Source: Epiperipatus broadwayi (taxonomy: Eukaryota; Animalia; Onychophora). From it: a DNA stretch of 64,000 bases. The DNA lies in the NCBI GenBank assembly GCA_028023455.1, contig JAQFVV010000006.1:15872001-15936000 (forward strand), read 5' to 3'. A program made the position numbers and the translations under genes. The notes under the pieces are model-generated. The model saw nothing but the letters and a program-made list of their open reading frames with translations. It did no database searches and had not been told where the DNA came from. Shown here piece after piece: positions 1 through 64,000 of the stretch (positions are counted from its first letter, which is position 1; each line of letters opens with the position of its first letter).

Positions 1-1129
1 GCCAGACAGGATTCAGGGAAAATTGAATGTCTTGTTACTTAAAACTATGACCCTAATGTCAATGCAAACATCAAAATGTAATAATGCATAGCAATCAAAA
101 TGAGCTAAGTGGACATTAGATGAAAATATCCTATGAAAACTATTAAATCATTAAATAAAAGTTTATAATGTTGAACTATTAACTACTATTATCAATGTTA
201 AAATGTGAAAGGGTTAATAATTTTCATTTTATGACTTGAAGAACACACTTTGCATATAATCTTTTGGGCTTGGTAGATTTGCTTTAATCACTAGCTTTAT
301 TGACTGGAATACAACATTGTGTAATGATATTTCTGTCTGGGCAAAAGTCCCTATATAATATGACATTGTGTCATTAAATCAACTAAAAATTCAATTGAGC
401 ACAGTTTTGCATTAAATAATTCCATTTTAATATAGTGATTTTAAATTTTAGTTTTTGTCCCTAGATGGCAGAAGTACATAAAACATAAAAAAGCATTAAT
501 ATTGGGATGCCACCTCTAGAAATTTAGCAGATAATAATTATGGTACTCTATGAGGGAAAATATAAATATTCTTAGGAATGTCTGTAACTATTTTTTTTAC
601 TAATTTGATACAGAATATAATTATAAAAGTGAAATAAATGTACAATATTATGAATATTTTCTTTTTTACTGTATCTGGACTTACGAATTATTACTTTTTT
701 ATATTTTTCTAGTTAAACCATTTTACCTTTTTTGTATTAGTATTTTTGGTATAAAATTAGCTATTTAAAAAATAATATTTTATAATAAATATGCAAAGAA
801 AGTAATTTTATCACAAACTTTATTGAAACTGCATATATATATATATATATGTAAAATAAATAAATCATATATTTTATTTTTTACACGCTTATATATATAT
901 ATAATGGTAGTTGAGGCAGGTTTAAGAAATTAAGCGAAAGTACTTCTGCGGATTTAAGGATTGTTTGTAATAGTTTGTAAACCGTTAAATTTATTATTTC
1001 AATTATATTATATATATATATATTAATAATACTACAAATCATTATCTGTATTTCTTCAAAATAATATACATAAACTTATAATTAAATATTAGAAAATACA
1101 GTAATTACATTTTTTTTAAAAAGAACAAA

Positions 1130-2110
1130 AAATATAAACATCACTTAGTAGCACTTTTGACTATCCTCATAGTCTTTGACAACTAATACTTTGAAAGGTC
1201 AACCTTCCCATAATTCTGTGACCTTAATGTTTTCTGCCTGACTATTGACTAAGTCTTGCTTCTATTTATATATACATAGTTTCCTTGATTTTTCTTTTAA
1301 ATATTTCTTTCAGTTTGCAATATTATTATTATAATTGAAATCAAAACCATATATACATAATTTATTATGGTCATAAAAAACAAAAGCTGATAAATTATTA
1401 TCTTTAGAATTTTGTTTTGTATTCTGAACTCTTTTTAAAAACAAAAAGTGCTCTTTTGTTCTTTTCTCCAATGTGCATCTTGACCTACCTATATATCCAC
1501 TACCACATCTACACATCCACTTATAAATGATACAATTTTTATTTGTAAATAAGGTTTTATCTTTAGTGTTATTTATTAATTTATTTAATGTAGGTGATGC
1601 TTAAAATGCAATGTCACATATACCTTTATAAATTTTCCTTATGAAACTTTCCTGTTGATTCAAACCATATGGTATTGATATTCAAAATTTATTATCAGAA
1701 GAATTAACATCATTATTAATCTTATTTTTATTTTTATATTTATAGTTCAAATTAAAATTTTTAATAGTATAATAAATATGATTATAATTATATCCAACAT
1801 TTAACATTTCTAAATAAAAAGGACTTCAAACCTGCCATTTTATGTGACATTGGTACTCTTGATTTATATGGAATGTAGCCTTTTCTTGCTATTGGTTTAA
1901 TAGTCATATAGTAATCCAGTTTATCTCTGTTTCTAGTTATCTTAAGATCTAGAAATTGAACACACATTAAATTTTCATCTGTTTTAATCCATTTTAAGCC
2001 TTTTATATTATTTAATTCATCAAACAAATCTTTAATAGTATTTGGCTTTCCACACACAAACACATCATGATACTAGCTTTAACTTAACCTATCTGACATG
2101 GTTTTAAAAA
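1130..2110 (-). mobile_element. Penelope-like element remnant (RT C-terminus + GIY-YIG endonuclease), disrupted
   Basis: ORF 1788-2063 has the PLE RT C-terminal motif VQFLDLKITR...GYIPYKSRVPMSHK, preceded by a degenerate catalytic-like YHDVFV. ORF 1310-1516 continues IIYKWMCRCGSGYIGRSRCTLEKRTKEH (GIY-YIG). Stops lie between the two. Confidence 0.85.
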
Positions 2111-3976
2111 GGAAAGTTGTATTTGTAGAAGTCCTTGGATTTGTGGAGTTAAAAGATATGATATTTATGGCTTGTTATGTTTTGTATTTGTTCATTGTAA
2201 AATAATATTTGCTTTTCTTATTAAGAAATGTCTTATAGCCATTTATCCACATCATCCACCATGAACCAGAAATCTAAACAATTATAAGAGTATCACAAAT
2301 TATTTTAAGTGTTTGTCATAAGAGTACATGAACATTGAAACTGATAAAATCCACTTTACAGAATTATATTTAAGTATGAGAATTACATGTCAGAAAAATG
2401 TATTTTGCTTTAAAAAATTTATAATTGCATATTGTTATTTGAAATCACTTCAACCAGTTTAGTTTACTTATGAAAAGATTAGTCCTTATTTATTCTAAAA
2501 CGGTTTTCATAAATATGAAAGAAACATATTTACTATTCTATGATAAATTTAAAATTAATAGAGGACTTTAATCAAATCTGGAAAATATTTAAGTAGATTT
2601 ATCCTATAATATTTAGAATGGCTATAAAATTCCTTACCCATTCTTGATATCCAAATGTCATCCTAGGTGATTGTTATTTAACTTATTCCAGATTGAGAAA
2701 TCATGTTGTATTTTATTTAAAATTAATAATAATTATTGTAATTGTGATAAGACATTGGCTTAGGGGTGAGTGTATGTCTTATTTACTTACTAGGATATTA
2801 GACTATGTAGACTAGATTTGAATAACCAAAGAAAATATATTTGATAACTAAATAATCATATTTTCCTGAAATACCTTATTTATTTCACAAACCATATTTA
2901 AAATTATTTTACTAATGAAGAAACTTGTTTCAAAATATGAACCTTTGCGGCAGAGATTTAAGATCACACTTCCAAATTTTATAAAATTAGAAATAATGTT
3001 TTATCTGATCATAGCAATAAGATACTTCAAAGATGCATAAGAGATGGATAAGGAGGATGGTATTGGTAGTAAATGCTTCTAAAATATAGTATTTTTAAAT
3101 GTAACATCAATGGCATATGCTTGCAGTACCAAGAGTCTTGTATTTGTGTTAGAGTGAGTTGAGACTTCTCCTCTTAGGTTATTAAAAAAATTGCTTAATA
3201 TTTTAGTGATATTTTATTCTAATTGCTTATCTCCTTATCTCTTCCTATTCTGGCATATGGCATTTTTACCTTGAACTTGCTCAGCATAATTAACATCATT
3301 TGTTTTAAAGGATACAAATTTGTTTTGCCCAACATGTTGGCCTATGATTGGCTGGAAGTACCAATAGATTTTCCCAGAAAAGCATTTGGAGATATATATT
3401 ATATTTTATTAATAATCAAAGATTTATAATTTTATATATACCTCATTTGACCATTGGTAAGGATATTATATATATATATATATATATAGCAAGGATTTCC
3501 ATTCTTGCTATTAAAAGGTGTGAAGGTTGCCTTGACAGCAGTTAGAAATATTGGTTGCTATATTTACTGTGAATGTTGAGGTGGTTACTGGTTGGAAACT
3601 AATTATATATATATATATATGCTTTATTTGCATTCATCTCCTTCTAGAGGGCACAATATATAAACAAATTTAAAGATTGAGAAATAAATAGATAATCAGC
3701 TGATATAGAAATATGCAGTTCTGGAAAAACATGTAGTATCTGGTTTGTTTGTTTTTTGTCTGTGTGACTTCAATTGGTAATGAATACCTGTGCTTAATTT
3801 ATATATTATTATTGTTAATAAAAAAAAAAAAAAAACTCATATATAATGTGACATTACTTTTATAAACTTGTATTTACAAAACTGTAATACAGAGATCGTA
3901 CCAATAGCTCAAACAAGCTCTTAATAGTATGAGAAAAATATTAAAAATCTCTATCCAGAACCTTCCCATTTCCGGA

Positions 3977-4012
3977 CCAACTGGTTTAGAGCTTATGGCT
4001 CACGTCAGTGAA
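3977..4012 (-). ncRNA. Degenerate hammerhead-like motif related to family A
   Basis: Minus strand reads CUUCA CUGACGU GAGC-CAUAA-GCUC UAAA C CA GUU. It has the same stem II loop as family A but A9U and G12U core changes and no stem I. Confidence 0.35.
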
Positions 4013-5049
4013 GAGCTAGAATATTCTGACACTAGATTTAAAATATCAACTCAAAACCCAGCACTTATTTCATACGTTATATTTAAGTGGAAGCTCTGAG
4101 ATTTTCGGACATGTAAATGTCTTTAAATCCAGCTATCTAACTTAAATAGCTATATGGGACTGATTATTTACTGTTTTTATAATTTAATATAGATACATAA
4201 TATTTAAAAATAGTATTCTAACTCTTTATTTCACTCATGCTTAACTTATTTATTAATGTTATCATGTTCCCAACAAATTATTATGCAGTATTCATAAGAT
4301 AACTCTCCCAATGGTCTTCTAATTTTTTTCAATACAATTCATTTCAAATTTACTCTAATTTTTCATTTGACAACTCTTCAGTAATAGTATAACTTAGCAA
4401 AAACAATTCATTCTCACTATTTATCTTTATTAAAAATTATTATTGGAAAGAATATTTATATTATTATCTATCTCCACCCATTTAAATCAAAATTACAATC
4501 TTTTTATTATCAAAGCTCTCTCTCTCTTTTTTTTTTCTTTAATAAACTTTAAGCTTTTCCCATCTCAGATAGTACACATTCAGATATAGATGCTGCTTTT
4601 AAATTCTGCCAGGTCATCTTAGTCATTTCACTATCTCAATTATTCTAGAAGCTTATACTTAGAAGTACATTACAATCTCCTACCCCAGAGGCTTTGAAAT
4701 TAAATGTATATTTGTAATGATGACCATGCACCACCAACTAAGTGGTAATACCTGTTCCTAAGTGATGGTGGTTAAAAAATGGAGTACATTTTTAAAATTT
4801 GTTTTAGCATTTCATAACATTAAATTTTTATAAGATCTGATAATTATATATACATGAATAACAAAGCCATTACATCATTTAAATGTTTTTTACCATGCAC
4901 AAAAGTGGTGTCACAAGACCAACAAAATATCACATGATCTTCACTCACACATTATTATTCATTAATTATATAATTGTCTTTTTCTCATTGTATAACATGA
5001 GATTCACGTATACATTGCTATTCATTAATAAATTGTCTATTTTTTACTA

Positions 5050-5700
5050 TTTTAATGACATCTAATACAAGCTTTAGGAATCAAGAGATGTCAGATGCTG
5101 CCTAATAAAGTCTTATCCAGCACTGCCATATCCAAATAAAGGAACTTAATATGATAAAAAATCTAAGATTATCATAATAGATGGAAACTAAAGTGTTTTC
5201 AATTCTATATAACTATGTAGAGAAATACACTTGACTGGGAAAAAAATAATATTTTTTTTTAGTTTGAGCTGGTAGCTTGATAATATAACAAAAAATGGAA
5301 ATGACTGTTAGAGGAAAGACGAATTAGATCCTAGTTCAAAAATATCCTAAAAAATTTCCTCACTGATGAAAGCCATAAGCTAGAAACTAGTTTAACAATA
5401 TTTGGATAGGACAGTGTGGAATAAGGATTTATTAAGGAATACTATATGACATCTATTAATTATTAAATCTTACACTAGATGGCTTTATAACAGAAAATAA
5501 AAATGACTGCTAGAGGAAAGATGAATTAGATCCTAGTTCAAAAATATCCTAAAAAATTTCCTCACTGATGAAAGCCATAAGCTAGAAACTAGTTTAACGA
5601 TATTTGGATAGGACAGCATGGAATAAGGATTTATTAAGCAATACCATGTGACATCTACTAATTATTAAATCTTACACTAGATGGCATTAAAGTAATGAGA
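5050..5700. mobile_element. HHR family A (subfamily A2) fold-back element with two tandem ~202-bp units
   Basis: Direct repeats at ~5285-5483 and ~5487-5690 each contain cctcaCTGATGAaagccataagctaGAAActagtt (cores at 5363 and 5565). 5050-5148 is an inverted copy of the unit's 3' end. Confidence 0.8.
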
Positions 5701-5964
5701 ATAGAAGAATTACTAAAAGTGATATGTTTTTTTTTTCAGCATGACTGGAAGTTTCTTATAAAACAACAGTAAAAAAGATAGCTTTTTTTAAAAATATGTA
5801 TATAAGTAAACGTTAAAACAGTTTTTAAATAGCTCACTTCATTTCAAAAATTTTCTCACTCTTATTGAAGAAGAGAGAGAGAAAAGACCTATATTAGGAT
5901 TGCCAACTTTCAGATAGTTAGGATTGTTCTAGCATTAGTTAGGACTTGGTAGATATTCATTTAA

Positions 5965-6511
5965 CCTGAAGGTAAAACTCTCCATACAATAGGACACTCA
6001 GTGCAAGCCAGAGTAATCAATAGATGCTAGAAGGTTTGAGCCTAAAATCCCCATCTAGTGCCTACTCTTCCAATACCCTCAGACTAGTTTCTAGCTTATG
6101 GCTTTCATCAGTGAGCAACCTTGGATCTGAGAGCACTGCACCTAGATCTTAGGATCTAATGCAATCCTCCAGCAGCCACCTTTTATCTTTTTAGTTAACT
6201 ATAAAGCTTTGAGTCCAAAATGAAAAAAACAATAATGTTTTCAATTCAATCTCATTTGCTTCTATAGTCATATAGGTCTGAACTAGTTCAGCATCTATAT
6301 ATTTTGGTGATTTTTTAATAACCACAGTCACTATAATCCTATTGACAGGAAGAGTAGGCATTAGATAGGGATTTTATGCACAAATCTTCTAACATCCTAT
6401 TGATTACTCTGGTTTCCACTGAATGGTGCTTATGCATGGAAAGTCTTGCCTCTGTGTTATCAGAGTGTGTAAACATAAAGAATGGTGATCATATGATGTT
6501 TTGTGGTTAAA
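5965..6511. mobile_element. HHR family A fold-back element with one-sided tail and 15-bp TSD
   Basis: 5975-6070 and 6347-6450 are inverted copies. Tail gtgtaaacataaagaatggtgatcatatgatgtttt lies on the right only. Flanks are tagatattcatttaa (5950-5964) and tagatattcctttaa (6512-6526). Confidence 0.85.
6078..6115 (-). ncRNA. Minimal type I hammerhead ribozyme (family A), intact core
   Basis: Minus strand: CUCA-CUGAUGA-A AGC CAUAA GCU A-GAAA-C UA G-UC-UGAG. Stem I is CUCA/UGAG, stem II is AGC/GCU, stem III is 2 bp around palindromic CUAG, and the cleavage triplet is GUC. Confidence 0.85.
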
Positions 6512-6649
6512 TAGATATTCCTTTAAAGCATATACAATCAATGTCTGGATTTTTTTAAACCAACAAAGATTTTTATTTGATATCAAATTTAAATCACAAA
6601 ATAGATGAAAATGAGTCCACTTCAACTTATGTTAAATTCTTAAATCTAC

Positions 6650-6920
6650 CCTGCACAGTTTGGGTAGTTGATACAGTGACTTGGAACCAGGAGGTCCCAG
6701 GATCAATTTTGGCACTTGCAGTTCTGGTGCTCAACTTATGAACTCCCAAACAATGGAGCCATATGTTTTTTACCCTGTGCAGTTTGATGTAGTTGGTAAA
6801 GCATCTGACATGAATCCGACATGAAATCAGAAAGTCCCAGGATTGATTCTGCCACTCGCAGATTTGCCACTCAAACTTCTTATAAACTCCTGAGCAATGA
6901 AGCCATTTGTCTTTTTTCCC
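6650..6920 (+). mobile_element. Two tandem degenerate tRNA-derived SINE-like units
   Basis: Two ~125-140 bp similar units (ccctgcacagtttg...gtcccagga...aaactcc...caatg.agccat.tgt) with A-box-like tagttggtaaagc and a decayed B-box. Confidence 0.5.
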
Positions 6921-6983
6921 TTAAAAATCTACCTATACAATAAACTATGGTAATAACATAAATCACCTTAGACATTTATTCTG

Positions 6984-7188
6984 TTATTAAAACAGGCAAA
7001 ACTCTCCATACAGTAGCACCACTCAGTGCAAGCCAGAGTAATCAATGGATGCCAGAAGGCTTGTGCATAAAATCCCCATCTAGTGCTTACTCATCCAATA
7101 TTCCCAGACTAATTTCTGGCTTGTAGCCTTCATCAGTGAGGAGCCTCGGATCTGAGAGCACTGCAACTAGAAATGGTGTTCATGTGAT
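6984..7188 (-). mobile_element. HHR family A element, short form with tail and 13-bp TSD
   Basis: Starts ...caggcaaaactctccatacagtagcacc and ends with tail aatggtgttcatgtgat. Flanks are gacatttattctg (6971-6983) and gacatttactctg (7189-7201). Confidence 0.85.
7103..7140 (-). ncRNA. Minimal type I hammerhead ribozyme (family A), intact core
   Basis: Minus strand: CUCA-CUGAUGA-A GGC UACAA GCC A-GAAA-U UA G-UC-UGGG. Stem II GGC/GCC is a compensatory version of AGC/GCU in the 6078 copy. Confidence 0.8.
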
Positions 7189-8029
7189 GACATTTACTCT
7201 GATCAGTTTAAATTTAAATATACAAGGAAAGCAGACAACCGACAAACACTCAGCTGATTTACATTTGGCTCTTATTGTTATAGGTTTTCTAAATGTTTAC
7301 TTACAAAATTAAGTGAAGTGAATTTCATCTTTTCATCTGTTTTGTAGCTTAACTTGCTACCAGTTGGTTAAAAAATGTTGTGCTGGATTGTAAAACACGA
7401 ATGTTGACTGGTGTTTGCTTTATATGTAATTCACTAAAGATCAGAACTTGGAATAGTAAACTGGTGTGATTGTGGGTTGGCTACCTAAAAAAATAAGATT
7501 ATTTGAAGAGAACAGTCATTTTAGGGTTTACCTGATTTGGATTTAGCCTTGGAGATAGATGTTATTCTTTATTTACGATTTCCTAACTATGCAATGAATT
7601 TTTTTAGCAATGTTCTTCATGCATTTAACACAAATCCTTTTTGAAAGTCCAGTAAGTAAATTTGATTTAAGGTTTACTAAAAATTTTACTTCTTCATATT
7701 TGTCTGACAGTTTCAACTGTCTAGTTATCTTCTTCAAGACTATATCTTCATTTTCTATCTCTATTTTTTATGTAAATAAAGTAAAATATATATAATTCTA
7801 ATGACATCTGCTAGACAATTGAAACAGGATTATTGGATAGAAGGATTGTGAAAAGGAAATATTTTTAGAAGTTTATTTAATATAAGCAGTACAAAAAGAA
7901 TGAAAGATGATGAAGTTTATAATGTTTACTGAAGAGTATGTTATTTTACTAATTGTGCAAATACTTACATCATGTTTTCTATATTTTAGGTAACTAATGT
8001 CATTATCAATTTCAACCACTACTGATCCA

Positions 8030-8285
8030 CTATAGCATGAAGATCTTGCAAAGTTCAATCCATCTTCTTCAATCTCTAGTTTCTCTTTTCCACATCATCC
8101 CAACACATTTGCTTATTTCATCCACCCATCTCACATGTTGCCTTTTTCTAGATCTTCCACAATCTCTTGGAATCCAGTTTAAGATTTCAATTGTTCATCT
8201 ATTATTATCTTTTCTAGGAATATGTCCAGCCCAACTCCAATCTTTTAATTCTTCAGTGATGTCACTAACCTGTTTCTTTTAGTTA
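8030..8285 (-). mobile_element. RTE-clade LINE 3' fragment
   Basis: Minus-strand translation ...LKDWSWAGHIPRKDNNR*TIEILNWIPRDCGRSRKRQHVRWVDEI..., the typical RTE ORF C-terminus. Similar to 31440-31830 and 51420-51750. Confidence 0.8.
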
Positions 8286-8450
8286 CCTGTAACTATATTT
8301 ATAATTATATTGGTGGTGTTAGTTACTAAAATATAACAGGATTTAATTTACTTGGTATTCATTATGTAATCAAGTTATGCTAATTATGATTGCTGCATTG
8401 TAATCATTACCCATGAAGATAATATCCATAATGGAACTAACCATCTATGA

Positions 8451-8888
8451 TAGGGATGCCCAACCTTTAATTTGACATGAGCCAGTTGAGAATTTAAAAA
8501 AAATTGGGGAACCACAATTATATATTGCATTTTTCATATTACATTTATAAACATAATTCACAAACTTAAAAAAAACTGGTGTAATATGTTAAAAAGAAAA
8601 AAAAAATGTAAATACATTTTATTTATATTTATTTATTAAAAATTTGGTAACATACATATAAATTACAATTACAGGAAAAGTATATTTTAATTATTTTATT
8701 TAATGTGAAATCTGACACTGCATATCGTTATAGTTTGTATTGTAAAAATGTTTATTTTTTAGTGTGTGCATGTGGCGTCAAGAAACATAAAGTATTTTAT
8801 CAATTTTTCTTGAAGAATGCAATGCGAGCCACATTAAACGATTGTGCGAGCCACATGTGACTCACGAGCTACGGGTTGGGCATCCCTG
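8451..8888. mobile_element. hAT-family MITE with 15-bp TIRs and 8-bp TSD
   Basis: TIRs are tagggatgcccaacc and ggttgggcatccctg. Identical flanking atctatga at 8443-8450 and 8889-8896. Confidence 0.9.
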
Positions 8889-9339
8889 ATCTATGATGAC
8901 AATTCTTAGTCTGTTGCTCTTATTTAAATACAGAGAATAGACCACAGTGAGCAATATATTTTACTATTATTGGTTGAGAATATGATTGATTACAGGAATG
9001 ATTGGAAAAGTGAGTTTAAATTTTGTAGTTTGAGTTCTGTGATTGTCTAGAAACCATTTGTTTAAATCTATATTACATCACATTTTTTATGGCAATTATT
9101 TTACAAAATTTCTTCAAGAATGAATTGATAAAAAACAATTATCTGATATCTTGTATAACAATCAATGCTTGATAGGATTGAATTGCCTCATTGATTTTTG
9201 TTGGTAAAGATTACCAACAACTGTGAAACCACATTAAAAAATGATATAAGAAATAGAGAATAAATGTAAACCTAATTATAAATGAAACATGCAAAAAATA
9301 ATAATTTATTAAACAATGTTAGGGTAATCTTTTCATCAG

Positions 9340-9780
9340 TTCATAACACTCTATCACATCTTCTAATTTCCAAATACCATGCCTCTCCATTCATAAATCT
9401 TCCTACAAATATCGTAAATCTTCCTGCAAATATCTGTTTCTAATTTCTCTCTTTCTTTTTTCCAACTCTTTTTAAACATTCTATTTTTCTTTTTTTCTGG
9501 AGGTATACAGTTTATATTTGTTATTGATAATCTTGCCTGTGACATTATCTATACATAACCATACTATTCCAATTGTCTTGTTCTGATATCATATACTATA
9601 GTGTTTTCAATATTCATTATTTCTTGACATTCTTTATTGCTTATGCACTCATTCCTCTTCCTGAAGACATAAACCAATAATTTATTTCTGTAGTCATCAA
9701 TTCCCTTTCCATTCCCTTGTCGACTATCAAATATCACTTCCATAGGTAATTATACTTTTCAGCTTCTATGCCATATATCA
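9340..9780 (-). mobile_element. RTE-like LINE 3' fragment, degraded
   Basis: Minus-strand fragments YGIEAE...IRTRQLE*YGYV*IMSQARL...PPEKKKNRMFKKSW resemble the LxWxGHVxRM...RGRPxxxW C-terminus. Confidence 0.6.
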
Positions 9781-11615
9781 TCATTATTTATTGACTTCAT
9801 ATATTCAGAATCCACTATATCTTATTTAATATCGCAATGGCTTTTCTATTCAGTATATTACTTTATCTTATAGTTTTATTAATAAAAATAAATTAATAAT
9901 CGAATGCCTTTATTGATCAGGACTTTGTAAGAAATTCGGGTACCGATAGTTCCCAAACTGGAATAGATCCAAAGATCGTAAATTCCAGAATTTGACACCC
10001 TATCACTTCATAAAATTACACACAGTAGGTGCGTTAATTAATTAATTTTATAATTATATCTTATATAATTTACACAGAAGTACTGAAAATCCCAGCGAGC
10101 TATATACAAACTAACCGTCAATAAACGTAAGTTAAGAGTGAACCATCTATACACTTTAGCTTGGATCGTATAAAATCATCTCATTTATTGGTGTATTATC
10201 ATGCGGAGCGTAATTTATATGCACCAACGTAATTTCAAGTCAACTATAGGCTATATATACAATTAATAATTGCGAACCTCTGTTAAAGTTTTCCGTAGGC
10301 CTAATTTTTTGTCTAATGCTGTCCCTGATGCTTAATCATAGAGCCAAGAGACTCTCTCAAATCTTAAAACCTGCTTTCCAGCAGTTAATATACATTACTG
10401 AATATTTTAAACTTTGAAATTCCTTTGTCTAAGACATTTTGACTTTTTTCCATATCTAATTTGTTAAAAATAAAACTCTTTTAAATTCAAGAGATTGATA
10501 GACAAGTATAGATGAATAGATAAAACGAATGATTAATTTATACAATGCCAATAGTTATTATTTATTTAATTTATGAAACCAGTATTTATTTGAGTTACAA
10601 TAGCTCTGAGGGAAGAAAAAAAACACTTCATCCATTTACTATCAACAGTTAACATGTTTTGCTGTAAAATGTAATAAAAATGAATATAAGGGATTATATC
10701 AAATTACATTTTATATTCAGGGAAATTATCGCAACTTCTGTTTTAAAGGATGTTTTTACAAATTAGGTTGTGTTAGGGAAGATATCAAAAGTATTTTTTT
10801 TTTAATAATAAAAGGTAATAGAAATAGAAAAGTATAATATTTTATTGCTACTTAAGATAATCTACGTAAATCAATAATACATCATCATCATCACTACTTA
10901 CATGCCAAAGAATAACTGCAAATCATCTATATAAACACAGTATATACCATCATTAGCAGATCTAGTTATATCTAAAATGGCAGTTCCTGCATATCGATTT
11001 CACAGTCTTTCTTAAGCTTTTCTTTCTTTTAGACATTCATAGTCACTTCGTTTATTCAGAACATTCCTTTTATCATCATTAGTATAGATAAGTGGAATGT
11101 CCTTTAGCCTAGGTGTTTAAGATACTTCTCTATGAATAAAAAAGATACAGATATAAAGACATTATTTATTTATTTTTTTACCAAAAGGGTCACATACTGT
11201 AGCTAGAATGAATTTAATTGTCCATACTAGTAATGATATTAGGAGTTAATCCTAACACATTAAATATAATAATAGATATTGTATATATAGAATAATTTTT
11301 TATACCAATGATTAATTCATAGATCTGAGGGCTAAAGATAAATAATAAACAGTGTTGGACTAAGGGTGCTTTTTGCTGCCTTATAGAATAAGATGGTTCG
11401 TCAAAAATTATATTCTATTTCTAATTCAACAGATTTTTGTCTCTTCTTTTTTTTTCTTAGTTTCATCAGTCACATAGAGTCCAGTCATTACAAATTTCGC
11501 ACATTATCTGTTATCATCTGATATTAATTGTGATAGAGGCATATGTATTGTGTAAGAACATCTCCATTCTGTAACTACACAGATAGCAATTCTACCTCAA
11601 TTCATTTTTTATTTG

Positions 11616-11845
<230 letters not shown>

Positions 11846-11889
11846 TAGTTGGAATGGCTATACTCATTTGTATAAGCTACTAATGATAA

Positions 11890-12190
11890 TAATTGTCTGT
11901 CAGAGATGGAACTAAGAAAGATGTCTGTGTTGAATGCTTTATTTAGAGTGTGGCTATATGTAGCAGAAACTTGGATAATTAGAAAAGGGATATGAAAGGA
12001 TCGGAGACTTTTGATTTGTTGTACGTTTTTCAAAAAAATGTGAAATATAAGTTGAAAGAATGGTATTTGTGATAGTGTAAGACTGAAGAAAATAAAAAAA
12101 AATGGAAGTAGATTATTAGCTGAATAAATTTTAAAGCAGAAGAGAAATTAAACTAAGTATATAATCAAGACAGAGGAATTATGAAGAACA
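11890..12190 (+). mobile_element. Degraded LINE (RTE/CR1-like) C-terminal fragment
   Basis: Frame reads LNALFRVWLYVAETWIIRK..., resembling the LLYGAETW motif downstream of LINE RT. Confidence 0.5.
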
Positions 12191-12310
12191 TGTTAAAGCA
12201 GCGATGGTCAACATTTTTCAGTCTATGTGCTAATTTTTTAACACATAGTTCAAAAATGCTGTATCTCTTTTGCAACATAATTCATTTTTTGTTTAAATTA
12301 TGTTAATATA

Positions 12311-12428
12311 GTCAAGCGTTGTTAGCCGAGAGGTCAGCGCAGCTGCCTTGCAAGCAAGCAGTTGGTTGCAGATAGTCATTGCAGGTTCGCCTCCTGACCG
12401 ATGCTATGACATATGAGAAGAAAAAAAT
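12311..12428 (+). mobile_element. Short tRNA-derived SINE, copy 1
   Basis: A-box tagccgagagg, B-box ggttcgcctcc, 3' tatgacatatg plus an A-rich tail. TSD is aaattatgttaatatag. Confidence 0.8.
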
Positions 12429-12769
12429 TATGTTAATATAGGTTAAAAAAAAATTCATAACATAACAATGTTCTACTGAAAAAAATTGAAAATTTACATC
12501 TTGCTTTCTTTAATGAGAATTCTGGGATTGTTTTGCTTTTAGACTTGCAATGTTTAAAGTTAAATTTGTTTTTGAAAGCAATGGGGCATTTTTAATTCTG
12601 AAAAAGTCAGTTTTCAACCTCAATTTGCTTTTCATCAACTTCGTAGATGAAAGTAGGGTTCATTAAAAATTTCAAGGTCTACAATGGACAAACAAAGCCC
12701 AATTTGTTTTAAGAACATCAATTACAAAATGAAAGTTAACAATTATTACTTTTTCTTTCACTATTGCTA

Positions 12770-13840
12770 TGCTACCTACTGTAAGATTTAGTAACTAATA
12801 GATGGAGATGATAGTGACTAGTAAATCCCTATCCAGTTGTTTCTTAACCAATATTTTCTGATCAGTTTCTAGCTTATAGCTTTCATCAGTGTGGAACTTT
12901 GGATCTTGGAACATTACATCTGGACCTTTAGGATTGAATGCATCTTCCTCCTATCAGCTATCAATTACTTCTCTGGTTTGTATCAAGGTATCTACCCAAA
13001 ATGTTTTCAATCTAAAGTCAATGTACTTATTTTGTCATGAAGATCTGAAACTAGTTCAGTAGCTATATATTACAATATCCTTAGCTTTTAATAATAATAA
13101 TCACTTAGCCACAGGTTAGAAGTGTCTATAATTGTTTAAAAACCTGAGCATAGCATACTTTCTAGTGTTGTCCCATACAAACTGAGCATATCATAATTGT
13201 TTCCTTATCCAGTGTTATCCTATCCAAAATTTTTATACCTATGGCTTTCATCAATGTGCAACTTTGGATCTTGCAACCTTATGCTTGGACCTTTAGGATT
13301 TAATGCACCTTCCTCTTAGTGGCCATCATTTATTTTCTGTTTTACTATCAAGATATCAACCCAAATTAAAGAAACAAATGTTTTCAATCTAATCAATCTA
13401 TCCCTATAGTCATATAGATCGAAAACCACCTTAGTAGCTATATATTATAATGTCCTTAGCTTTTAATAACTATAAACCTTTAGCCATAGGTTAGAAGTGC
13501 ATGTAGTTGATAAAATCTAAGTATCTTATAATATATAGATACTGAATGGAGATCAATATGATTATACAGGAAAATCATCTTAGATTGGAAATATTTATAT
13601 ATTTATCAATTTGGGCTGATATCTTGATAGTAAAACAGAGATAAATGATCACTGGTGGCTGGAAGATGCATTATATTCCTAAAAATTTAAGCATTACTGC
13701 AAGATTCAAAACTCCTCACTGATGAAGGCCATAAGTGAGAAACAAGTCTGGGTATATTGGATAGAACAGCATTGGAGAAATATTTATTAAGCATTATCAT
13801 ATAACTTGTATTAATTATTAAAACTTACAGTACATGTCAT
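12770..13840. mobile_element. HHR family A (A2) compound element: two tandem minus-strand units plus an inverted plus-strand unit
   Basis: ~370-bp direct repeats at 12830-13200 and 13200-13540 carry HHR relics (tttcatcag at 12881, tttcatcaa at ~13246). The inverted unit at 13590-13830 has cctcaCTGATGAaggccataagtgaGAAAcaaGTCtggg at 13712-13752. Confidence 0.75.
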
Positions 13841-14621
13841 AGAAGTGTGTGGAAAAAAGGATATGCTGATGCATCAGCAGTGTGTAAGTTGAAGTCATGT
13901 GATAGTCATGTGATTGGCTGGATGAGACTGATGCGATTTACATATAATAAATTACTTATATATTCTCTTATGGTTTATTACATTTATAGCATGGTGTAGT
14001 AGTTTGTTTAAAAAATGGGTAAAAATGATTATTTATTAATCTACCTTCAAAAAGTTTCTACTGGCTTCTGTAATGAAGTTTATTTAAACTTAGGCCACAT
14101 AAATCTTAATCTGTTTCCTTCAACTGCTGTCATTCAAGGTTTATTTAAGATCTTAGATCCTGATAATAAAAAGTTGATTTCTATTATTATTTGAGTGTTA
14201 CCTTGACAACATATTGCTGATATTCTATTGGTTAATATTAAGCACAGGCTTAGATGATGTTACTTATATATGATGGTCAATTGGCTATGTGTATTTATGT
14301 ATACAATCTACAAATTAAATAAATAAAAAAACTAAAATTAAAAATTTCATCATTACTGTCATAGACATTTTTGTATATATTCCATATAGAATTGAAAATA
14401 AATAATTTATTATCATCATCATAATTTTTTTTTTTAAACATATAAATATTTTTATACAATTATTTTTGTTTATTAAAAAAATAGTTGGGTGTTTTACTGC
14501 TTGGGATTCATAAAAGATTTGAGCACTAGAACCATCAAAACTGGAACCAATGTCTTTGAGATCCAGAATCTGTCAATCTATCTTCCTACATAACTATGCA
14601 TATTTTTATCTATTTATATAT

Positions 14622-16453
14622 TGTACTGGGTTCGATCCGATGATGATCATACTTACCCTGCATGCTTGATTTTAGCTGGGTTCATTCTTATTCATAATAA
14701 ATTTATAATCTTATTTAATTATAAATATCACGTGAACGAACTGTCACGTTCGAGCAAAATGGAAAAATATTATTGATAGCTTTAGCTGTCAACAATACCC
14801 ACAATCAGACCGAGCTATGCAATGCATCACATGATCACATTTCCAGATCATGGCCCACCTCAGCTGCTAGATTTAAACCCCTACTATCCAAACACTTTAT
14901 TTGTTTCGGAGTAAACCCCGGGTGCCAGCTAGTCTAAGACTAATATGTTCGGACAGTAGGCCCATAATCCAGCACTCAAAAAATCCCTTAACTAGCTCAG
15001 TCCTGTTTTAATTCAATAACAAAGTATAGTTTCAATTAGTGTTGAAAGAATTGACAGACAAAATAAAGTTTTAGTTTATAAAGACAATTTATTTTAATTA
15101 ACATTTACTAAACTAATTTTAAATATTTTATAAATCTTATTTAATTAATATAACACACACACATTTATAATTTACACACTATAATATCTTAGGTGAAAGC
15201 TTTAAATAATATTTGAAATTTAAAATACAATAACATCAATATACTAACGCATGAACACACACATCATTTTAAACACATATATTAATAGTTTGTCTCTATA
15301 GAGTTCTTAAACTTGACTCTTGAGGCTTTACAAATGTGATGGCTACTTTAGAAATGAGTACAATAAAAATATTATTACCTAGGATTTTGAATATGGATGG
15401 ATCTTGCTGTTTGTTGCTTCTAATGAGATATCTCTAACCGGTTAGATTTGAAGTTTTCTTGTGGAGATTTGATGTTTATTATTCCGAGGCATTTTCTTTA
15501 AGACAATTAGATATTGAACGGCTTCAGGTTGTTATGCAAACATCACTTTTATTGGGTAGATTGGCTGTTTTCATCGGACATCAGACTGGAGAAAGTCGTA
15601 TGTTTCCGAGGTTTTAACACTGCATTCTTGATTCTGGATCCATAATAAACTGACTGATATAACTCTCTCAAATGCAACTCAAAATCAACTCGAACTCAAG
15701 TCTAATGCAACTAACTTGACTGTTTTCTGAACTGAACTGCATGCTGAAAAAAACAGGACTATTTATACCCAAGGTCTGTTGTTGTTTTGATATCCTCCAG
15801 CAATATCTGTTGTTGAAATTCCTTTGATAATCCTTTAACTACATGTTTTTTGAGATCGTTTAATTAGTAGCCATGCAAACATGTTGTTTTTATATTTTTA
15901 ATTAGTAGCTAATCCTTTGGAGGTAAGCTTTTTAATCCTGTTGTTTTTTATATTTGTGATTAGTAGCCATCGCTGTGTTTTAAATATATTTTTCCTTTAT
16001 TTTATTTTAATATTTATTTTCAAGTGTTTTTTTAATATGATTTTAACACGCATGTATACATGCATTTATCATTTCTTTGTTCACTCTCATGCCTATATAT
16101 TTTATTCTAATAAACTCGATTTTAATTTTACCTTTTTTCTTTCTTTAACTTGAATGAAAAGAGATTTATATTTTTAAACTTTTAACTATTTATTTTAATG
16201 AATACTAATAAGAAAAAACTCTTTACTTCTTTTATAAAACTTTTAAACTTGATGCTTCTAATCAAACCCCCTCCCCTTCTAATTAATTAATTGTAACTTT
16301 TATTTCAACAACACTTAGATTTTTAATTTTACGTTTTCGACAGCAATAAAAAAACTCCTAAACTTTTGATTTTACGTCTTTCTTTTACAAAAGATCTTTA
16401 TTTTAATAATTTTTTTAAACAAAATTATTATGTGCCAACACAATGTTGGTACA
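14622..16453 (-). mobile_element. Probable solo LTR (gypsy-like), 1832 bp
   Basis: Ends TGTAC...GTACA, flanked by the 4-bp direct repeat atat (14618-14621 and 16454-16457). CpG is retained relative to the flanks, there is no ORF, and a TATA/Inr pair lies on the minus strand. Confidence 0.65.
15728..15768 (-). promoter_or_regulatory. TATA box plus initiator-like repeats within the putative LTR
   Basis: Minus strand tataaatag (15767-15759) followed ~30 nt later by gcagttcagttcag (TCAGT-type Inr). Confidence 0.5.
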
Positions 16454-16670
16454 ATATTTAATAATAAACAATGTTTTTTATACTTTATACTTTCACTTTA
16501 TTTTTAAATAACATACTACTAAATAAATAAAAACTACTCATAAAGTTTGTTGTTTTAATAACAGAACCAAAAATATGCACATATAGAATCAATAAAATGT
16601 AACATTAATATCATTGAAATAGAATTAAAACTCTATTTGAAAAGATGATAGTATGATCATAAAATAATTC

Positions 16671-17033
16671 AATGGATATTCACTCTCAAGATCCTGTGAA
16701 ATTTAAATACCAGAAGTGACCAATGGATAATCACTCTAAAGATGTTGTGAAGTTCAAATACCAGAAGTGACTAATGGATAATCACTCTCAAGATCCTGTG
16801 AAGTTTAAATACCAGAAGTGACCAATGGATAGCCACTCTCAAGATGCTGCAAAGTTTAAATACCAGAAGTGACTAATGCATAATCACTCTCAAGATCCTG
16901 TGAAGTTTAAATGCCAGAAGTGACCAATGGATAGGCACTCTCGAGATGCTGTGAAGTTTAAATACCAGAAGTGACCAATAAATATGCACTCTTGAGATGC
17001 TGTGAACTTTATAAATACCAGAAGTGACTGATG
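16671..17033. repeat. 51-bp minisatellite, 7 copies
   Basis: Unit tggataatcactctcaagatcctgtgaagtttaaataccagaagtgaccaa starts at 16672, 16723, 16774, 16825, 16876, 16927 and 16978. Confidence 0.95.
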
Positions 17034-17293
17034 TACTGAGTTATAATCTTTATTTGATCTTAATTTAGAAGTATATATAACATGAATTTGTCATTCATAC
17101 ACTACTCATGCATATAATGTCTTTTATTTTATATAATTAAACTATCATATAGCGCATAATTATTGATAGTTTTTTTTAATGGAATTTTTTATAAAAGCAA
17201 TATTTTTATAGAAAAAAAGAACTCATACAGATTCAAATAAATTTTAGGATAAATTGATGGGTACTTTCAGTGTAAGTTCAATATTAATAGCCT

Positions 17294-17465
17294 GGGTGCA
17301 GGGCTCTCAGATCCAAGCCTCATCATGAATGAAGACTGCAAGCTAGAACCTAGTCTGAGAATATTGGATGAGTACTCACAACATAGAGATTTTGATACAT
17401 AACCCTTCTAGAAACCATTGATTACTATGACTTCACTGGATAGCACTGCTGTATGGAGATAGTTG
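17294..17465 (+). mobile_element. HHR family A copy, ribozyme core decayed
   Basis: Matches the reverse complement of 6990-7170 (gtgcagggctctcagatcc...agctagaacctagtctgagaatattggatgagta...gctgtatggaga). The core is mutated. Confidence 0.75.
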
Positions 17466-20400
17466 ATATTGTTTTAAATAAGAGTTTACTGTTAAAAGGC
17501 TGCTTTATTTTAAGATTGTCACAGTCAATGATAAAGAACCATCATGTGATATATTTGTGGTTTCCGTATTGATTTACAGTGTCATGTAATTATTTTTTAA
17601 CATTTGCTTTTGATCTCTAACTTTGTTTTGAAATTAAAATGGCCTTACTTTTGTTTACTTGTGACTTCTAACTATGATCCAGTAATATATATATATATAT
17701 GCATGTGATATCTTAATCCTAAATGAAATCTGGAATTCACCTTTTATTCATAGAGGTTGTCTTGACAACAGATTAACTTGATGTTGATAAGCTTGGCTAT
17801 TATCATGTGATTTATATTTGTTTAGCAGCCAATATAAAATCAAGTATATTATCTAAATAATAATTAAATTTAGTGGGGTTTAAAATATTTTAAAAGACTA
17901 TTTATTATTCTGCTTTTAAAACAGATTATATTTGCTTGTTTATTTTAAACTTTGAATTTAAAAATCTCGATTTATTAAAGCCAAAGTATCAGCTGTCCTC
18001 TTTATATTAATATCTTACACCAAAATGAAAAATGGAATCCATCTTTTATTTATAGAGGTTGCCTTGGCAACTAATTGAAGATTTCAGATAAACTTGCATT
18101 ATTATCACGTGATTTACATGTATATATATAAACAATTTGCAAATGCAACAATTTTAATTAATGCTTCTTCAAACTAATAATCTTTCAATAATTATATAAG
18201 CAAAAGGTAAAACAGGCATTTCAATAAATAAGTCATAGCAAGATAAAAGCCTTCCAGGAGCCTACCTTAGAAAAGAAGAAGACAGTTGTCATCAGACTTT
18301 CCAATTTTCAAGATGTTTGGGTTAGAACATTTTTCTATTCTTGTATTATGTTTTAGCTAAGGAGAATTAAATAACTATTTACTGATCAACGTTGCAGGGA
18401 TAAGTAGACTGGCTAGGAGGTAGTTACTCGAGTAAAAAATCCTAAACATTTTTCCTCTCTTGTTTTACCTTTTATCTAAGGGATAGCTAGATACTCATTT
18501 ACTGATCATTATAGGGTGGTTAATCGGATTGGTTTTGGGGCAGTTATCCAAGAGAAAATTTTTATCCTCTTAATAAAAATTCACCTGACACTTTACTTAA
18601 CCATACTTAAATAATTCATAATAATTATTTAACTAAAAATTATTTCTTTTCTTTTTTTATTTTAATACTAAAGCTCAAATATTTCTCCTAAATCATTTGT
18701 AAACTAGCATTAAAATTGTCCTTCATTTTAATCATTTATTCCTTTTTGTACTCATTCGTACAATCTTATATCTCTTGAAATCATTTATATTAATGTTATT
18801 CTTACACATGATTTTATCTATTGACCTTTTCTACACATTCTGAGTGCATATTAAAATCCAATAACTTTTTTTTCTTTTGCAATAGCTGTAGTGTGCTGTG
18901 GCAGAATGAATTCCAGATACATATATATTCTAACCTCCCCCACCGCTCGATCGTCCTCCCCAAAATTTATATATAGTGTTTAAATTCCGGGTTCTAGCTC
19001 AGTTAACAAATAAATAAATAAAATATCCAGCATTCATTAAAATGATTACTAGCTCTAATCTTTAAAATACAAATACGGTTATATTTTTAAAATGAATTAA
19101 CAAATATTTACTATTTTCATGAGACATGGAGTGACGATACGGGGAACGAGATAGACTACATTGAGATATTATCCACATGATACTATCTCAATGGCATAAG
19201 AACACTATTCCCCTTTTTACTATACCAAATAACTAACTCATAGTATTCTTACGACTTTCTAAGCTCTATTCACTACGATTAAAATAATAATCATATCTTA
19301 ATATTCTTTATAATAAGAATCTAGCTCAATTAAATAAAATAAAAAAAAATAAATAAAATAAAATAAAATCTCAGGTTCATAAATTGTATTCTAACTGATT
19401 TAAAATTACGGTAGTAAACTATGAAAAGGGAATTTTATGTCATAATCTACTACACAGCAACTAACAATAATAAATAATAATAATAACAATAATAGTATAA
19501 TATAATCTTATTTCTTCCTAAATGAAATAAATAAATACGTACGTGGTAGTATTTTAATAATCTGACAACAGAATACGTGTGGCAACATTAGCATATATTT
19601 TAATGTAATATTGTGGCAACCGACTTATGACCAATAAATAATATAAAATTATGATCTTTTAATTTTAACATACCAATAAATTCTCAAAATTATTATAACA
19701 CTTTTATGTTTACCTTTTTGTGCAAAAACTATATGTCTGTTTCAATTATAAATGTATCGTGATATCATGCATCCATGTGGAGAAATAACAACGAGGACAC
19801 AAAACTTTAAAATAAATTTACAACAAAGTTTATTAATAACATAAACAAATAACAATATTTTACATTATGTACATTGGATATCCTTACTCTCCTATCACAA
19901 CTTAGTTTCCTAGTTTATAAAAAAATGAAAATCAAACTTCTATTTATTTTCCTAGTTAACTCTTATCTTTTAAATGCTTAAGAAAATACAGTATTATTAT
20001 TATTGGATTTCTTATTATGGTTAGCTTGTTACAAAATGTATTTCTTATATGATTATCATTAACACTTTGTATCCCTACTATTATTAAAATTATATTTTAC
20101 AAAATTACATTCGTAGTAAACATTCTACAAAACAATAAAATTCTAGTTTTATATTGGTTGTATGGAATCCTACAAATTCAAAAACATTCTTCTACATTCG
20201 GTATTAAGTTTTATTGTTCATTATCCGATGTTTATTAATCCTAATATACTCATTCAAGCCTTACTTCGGATGATATAATTACAACTATTAACATACCATG
20301 CACAAATATATGTTTATTACACATTATTGAATTATTTTCTTAATAAATATGCAATATTTATTTTCTAAAATATTATTTAAAACATTCAAATTTTATTATC

Positions 20401-20569
20401 ACTTTTAAAAAAAAAAACTTTGTTTAGATTTCTCTTTTAAAAATCTTATATTCATTTCCGAATTAATTTTAAACTGTATTATATGATTCTTTCTCTCTTT
20501 ATGATATTTTGGACTTTCAATTTTAAAATTACACAATTCTATACATTCCAGCAAATAAACTATTCTTAC

Positions 20570-22520
20570 ATAAACGATAACATATCTTCAATTCTATTTT
20601 ATTCATTATTTCTTTGAAAATATCTTTCTGACGATGCAGATTCACGAAATAAGGATAGCGAAGATAGATGCATAGGATCAAAATATAACTAGAATATTAC
20701 TCATCATAAACCTTGACAATAATGGCACAGTGAATTAAAAGACACTATAGAGGAGTGACCTTTATCTGTCTACCAACCTCTATTATAGGAGTGATGCTAA
20801 AGCTATTTCTTCAGCTTTATTATAACATCAAAAAGTTTAAAGATATGCAAAAACACTGTCCAAACTATATGTGTTCAGTCATAGGACTTAGTTAACTATA
20901 CTGAAATCACACAAACTAACTATGATCCAAATACTTTATTTTTCCTATTTCTTAACAAAAACATCATCTTGGTTTCCTCTCCACTAGTACTACCAAGTCA
21001 CTATCCGATCTTATTTCTCAAGATTTTTCTATACGGTACATCGACAAATTCCTATCTGCATTTCTAACAATAATAAAATTCATTTATTTCAAAACTATTC
21101 CGCTGTTCTATAAGAAAATCTTTTTACTACTTTCCTCGTATATTTTATCATATACAAACTATTTTAAAATATCTGAATACTTTATTACATGAAAGTTCAA
21201 AAGAATCACACAATTGTTCTGTCGAATTATATTATTAATTATACTTTAAATAACTTATTGCATGCATATTCAGAATTACTCCTATCTCATAATATGTTTT
21301 AAAATGTTGTATAAAATGTGTACATATAATTTAAACTTTCACACATCATTCTTAATCAATAGATGATCTAAAAAAAAAATACATTATGCATTATAAATAA
21401 ATATCAAAATTACCAAACGATCTTTATCTTCTCGATCGCGTTCTGTAGGCTTCACCATCCCATTGATTCTTGTAGATATAAGACTTCCATACATACACTT
21501 TATTTTTAAAACAATATTTCTATCATTCTATTAAGCTATTATATTTAATTTTTTAATATTACTAAATTTATGTTTATATGTTTTCCCTAATCTCACATAG
21601 CATTTTATATTTTAAAATAAATTAGTAAAAAATATTTAAATTATATTTACGGTACTTCTTTATCGAACTTGCTTGAAAATCGTTCATATTAAAGCTAAAA
21701 AAAAATATATTATTTCTTCTTCAGTCACTTAATGTTCTATTTTAAGTAAAACAATTATTGCTCTGTTTAGTAAATATTCATAGACGACAATCCTTGGTTT
21801 TCATAATATTGAACACAATTATTAATTCTGATATTCTCTTCTAATATTGTCTGCTAGTATTTTCCCGCGCGACTTTTCCGATGCATCTTCTAGGTACTTT
21901 TATTTAAATCTTCAATAAAATTTTCGGTTTCCATGGATCCATTTTCATTAAGTAATTTAATTTTATATTTTTTTTAAATCAAGCATTTCTTCCATTGAAT
22001 ACTTTATAATATTTTTTAATTAGATAAAGTTTTCGGCTCCTTTTCTATAAAACATAATAACTCTTTCATATTATTCTATAACTTTTTCTTTCTTTGAAAT
22101 TCTGGTACTATATTTTTATAATATCTCTTTTTAAAAGATAAACATTTTTTCTTCATTATTACTTTTATATAATTTTTCTTTATAATAAAACGCATATTAA
22201 AATTTTCCATAGAGAAGAATAACATAACTTCAAAGTAGCCTTATAAAATTTGTGCGTCATAATTTTTTCCTGACGGCAAGTAACTTCTCTTTTAAGTTTT
22301 CATATAGCGTCCCAATTATATTTCTCTGAGTTATAATAATAAGTTTCTGGTTGAGCATAAATAAAGCTGTATTAAGGCACTTTCCAAATATTTTTCCCTT
22401 AGCAATATTTTTAGGTATTTTTTCCTGTACTTCCATTTTACTGTAGGGTTTTTGGTTAAACTTGAATAAAATATCCTGGTAAGATAACTTTTAAAATTAG
22501 CAATCCATGTAGAGGCAGTC
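20570..22520 (-). pseudogene. Highly degraded hAT-like transposase relic
   Basis: Minus-strand fragments VPLLSR...FAILIS*SASSERYF resemble the hAT C-terminal dimerisation motif (LAxxLLxxPASSxxSERxFS), and LIKNDV lies upstream. Many stops; termini not found. Confidence 0.35.
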
Positions 22521-23706
22521 AAAATATATTATATGTTACAAAAGAACTTTTAAAATAAATACAAAATTTTAAATTTATATCACTTTTCCAGCTACGGTGT
22601 TATCAGCTAAAAAATATGTTACTTTCTCTTTCACTTTCACATTACTTCTCCCCTCCCGCTTCGTCTAATTCTTATATTTTGTCTGCTAATTTACCTCCGT
22701 TGATTGGTTAATGACTTTTTAGCGCGAACAAATTTACACATTTTAGTTTTATAACAGACTAGACTTTTAAAAATAAAGAATTGATGACGTAATGTCTGAA
22801 AATATTACTTAGACTATATTTTTAAATTCAATTATAGTTTTATCAAAATTATTTAAACTTTAAAAACAATTATTAAAATAATATTTAATATTTCAACTTT
22901 TACTTTAAGGATCGATGGCAATTATATTTAGTTTCCTAATTCACAAACTTTATTATTATTTTAACAAGCGTGTGTGTGAAGGTATATAATATACAGTCAC
23001 GTGTTTACTAACTTTATCAAATGATTTTTTATTTACGTCTCGGTCTAAATTACCAAAACTGATATATTTTATAAAAAATTTGGAAAATAATTTAAAATTG
23101 TAGAACTAAATATAATTCTCACCATCCTAAAGTTTATTTTAAAATATATTCTATTAATTTTGACTATTAAATATAATTATAACACTACATATAGCATTTA
23201 TTTAATTTATTAGTTTTAAAAATTTATATTCAAATTATTAATATACTTTTAAACTATTTATAGCTGTATTATTTTATATGGCCAGCTTTTACAACCATAA
23301 GCAAGAATATAATTAAGCTTTATTTAACTGTTTTCTCTTAAAATAATCTATTACATTTTTATATACCAGGTATTTTCAGCTTTAAATTGTACTATAAAAT
23401 TTAATTATCCTACTATTATTTATATATCATACAAATATAACTTAAAATTTAAAATTTTTTAGTAATTGACCTTTCTACCTTATTATGACCTACAGACAAG
23501 GGCACAATATATATATATATATATAAACACAAGTGGCAAGCTGTGGCTTGTTGGGCCATGTGCATCTTTTTGAACCTAATTTTACAGTTCTTTTTATCAT
23601 GATAGATACATTTTTAAATTTCACCTTATAATTTGTAAATAAATATTTTGATGATGCTAGAAGAGAAAAAATGCATTTCACGATATTGTATCTTGAATTT
23701 AGTCTT

Positions 23707-24035
23707 AAACGTTCCAACATCAGATTGTCAATGAAATGGAAGGCTGAAGAGTTGTGAGTTGGAATAGTTTGAAGCCTGTTCATTAAAGTATGAAGATTGA
23801 CTATCTTAATATAAAGCTGAGCACTGATTATAGATATGTGCGAGGATAGTAATCTAGACCAACTGATGATTGCTGGTTTAGCATGAAATATGTATATTGG
23901 TGATTATTTATCTTTTCAACATGTGTGTGATCAGGTGGGTCAGCAACATGAGAGTAGTGGGTCATGTGAAAGTCTGAGTTCGAATCCTGCCTATATTACA
24001 TATATAAATGCAGGTTTAAGCCTGTGCAATGTATT
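23707..24035 (+). mobile_element. HHR family B element (HHR plus downstream B-box)
   Basis: Colinear with 38059-38397 and the reverse complement of 25425-25730. HHR at 23858-23901, gagttcgaatcc B-box at ~23976-23987, 3' hairpin caggtttaagcctg. Confidence 0.8.
23858..23901 (+). ncRNA. Minimal type I hammerhead ribozyme (family B)
   Basis: ACCAA-CUGAUGA-U UGCUG GUU UAGCA U-GAAA-UA UG UA-UA-UUGGU. Stem I is 5 bp, and the cleavage triplet is AUA. Confidence 0.8.
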
Positions 24036-24736
24036 AATAGTAATTATTGTATATGATGCATGTTTAAATATTAGAAATTTGTGAGTAAATCAAACTAACA
24101 AAGTAATTTTTATTTGTTTATTTTTGAGAGAATTTTTATTTTTGTTAAAATGTATATGGATTCTATTACGTTCTATTTTTAAAATAAATACACAGCCATT
24201 CAAAAATTCATATTTTTCATGAACATATTTTCCACCTCTTTTTAATGGGGATGGGGCAGGAGAGATACCACTTTTCTTGCAGCTCTTTAATGGCGGTGGG
24301 AGTGGAGGTATTTAAGCAAAATGACTCTTCCTGTTAAAAAGTTTGCTAAACCTGGTAATAGAATATTAAAAATGACATTTATTTAATATGCCAATAATTT
24401 CTAAGAACTGCTGTTGTATTCTAGTGCCATCTTATATTAAATTAATGAACTATCTCACAACATGCAACTATCCAAATGCTTATAGCAGATGAAAATAGAA
24501 CAGTCCCAACTGCTCCCTGAGTTCTTATACACACAGCAAGTATGAGCAATAATATTTGAAAACTTTGATATTACTTAACAAAGGTGTTTCTGAGTTTATT
24601 TAACCCAAATACTTAGAATAAACAATTTTGAAATATTCATCCTCGTAAATTTCTAATCCATCATGAATATGTAATGGCATATTAATAACATTTATTTAAC
24701 ATTTAATACTGAATACATTGGTTAACTTTTACTATA

Positions 24737-25392
24737 CAATTGTAATTGATATAAGCACTAGGAACGCTGAGTAAGAAAAGCTTAAAATAAAAGATTTATT
24801 ATATTATGCTAAACAGCTTTTGATATAGTAAATGAGAGGATTGTGGGTAAAAGATATAATGTAAATTTTATGTAAATTTTTTAGAGAGGGGGGAGCAGGA
24901 TTTTTATTTATTTACCAAGTTAACATTGTTGGTGACATACTAAACCTACTTGATCTTGCATTTAGAATCATTCCTTTTTATGCGTTCAATGCTAGCCGAT
25001 GTAGACTCAAATATGTGGCCACGTATTGTTTTCATGCTCTAGAAATATGGACTTGGTAGTCTAGATTATTTTTAGCCCTGTGATAGAGGTATTGGTGTTG
25101 GGTAATCTTATTGTGAAGCTGGCATGAGATTCTTCAAAGTAAACAGCACTGCAACTAGTTTGATTGCAAGGTCTCGTAAATGATATGGAGGGTTTGGTCA
25201 TATAACACATGTGGATATATTTATATAAAAATTACATTATATCTTTTACCCACAATCCTCTCATCCATTAGTCATTGCTATGAGTATGGTATTAGGATTA
25301 AGATATCAAAAGCTGCTGAGCATAATATAACTTTTATTTTAAGCTTTTAGTATTCAGTGTTTTTAGCGCCTATAAAAATTTAACAATTAATA
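24737..25392. mobile_element. MITE-like element with long (~140-170 bp) imperfect inverted repeats
   Basis: 24740-24880 (aaaagcttaaaataaaag...cagcttttgatat...gagaggattgtgggtaaaagatataatgta) is the reverse complement of 25215-25380. TSD not resolved. Confidence 0.6.
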
Positions 25393-25531
25393 ATTTATAA
25401 AACCTGATATTGTGGGAAGGTGTTTAAATATAAGGAATTTGAACTCAGACTGCCAAGCACCCTTCAATTATCCACACTATCTCATACCACTGATACACAT
25501 GACCACACACCTGTAGAAAAGATAAATAATC

Positions 25532-25575
25532 ACCAATATACATATTTCGTGCTGAACCAGCTCTCATCAGTCGGT
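25532..25575 (-). ncRNA. Minimal type I hammerhead ribozyme (family B)
   Basis: ACCGA-CUGAUGA-GAGCUG GUU CAGCAC-GAAA-UA UG UA-UA-UUGGU. Confidence 0.85.
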
Positions 25576-26008
25576 CCAGATTATCATCTCCCTCACATAT
25601 ATATAATCAGTGCTCAGTTTATATTAAGATAGCAAATCTTCATACTTTAATGGACAGGCTTCAATCTACTCCAACCCCCAACTCTTCAGCCATCCATATC
25701 ATTGAAAATCTGAGAATGGAAAGCCCAAATCCCATACTAATGCCAATAATATTGCCATGCCCATGTTGACCTCATCACTCTGATGCCTCTTGTATAGGAC
25801 CTTATCCATTTAAATATGTAGAAGAGGGATGGGCAGGATGCAGGCTTGATGTGAAAATATTTGCAATACAAGCATTCTTCATATACCTGGAGCTTAATTT
25901 GTAAATATAGGGGATTTGAACTCAGATTACCAAGCACCCTTCAATTATCCACACTATCTCATACCACTGATGCACATGACCACTCACATGTAGAAAAGAT
26001 AAATAATC

Positions 26009-26052
26009 ACCAATATATGTATTTCATGCTGAACCAGCACTCATCAGTTAGT
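26009..26052 (-). ncRNA. Minimal type I hammerhead ribozyme (family B), fully paired
   Basis: ACUAA-CUGAUGA-GUGCUG GUU CAGCAU-GAAA-UA CA UA-UA-UUGGU. Stem I is 5 bp, stem II 6 bp and stem III 3 bp. Confidence 0.88.
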
Positions 26053-26513
26053 CCAGATTATCATCTCCCACACATATATGTGTGTGCATCTATTTATTTA
26101 CAGTCACATTTACAGTATATTTTTGTGTAAACATTAAAATTATAATGTTTTTTTTTTGTGTGTCATAAACTAAAATAAATATTTAATTGTACATTTATTC
26201 TAATTTAATACATAAAAACTCCTATTACAATTTCAATATTTAGGTACTAAATTCATGAAAATTTTTAATATATGTAAGTGTTATGGGAAGATCTTTGGTA
26301 ATAATATGCAAATTTGGTGAACATCTCATTTGCTATTACATGAGATTATGTGTACCAAGTTAAAAGCAGTTATCTTTTAGCTTAAAGTAGAACCACACAA
26401 ATGCTATTTCTAATTTCGTAATCACTTAGCTTGGATTATTGATTTCAATTTATGGTTACCTGGTTATATTATAGCTAAATGTTTATTCTAATTTAATATT
26501 CACATAACTTAAT

Positions 26514-26662
26514 AACAGCAGCAAACTCTCTATATAGTAGTGTCCCCAAATATTGTATCTATTGATTACCAAGACTTGCACATGGTGGCACCACTTTATA
26601 AAAAGAGTTTGCTATTGTTATTAACAGCCTGTGTAAATATATGAAATGATGATCATGTGATG
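26514..26662. mobile_element. HHR family A short fold-back (no ribozyme) with tail
   Basis: aacagcagcaaactctctatatagtagtg, then the inverted arm ...gacttgcacatggtggcaccac...aagagtttgct, then tail taacagcctgtgtaaatatatgaaatgatgatcatgtgatg. Confidence 0.7.
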
Positions 26663-27004
26663 CAGAAAGCTTCCATTATAATTTCGTTGTTTACATCTCG
26701 AGTCCAAAATTTAATTTAAATATATTATAAATGTCTGTGAGTGAGAGAGAGAGATAGTATGGGACATCTGACTTTCTTTGCCCATGGATGATTGCAATAT
26801 TATGGGATTAATATTATGTATGCTCTGATAATAAATAATGGGAATTTCCATGTAGTTTTCTAGTAAATTTCAACTATGATGTAATGCAAACTGAGATCAC
26901 ACTATTTGTCAATATTACTTGTCTGACAAAGTTTTAAAATCATGTTCATAATATATATATATATATATAAATTCATTGAAAGTAGTCAACACTTAGATAA
27001 TACC

Positions 27005-28020
27005 CTAAACATTACAAGCATAAAGCTAAACTAGTCAATATAAAATCAAAACTACCCCAAATCTAAAATTAAACCAGACCAGAATAAAAATAATATTAAA
27101 ACACAACCTAAGGTTTCACTGCTACAAGCAGACTTCTCAAGTGTAAAGAAATAATAAAAAAAACACAACTTATATATACTATTAAAAACTACCCACAAAT
27201 CCATTCACTTCCCATTCACCCTTAATATTAAAAGAACTCTTAAATAAGTTAATTCTTCAGAATCATAAATTTTCAATAATAAAGACTCTTTAATTCTTTT
27301 TTGATTTCATTTCTCTCAAAGAACAACCTTACTTCATCAAAATCAATAGTGTGGCTGTATCTTTTTCATGGACATACAAAGCAGAACTAAGATATCTATT
27401 TTTAACTCTACTTTTATGAACCTTTACTCTTTCATTTAAACTCAAACTACTCTGACCTATGTAAACCTTCTTACAAAATAAACAAGGAATAAAATATACC
27501 ACACCAGGAATAGTCTTTCTATCAAAAACTTCCTTTGTATTATTCAATAAATTATTCAATGTAACACCCCTTTTCCAACGCTTTTCTTATTTCCAAACAA
27601 TTTACTATTTCTACACACAATTTTATAAGAAGACAATTTAAATGGCAAAGAAATAAAATCATATTTTTCTTTAACCTTTACATCCTTACAAATATTACTA
27701 TTAAATAAAATACTTTTAACAAATTTATCAGAGTATCCAACACTTAAATAATCTTTATAAAATTGATATTTAAACAAATACCCCCTAGAATTATTTAATT
27801 TAATATTCCTATGACAATAATTCCTTAAAACTACTTTATAATACAGACTGATAGCTATCAGGTTTAATTATAGATCTTAATTCTTTACTTTTAACTAAAT
27901 GACTGCACAATAAACAATTAGTTTCTATATTTCTAATCACCAAAAGATCTAAAAATTTTAACTTACCAAAATCTAACCCCACCTTCTAACACAAATTTTA
28001 TAGAAACAAAACAATTAAAC
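27005..28020 (-). mobile_element. Penelope-like element, 5'-truncated (left arm of palindrome)
   Basis: FLDLLVIR (RT C-terminus) and GVVYFIPCLFCKKVYIGQSSLSLNERVKVHK (GIY-YIG; ORFs 27329-27559 and 27556-27777), followed by a 3' region with an HHR variant and a ~40-nt extra tail. Confidence 0.9.
27101..27144 (-). ncRNA. Variant minimal hammerhead (U3-A8) in the PLE 3' repeat
   Basis: ACAC-UUGAGAA-G U CUGCU UGU AGCAG U-GAAA-CC UUA GG-UU-GUGU. Stem I is ACAC/GUGU, stem II is CUGCU/AGCAG, stem III is ACC/GGU, and the C3-G8 pair is replaced by U3-A8. Confidence 0.65.
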
Positions 28021-28052
28021 TCATTATTTAAAGTAAATTAAGGAATTTAAAA

Positions 28053-28967
28053 GTTTAATTGTTTTATCCTCATAAAATTTTGTTAGAAGGGGGGAGATTT
28101 GTAAGTTAAAATTTTTAGATCTTTGTGATTAGAAATATAGAAACTAATTTTTATTTGAGTCATTTAGTTAAAAGTAAAGAATTAAGATCTATAATTAAAC
28201 CTGATAGTATAGTCTGTATCTCATAAAGTAGCTTTAAGGAATTATTGTCATAGGAATATTAAATAAATATTTAGGGGACTGTTTCAGAAATATCAATTTT
28301 ATAAAGATTATTTAAGTTTGATACTTGTAAATTTGTTAAAAGTATTTTATTTAATAGTAATATTTGTAAGGATGTAAAGGTTAAAGAAAATATGATTTAT
28401 TTCTTTGCATTTAATTCTTCTTATAAAATTGTGTGTAGAAATAGTAAATTGTTGGAAATAAGAAATGTTGGAAAAGGGTGTTACATTGAATAATTTATTG
28501 AATAATACAAAGGAAGTTTTGATAGAAGATATTTGGTGGGTATATTTTATTCTGTTTATTTTGTAAGAAGGTTTACATAGGTCAGAGTAGTTTGAGTTTA
28601 AATGAAAGTAAAGGTCATAAAAGTAGAGTTAAAAATAGATATCTTAGTTCTTTTTGTCCATGAAAAAGATACAGGACACTATTATTTGATGAAGCTAAGG
28701 TTGCTTCTTGAGAGAAATGAAATCAAAAGAAGAATTAAAGAGTCTTTATTATTGAAAATTTATGATTCTGAAGCAATTACTTATTTAAGAGTTCTTTTAA
28801 TATTAAGGGTGGATGGAAGAATGATTTGTGGGTAGTTTTAATAGTATATATAAGTTGTGTTTTTTTATTATTCTTTACACTTGAGAGCTGCTTGAGCAGT
28901 GAAACTTAGGTTGTGTTTAATATTATTTTTATTCTGGTCTGGTTTAATTTTAGATTTGGGGTAGTTT

Positions 28968-28970
<3 letters not shown>
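28053..28970 (+). mobile_element. Inverted copy of the same PLE (right arm), riddled with small deletions
   Basis: Reverse complement of 27045-28020 with many 1-2 nt deletions, mostly in homopolymers. It lacks the last ~40 nt of the left arm. Confidence 0.85.

Positions 28971-29040
<70 letters not shown>
28971..29040. repeat. (TA)n microsatellite
   Basis: 70 bp of alternating TA directly abutting the right PLE arm. Confidence 0.98.
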
Positions 29041-29043
<3 letters not shown>

Positions 29044-31074
29044 TCATTGAAAGTAGTCAACACTTAGATAATACCAGTATCAATTACAATCAACAATCTC
29101 AATATGCTGTCAAGGCAAACTCATTTTAACAATAAAGGTGGAAATCCACCTTTATTTATGGTCTAATATGTTTATATAATAACTAAATATTGCAACATGA
29201 CCTCTGAGAAGTCTAGTAAGTGGGGATGATAAAATGTTTATCAACAACATTTGGTTCATTGATCAAAACTGATGATTACATATAATGTTGTATTTATTAA
29301 ATGAATGTTTTCTAGGTAGTGCTGTTAAAACTTTCTATACTTGGTTTGTATTCATTTATTATATTTGAGTTTTATATAGCATTATACAATGTTTAATTTT
29401 TTCTTATATAGTTGTGGTTGGAATTTTATCAAAGTGTAAATTGATTATTTATTAATTGCATTTTATGAACAGAACATGTAATATATTTGTTTAATAGTTT
29501 TTAAGATCTTAGCTTATTTTATAAGTGGTTGTATTTAGAGTCATTTTGGAGTCAATATATTTAAGAAATTACAACCTATTAAGTAAGAGGATTTTCTTTT
29601 CTGTAAGTTGTGTGATTCAAATTTTGTATTTTTACATATAGGTAGTTAAAACTTTTTGATATTGATTTATATTTATTTATTATTATATATGTATAATTTT
29701 CCATGCACCTGTATTTCTAGTGACTGATTACATAAGTGATTGCATGTAGGTAAAGGTAAATATAACCAGTACAGTATTCAGAAAAAAAAACATTAGTCAA
29801 AAACAAATTGTGGAAGTCTGTTTGACTCCTTCTTGGTATTAGAGAGAGGGAAAAAATATTATCTAATAAGATATTGTTTAATAATTTTTTAAAAATATAA
29901 TTTTATTTAAGAGTCTTATTAAGAAATATTATGAGTGATGCAGTTTTACCTTTATGTTTACATTTCATGATCAGGACACCCTTGCTAGTCTGAGGATTGT
30001 AAAAAACACTCTAAATTAGTCATATTGAATCCTTTTTTATGCTGAAAGATTCTTAATAAAAGTTATATAGATCTTGCATCTGTTTTGCAAGACTCCTTAT
30101 CTTTAAATAATCATGATCATATATTATCCGATCCACTAGATAATTAAAAAAAAAAATTAATCACTTTAGAATAAATAAATTTGAAAACCACTCTTGAAAA
30201 GAGCCTCATGGAGCAGTGATATGCATTTATTTATTATGCCTATGAGTTAAGGTTCAAATCCAGACAAAATAAAAATTATTTTCAAGAGGCTTAGAATTTT
30301 CATCTTAAGTAGTTGGCTCACAATCAAACCAGTTAATTATTCAACATCTAGGAATTCTCAACTAGATGAAAAAATGTTCAAATCCGTGTCACCTGGGATA
30401 TTAGCAACCTTTCCCTTCATTGTGCCTCTATGAGAGATTGTTGAAAAAGGCTTTGGCCCATTGTAAGCTACCTATTTTAATAATGTAATTTTACTTTATC
30501 AATCTCATGTAAATAGATTTACCTTCTCAAGATGAAATTCCAGTAGAAAATTAGATTACTGGATGTCTTGAAACCCGAATAATCAACGTCATATAAGATG
30601 CAATTAATTCATCTCAATATGACCATAGGGTTATTAATTGGTCTAATTCTCTCAGGAAATAAAAATGCTTGATTCTTACTCATTACACAACTTTCTTCAC
30701 TTACAATTAGCATTTCTTTTCAGAAACAGCTTTCTTCATTCTCATTCATGCCCATTTGTTGTAAGATTGACTAATCAGAGGACATTTAGTTTATGACCCT
30801 TTACCATTATTCATTTCAGTGAAGACTTTGTACTTAAAGATGAAACCAATACCGCCTCTGTTAACTCCATACTATCAAATTAAAATAACTTGATATTTGA
30901 AACCTTAAAATTTTGAATGCAATACAAACTTTTTTGTATAGTTTCTTGTATCTGATACCATTCTATTGACTATATGTTTTAATGATCTCAATTTTATATT
31001 AAGTAGGCCCTTTTTATTTTTATCTAGGACTTTCTCTACTTACAGTTAACGTATGTTTTCAAAAACAGTTTTTT

Positions 31075-31190
31075 ACTTCAGAGCCATCTATAGTAAGCTT
31101 AAGTAATCAATGGATGTTAAATGGCTTAATGCTTTTATAGCCATACTTCCATAATAGTTTCTAGATTATGTGCCTTTCATCAGTAATATT
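31075..31190 (-). mobile_element. HHR family A copy, strongly degraded
   Basis: agtaatcaatggatgtt...tagtttctagattatgtgcctttcatcagt matches the family A arm and a core relic. Confidence 0.55.
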
Positions 31191-31439
31191 TTTGGTTTTA
31201 AAAAAGCATTTATCAAATCATTCAACATATATATAGCAACTAAATATGGTTGATCTCTCGAATGCTACTTATAAATACATGGAATATCAATCACAAGAAG
31301 TGTTTTGGCCACTGAATTGTCTCTTTAATGAAAATATGTCACTATAAGTGATTTTTTTTGTTGCATGTGTTTGAAAAGAGAAATATTTAATAGATGTGTC
31401 TTATCAGTTTTGAACTATGAGAGACTTGGACACTTCCTA

Positions 31440-31830
31440 GAAGATCAGTACAGAGACTTCAGTCTATTCAACAAAATATATGTTAAGAACAACAAGAGAT
31501 CAAAAACAAGTATATGAGTGAAAGAACAAACAGTTATCACTGTTACCATTAAAGGAATTAAGATAATGAATTGGATCTGGATTGGATATAATGCTGGAAC
31601 AGATGATAATGAATTGATAATTGAAATTTCCAAATAGGATTCCAAGATTTTGTAAAAAATCTAGAAAGAGACTACATATGAGATGGATCAGATGAAAGAA
31701 GAAGTTTTGCTGATGTGATATGGAGAAGAGCGGCTATAGATTGAAGAAACTGGATTAAATGTGAAGAGATATTCATTATGGATTGGACTGATAATGATTT
31801 AAGTGACCATAATGATGATTACAATGTCTA
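31440..31830 (+). mobile_element. RTE-clade LINE 3' fragment
   Basis: IKIMNWIWIGYNAGTDDN...KSRKRLHMRW..., same family as 8030-8285 and 51420-51750, ending in gat/aat-rich repeats. Confidence 0.7.
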
Positions 31831-32995
31831 TCTTAGATTAAATATTTATAGCTCATACTAATAAATAACATCAGTTTATTATCCAAGTAAGTAATCAAAT
31901 AATCAATTGCTGAAAGTCATGTGATATTTGAACAACCACATGATATGTTGCACTTTGACAATGATCGGCCTTCAAGATCATTGCTTGACTATTGCATCAA
32001 AATGTTCAGGGTAATAGTTGCAGCTTGAAAATTTTACATAATATTCAATTACTGGAAGTGACAGATTGGGTATCTTTAGAATTCAAACTCATCACTCTGC
32101 CATAGTCCAAACCGTATATGTCAATAATAGTATTTGATATTGTAATTATGTCATTATATAAACTGCAAATAAGACTATTTGTAAAGCCTCCACATTAAGC
32201 TTTTTTCCATTCATAGATGACAATAATTCAATTGCTGTAACAAATCCCTGCATTTCTTTTACTTCGGAGGATGATTAATAAGTCTGAGTGAAACATTAGT
32301 TATTATGAGGAATAAAGTCATTATATTCAAAAGCATCAGTAATATAGTGGTTAGTCTTCATATCTGATTATATCTCCTATTCTTAGACTTCTCAATAATA
32401 ATGTTTCTGTGTTATTGTACTGTATAATTTAAATTCCACTGTTTGTGGTCACTTTTATATGATAAAGACCATATGAACAACTAGGGTAAACTTTCACTCT
32501 TTTTTTTAATATTATTGAGACTTTCTTGATGGTATTTTGTAACAATAATCTGCTAATAAGTATAAAATAATAATAGAAAATAATTGCTTTTTGGATACTA
32601 GAAATGAAATAATAGTCCTTTCAGTCAAGATTCCTAACAAGCACACATCCAAGCAATAATCTACCTATTCAAAAAAAATCTGTGATACTAAAATATTGCA
32701 ATATATTTATAATAATAAATAAAAATTAAAAAAACAAGCAAGTGGAAAAAAAGATTACGCGATTTTGGAATCTTCAAGCTTTGCCTAATTAGTAACGAAA
32801 TGTGTATGAAATACTGTAAGCATCAAAAGATCTCTTTTGTTAAATTTTTTTTTGCTAACTTTTGTTATAATTCTATGCACATGAGGTTATCGCTTAAATG
32901 ATGATATATTTTGCTTATTTCTTTTGAAAATATCTATACATAAAAAACAAAAATCAGACAACTATAACATTCCACGACTTATGCTTGCACAATCT

Positions 32996-33200
32996 GTTAA
33001 TACAGTAGCAACTTTCTCCATTCAATATTGCCATCTAGTGCAATTCATAGTAATTAATAGATGCTAGAAAGTTAAGGCAACAAAATTCACATCTAGTGGC
33101 TGCTCATCCAATATTTCCTGACCAGTTTCTAGCTTATGGCTTTCATCAGTGAAGACCCTTGAATTTGTGAAACACTGCATTTAGACCTTTGGATTTAATG
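32996..33200 (-). mobile_element. HHR family A copy with near-intact ribozyme at 33116-33154
   Basis: Minus strand UUCA-CUGAUGA-AAGC CAUAA GCUA-GAAA-C UG G-UC-AGGA. Stem I has one mismatch next to the core. Confidence 0.75.
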
Positions 33201-36200
33201 ACTCTCCATTCTTTTAATATAAATCCAAAATTAGGAGGACTGATTAATCAATAATGTCTTTCACTTCATAGGCATGGATTCAAATCCAGGTTGTGAATTT
33301 AATTAACTCTCCATTCTTTTAATATATTCAAAATTAGTGGACTGCTTGATTAGTAATATTTTTTCTTCTTTTTTTTTAAATCTTTCTCACACCACTATTC
33401 TGTTCCTATTCTTCCTCTTATGGTCACTAGTCTGGTAAATTTGTTTTCTAATTCTTCCACTTTCTAATAACTTGTTATTCACTTCAACATGTGATTGTTG
33501 CACATCAAAACCAAGGCGACAACTAAATATAGTGAATTAAATAAATTAATAGGAATCAAATGGTGTATCGCGAGTTCTTAAAAATTTCAGGTTCATAAGT
33601 GAAAAAACTGGACCTTGATCTATACACCCTGAGTTCTATTAACAGCCACTGTATCACAGCACAACTACGCAGGGCAAAATAAATAGCCGTCGATGATTTG
33701 TTGTTAATCTTCTGTCACAAATGTTGAAAACAGTAATATTTATATATATAATGTAAATGTTTTGAATTGATAAGATCATAAATAAACAACCAAGTAATAT
33801 TCAAACAATTTATTTACTGTTTTCGCCTTTGGCTATCTTTCATTTTATTTTAAAAAAGATTCTTGTTTTTTTTTTTCTGATATTTATCAACTGCGATGAG
33901 TTGCAAAAATAAAAATAAAAAATAAAAACATCATCGTAATAAACTATTAGGGAAGGGGTATCTGTTATTGTCGAGTGACAATTATACTCGAAGAAGGGTA
34001 CATGCGCAGATGACTTTAAAAGCTGGTAATAATCTGATTCAAAAGGATACATTTAATAATATTTTTATACAATAATAATAGTTTTAAAAAACTTATTAAT
34101 TAACTAATCCTTTGATATAAACGTGTCTTTTTTATTTCATAGTAAGTATGTTAAGTTCTTTGCCCGAAGACAGATTGAATTATGTTGGCAACAGTCTAGA
34201 GGTCAAATAATTATGCGTCACCACTTTTAGTGGTAATTTGTGATTTTTAGATTAATCAAATGATTTATTGCTTGGTAGTTCATACGAAATGACATAACTG
34301 GGTCAGGAACATTGAATTCAGTTACTACTCTACTACGGACCAACACGAGAGCATTTGCCATTTCAAGCTGCCTACTTAACACAAATTATTTTACACCTGA
34401 CTTTTAGAGCTATGTCATAAAATGCAAATATTTATTATTAAAAGAACTACGTACAAAATTCTAATTCTCATTTAACTTAACTCAGTTATTATTTGACAAA
34501 GATTTATGATAATGATGATATTGTAGGTGTAATTATTTGTTGGACTATTTCCATCATCTAATATTAAATGTCCAAACGTTTTTAGACAAATGCAATTTAA
34601 AACTTTCAAATACATTCAACTGTTAGTATAGCACACATATTAGTATATAACATTGTGTTTTGATAGTAGTATTCTCTTCTATTTTTCCGATATTGCTAGC
34701 CTGACCAATGACAGTACGAGCAAGGAATCAAACTTGGACTTTTAACTTTAGTCATGAATTTAAGGCAGCACTCTACTAACTAGGCTATTCTGTTAATTCA
34801 ATATTCACATATCTAAAAATTCCAGGTTTGATCTCTTTGTTAATGCTGTCACTGGTCAGGCCAACAACACCTGAAGAAAAGAGAATAATACTATTTGAAA
34901 AGATGTTTTATCTGTATGCTCTTTGTAACACTTAAATCCATTTGATAAGTTAAATAAAGTGTGATTTTTTAAAAAAACATTTAATAATTAATATTAGATG
35001 ATGGAAATAATCTAATATAATTACAAATAGCTCATTTATATATATATCACCTTGTTTTTTTTTTTTTTTTTACAAATTATTTTCTATTGAATTAAACTAA
35101 TGTGTTTTATATGCATATGCTTCTGTCATGTTTTCATGTGTTTATTTTATGTTTACGATGAAATAAGCCTTGACAACGATTCTATAAAATAACCAAGTGT
35201 TGGTGAATATTTTTTATATCTTTTCTTTAAACAAAATTTAAATTTAGTTTAAAAAAAAGTGAGATAAAATGTATATATATATGAAATAATAAATCAATAC
35301 TACTATATTGTAAATACTGAACTTTAAAATGTAATTAAAGGGGGTTTGAATACAGATTTTTAAGCTTCCTTCAGCTATCTTCTCTGTCTTATATAACCAA
35401 TACACATGACTACACAGGTGAACAAAATAAATGATCTTCAATATAATTCAGCACAAAGTACTTATATTGGAGATCATTTATCTTATTCACAAGTGTGTGG
35501 CCATATGTACTGGTTATATAAAATAGAGAGGATAGCTGAATGATGCTTAAAAGTCTGTATTCAGATCACCTTTAATATATGAAATAATTAAAAAATTACC
35601 ATATTTTAAACATTAATAGTTTGCTATCAGCTGATAAGAAACTTTATGAGTTCTTAACCCAAAAGCGTAGATCAAACATTTAATGTCCACTTCATCTATT
35701 TTTGTCTTTCTCATTGCAGATGATATTACTGTGTGATCATTCATCATAAATGAACATGACTGGCTTATTATCAATGTATATCAGCTAATTTGGTGAGTTT
35801 AACATTAAAAACACTTTAATCCTTTTATCTCAGATACCTGATAGTTTTTAAATGAGATGCCAGATGATGTTTTGAATGCATCTTTTTTTTTTTTTTGATT
35901 CATTATCAAAAATTAAAAACAAAAACCATGAAAAACTTGTTACCGAAGTCTTCAAAAGTTCAAGCATTGGAAATGATTGTTCTGAGGCTAAAACTATGAT
36001 CCATGGACTTTGTTTCCAGAATCTACCAATCTATTACACTAGATCATGCCGGGCAATTCATTATTTATTAACAAAAAAAAGTCTATCAATCTACTTTAAA
36101 AAACAATGTTCTAAAGCAATGAGTTACAGACTGATCCACGAAAAGTGAACGGGTTTTAATCTGGCCACATTCAATTAGTGAATTTATTATATTTCATTAA

Positions 36201-37352
36201 ATACTTATTTACTTATAATTAAGTTTCAGTTAGAGTGATGTTTAGTAAATTCTAAACAATTTTACCGATGTCATTCGTCCCAAACATCGTAGATAGTAAT
36301 TTAAAGTGAGAATTCTACTCTCACACTCTCCTCAACAGTACTTCAGATTTGCTCATATAAAAGAATTTGAGTCGTAGGAATAAGAGGATTCCTTTTATTC
36401 CTGCATAAATACTATATCTTGTGTTGTAGAGGGAAGTATTCATTTATTATTTAACACTCGCAAAAGACGCATGCACAATTAGCTTGAAAGGCTGATCTTT
36501 GAATATAATTCATTAAATACAGTATATTTATAGCAATATAAAATTCTAAGTTTCTCCAAATATTTCTGTCAATGAAGAAATTATTAAACTGCCTTACTTT
36601 AACCAGTTTATTGGGTCTTTTAAATGGATAATTAGTTTTCTATGAGAGTGGTGAGGCAGTTTAATCTCAAACTGCTTATTTAGCCACATTAGCTCACCAC
36701 CCTTTTTGGCCACCCACAAAAAAATTGGAAAGAGATTGCATACACAAATGATACTTTTGATAAGGCTTGATATAAAAAAAAACTGGGCAGAGACTACAGA
36801 GATGCTATCAGCTGACTACAGGAGACATATTGCTGGTAGTGGTTGAGAAACTGGGGAAGATGCTTCTCAGTATTAGTGACCAATAACAAATGAGGTTTTT
36901 GAGCCTCAATTGATGATTATAATATATTCATAATATACCTTAGGGATTGCCACAGAAATAAAAAGGAGTGCCAAAAATCAGATGGGGAAAAACAACAGTC
37001 TGCGAAGTAATTTTCAGCCGATCTGCTATGTTCTGAAAGGACTTCCATCAGACAAATGTGAAGAACATCTCAATCTAATCAAACAAATGTAATTTGGCCC
37101 TGCAGGGATTAGCCCAGTGATAGAGTGTCAGACATTGGAGCATTAGGTCTTTAGAGTTCTGGCACTTCCTGTCTTAAACTTCTTATGAAGTTCCAAACAA
37201 TGAACCATTCAATTGTGTGTTAATAGAATTGGAATTACATGCTTTCTTTTCTATTTTGATTCATTCCTTAACTACTTATCCAGTTATCCGTATTTTCTTA
37301 TAAGATGAGAAAAATATATCAATGTTTTGTATGGTAATTGGGTACAATAAAC

Positions 37353-37438
37353 AGCTAAAACTCTCCATCCAACAGTTCCGTCCATATTAAAAGCTTGCAT
37401 AAGCATAGGAAATGGTGATCATGTGACGTTTAGTGGAT
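37353..37438. mobile_element. HHR family A minimal element (left end joined to tail) with 18-bp TSD
   Basis: agctaaaactctccatcc...aagcttgcataagcataggaaatggtgatcatgtgacgtttagtgga. Flanks are taattgggtacaataaac (37335-37352) and taattggatacaatacac (37439-37456). Confidence 0.7.
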
Positions 37439-38058
37439 TAATTGGATACAATACACTAATCTGTGTATTAAATGCACTCAAATCTGTCATCACACATATA
37501 TAACTAAATAGCATTAATAGACTTCTGTTATTTAGTTCGTGTTTAAAATATAGAAATGTATCCAATGTTTAAACGAATGCATATCGAGTCAAAACCATGG
37601 CAAATAAAGAGTTAAAAGAGTTAACATAAAAACATAGTGTCTTTTTATGCTATCTCATTTCGCTCTTTACAATTTATATGCTCTAAATAGTAAAAAAAAT
37701 ATTATCTTAATGATAATAGCTAAACAAAAGATAATCTAAAATACTGTAAAACCAAGCTAATAAACTCTCAACCAATAGAGCGATTTTAAGAAAATTATAA
37801 ATATTTTTTTTGCCAACTCACTTATTTCGTTAATAATTCTAGAATATGTTTGCAACTTTGACTCCGCCATTAATAAATTTGATATAACTTTTGTTAATGC
37901 GCGAAGTAATTGAAATAAAAAAAATAATTAAAAGAAAGTAATGGTTTGAAATATTACTCAAGAAGTGTCTAGTCTGAGGAAAGAAAAATCTCTGTACATA
38001 ATATTGTAAACATAGCTCTTGTATTAATTAAATTTGGAGTACGCACTAACAAGGGCTT

Positions 38059-38397
38059 TGAACGTTCCATCATCAGATTTTCAATGAAATGGAAGGCTGA
38101 AAAGTTGTGGGTTGGAATAGTTTGAAGCCTGTCCATTAAAGTATGAAGATTGGCTATCTTAATATAAAGCTGAGCACTGATTATATATATGTGTGAAGAT
38201 AGTAATCTGGACCAACTAATGATTGCTGGTTTAGCATGAAATACGTACATTGGTGATTATTTATCTTTTCAACATGTGTGTGATCAGGTGAGTCATCAAT
38301 ATGAGGTGGCACTGAGAGTAGTGGGTCGTGTGAAAGTCTGAGTTCGAACCACGCATATATTACATATATATAAATGCAGGTTTAAGCCTGTACAATG
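38059..38397 (+). mobile_element. HHR family B element, ribozyme inactivated
   Basis: Colinear with 23707-24035. Core at 38211-38254 reads CUAAUGA (G5A) and has ACA at the cleavage triplet. Stem III keeps palindromic UACGUA. Confidence 0.8.
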
Positions 38398-39224
38398 TTT
38401 TCTCTTAAATAGTTTTTTTTTTTTGGTAATAGATAAACAATCGTGACTGCAAATAAAAATAATCAAACTGTTAAGTCATGTGATACTTGAGCACCAGAAC
38501 GGACAAAATGGGTTTCAATCCAGGAATTTTCGGTCCACATATCCTTCACTTATCACTGTGTTTAACAAGGCACTCATTCAAGGCTGTGAAACTTTTAATG
38601 TAGAATCGTATCTTAAAAGGTTTTTATTCAGTATCATATCACGTGAAAAAAATTGACCAATCATTCAGCAATACATTTCAGAATGGTTATGTTCCTTCAT
38701 ATTGATGCGTTTATCATTATTAATATATGACAAGAAATTGCTATATTTGATAAAAGATTAATGTTTCTCCAAAGCAGCTGATAATGGAGGTTTCCTGAAA
38801 CTTATGTATACTATAGAGTGATTGGTTAATTTTTTCATGTGATATGGTAGACCAATAATGAATGCTTCACAAACTGTGATTGGAATTGACATTTCTTCAT
38901 TCTTAACATGTATGTAATGATAAATAATATTTTTGTACTTGATTTATCAAGTCACATGATAATTACTAAGTATATTTAATTAATGGTTGAACTATCTTCA
39001 ACCGGCCATGATCAATAATCCTTTACAGTAGAAAAATGATCACTTCGTAGATTGTCATTAATTTTATAAAATATATCACACATTTTGAAACTCTATAATA
39101 ATAAGAAAAAGAATATATATGTATAATGATAAATACTGATACACATTGGGTAAATGTAAAGTTAGATGATAATTGTCAAAGTTGAACTACTCTCCCGTGC
39201 TTTTTTTTGCTATAGCCAAAACTT

Positions 39225-39625
39225 TTTACAGTAGTGTCACCTAGTGCAAGCTCTTCTAATCAATGCATGGTAGAAGGTCATGGATCATAATCCTTATCCA
39301 GTGCTTTTCCATCCAATATTCCCAAACTAATTTCTAGATTATGACCTTCATCAATGAAGAACCTTGCATCTGGAAGCACTGCACCTGAATATTTGGAACT
39401 AACACACACACCCCTCCAATACTCACCTTTTACCTTTTTGTTTAACTGTAAAGCTATCAACCGAAACTGAAAATCCAATAAAATTATCAATCCAAATTAG
39501 TTATTCTGTATAGTCATATGGCTTTGAATCCAGTTCAGGGTCTATAGTTTTGGTTTAATTTTGCTACTGTTTGACTGCTTGTGTAAGCATGAAGAAAATA
39601 TGATCATGTGATGTTTTAAGGATTT
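39225..39625 (-). mobile_element. HHR family A element with tail
   Basis: Left arm, HHR relic at 39321-39358 (UUGAUGA), internal region shared with 6120-6330 and 57580-57800, tail gcttgtgtaagcatgaag...atgatcatgtgatgtttt. Flanking near-repeats are aactttttacagtag and aaccttttactgtag. Confidence 0.75.
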
Positions 39626-39963
39626 AACCTTTTACTGTAGAAAAATGATCATTGTGTTTCAATTATTATTTTTTTGTATAGAGTTATCCAGAGCAATAAC
39701 TAGAGAGTAATCTTAAATTCAAAGGCAATTTATATAGCTTGGAGTGCACTTAATGAAGAAAAGAATATGTTAGAATCTCTAATTGCTTTGCAATTAAATA
39801 TTGGCTAATTTATGAAGAATTGCAGAGGCAAATTCACACAATTAATTATAAATTCAATAGTATGAGGCGTGTTTAAATTTCAGTTAGGGGTCAATAAGAA
39901 AGATCACTTATAAATAAATTTTATGCTACTATTTGAATTGATGATGAAATTTTCTCAATAATG

Positions 39964-40070
39964 GTCAAGCATTGGTGGTCGAGAGGTCAGTCACAGCTGC
40001 TTTACAAGCAGTTGTTCCGGGTTAGCAAGTTCACTTCCCAGCTGATACTATGACACATGAGAAAAAAAAA
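39964..40070 (+). mobile_element. Short tRNA-derived SINE, copy 2
   Basis: gtcaagcattggtggtcgagaggtcag...tatgacacatgag(A)9. TSD-like aaatt(t)tctcaataat / aaattcccaataat. Confidence 0.8.
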
Positions 40071-40989
40071 TTCCCAATAATATTTTATTATAATAGATTC
40101 AAGTAACAGAAACAAATAAGAGGCTAAAGTCCCTTGACAACATTATCAGATTTCCAATTCAGTTTTTGTGGCTCATGATTAAAATTATTACAGTATATGC
40201 ACCTGGGAGAATAGTTTTAAAGAAAATAAATACAATATTTTACCACTAGAGGGAAAAAAGAGATAAATGAGTTAAATTGATAACTAAGGTTTATATAATG
40301 AAGATTTTCAATACAATGCAAAAAAACACAACACTAATTACATCAAATATGATACATAAGACTGAGTAATGGTGTGCTAATAATTATTAGAAATAATTCA
40401 AAACTACTTGAATAAAATAAAAACTATTTCACAAGTTAAATTAAATGTCCAGTTTCAAATTACACACATTTCCCCCCTCCCCCATGTTATTGTTTGAGAA
40501 AAATACTAAAAACTCAAGCAAAACTATTAGTTTTAAGCATACTTTAAATGTATTGAGTATACATTGTGCAGTAAAATCTGCTACCCTGAAGCCTTCTAGA
40601 GTAAATAACTAACTAGTAGAAAAATATTTTTTCACTAAATTAAGATTTATGGAATAAAATTCAATTATATACAATAAACACTAAAACATCAAACATCTTT
40701 CATGATGTAGAAGTCAGTTCTCAATTTAATTATCTTTTTTTTTTCTATCCCTAGCACTAAAAATGTTTTATACATTTTTAAAAGGTTCTCTTTGTGCATA
40801 TATTTTAATAATTTAGCCATGTATCCACCCCCAAAAAACTCAAAATAACTAATAAAATGGTGAAATTCTAAATTTCTAAAACTTAAGTTATCACTTTAAT
40901 TTGCTTATCACTTTCTATCGAAAGCATTAAATGTGTTTAACTTATTTCTTTTGTGTTTTTCTAGTTATGGTTTCTATAATGAAAATGAG

Positions 40990-41145
40990 AGAACAGATGA
41001 AGAAGATTGACTTTGTTGGATGAGAGATGGGAAAAGATATGTGAAATTGAAGATCAAACAGAACAGAATGAAATGGGTGAAGTCACAGAAAGGCTGCTGT
41101 CAGGACCTGTCCTTAGAACAGAGCACTGTTGATTGATGAGTACTG
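40990..41145 (+). mobile_element. Possible LINE 3'-end fragment
   Basis: Purine-rich segment ending caggacctgtccttagaacagagcactg, then gattgatga repeats. It resembles LINE 3' termini. Confidence 0.35.
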
Positions 41146-41557
41146 TAATAATTTTAATCATGGGCTATAAAAACAAATTGGATAATGTTGAAGTCCTAAA
41201 AAAAATTCAAAATGAAAATCCACTAAGATGTTGGAATCTCAGACTTATGTATGGAATTGGCTAAAGTCAAAAAAAAAGATGTTGCAACAAACACTGCTAG
41301 TTGTCATGGCAACATAAAAAATTTCCCAACATTGAGTATTGCATCTAATATCCTTATCACACTTTGCCAGCTTATTTGCATTTAATTTTCTTCCGCATTT
41401 TGTTCAATTTTATTAATTTTTTTTAAAATTAGTTTCAATATGCATATAAATATTGATTTTAATCATGTTCAAAAAAAAATATTGTTAAAAACTTGATTGC
41501 TATTGAAGAAAAAAAAATTACTAAATGAAAAATCTGTAAAACAATCAATGATTTACA

Positions 41558-41768
41558 GGCAAAAGCTCTCCATACAGTAGCGCCACTCAGTGCAAGCCAG
41601 AGTAATCAATGGATGCCAGAAGGCTTGGGCATAAAATCTCTATCTAGTGCCTACTCATCTGTATCCATTGATTACTCTGGCTTGCACTGAGTGGCGCTAC
41701 TGTATGGAGAGTTTTGCCTAGCTGAATAACAGCTATGAGCAAGCATAAAAACTGGTGATCATGTGATT
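41558..41768. mobile_element. HHR family A young fold-back (no ribozyme) with tail and 11-bp TSD
   Basis: 41558-41660 is followed by a near-perfect inverted copy atccattgattactctggcttgcactgagtggcgctactgtatggagagttttgcc, then the tail. TSD aatgatttaca at 41547-41557 and 41769-41779. Confidence 0.88.
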
Positions 41769-42511
41769 AATGATTTACACTATTTAAAAAAGAAGTTGAA
41801 AAGCTTACAGATAATGAAAAGGATTTCAGTTTGAGCAGTTTACATTGCAATATTAAGGAATTAGAAACCCTTTTATAATGGGATTAATCAAAAGCTAATG
41901 GCAATATCAATGTGGTAATTATTTATGGAAAAGTTAATCAACTTCTTGAGGAATTTTTATTCTCTCCTACTATAAGTATTGGCCCTGTAAAGGAGTTTAT
42001 TACCAGTGAAGCATGCTTTACCAAATTTCAAAAAAAAAAAAAAAATACATAGGGTTACAAAGCAGGACCACAGCAAAAAAACAGAAAATTTGAAATTAAT
42101 AATCTGAGAGTTTTTATTAGGATATTGTAAACTTGCATTTTAATTTTATGCCTTTAAAAGATGAATCTTAGTTTTCATTAATATATTGCTATTTAAGTTC
42201 ATGTGCCTTTTTACATTTATGTTTGTATTTTTGTTTTGAATGGTGACATTAGTTTTGCTTGTGGTTCTGGAATGAATTATCGCTAAATACATGTAGTTCA
42301 ATGTAAGATACAACAAACTAATGCTATAACGAATGGCATTATAAAACCATTAATTCATTAAAAAGACTTCTCTCTATTATCATTTGTTAATTTCCAGAAT
42401 TATATACTTATTTATTTTTTAGTGAAATACAAACATACCTTTTTTTTTTAAGAATTCAGTATTATACAAATGCAATAGGAATTCAGTACTATACAAATGC
42501 AAATTAATAAA

Positions 42512-42815
42512 ATGGAAGGTCTGGATTTTCCTACCAGAAGGGGGAGGGCACATCTAACTATGGTCGGACTGAGGATCTTCAGGTAGGATGCTGTGAATGA
42601 CATGATGAAGTAACTAACCAATGATCTTATCTACCTCCAATTGGTTAGCTCTTGTTAATAAAATAAAATATATTGTAATGGTCCAGGTTTTCCACCAGAG
42701 GAAGAGGAATGCATCTAATTATGGTCAGACCTAGAGTCTTCAGGTAGGATGCTGTGAATGATGTGATCAAGTAACTAACCAATGATCATATCCACCTCCA
42801 ATGGGTTAGCTCTTG
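42512..42815. repeat. Tandem duplication, ~165-bp period
   Basis: Two copies of ...tcttcaggtaggatgctgtgaatga...aagtaactaaccaatgatc.tatc.acctccaat.ggttagctcttg. Confidence 0.85.
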
Positions 42816-43831
42816 GTTTACTCATTAAATCTAGATACAATTTAGGCTAGTTCATCTATATCTCACACCTTTTTCGGATTTCACTACACCTCAGTATGCA
42901 AATCCAGGGAAAATGTAGCCTTTGGCTCTCTTCAGGGATTAAATTTACTTTATGTAGCAACTAAGTTTTCACTGACCTAATATACATCCAACCCTATTGC
43001 AGTATTATGTGTTATAATAATCTGTATGTGTGTGCATATATATTTTTAATCCATTAAATTAATGAGTGAGTTTATGAATGAGTTTGACAAACTAGAGACC
43101 AATTTGATTTAAAACACATTACAAATTTTATTAATAACAGATAAAGATTCAATTTTATTCACATAGCAAAAGATGTCTTACATGTGTCCCATATGCATCT
43201 CTACCATTTCAATAACTAACTTATTCATTATACCAATTCATGCCCCATGGTAGATATTCATTAAGACACTCCTTATATACAGAGTCAATGATTAACTAAA
43301 AGCAAAAAAATAAAATAGAATAAAAGAAAAATTATTATTTCATTATCGTGATAATGATTGTGAAGCTAAATAACTATTTACAATATTATACCATGATATG
43401 TCCAATAGCTTCATGATCCAATTTCTGCTGGAGAGGTCTTCTTTGGAACACACACCCCCATGTTTAAGTTCTCTAAAGTGGATAGAAAAAGACTTTCATA
43501 CAAGAGTGTTAATCATTCACATCGAATAACTAAATGTAACAATTGTTAGTTAAAACACAAACAAGTAAATGTATAATGTAAACTCTGTTCTGTCCTAGTG
43601 AGTACAAATTAATATGGAAAAGCATCACAAATTCTTACTTCCAACCATATTATATGATGATGATGCTGACTGAATATCAAATCACTATGGAGAGAATCAT
43701 TTTATTTACAAAACAAAAAATTTCTAGCTTAATAAACCTTCACCCCCATTCAACTTGCTTCTTGAGGAATGAACTCTCCCGATTGCAAACATACTGAAAC
43801 TTCAAAATGTGAAAATAATAAAAGTAGAATT

Positions 43832-43942
43832 CGTTTTGCATTGGTGGTCAAGAGGTCAGTGTGACTGCCTTGTACTTGCAGCAGTTGCCCGGGTTGTGGG
43901 TTCGTGTCCCGGCCGATGCTATGACACATTAAAAAAAAAAAA
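43832..43942 (+). mobile_element. Short tRNA-derived SINE, copy 3
   Basis: GCATTGG...CCGATGC acceptor-like stem, B-box gggttcgtgtccc, tatgacacatt(A)12. TSD is aaaagtagaatt. Confidence 0.85.
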
Positions 43943-44840
43943 GTAGAATTTTATAAATGTATAAAGTAAAGAGAAAGAAAATATGATAATTTTGATTTTG
44001 TTCAAATCTTCTTGATTAGAGTCTATAATTTAAACATTAGTGTCTTTCATCGATACAGTCCATTCTGATAACTCTTCCATTGCTCTCCAGACTCTCCGGT
44101 AATGCTTGGACAAGATTGTTTCCATTTCAGATGCCATCCTCTCTATCAGGCTCCAATTGGACACTTCTTCTTAGGCATTAGGCATTATTTATACAGGTGA
44201 GTTACAACATCATGCTTCATAGCAATTAAAACAGCATCCCAGTCCTATGGCACATTTATCTACCCAATATACATTGTTAGGTATTTTAAAAAAAAAGATT
44301 TAAATTTTCTTCAGCTTATTATTGGCCATCAGTAAATTTACATGATGGAAAGTTTTATTTCATCCTTTATCAGTATGTGCTGGCTATATACAACATTCCT
44401 TTTTTTTCTTGTTCGATTGCAGTCTTCTGTCTTCAATTATCACTATAAAATTAATTCAATTCTTTTATTACACTGCTAAAGGTCATTGATTTTTGCCTTG
44501 TTAAATGTTGAAGATGATTTGCTTTAATTTTCAGCACTTTAAAATTTTATACAGAATAGATAATATCTTCAAACATATCGTCCATTTTATCCTTTGTTTT
44601 AATGTTCGATATTAAGCTATTCGCTGCTTGCAGTTATTATAAAACTTGATAAAATGTGAAAAAAATGCACTGAGTTTGTATTTATACTAGGACTTAACAT
44701 CCATTGTCCAGGAAACCCGCATTTTCAATTTCATTTTCTATCACTGCAGGTGCCTATTGTTACAAATTAATGTTTGATATTGATGTTACGTGATAGAAAT
44801 ATGTAGTAAAATTATATAGTAAAACTTTATTTTCTTTTTG

Positions 44841-44885
<45 letters not shown>

Positions 44886-46084
44886 AGGTTTCTAAGATTA
44901 AGCTTTTTTCCCCCATTAAAAAGGAGCATTTACTTCATTTCAACATTATTTTGATTTGGTACTTATTAAAACAAACTTTAAGTGTGTGCGTATTTACATG
45001 TCTATTTGCAAATAAAAAATAACATGTACCTATTATTTCAGTTATGTCTTTTTATGGGTTTAGTCTACTACTGTGGACATATAAGGATGGGTTTGACATG
45101 GGTTGTAAGCTACCCTTATAATATAATACTTGAAAAACCTCATGCTGCACTTAGCACATTTCTCTATCACATCAGTGACCTGACTTCCAGTCCTGGCAGG
45201 TAAAACAATATTTTTTGTTAAATTTCTGATCAGGTTTAAAATCTTTCTTTATAATAGTCAGCCCATAGAAATTCAATTAATCATATTAATCCTAAATGAT
45301 CATTTATTTACTTAGTTGCTAGAGAGTCAAATGAGCTTGAACAGATATTTAAAATCTTACCACCTGCAAACATGATGAAAGCCTCTTGTTCTTACTGCTC
45401 ATCTTCTCCTTTACTTTTTTTGCATTAATCTTTATATATTCATATATACAAGAGCAACTTATAGAGGCTCTGATGAAGACTGCAGGATAGTTGAAACTGT
45501 AAGCAAAATAAAGAAGGAAATATATAAAAAAAGATTGCATTAAAGTGTATAAGAGGAGATGATAAAGAATTTTAGTATATATGAAATCTTGAAATATCTC
45601 AATTAATTTCAAAATATAAGTGATAATAGGGTTGAATTTGATTAATGTGGGACTTGAATTAATATTTTTCATAGAGCTTCTCAAAATATGAACTAAATAG
45701 CATTTCATTTGGACAATTTACTTTCTTTCAAATGTAACACAGCCATATCTTTATTTTCCATCACTGTGCAAGCACTCAGAAGACAACTTGCAGTAAGTGT
45801 TGTGAGACTGTGTATACTTCTCTGTTACAGTAGTCAGTGGATGTGACAATGAAGTTAGTTAACTCTGTGTAAACATCGTATAGATAACTAATAGAACAAA
45901 CCAGTATCCAAAATATGTCAGGGTTCAATGTAAAAAAAAAATTGAATATATAGATATATAAAATTCAAATGGCTCTATTGATCATGGGTTCATAAAACGT
46001 TTGATTGGAAAAGGGACCAGCACTGGAATTGATCTTTAAACTCCTCATTCCACGTAAGAATAGTGTATATACTTTTAAGCTAGA

Positions 46085-46265
46085 TATAATTAGAGGGATT
46101 TGAACCCAGACTTTGAAGCTCCCTTTAGTCATCCACTACATCTTATTTAACCGAAACACACGTCCACATACATACGAAATATGTATATTAGAGATCATTT
46201 ATTTTTTTCGCATGGAATGGATGACTAAAGGGAATTTGAGAAAGCCTGAGTTCAAATCCCTTCTA
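46085..46265. mobile_element. HHR family B-related fold-back
   Basis: 46092-46135 is the reverse complement of 46218-46263 (B-box region). 46174-46203 (acgaaatatgtatattagagatcatttatt) is the 3' half of the family B ribozyme. Confidence 0.6.
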
Positions 46266-47271
46266 ATTTTTAATTTCGCAAACTTTAATAAATACAAGGT
46301 GTCCCTCAAGGGCAAGGCTTGATTGGGTGCAATCAGCCTATTTGGTTCTTATCCGACCCTGAGTAACAACATATAATTAAATAGCATGGAGGCATTTAAT
46401 TCCTCCATTTTTAACTCAATAAATAAGTAACGTAAATAATAGTATTTTTTCTTTAACTTTATCGCAATTAGATAATAATAATAAAAAAACATTCCAGATA
46501 TGAATTCTTAAAATTTGAAAGGAAATAAAGTTTAATTATTTAGAACGTTAATGAAAGATTAGCCTTTTTTAGTTTATAAAATTGTTAGTTAAAAATAAAT
46601 GTCTGTTTTTATTAATTTTTTTTATTTTAAAATAGTTCTCCAACTGTATTATCAGAACGAAGAAGCGAGGGTAAGGAGCAACTTGAAAGAAAGTTTTAAA
46701 AAGCTTTAAAAAAAATGATGATATTCTGAAATTATTATATAAATTAAATAATTACTGATGTAAGTCGTAATCCCGGAGGAGACGAAAGATTAAAAGCATA
46801 CTTGTTCAGATAATGAAATATGTAGACAAGCTCCGATACCCCGTTCTTTCTTTCATCTTTTTGTTATCTGTCTGCGTTTTTTCCATTCCTTCTAATTATT
46901 TATTTATCTACTCTTAACATAACTATAGACATACTTTCTTTTTTTTCTAAGAAATGGTGTTATATGTAGATTTCAGGTGTGATAGAGTAGTGGATTCCAA
47001 GCTAAAAATTCCAGGTTCGATTCTCATCTAAGTAATATGATGATTTTTTTAAAAATAAAATCTCGCTTCAGTCACTTGAATATCACAAGACCTTCTGAGC
47101 AACTAACCGGTCATACAATTATTATTATTGTAAAGCAATGCAACTTCTTTTCTCATTTTAGAGTATGCAAGGATATTCATGAATTAAAGATTATCAATGG
47201 AAACTTAAGGCTACCATTTCTGTCCTTGAATGACGGATGAGCTCCTTAGAGACAAAACCTATTCGATTATT

Positions 47272-47482
47272 AAAACAGTAGCAACGTTCTCCATACAATA
47301 GTGCCCACCTAGTGCAAGCCATGGTAATCAATGCTAGAAAGTTTGTGCATCAAAATCTCTACCTAGTGCCTACTTATCCAATATCTCCAATCTACTTTCT
47401 AGCTTATGACATTAGTTGGCATTATTATATAAAGAAAATTGCTGGTTGTGTAAGCATAAGAATTGGTGGTCATGTGATGCTT
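47272..47482 (-). mobile_element. HHR family A element truncated inside the ribozyme, with tail
   Basis: Left arm runs to ...tttctagcttatgac (stem II), then tail gctggttgtgtaagcataagaattggtggtcatgtgatg. Confidence 0.75.
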
Positions 47483-50400
47483 AATTATTTTTTAGTTGTA
47501 TGGCTTAATGCACTTGTAGAATAATAACTATAAAAATCAAAGTTTATAGATCACAGCTTAATTACTTCACCTCCTGTGCTTGATTTTTATATGACCCTTT
47601 GAGCAACAAACAGTAAGTTATTGTTTTTAATGACCTAGGTAACAAAGGTCAAGATCCTAGTTTAAATTCATGTAAAACTTGCAGTTGCAAAGTTTGAACC
47701 AGAATAACTTGGATTTTTAAAATGGATATAAAATTTCTGCTTAAAGAAAGTAGAGTGTAAGATAATATTATTTCAGTATTTCCACTAGCTCTATACTAAG
47801 CAAAGCATCATGTGACTTTCTCAACTTGCTTTAAACATCTCCATTAGTATTAGTAGTCCGTTCCATTTATCCACTATGGAACCATCTATTACAAACTTTA
47901 ATAATTAATATGCTTTAGGTAGTAATGCAAATACAATTCTTAGTGTAGTTTCTTTCTGATTGTTCGACCTTGTCCATGAATATTGAAATTTACACGCACA
48001 TATATCCAGAAGTCTCCGATACTTCTTTCATAGTATCCAAGTCAATTATCGTTAGACTCTGTTACATTCAGTTTACCTGTGTGTCTAAAAGCCTAAAAGC
48101 ATTTATGCAGTCTCATGCTTTTAATGATCTGCTTCGTCAATATAAAATATATTAACCCTTTTTTAAAAAAAGTTTATTAATGTGAAGCATTGTTTTATCT
48201 ATTTTTTATTTTGAGTCTTCAAATATAATTTTCCAGATATTCAATTGTTGCAAAGTTTTCATTTTCTATTACCTATTTAAAGCTTTACAACGGTGAAGAC
48301 GCTTTTCTATATAAAAAAAAAAAAACAACAAATTATGTTATTTGATATAGATAAAAACGGTTTACAAATAATCCACTCCAGGTCTTTCCAAGAGTCTCTC
48401 ATACAACAACACTAAAGAATAAAGTTTACCAATAGCCTTTTCAATTTTCAGATGGAATGATTTGAGTTGTGTTGCATCATGATTTTATTCTCTGGATTAG
48501 AATTAGATACCCATTTACCAACCAGTATTAGATGGTTCATCAAATTCATTATGAAATAGCTATCTGAAAAAGTTCTAAGTTATGATTGGAACCTGAAATG
48601 CTTTTTATAAGTTTTACCTAAATCCAGATTCGAACCAAGTTCATGGAAATGGAAAGTAGATATTTTATCTCTATATATCATAACGTCATTTTTTTTTTCA
48701 TTTCTAAATATCACTTCAATTCTGTTTTTAAAAAAAAATTATTTTTTTAAATTTATTTTACTAAATGCTTTATCTAATTTAGCTGCATATGAACAAATAA
48801 AACAAATTATTTAAACTCATTCAACAGAGTAAAAATGTTAAGGTGGAACGTTAAGTATTATAAGTGAAAAAAGATTTGAACGATTCTATCACATGACTCT
48901 CATATAGTCAAAAGCAGTCTTTTCATCTTAGTCTAAATTATTTATTTAAGCTTAAGTAATCAATAAATGGTGATTTTATAGCATTATATCATTTTTTTGT
49001 TACTAAATTACTCAAGTCTACAATAGATGGCTCTAGAATAGGTAGGAGACTTGGAAGCATAAGAATGAGCAAAGGAAGTCACATGATATTATTTGCGGGA
49101 TTAACCTGCTTAGGCAAAGGAAAAAAGACCATATACTGTACTTGTTATAAAACTGAAGTCTAAAAAATATATAAAAACGATTTTGTGTCAGAACTATATA
49201 ACTAGGAAAGTAAGTCAATTTGGGTTGAAAATCTTGTCTTAATAGATAGCTCCTAAATACTCGAATGCATTTGCTCCAGTTTTGCAATTCTAATTGAACC
49301 AATCTGGGTATTAGTATACTATATGACTACAGCATTATTTGATATCAGTTGCTTACCCAAATCTAAAAGTGATGGGTCTATAATAGAGTAAAAGAAAACT
49401 GTTCTTCACAAAAATAATAATATTAGCAGATTTTGAGGCTTGTCATATTATTTCTAGTACTAACATAAATAGGGCATTTATATATATGACATATTTTGCG
49501 AGTTCATCTATAACCCAAGAAAACATTTGTATGAACATATATATAAATATTAAATGTATGAAGTTATCGATTTCAATTAACTTAATTAAAAAGCACTTAA
49601 CCTAGAACAACTGTCCCAGGACAAGAGTTAAAGTAAACTGACAGGCTGATTACTTCTAAAGGAGGATCTTATTTTGCCACTCTAGATCTAGAATAAAGAT
49701 CAAAGCACTGCAGTTTACATGTATAGGTATAAGAAGTGAATGTATAACTAATTTTTCAATTGTGTATGTGCATTCTAGTACATTTTATAACAAGATAAAT
49801 GGTAGTTTTTCTCAACCTTTTAAGGATCTCATGGGACATACTCAAACTCTGGGATTTAAATCCAAGCTGGATGTGCTGATCATAATCAAGTTTAAATTTT
49901 AACCAAACTTAGATTTTTTTTTCTTTTAAGTACATGAATTATAGCCATTTAATTAGTCAGTAAAGATACTGGTTTAATTAGAATTAAGTTTATGAGTGTC
50001 ACTGCATTGATATATATTATTGGCAGGGGAGGTCTCATACTCCTCAGGTTACTAAATCCATAATTTACAAAAAAAATTTATTGTATATTCAATCTTTTGT
50101 AAAGACCAATTAAAGTGTTCATGGTATAATATTACCCTATCTGCTCATCAATATTAAGATCCAGATTTAAATCCGGGCCAAATAAAATTATGAAAAATTT
50201 TAGCTTGTATTCAGATATAGGATTTATTTTTTAGGCAGTCAAACTCCCATATTGGGCGTAAATGTGCCCCTAGCTAATCATAGTAGAAAATAAAATAAGA
50301 ATGAAAAATTGATTAATCTGTATTTATCAACAATTAACAAGTCTATTTAATGATAACAGGCTTCTTCTTTTCCTTTATGAAGAATTATTGTGAAATCTTT

Positions 50401-50498
50401 TCTCTGCGATGGGCTTTAAAGAGTGTTTTCACATACTTTTTAAAGTTTTTTTATTGTTTGTTTATTTGTTTTACCATCTAAACTGAGAATGACTAGAT

Positions 50499-51750
50499 AC
50501 CTATTTTCCAAGCAATAATGAGATGGATTTTGTTTTCAATCTCTTCTTGTTACTCTTAATGTACATTCTCCATAATACCTATTTTCCAACCAATAGTGAA
50601 ATGGATTTCATTTTCCACTCTTTCTTGATTCTTTTAATATATATCTCTTCATATTTCATTGGTGGATCTGATGTCTATCTATTGCTCTTCTGTTAAGTAT
50701 CCAAGTCACAGATCCATAAGTAAGAACTAGTAAAATACATTTATTAAAAGCCTTCCTTTCAAACATCCCCTACCAATAGCAATCTGTCCAAGTTTAATTC
50801 TAAGATTAATTTTTAACTCTTATGTTTTCATCGTATTTGTAATTGTTAACTTTTTTTTATACATCTTTATCAATCCTTACTTTTTCTCTTTTGAAAAAAT
50901 TCATTGAACATTACTTTAATCTTTTTTAGCACTTACCTTGAATCCTATTTTCTTCTTTCATCTGATAAGTTTTGCAACATTTCCTGAAGCTCTGGAGCAT
51001 TATTTGCAAAAGCAATTACATCATCTGCAAAAGCTAGATAACTTACTAATCTACATTTATTTTTACTCCTTTAACTTCTTATCTTAATCCACAAAATATT
51101 TTTTGCAAAACTTTGGTAATAAGTTTTGGATGAAGTCACTCTGTCTTACACCCTTTTCAGTGTTATATTCCTGATATCTCTATGTAATCTAAACATTTCT
51201 GTTAGATTTTCCTAAATATTCTTCAGAATATGACAATGTCTTGAGTCTATATCTTGATGATTCAGTGCTTTAATCAGTGAAGAAATCCTTATAGAAACAA
51301 AAGCCTTTTCAAAATCTATAAATTCAAAGCACAGTGACGACTCATATTTATTGGTCTTTTCTATAACTTCTCTCACTACTTGGATGTGATTCCACTGTGC
51401 AGAAATCACTTTTAAATCCAGTTTGCTCTTTTGATTAGTTTAAATCCAAAGTTTGCATGGGTGAGAGAACAAACAGGTGTTAGTACCATCATAGAAAAAA
51501 ATTTAAGAGAATGAAGCGGAGCTGGGCTGGACATATTGTTAGAAGAGATGATAATAGAGGGATTGGTGAAACGAACTGAATTCCAAAAGATTGAAAAAAG
51601 ACCTAGAAAGAGACCGCGTGTGAGTTGGTTGGATGAAATGAAAACGTGTGCTGGACTAATGTGGAGAAGAGATTGAAACAACTGGATTAAATGTGGAGAG
51701 ATCTTCACTTCTTGCGGTGTATTGATTATGGTTGAAAACGATGATGATGA
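50499..51750. mobile_element. RTE-clade LINE with 5' inversion (RT on minus 50499-51410, C-terminus on plus 51420-51750)
   Basis: Minus strand: FIDFEKAF, YLAFADDV, LTYGSVTW. Plus strand continues WVREQTGV...SWAGHIVRR...RPRVSW to a (GAT)n tail. TSD actagat at 50492-50498 and 51751-51757. Confidence 0.85.
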
Positions 51751-52517
51751 ACTAGATGGATTGCTCGATTGATCATTTTTAAAAAAAAGTTCTCGTGAAG
51801 TTTTTCCAGTTGGTATCCCAGGTTTGAGCTTGACAAATGAATGCGATAATAGGCAACGAGGGATTTTTTTATTATTCTCTATATTTTAAATATGATCACA
51901 ATAAATTTATATAAGTGTGTGTGTGTGCGTGTATAAAAAAAGTAAACGAACGAGGTTGTTTTAAATTTTAGTTTACATTTAACTAACACTATTTATTATT
52001 CAACTCTAAACAACCTTCAGTCATGTATACTTATTTTATTATTGACTAAAGATAGTAATAGCACTTTAGAAAATGAAACATTTCATTTGATGAAAAAGCA
52101 CACTTTCTTTTTTAATAAAAAAAAAAAAAGTAACTACTTTCTTCTTTCAATCGCCGTTTTAAATAGAATATTCCATTTCAATCAAAAAGATGGCGAAGGC
52201 TGTTCATCTATTTTTATCATCATGCGACAAGTGGAATGTACCATTAAATTGGATTAATAAAAAAGAGAAACTGGAATCTGATTTTAAATGAGGTTTTTAC
52301 ATGTTTATCATGTTTGTAAAAAATAATAATTAATTAAGTTACTAAAACTATGAAATAAGTAATAACTAAAATCGATTTCTTTTATCTTTTTTTTTTTAAA
52401 ATATCATGTATATGTGTATGTATACATATACGTGTGCAGAGTCCAAAAAAAGCATCTAACTACATAATCTTGGGGTAGGGGGTAGGAATGAATATTAAAC
52501 CTTAACAACTTTTTGGA

Positions 52518-52895
52518 GAAGTAGTTAACAAATTCGTTACTATGCTCATGAGGTGGAGTTCGAATCGGATGAATCTTTGAAATTTTTTTAGGACCCATAC
52601 AAGAATTTTTCTTTCAAGTAAATGGGCGATAGCTAAGAAAATAACCATCAAATTTTGGTCGGTAAATGGATATCCAGCTATTATTAGCTAAAAAGCTAAA
52701 ACCTCAACAACTCTCTGTCGAAGTAGTTAACAAATTCGTTACTATGCTCATAGAGTGAAGTTCTAATCGGATGAATCTTTGAAATTTTTTTAGGACGCAA
52801 ACAAGAATTTTTCTTTCAAGAAAATGGGCGATAGCTAACTACCTAACCATCAAATTTTGGTCAGTAAATGGATATTCAACTATTATTAGCTAAAC
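52518..52895. repeat. Tandem duplication, 203-bp period
   Basis: gaagtagttaacaaattcgttactatgctcat... starts at 52518 and 52721. CpG-retaining and possibly DNA-transposon derived. Confidence 0.9.
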
Positions 52896-53176
52896 AGCAA
52901 AGGGCATATTTGAACCATGAGTATCGATGCAGTTACTATAAAATAAAAAAATATGATTATAATATGATACAGACTCTACATTAATAGATGTTTTATTCTA
53001 CTTTTATGATTATTGGATACTGGTTATCTTTGTCCCCTACCAATCCCAAAAAGTGTTTATTTTTCTTTTGGTAAATTCTATATAGTGTGTAAGAATTAAA
53101 TTAGCATCAAACATGATTTGAAGATCATATTCACTACAAGGCAGAACTTTTTCTGGTAGCAGGAAAATTCAATAGC

Positions 53177-53456
53177 AAACTCTCCGTCCAGTAGTGTCAG
53201 CCTGTCCATACCTTAATAATCAATGGATGCACAAAGGTTTGTGCATAAAATCCCTATCTAGTGTCTACTCATCCAATATCCCCACAAGCTAGAAATTATT
53301 CTGGGGATATTAGATAAGTAGGAATTAGATAAGGATTTTATACACAAACCTTCTCTGATCACTAAGGCTTATACTGGGTGACAGAAGAATTTGATATTTT
53401 GATATTGAATTAACAGCTTGTGTAAGCATGGAAATAGTGATTATATGATGTTTTAT
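53177..53456. mobile_element. HHR family A fold-back whose junction lies at the ribozyme
   Basis: Left arm ends atatcccca (53284). Right arm starts caagctagaaattattctgggg. The tail follows. Flanks are caggaaaattcaatagc and cagggaaattcattacc. Confidence 0.8.
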
Positions 53457-54260
53457 CAGGGAAATTCATTACCAGTCAGCATATGGATATCTAGATTTTA
53501 TTATGTGTTATTGTAAAACTCTGTCAGATTTTAAATATATAAAGGGCCCTTATTATGAATAAATTAATAAAATGAATATGAGAAATCAGCAGTACAACAA
53601 ACTTCTTATTTATGGACTAAAGGAGTATTAAATAAATCATGTTTCCATAATATTCAGCAATCTTTTATTTCTTGCACCCAATTAAAATAGTGGAAAAAAG
53701 ATTTCAAAACCAGTCTGTTGTTTTTTTTCAAGACTTATGGTTACCCATATTACATCTTTACGAATTATTTCAGGAACAGATTTAAACTCAATTAAAATTT
53801 AATTTTTGAAGCTTAGAATCTTATTAAATTCTATTAGTTATTCTGCCTTTAATTCTTATTTTTCTTCTCTAAGGAGTAATTCATTTTTTGAGTTTTTTAT
53901 TTTGCTTTTATTTAGTGGTCTGTTTTCTCTATTTTAATTTTTTCATTTTATAAAATGTTCTCTATATTTTTTTTTCTTCTGGTCTGTTATTTTGTCTCTA
54001 TGTTTTTAATTTTCACATTAACTACCGTTTTATCTAGATATATTATGAATTTGCAAATTTTAAGTTTTTACCAGTGCAAGTTTCACCTTTTAGTTCAATC
54101 CTATCCCAACCATCCATTAGCCCAGAGGTCAGATCAATTTCTCACATTATAGATATATTAGAAGCTTTCACTTTTTCAAGTAATCCATATGATACATGTT
54201 ACAATTTAACTTCATATATACATTATTTTTAGAGATACTTAAACTTAACTTTATATAATA

Positions 54261-54370
54261 GTCTTGCATTGGTCGTCGAGTGGTCAGCACGACTGCCTTG
54301 CACTAGCAGGCAGTTGCCCGGGTTGCGGGTTCGCGTCCCAGCGGATGCTATGACACTTAAAAAAAAAAAA
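54261..54370 (+). mobile_element. Short tRNA-derived SINE, copy 4
   Basis: A-box tggtcgtcgagtgg, B-box gggttcgcgtccc, tatgacactt plus a poly(A) tail. TSD is actttatataata. Confidence 0.85.
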
Positions 54371-55574
54371 CTTTATATAATATGTATTTAAATATATTTC
54401 AAATTTGTATGTTTCTAAAGTAAGCCAAAATTTACATCAAAAAGCATATCCAAAGAACTCCAACTTTAACCACTGAGCTATTAATGTTGAAATGATATTA
54501 AATTTTAATTTTATCACAATAGATTTTATATATCAAATAGTAATTAACTTTATTTTAGTTTTAGAATTTCAAATTACAACGTTCAAAAATGAAAATAGTA
54601 AAATTCAACCAATCAGATTGCACCAATAAAAAAGCTGTGGAATTGATCTTCTGCATTGTGATTTAAATGTCTTTTACTATTATCAAATTCATGTTATTTT
54701 AATAGTGAAAATGAAACCCAATACAAAAATTTCTAAAATAATACAATATTTGTACATTTTTATATATGAAGTTTACTTATATTGCACTTTAATAGTAAAC
54801 AAAAATATTTTAAATATTTAATAACTTTACAATTCTTAGATTTAAAATTTAAATTTAATTTGTTTATTATATATAATTTGGGATTGTATATAACCAATGA
54901 ATAATGCTATTTTTTTTTCATATTTTTAAGTGATGCTTTAATATATTGGTATTGTTTAAGTGTTAACTGTGCTCTTGTGCAGATATTATTTACCTATCTA
55001 ACCTTGGGTATTATCAGCTTTATTATCAAAGTATTAGATAGTTTGAAGTGCTGTTTGAAAGCTATAATTGATTATTTGTTAATCTGCTTTCAGAACAAGT
55101 TATATTCATCTGTTTAATGAGGTTTATTTAAACTTCTTTGAATAATAATTTCACTCTTTGTAGTCAAGTTGTAATCTTTAGTGTCTATATAAACACAATA
55201 GACCATGATAAGAATCACCATTTAAATATTCAGAGAATCACAGCGAGCTTTGGTTTAAATAGTCTCTAAATATGAAATGAAAACTCAATTTTAATATCTG
55301 TAAATAATAAATAACTCAGATTATATATAACTAAATTAAGCATTTAGAAGAACAAATGCTAAAAGACAGATGGCGCCATCTGTCTTTTGGAGATTTTATT
55401 TACTTTGTATAACCCATTGGAAGCTTAAGTTACTTCCTGTTGAGTTACATATAATCTGAATTATTTCTTATTTACACACACACATATATATATGTTGTAA
55501 ATCCCATAATCTTCTTTAAGGTTATCTGAAGGGAATCATTTTTTTAAACAACACAATGTTGTAAAGCTCGTTTG

Positions 55575-56045
55575 ATTATATATTTATGATCACACCCCTC
55601 CACAAGATGTTAAAAGCGAGTAGAAACCAGTTCCTACCTTGTGTAAGAGTGGTATATTGAAAATTACATTACAGTCATATTATTCCTCAAGTGGATAATT
55701 TCTAGTCTAATGAATGACTAATAAAAATTCTTAACATACTTTCACCAAGTGGTCTGCGTCAAAGTTATGAGGGCAGTAAGTTTGACACATAAATTAAACT
55801 GTAGTAATTCACACACATATATATATATATACTGAATAATGATAAAGATGTGTGCAAGAGATTGTGATCTGGGACAACTGATGAGTGCTGATTCAGCACA
55901 AAATGTGCATCTTGGGAATCATACATCGTTTTTATATGTCTTTGATCATATGATTATGATTACACTCCTCCGCAAGGTGTAAAAAATGGATAGAAACTAG
56001 TCGCTACCATGTGTAAGAATGGTATAATGAAAATTACACTACAAA
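55575..56045 (+). mobile_element. Divergent family B partial tandem (~372-bp period) with HHR relic at 55874-55915
   Basis: ~105-bp direct repeats at ~55580 and ~55950. Between them ACAA-CUGAUGA-GUGCUG AUU CAGCAC-AAAA-UG UG CA-UC-UUGG (G12A). Confidence 0.65.
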
Positions 56046-56759
56046 AATATTATTCATTTATTAGCCTTAATTAGTATTTTAATTATGAATCAGATTTATT
56101 TGATATAACCATTATGAATAATTTTTGCAATTCATTTAAAACTGTCTTCAATTTATAGTAAAATCAAATACCTATTTGTATATTAATAATCTATTACATT
56201 GAGATTGCATAATTTATTATCCAATTAGAGCTGTAATAGTGTTTTTGGTTTGAATAATGTAAAGATAGCCTTCTTTAATTGCAAAAGTGACTGTTTTTAT
56301 TAAATTAGTAAAAATGGAAAACATTTCAGTTAATTGGAAAAAATAATTCGAGAGAGCTTATAAACATATTTGCGGTAGTTTGTTTGTTTTAAGTGGCTTG
56401 ATAAAGAAATTGGTTCTGATATTTAAAAAAATTAAATCACATTAATATAGAAACTTTCGTGGTAATAAAAATATTTATCTGAAAAAGAAAATAATTCTTG
56501 GATTTAAAAAAATCCCTTGGTCAAATTAATTTTATTAAAAATAATTTAGTAGTAATGAAAAATACATTTCTGCTCTTTTTAATAATTTTTTTATATTCAT
56601 ATACCACAATTGGAAGCTTCTATCAGTCATTTAGCTTTAAGTCTATGTCTGATTTTTTTTCTTTTGTTTTGTTTCAATATTTTTAATATTTAATTATCTC
56701 GACTGATTACCTTTAAAATGGTTACTTTTTGGGCTTAGATAATTCGACTTCCATAATTT

Positions 56760-57310
56760 TCCCAGATAATAAGATTGTTTTATACCAGTTTTGACTTTCT
56801 TATTTAACCTTTTTGCATGCTGGCTTATTCCCTGGGTGATTAATAAATTGTATGCGATGCACTATGACTTCTCCTTTATTGAAGTTAGAAATCTCTCAGC
56901 CACTATGCCCAGAAAAACCTGTTAGCCATCTTACCTTCCCTTTTCATTCCCCACTCTAAGTTTTTCCCATATTCTTCTCTATCCTGCTCCATCCCATTTC
57001 CACAACACCATCTTTGTCCACTCTATGGGCTTCGAATCTAGATCCCCCTTATCTTTTTCCAAACCCAGCATAAAACCCAAGAACCCACTTTCTGTATAAT
57101 CACTTTGTTTATATTTATTCTCCCACAACTTCATTATTTATACCCTTTCTGCTTGTAAGCATTTACATTCAATTAGCAGATGCCTAATATTTTTCATGCC
57201 TTCCTTACATAACTTGCAGACTAAATCACCCACATTTTTCCATTTATGTGTATATTCTCTTGTTGCTAACGATCCTGTTTGATCTTTAAACAGAAAACTA
57301 CTTTTCTTGC
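56760..57310 (-). mobile_element. LINE 3' fragment with C-terminal CCHC zinc knuckle
   Basis: Minus strand LFKDQTGSLATREY...CKLCKEGMKNIRHLLIEC (CX2CX8HX4C). Confidence 0.7.
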
Positions 57311-57454
57311 TATTATTGTAAATTAACTCCCAATATTCTGTTTACTTCTATATATATTTAAACTTTTTTTGCTATCCATACTAGTTCTCTATCTTTCAAA
57401 CTCTCTATTTTTGATTAATGCATCTATTCTTCTATAGAAAACTCTCCATACAGT

Positions 57455-57965
57455 AGTGCCACCTGGTGCAAGCCTTAGTAATCAATAGGTGCAAAAAGAT
57501 TTGTGCATAAAATACCTATCTAGTGACTACTTATCCAATATGCTGAGACTAGTTTCTAGCCTGTGGCTTTCATCAATAAGGAGGTTCGTATATGAGAGCT
57601 GCTGTGCCTAGATTTTATATTCTAATCCAACTCTTCAGCAGTCACCTTTTACCTCTTTAGTTAACTGTAAAGCTGTGAGCCCTCAATGAAAACACAACCT
57701 TTTTAATCCAAGCTTATTTGCTTGATAGTCATATAGATCTGAACACAGTTCAGTAGCTATAAATTTTGGGGTATTTGGTTTTTTAAACTCGCAGTTACCA
57801 TAATCCTATGAGTAGAATTGGTGTAATTCTACTAAAACATCAGATGATTATCATTTCCTATGGGTATGCAAGCTGTTAATACAGTAGAACTACTTTGTGG
57901 AGAGTTTACAACTGTATTATCAGCTTGTGTAAGTATATGAAATGGTGATCATGTGATGTTTTACT
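57455..57965 (-). mobile_element. HHR family A element with short right arm and tail
   Basis: aaaactctccatacagtagtgcc left arm, HHR relic at 57544-57581 (UUGAUGA; stem II AGCC/GGCU), right end tgtggagagttt, then tail cagcttgtgtaagtatatgaaatggtgatcatgtgatgtttt. Confidence 0.8.
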
Positions 57966-59399
57966 ATTAATCAATTGTGTTAGTACACCCATTTTTAAAA
58001 ATGATGAATCAGTAGTTATCAGAAAATATAGTACTGTTTCAATTATCCTCAGGCTATTTGAAAAAGAAATCAAGAATAACATGATATTCTTCTTGAATAT
58101 GTTTAGGGTGATTTTTGTGTACCAGTTTTCTGTTAAAAAGAGTTTTTTGGATGCTATCTTTATAGTTGTGTGTATAGTTTAGTATCTTCATTGGATAATG
58201 GTTTTAAAATGCAGCTATGTATTTGAATTTATTGTCAGTAATGTCATTCTGCTTCCTGATTAAAAAGCTATCTAAAAGATAGAAAGCAGACAACCCAAAT
58301 TCATGGTGTTGTTACTGATTTATATCAGTTAATCACAGAGTTCTGCAGAGATATATTAGGTACTTGTGGAGGTGCTACCAGCACCACCAAGTGGGCAGCT
58401 TTGCTGCCAGATAGCTGGTGGAAGGTTCCTGTGCATATGTGTGGTGAACAGCACCATGGAGTGGCTAAAAGAAGCATTGCTGCTTTTGGCCCCCCTATCC
58501 TGTATAGTTCTGTGTGCTGGCATAGAAACAGCGCCTCTAGCAGCCATCGAGTGCCCCCTCCACAACTACCCTATATTATTTTTGATTCATATTAACAATG
58601 TTTTGCTTTGCTTTTGGATTCAATTATGTATGTTTTGACTATTGATAATGTTATCTTTTGTGGTTCTGTTTTATATAGTTATTTTGAGCAAGGGATTAAT
58701 AAGGATTTGGCTATCTGTTTAACAGACAGACATATAACAATAGATTTTTTTTTTATAAATACATTTTATATTTTTTATTTGTAGCCAATATTAGATATAT
58801 TACAGTAGTATTTGTGGTAATATCATATCTGTTGATAACTATTATTTTCTAGAATTGTTTACTGATGGCTAAGTTATTTAGATCTCATCACATTGCTTAT
58901 AAATGTTCTTGGTTTTGTCAGATTAATCCCTTGTTTTATTGTTTAGTGAAATTCTTAACCACATTCATTTTTTTGGCTATTTATGTTATTGTAATCAGGG
59001 TGTGTTGTTCTATAATATCTTTAATTGGGGGTGATTATATTCTATCATCATTATGTATTTAGTACAATTACATTATGTGTATTGCTTTTGATAGATTGAA
59101 ATTTGACTTTTATACATGATGCTACTAGAACTTTATAAGTACAGGATGATTATCGACATATATCATCATTGTTTCTTTTTATGTCATGTCATTTTCTTTG
59201 TAAATACTCATTTAGCCCCAAACTTTCAAGTGACCCTACTAGATTTATAATTTAGAATATACCCGGCAACCCCAAGATAGTATGCTCTGAAGCCAATGAC
59301 TGCAAAAGAAAAATCAAGGAGGCATATTTTGTTAGCAGTGATAACAATGCCATCAATAGACGCAACATATGCTTTTCTATCTCAAAAAAATGGACAAAT

Positions 59400-60096
59400 T
59401 AATTTGCATTCTCATTTGCATATTTTATTAGTTAGAAACATTACATAAATGATTTATAACTTATGTTGGCCATGGATATGAGAGAAAACCTTGAAAGTAC
59501 TCAGCCCATATCTCATATTCTATGTTTAAAAAATATTTAACTATGAGAACCTTCACATATTCCTCCACCAGATATCAAAAAAAAAAAGTTACCTCACAGA
59601 AAATATGTAAAAAGTTCTTAAGTGGTTCAGACTTGCCAATAACTCAAGATATAATTTCACCCTTAAGACTCAACTCAAAGCAAGAACTCTATTTTAGAAG
59701 TTCAACAAAGAATATACAATCAAAAAATTATGAAACAAAAAATGGAAATTTTTAATGATTCCAAATATTTTTTTTCCTGATTCAACAATAAAGCCAAATG
59801 GATTTAATATTTCTAGATATAATCGGACTCTCATCAACAGATTCAGGGCAACCCATGGTTATTGTGATTCCCATGTTCATACATGGAATTTACCAGTACT
59901 AATCTTCATAAATGTGGACAAATACAAACTACGAACTATATTATTAATGATTGTCAAATTTATAGTTACAGTTATAGAAGTGAAAACTTAATAAAACTAT
60001 TGGTGAATCTATCCTATCTGGAATCTTGATATGTTTCTTTATTATATTTTATTATTAGTTAAGCTATTGAAATCCATACTATAAATAAATAAATAA
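59400..60096 (+). mobile_element. Ingi/Vingi-like (I-group) LINE 3' fragment with (TAAA)n tail
   Basis: LPITQDIISPLRLNSK, GFNISRYNRTLINRFRATHGYCDSHVHTW and frameshifted KCGQIQTTNYIINDC match the LNRxRTGxG...CxCG..QT..H...C C-terminus. It ends ccatactataaataaataaataa. Confidence 0.65.
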
Positions 60097-60537
60097 TGTT
60101 TGCAAACCCTGCTGTGAATCTATTTTTAATTCTTATTTTTTTGTCACTATTCTTCTTGTATATAGTTAAAGTCTATTTATCTATTTATTTTTATTTTTGT
60201 GTAATTATTATTTGTAATTTGATTATTATGTATAAATTCTCACACAAATTTCTTCTTGTTTGCAATTTTTTACCCTTTATATTTTTATGTATTATGTAAT
60301 TAATTAAAGAAATTATTATTATTACAATTTTTGTTGTTGTTGTGTTCTTCTTCTTTTTCTTCTTCTTCACTAAATCATCAGAATTTCTTCAGGAAGATTA
60401 GATAGTGAAATCTATTCATTTCACTGCTGATTATTCATAGCGTCCCTTAGTGTTTAACAGTTTTAGGAAGACGGGACGACTGTCCCTTTACCTTTACGTC
60501 TGTTATTCAAGGTAAGTCAACTTTTTAATCATTTTAT

Positions 60538-63135
60538 ATGATGGAAAGCGATAATATAACCGATAAAACTAAAAATAAAGTAAGCCCCGATCTCAGCATT
60601 CAACCCAACAATGCGGTCATCGGCCGTAAATTGTATAGCCTTAGATCTAATCTAAATGCATCTAAACCACCCGTTACAACAAATAAAAACCCACAAATGA
60701 GTAAATCAAAAGAAAATTCCATTGCAAATATCAACAAAAGTTTAGAAAATATTCAACTTACCCCTAATACAAACAATAGAATAAATATCTCGTCAAGCGA
60801 AACTATTGATACAAGCGAAAACCAATCATTACCTCTCCGAAGCCTTTACTCAACCACAGAAGATTATAATGAGCAATTTCCTTTGCCCAACAATTCAATT
60901 AAAACTATATCTGGAAATAAACAAAATTACCAACAAAATGATACCGACGAAATTTTTAAAGTAAAACATTTTCCACCAGAGGTCGACAAAACCAGTACTG
61001 TGTCAGTACCGTTTGTCAACAGTAAATTTAAAAATAAAAAAGAAGAAATAAATTATAAAACTGATAAATTTCATTCTAAAACAATCAAAGATTTTAGCTC
61101 AGAACAATCCATTGCTACATCTGCTAACGTGCAAGCTAAACCAATTACCTCAATATCAATATTGGAAAATCCCACTACGTACGCAAATATCGTAAGGTCA
61201 AAAAATTCTGAGAGCATCTCTGAAAATATTAAGGCCGATAATCTCAACGAATTATATTTGAATCTCACAGAATTAGACATAGAAAAAGAATCAAACACGC
61301 AGGAAAATGTCTCTTTTAATATAAACAATATTAACGATGATATGTTCCTAGAAATAAACAATGAGTTCAACAAAACGATACCCAACTCTCTATATAAATC
61401 GTTTGCAAACTATTACAGCGATAAGTCTTTAATCTTAGCCATAACAAATCATCAATGTGCTTTATATAAATTCCCTGTAGAACAACTCTACAGTCTAATC
61501 AATCAAAAGCAATTAGGCAGAGGCATTCACATGATCCTTAATCATCCCAATGACCGCTATGTGATCGTAGAGTTTAAAACGTGGGCAGACCGAATGAATT
61601 TTAAAAATAACTACAAATCTTTAGGAAATTATATACTATGCTCCATAGATATGAACCGTCCAGTTACACTATCTGGCAGAATTCAAAACTGCCTTGCCCA
61701 CTTAAATGAACAAGAAATACAAGACATCCTTATTAATTATGGTTCAGTTAGCAAATTTAAACACCTATTAAATCCTCACTTCGAAGATCAAATCCTGTCC
61801 AATACAGTTACCTTCACACTTACATTAAAGAAAAACATTATACCCACTGACATACCCACTATTATTACAGCAAGAGGCTCTCCTATGGTTTTGACATTCA
61901 GAGGAGTACAACCACAATGTTTCTTCTGCCTACAAAGAACACACCTCATTAAAGACTGTGCAGCAAGAATATGCACACACTGTGGTATTAAAATGAATAA
62001 ATTTCACAAATGTCCTGGTAGACCTATTAACAAGTCCTTAAATAGACAATCATCACATAGGACTAATTCAAACAGCAACCTCACAAACCCAGATATTCAG
62101 ATTCAAATAAATCCTCCAACAAAACCTTCCACATCCAAAACTATATTTCAAAATGAAAATATTCAAGAAAGAACAAACGTCAACCTTTACACTAATAGTA
62201 GTAAATCAGAGAACCAAACAACAACAAATACTGCTCCTAAACCAATCACGCAAACTAATAATACTCAAGATCAAACATTCGAAACAACTTATACTAATCC
62301 CCAAGAAATAATATTAGGTCAAACTCTTTCTACAAAAGAAGATAATATGACCAAACCATCTAAAGAGAACAAGATAAACCCAGGCGATGAAGAAAATACA
62401 CTCAAAAAATGTCAAAACAATTCTTCCAATATAACTCCTAACCAGCTTAAAACAACTGATAACAACCCTAAACAGAGTGAACCACAAACTATCTGCAATT
62501 CTTCAACTCCTGCAAGAATTAACCTACCAGACGAAAAGATCCATCAAACACCCAACCCGAAAGTCAGCATGATCGAAGATTCACAACTGTTACAGCAAAC
62601 AGAGAATATCTCAAGTCTAAAATTCAAACAAAAATCTTATGACAATAAAATAACACTACTATCAAAAGAACAGGAAAAGGAAAACAACACTAATCAACTT
62701 CAAAATCCTCAAAAAATTGACACAACAAATACCCAAAATACAATTAAGAAAATTAAAAGAAAATCAATTCGCTCAGATAAATCAAGCTCTGATGATGACA
62801 GCTCCCACCCGGTACTTTACTCACCACCCCCCTCTAACAAACAAATCTCCGATAAATCCAACTCAAAGCTTCACAAATCCATAGAAAAAAAGAGGAAAAC
62901 CATGGATCTTACAACCTTAGATACCATTGATTCTCCCGATGAATCTCAGACAGATTACTCTACTCCATCAGACACCGAAGACTTCATGGATGCGATTCCT
63001 CAACCAACAAATATATCACCAAGCCATCTACAAGTTCAATCACAAGTCTCTGACTGCCTAACAACATCAGACCTCATTAATATAGAGATGTCCCACATTC
63101 ACTTGGATCACTTTACTGAGGACGGTTTGGATTAA
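60538..63135 (+). CDS. Retrotransposon ORF1 protein (865 aa): RRM-like region plus zinc knuckles flanked by long N/S/T/Q-rich low-complexity arms
   Basis: Uninterrupted ORF with EIQDILINYGSV..., VLTFRGVQPQ-CFFCLQRTHLIKDC (CX2CX4HX4C) and a second CTHC...HKC, an arrangement typical of Tx1/L1-type ORF1. Confidence 0.85.
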   Translation: MMESDNITDKTKNKVSPDLSIQPNNAVIGRKLYSLRSNLNASKPPVTTNKNPQMSKSKENSIANINKSLENIQLTPNTNNRINISSSETIDTSENQSLPLRSLYSTTEDYNEQFPLPNNSIKTISGNKQNYQQNDTDEIFKVKHFPPEVDKTSTVSVPFVNSKFKNKKEEINYKTDKFHSKTIKDFSSEQSIATSANVQAKPITSISILENPTTYANIVRSKNSESISENIKADNLNELYLNLTELDIEKESNTQENVSFNINNINDDMFLEINNEFNKTIPNSLYKSFANYYSDKSLILAITNHQCALYKFPVEQLYSLINQKQLGRGIHMILNHPNDRYVIVEFKTWADRMNFKNNYKSLGNYILCSIDMNRPVTLSGRIQNCLAHLNEQEIQDILINYGSVSKFKHLLNPHFEDQILSNTVTFTLTLKKNIIPTDIPTIITARGSPMVLTFRGVQPQCFFCLQRTHLIKDCAARICTHCGIKMNKFHKCPGRPINKSLNRQSSHRTNSNSNLTNPDIQIQINPPTKPSTSKTIFQNENIQERTNVNLYTNSSKSENQTTTNTAPKPITQTNNTQDQTFETTYTNPQEIILGQTLSTKEDNMTKPSKENKINPGDEENTLKKCQNNSSNITPNQLKTTDNNPKQSEPQTICNSSTPARINLPDEKIHQTPNPKVSMIEDSQLLQQTENISSLKFKQKSYDNKITLLSKEQEKENNTNQLQNPQKIDTTNTQNTIKKIKRKSIRSDKSSSDDDSSHPVLYSPPPSNKQISDKSNSKLHKSIEKKRKTMDLTTLDTIDSPDESQTDYSTPSDTEDFMDAIPQPTNISPSHLQVQSQVSDCLTTSDLINIEMSHIHLDHFTEDGLD

Positions 63136-63141
63136 TCTATC

Positions 63142-63378
63142 ATGTTCTGCAAAATAGCTGGCATAAACATTCGCGGCATCAACTCAATCGATAGAGTTCT
63201 TGCTATTAAAAACTGGCTCTCACTCTGCTCCCCACATATACTTCTTATGGGCGAAACCAAACATCACTATAAGACTGACCATAAAATAATATCTCTTCTC
63301 TCCTCTCTCGGATTTACTAGATTTTCCATCTGCCATTCAGCTTCAGGTGGAGTCGGTATTCTTCTTAGCATATGTTAA
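63142..63378 (+). pseudogene. ORF2 N-terminus (apurinic-like endonuclease), truncated after 78 codons
   Basis: GINIRG (motif I), ILLMGETK (catalytic E motif) and GGVGIL are canonical APE motifs, followed by a stop and unrelated AT-rich DNA. Confidence 0.8.
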
Positions 63379-64000
63379 TCAGAACTTTTTATAATATTAT
63401 TGTACAATTTATTCATTAACTTATCCATTATCAAAATGTAATCACTATTTATTACTAATAAATTTTTTTGTTGAAATGAATATCTTAGATTTTTTTCTAA
63501 TGTACTAGAATGAATCATTAAATGAGAAAAATAAGAAAACTTCAATCTGGTTATTTTACCATCAAGTCAGAATTTAGATCTAATCTAATATAAGTAAGTA
63601 TTCAGTTGTTGTTGTTTTTTATTGCTGATGAATTTTTGAGAAATTTTCAGTAGAAACACTATTTAAAAGCATTAATATTTTTTTATTCTTTTGGTTTTAT
63701 TATCCATATTTCATATCCTTGGAAATTTCTAGGAAATGCCTCATCTTTAACAGTTCTAATCTTCATTTTAAAACTATATCCCTTCACCAAAAATCCATAC
63801 TAGGTTTATTTTGCTTTGCATTAGTCTATCAAAAATCTCTTTGCCAACTGGATATTATGGATAAATAAGCAATCTGAAAGAAATACAACAATTATGAACT
63901 GCATTTTTTTTATTACATTATTTCCCCATTGCACAACTGTGGCTAGCATGTTTCTTGTACATTTGGACTTTCAAAAAGATTATCATTTCAATGCCTTTTT

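Follow-up and report, generated by a model that had tools for sequence, protein, structure and literature searches.

Between positions 5050 and 57965 of the 64-kb stretch of DNA studied here (hereafter, the window), there is a set of short repeats with inverted arms. They raise the question of whether such fold-backs are mobile elements in themselves or traces of some other element, and of what kind of enzyme could move it. The initial annotation regarded the fold-backs as non-coding, ribozyme-processed RNAs that are retrotransposed by a protein of Penelope-like elements (PLEs). We designate these repeats family A. Judging from the sequence, family A is likely to be one very abundant non-coding retroelement of ~450 nt that bears a hammerhead motif and belongs to the animal non-LTR retrozyme type, being a derivative or a parasite of PLEs. 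The fold-back had been taken as the element itself. However, the actual unit is ~450 nt long, and the apparent “fold-back mini-elements” are its insertion products, each consisting of two 5'-truncated copies joined at a junction that varies from copy to copy.

Copies in the window were located by self-BLAST of four copies and by BLAST of a natural reference monomer. The repeat family is real: 14 loci of 89 to ~650 bp were found, where at least 14 elements of ~85-1100 bp had been reported. The copies are non-coding, as was claimed, with no open reading frame (ORF) of at least 130 aa within 5050-57965. Their inverted arms are 26-380 nt long (repeat families I17 and I23).

The order of the unit was read directly from partial tandems, in which ARM is followed by TAIL and then by INT (genome loci L031, L030, L021, and others). 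It is TAIL (~55 nt), a linker, INT (~230 nt), a minimal type I hammerhead, and ARM (~113 nt from the cleavage site). Genome-wide, exact tail cores recur on the same strand ~430-465 nt apart. Both one-arm 5'-truncated copies and copies exceeding one unit occur, and several insertions contain more than one unit (L021, L022, L024, L026, L028, and L029). The 3' ends of the copies read ...GCCUCUGUG or ...GUUUAGUGGUUU, with no A-run, and the tail is the unit's own sequence between these two alternative ends, which are ~50 nt apart. The tail had been described as a one-sided repeat of ~40-50 nt; it is indeed a real repeat of ~50 nt on one side, but the 41-nt string given for it matches, with at most three mismatches, only 53414-53454. 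In the window the tail recurs as repeat family D11 at 6455, 26619, 37385, 41725, 47436, and 57915, and further at 53410 and 39571. The ~450-nt monomer RNA is not unusually structured (z = -1.5).

Target site duplications (TSDs) of 11-18 bp had been named for five copies (5965, 6984, 37353, 41558, and 53177). All five hold, measuring 11-15 bp with 0-2 mismatches. The head-to-head insertion at 5965-6511 has a minus arm (5970-6345) with INT, the hammerhead (6072-6118), and ARM, and a plus arm (6348-6451) followed by the tail (6452-6511); its 15-bp TSD (5950-5964 and 6512-6526) has one mismatch. At 6984-7189 a minus arm (6984-7169) is followed without a gap by the final ~20 nt of the tail (7170-7189) within a 13-bp TSD with one mismatch (6971-6983 and 7189-7201); the hammerhead (~7102-7140) has the helix II variant GGCU/AGCC. 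Direct reading of the 89-bp mini fold-back at 37350-37438 reveals 26 nt of inverted arm end and the tail, flanked by a 15-bp TSD with one mismatch (37335-37349 and 37439-37453). The 211-bp mini fold-back at 41558-41768 (repeat family I17) has a minus arm (41558-41659) that begins 11 nt downstream of the predicted cleavage site, a plus arm (41663-41719), a tail to 41768, and an exact 11-bp TSD (41547-41557 and 41769-41779). In the fold-back at 53175-53456 the start of the minus arm (53177-53284) coincides exactly with the 5' end predicted for the hammerhead cleavage product, and a plus arm (53282-53352) and the tail (53410-53454) follow; the 15-bp TSD (53160-53174 and 53457-53471) has two mismatches.

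A short relative of family A, in the form of two 202-nt monomers in tandem, lies on the plus strand at 5284-5687 (repeat families D9, D16, and D18; BLAST match to reference positions 303-350). Each monomer has a hammerhead motif (5356-5394 and 5558-5596) in which the 3' strand of helix I is mutated. An old minus-strand copy at 12823-13473, ~70% identical to the reference, has an internal duplication of ~365-375 nt (a partial tandem; repeat families D17 and D20) and a hammerhead core that is still intact at ~12855-12893. BLAST also detected two old plus-strand copies: one at 13530-13836 with INT, a hammerhead (13712-13750), and the variant arm common to the 202-nt relative (repeat families D16 and D18), and a single arm at 17292-17458 (reference positions 274-439) with a decayed hammerhead core. 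The single 5'-truncated copy on the minus strand at approximately 32980-33200 (reference positions 258-439) has an intact core, and the reverse-complement tail continues on its left. The short old fold-back at ~26520-26665 (repeat family D11) lacks a hammerhead and a clear TSD; it is made up of an inverted arm end (~30 nt), an arm stretch of ~60 nt, and the tail. The old insertion at 39208-39618 includes a minus copy of reference positions 115-434, in which C3 is mutated to U, together with a plus tail at ~39558-39618; its TSD is uncertain. At 47270-47482 a minus arm (reference positions 318-439, with only the 3' half of the hammerhead) is followed by filler and a plus tail (47436-47482; repeat family D11), and the TSD is weak. 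The insertion at 57430-57965 contains one full minus-strand monomer (57438-57883: ARM, a hammerhead with C3 mutated to U, INT, and TAIL), then ~30 nt of plus arm and the tail (57913-57963), with no clear TSD. The window also holds LINEs (an 865-aa ORF at 60538-63135, then a start that reads like an AP-endonuclease) and true tRNA-derived SINE ends with poly(A) (repeat family D15), which are unlike the ends of family A.

Footprint statistics were obtained for the window together with 32 genome loci. Exactly one tail was observed in 29/30 head-to-head insertions. A scripted score gave “one tail” in 27/30; the two “zero” cases are tails decayed or deleted on one side, and the single “two” is a compound locus. 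In the window the tail is on a single side in all two-armed copies, which confirms the reported arrangement of inverted arms with outward 3' ends and a one-sided tail. Close pairs of tail cores are oriented (-,+), (+,+), or (-,-), never (+,-). Clean TSDs (n = 24) are 8-17 bp long, mostly 11-15 bp, and a variable length is what the originally proposed target-primed reverse transcription predicts. The head-to-head joints are located at microhomologies of 2-6 nt, e.g., CATCCA, GCCT, or ATCC, and differ among copies.

The hammerhead has a CUGAUGA / GAAA / GUC core (CUGAUGA...GAAAC-UA-GUC), a 6-bp helix I, and a helix III that is the palindrome ACUAGU. Position 10.2-11.2 of helix II varies among copies (A-U, G-U, or G-C), and at 10.1/11.1 A·A replaces the usual G-C. 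Most copies had been said to contain a minimal type I hammerhead. The CUGAUGA...GAAAC...GUC motif is present in 10/14 window loci (twice at 5284-5687), but the core is intact in only 7, and the short fold-backs at 37350, 41558, and ~26520 lack the motif; at 47270 and 53175 only its 3' part remains. Short products without the hammerhead are probably dead on arrival. All 11 fixed core bases are intact in 21/37 copies, compared with 9.7±3.8 for composition-matched control sites; in a larger copy set the core is intact in 23/49. With the Rfam hammerhead models, nothing reached the gathering score; a search of the entire window at E<=10 and one of a 121-nt stretch gave no match either.

The motif is thus conserved above control sites, and it presumably cleaves, though its predicted catalytic activity is uncertain because of the A·A at positions 10.1/11.1. 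Among 48 unselected arms, 29 begin upstream of the cleavage site and only 2 exactly at it. Most arms therefore span the hammerhead uncut, and ribozyme processing is not required. The original reading stands with respect to the PLE-type footprints and the non-coding nature of the copies, but not with respect to processing as a requirement. Hammerhead cleavage seems to be unneeded for making most copies.

Exact matches to the 23-nt tail core number 15,554 in the 5.6-Gb genome, versus 0 for a reversed control, which suggests on the order of 100,000 family A insertions genome-wide. The same genome carries more than 10,000 GIY-YIG candidates and intact PLE ORFs of 750-900 aa. In blastn and nhmmer searches of 38 PLE loci (30 GIY-YIG and 8 long-PLE-ORF loci), a tiny sample of the >10,000 candidates, no autonomous PLE was found to carry a hammerhead, ARM, or TAIL module related to that of family A. 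The matches within these loci are separate family A insertions or another repeat family. The sampled PLE copies show no sequence similarity to family A, and their hammerheads, with cores of the A3-U8 or U3-A8 type, lie only ~20 nt from the element end, compared with 113-165 nt in family A.

The insertion architecture of PLEs is well suited for comparison. PLE inserts have an inverted pLTR, a one-sided 31-bp tail, and TSDs of 8-10 bp, and trans-mobilisation by pLTRs was described (Arkhipova et al. 2013, PMC3846280). One-sided tails of 30-40 bp and inverted 5'-truncated copies were also reported (Craig et al. 2021, PMC8557442). Family A shares with PLEs the pLTR-like partial tandems, the adjacent inverted 5'-truncated copy, the one-end tail, the variable short TSDs, the microhomology junctions, and the location of the hammerhead upstream of the reverse transcription start site. 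It differs in having no RT/GIY-YIG ORF and in its tail of ~50 nt versus 30-40. PLEs carry minimal dimeric hammerheads, sometimes in pairs on opposite strands (Cervera & de la Peña 2014, PMC4209133). The family A hammerheads are likewise of type I with a short helix I and a helix III of 2 bp whose palindromic loop suits dimer formation; they also have a massive copy number and form opposite-strand pairs 100-700 bp apart. However, their helix II is 3-4 bp instead of the published 6-8 bp, and they have the symmetric A·A in place of one unpaired base 5' of helix II and the G10.1-C11.1 pair.

Thus the published structural hallmarks of PLEs are all present: head-to-head 5'-truncated copies, partial tandems, a tail at one end, and a minimal type I hammerhead with palindromic helix III. 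The initial annotation had set out three ways in which its reading could fail; instead, TSDs are present and not fixed in length, and conservation of the hammerhead core exceeds that of matched control sites. Since the footprints match those of Penelope-like retrotransposons, family A clearly exemplifies a kind already known rather than a new class.

Animal non-LTR retrozymes are similar to family A in having a non-coding low-GC unit of a few hundred nt with one type I hammerhead per monomer, both monomers and tandems, TSDs longer than 4 bp, a very high copy number, and PLEs in the same genome. At ~450 nt, the family A monomer slightly exceeds the published range of 170-400 nt. Its hammerhead is a minimal dimer-type motif with an open helix I and A·A at 10.1/11.1, whereas retrozymes have canonical loop-loop hammerheads. 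Family A consists mostly of dispersed head-to-head truncated pairs, and retrozymes form long tandem arrays. The idea that retrozymes are non-autonomous PLE derivatives is already in print and is not new here (Cervera & de la Peña 2020, PMC7229834; preprint of Li, Clavereau & Pollet 2026, 10.64898/2026.07.22.740005).

A PLE protein was reported to nick and extend both strands with no need of hammerhead cleavage, and to start reverse transcription at two internal sites that bracket the tail (Frangieh et al. 2024, PMC11167929). By analogy, family A RNA would be copied into the genome by a PLE RT/GIY-YIG enzyme acting in trans. The enzyme would nick the target strands ~8-17 bp apart and prime reverse transcription on both. 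The first cDNA would begin at internal site 1, just past ...GGAGAGUUUUGCCU, and the second at site 2, the tail end, ~50 nt downstream of site 1. Both cDNAs would usually be 5'-truncated and become joined head-to-head at 2-6-nt microhomologies. The expected outcome is the fold-back look: 3' ends that point outward, a one-sided tail, and a TSD of variable length. We tentatively suggest, on the basis of the one-tail rule (29/30), that the two cDNAs of one integration might start coordinately at the two RNA sites, with one protomer of a dimeric Penelope RNP per target strand, as opposed to an independent choice of start at each end. Family A might, in addition, be mobilised in trans by PLEs with hammerheads of their own (A3-U8 cores) that have no sequence in common with it.

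A rather unlikely alternative, the best of those considered, is a retrozyme spread via hammerhead-made circular RNA and rolling-circle reverse transcription by some RT; here cleavage and ligation are essential, and the enzyme need not be that of a PLE. This is the published model for animal retrozymes (PMC7229834), and it agrees with the conserved core, with the 2/48 arms that start exactly at the 5' end of the cleavage product, and with the six insertions exceeding one unit, although transcripts of tandem loci could also give the latter. The monomer shows no strong self-pairing. With the 3' ends fixed at two sites, a specific reverse transcription start is needed, as shown for a PLE protein.

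It is improbable that the fold-back itself is a replicating hairpin, a SINE-like or MITE-like master that is copied whole and passes on its arm lengths and junctions. In a genome search with a 221-bp mini-element, nearly all of the best 40 of 2,332 candidates span query positions 1-213 at 80-91% identity, and several copy pairs share one junction type and the diagnostic tail variant TATGAGC. However, only these best 40 candidates were scored, and therefore look-alikes of the query were selected. Even among them the junctions differ by several nucleotides, always at microhomologies, which favours repeated formation. The window copy at 6984-7189, of the same tail/arm subfamily, has a quite different architecture, and arm lengths are diverse in the unselected window copies.

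A SINE-like element moved by a LINE, with inverted arms made by twin priming, is more improbable still. The variable TSDs of 8-17 bp would also fit target-primed reverse transcription with a LINE endonuclease, and LINEs do occur in the window (the 865-aa ORF), but the family A 3' end has no poly(A) or simple repeat. Both arms have the same outward 3' end, whereas twin priming would invert the 5' part of a single copy. Two fixed ends ~50 nt apart, partial tandems, and a minimal palindromic hammerhead are hallmarks of PLEs, not of LINEs (PMC3846280; PMC11167929). Finally, a MITE or Foldback-type DNA transposon with a DDE transposase, or a Helitron/Helentron derivative, has a negligible probability: small size, the lack of coding capacity, inverted arms of 26-380 nt, and flanking direct repeats look MITE-like, but TSDs spread over 8-17 bp, the arms are not equal and vary at their inner ends, the ~50-nt tail sets the two outer ends apart in 29/30 cases, one-arm 5'-truncated and multi-unit copies exist, and TSDs are present in 24 events where a Helitron would leave none.

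Mobilisation by a PLE protein, with priming on both target strands, thus appears to be the preferable reading. Family A is a major component of a 5.6-Gb genome, and the correct label of a Penelope-type non-autonomous element matters for its repeat annotation; standard repeat maskers would probably split the family or call it a MITE. Family A defines no new class of elements. That PLEs mobilise animal retrozymes is a published claim that is still mostly correlative; family A supports it at the level of footprints, through the tail on one side, the two fixed 3' ends, the twin arms, and the junctions at microhomologies. If the starts of the two cDNAs are indeed coordinated, the ~100,000 footprints would be a natural data set for the still unsolved mechanism of Penelope integration.

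Fourteen members of family A, a non-coding repeat bearing a hammerhead motif, were found between 5284 and 57965 of the window by BLAST searches of the window with four of its own copies and with a natural reference monomer, in line with the at least 14 related elements claimed in the initial annotation. The host genome has a size of 5.6 Gb and a G+C content of ~28%. The long target site duplications (TSDs) reported for five named copies are present and comprise 11-15 bp with 0-2 mismatches. A hammerhead-like motif, reported for most copies, occurs in 10 of the 14 loci, and seven of these ten have an intact core. The annotated 41-nt tail string has only one match within 3 mismatches, but a repeat search of the window showed that the tail is a repeat family of its own. 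The fold-back structure ascribed to these mini-elements is also real, but each fold-back consists of two copies of the 3' part of a longer unit, joined head to head with their 3' ends outward.

There were 2,332 first-look candidates for a 221-bp mini-element as the genome query and 2,958 for the internal region. Four pieces (TAIL, INT, HHR, i.e., the hammerhead, and ARM) were placed on 20 loci from the genome. A majority-rule monomer sequence served as a mapping aid only and was then replaced with the natural copy L031. In the hammerhead sense the pieces follow in the order ARM, TAIL, ~20 nt, INT, HHR, and ARM again (L031, L030, L021, and others). Therefore the family A element is a unit of ~450 nt in partial tandems, and the tail is the unit's own sequence past its first possible 3' end. 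This end (site 1) follows GGAGAGTTTTGCCT after about 8 nt; the second end (site 2) lies ~50 nt beyond site 1, ending ...GATGTTTAGTGGTTT. Exact matches to the 23-nt tail core number 15,554 genome-wide versus none for the reversed control, and neighbouring cores on the same strand are spaced by 430-465 nt. Assuming ~10% decay per site, we estimate the number of family A insertions to be on the order of 100,000. Thousands of contigs in each of three runs from differently coded organisms (X1, X4, and X8; RNA or DNA uncertain) match the window query 5200-7300 with 80-100% identity. Judging by these matches, family A or its close relatives may be common to related species.

Six sampled loci (L021, L022, L024, L026, L028, and L029) contain copies exceeding one unit, which fits the model of a retrozyme propagated through circular RNA. 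This model is compatible with mobilization by Penelope-like elements (PLEs). Animal non-LTR retrozymes (PMC7229834) and their PLE origin (preprint 10.64898/2026.07.22.740005) have already been published. Folding of the whole monomer gave z-values of -1.5 (sense) and -1.3 (antisense), thus family A RNA is not rod-like. The consensus fold of ARM and tail is weak (-3.5 kcal/mol, one compensatory pair) and was left out of the argument.

The inner ends of the fold-backs, i.e., the 5' truncation points, vary between the copies of the window. The genome hits most similar to the mini-element at 41558 were at first read as sharing an inherited architecture, and this reading was dropped after junction alignment. 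The alignment revealed at least five junction types among the scored hits, every one on a microhomology of 2-6 nt, e.g., CATCCA, GCCT, or ATCC. CATCCA is available for this because ARM holds the inverted pair TGGATG...CATCCA. The likeness among the hits is largely a result of selection, since only the best 40 of thousands of candidates were scored, and microhomology hot spots add to it. The window copy 6984-7189 is an arm and tail variant of 41558, yet its architecture is quite different. It is improbable that some mini-elements also propagate as fold-backs themselves. We conclude that fold-backs are formed anew at each insertion.

In the 24 clean insertion events from the window and the sampled loci, TSD length ranges from 8 to 17 bp and is mostly 11-15 bp. 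Of 30 head-to-head insertions checked by script, 27 have the tail core past one outer arm end and not past the other. In the two insertions without a scored tail (L016 and L030) the tail of one side is decayed or internally deleted, and the only insertion with two tails (L009) is a compound locus. With the start site chosen independently at each end, such an outcome would be extremely unlikely (probability at most 0.5^29). Where two tail cores lie close together in the genome listing, their orientations are (-,+), (+,+), or (-,-) and never (+,-), which fits outward-facing 3' ends and tandems. One-armed simple copies truncated at the 5' end also occur (L023, L009, and L031).

The same footprint argues against other modes of transposition. 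The reading as a SINE driven by a LINE fails because family A has no poly(A), its insertions carry twin identical 3' ends, and there are two fixed start sites. The window itself contains ends of classical LINE-dependent, tRNA-derived SINEs (12366-12426, 40010-40070, 43881-43941, and 54310-54370) with GGGTTCG...CCCGGC...GATGCTATGACAC followed by poly(A), whereas family A ends are A-less. Derivation from a DNA transposon or a Helitron, for which TSDs of fixed length or their absence would have spoken, fails because TSDs are present and variable in length and the termini are unequal.

The majority sequence of the hammerhead is CUCCUCA-CUGAUGA-A-AGC-CACAA-GCU-A-GAAAC-UA-GUC|UGGGGAU. Helix I has 6 bp, one being G·U, helix II has 3-4 bp, and helix III comprises A-U and C-G with a 2-nt loop. 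In this model helix III could not be stable by itself, but its sequence ACUAGU is palindromic, a feature shared with the minimal, dimer-type hammerheads of PLEs (PMC4209133). Positions 10.1/11.1 form A·A instead of the usual G-C in 45 of 49 copies, and the neighbouring pair is A-U (42), G-U (2), or G-C (2). No Rfam hammerhead model matched at the gathering score, at E<=10 over the entire window, or within a 121-nt stretch, therefore the motif was assessed by hand and by statistics. Of 37 copies, 21 retain all 11 fixed core bases, versus 9.7±3.8 in control sets of 11 sites with equal base composition from the same copies; 0.14% of 5,000 such sets reach 21. The core is thus kept above the family A background, which argues for selection on source copies. 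The motif is regarded here as a putative hammerhead with predicted catalysis.

The 5' ends of arms were read in 48 arms not chosen by the searches. The arm starts upstream of the predicted cleavage site in 29 of them, and these arms were therefore copied from RNA uncut at this site. Two arms (53177-53284 of the window and one in L028) start exactly at the predicted 5' end of the cleavage product (reference position 337). Five arms start within reference positions 331-343, about twice the density of neighbouring bins, which is suggestive but not significant. Thus, of the claim that family A RNAs are processed by the ribozyme, it stands that cleaved RNA may sometimes be used as a template, but cleavage is no requirement. 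This agrees with the results for the Anolis PLE in vitro, where insertion was normal in hammerhead mutants (PMC11167929).

Every structural feature of family A insertions is a published hallmark of PLEs. Arkhipova et al. 2013 described an inverted terminal repeat (pLTR) that completes the insert, a tail of 31 bp on one pLTR of the inverted pair, TSDs of 8-10 bp, junctions on microhomology, and foreign sequence trans-mobilised by pLTRs (PMC3846280). Craig et al. 2021 reported a one-sided tail of 30-40 bp and TSDs that vary through a variable nick distance (PMC8557442). According to Frangieh et al. 2024, both strands are nicked and extended by the PLE protein, and reverse transcription begins at two internal positions of the RNA that flank the tail (PMC11167929). 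The start sites lie ~90 nt downstream of the hammerhead cut in that PLE (PMC11167929), in contrast to about 113 and 165 nt in family A.

The genome has a high PLE load, with more than 10,000 GIY-YIG candidates and several intact ORFs of 750-900 aa (PLE ORFs were taken as found, without consensus or repair). No PLE with a family-A-related module beside its ORF was found among 38 loci (30 with GIY-YIG and eight with PLE ORFs of 750-900 aa); all blastn and nhmmer matches in them are independent family A insertions. No PLE coding sequence was detected in L013 or in the window by tblastn with the sampled PLE proteins. Two candidate partners were rejected. In L069, a different high-copy repeat (L069:6514-6740, minus strand), ending 227 nt in, accounts for the hammerhead-like piece found upstream of the PLE. 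This young repeat, with 1,598 first-look candidates at 93-95% identity, contains a hammerhead region similar to that of family A, in which helix III is a perfect 10-nt palindrome (ACCAATTGGT); the core of the L069 copy is altered (CUGAGGU, CAAAAC). The PLE unit of L069 begins at 6173, therefore the tail-like motif L069:6233-6250 lies outside it. The other candidate was a GIY-YIG ORF that seemed to abut a family A unit directly; the family A copy there is complete and has a separate TSD, and past its end ~380 nt intervene before the GIY-YIG remnant, which is interrupted by stop codons.

The autonomous PLEs L064, L065, and L069 have hammerhead-like motifs 3' of their ORFs, ~20 nt from the element end and beside (TA)n targets; the core starts with UUGAAAA or AUGACUA and not with CUGAUGA. 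At L040:1169-1204 and in L046 (minus strand), a hammerhead-like motif with the canonical core (CUGAUGA-U-UGCU...AGCA-U-GAAA) neighbours head-to-head GIY-YIG copies of PLEs and has U·U where family A shows A·A. A symmetric mismatch beside helix II may be common among the hammerheads of this genome.

Several other features occur in the window. Outside the family A range, an 865-aa ORF with no Pfam match (60538-63135) is adjoined by a frame to ~63400 that starts like a LINE AP-endonuclease (MFCKIAGINIRGINS...LLMGETK); together they (60538-63400) probably represent a LINE, with ORF1 and the beginning of ORF2. A ~2-kb palindrome with (TA)n flanks (27045-28971) has several arm segments that are 100% complementary and is an inverted duplication of very recent origin; no PLE coding sequence was seen in it by tblastn with the sampled PLE proteins. 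A second repeat family (23705-23952, 25425-26079, 38043-38358, and 55848-55952) has no sequence relation to family A and shows a tandem spacing of 477 nt at 25425/25902 and inverted copies elsewhere. There are also a minisatellite of about 25 overlapping copies of 9-12-nt units (11549-11872) and a tandem array of seven 51-nt units (16619-17077).

The insertion architecture of family A is thus the published architecture of PLEs and nothing new in kind. Of value for specialists are perhaps how strictly the one-tail rule holds, the evidence of mostly uncut templates, and the contrast between the canonical core of the family A hammerhead and the non-canonical ones in the autonomous PLEs sampled.
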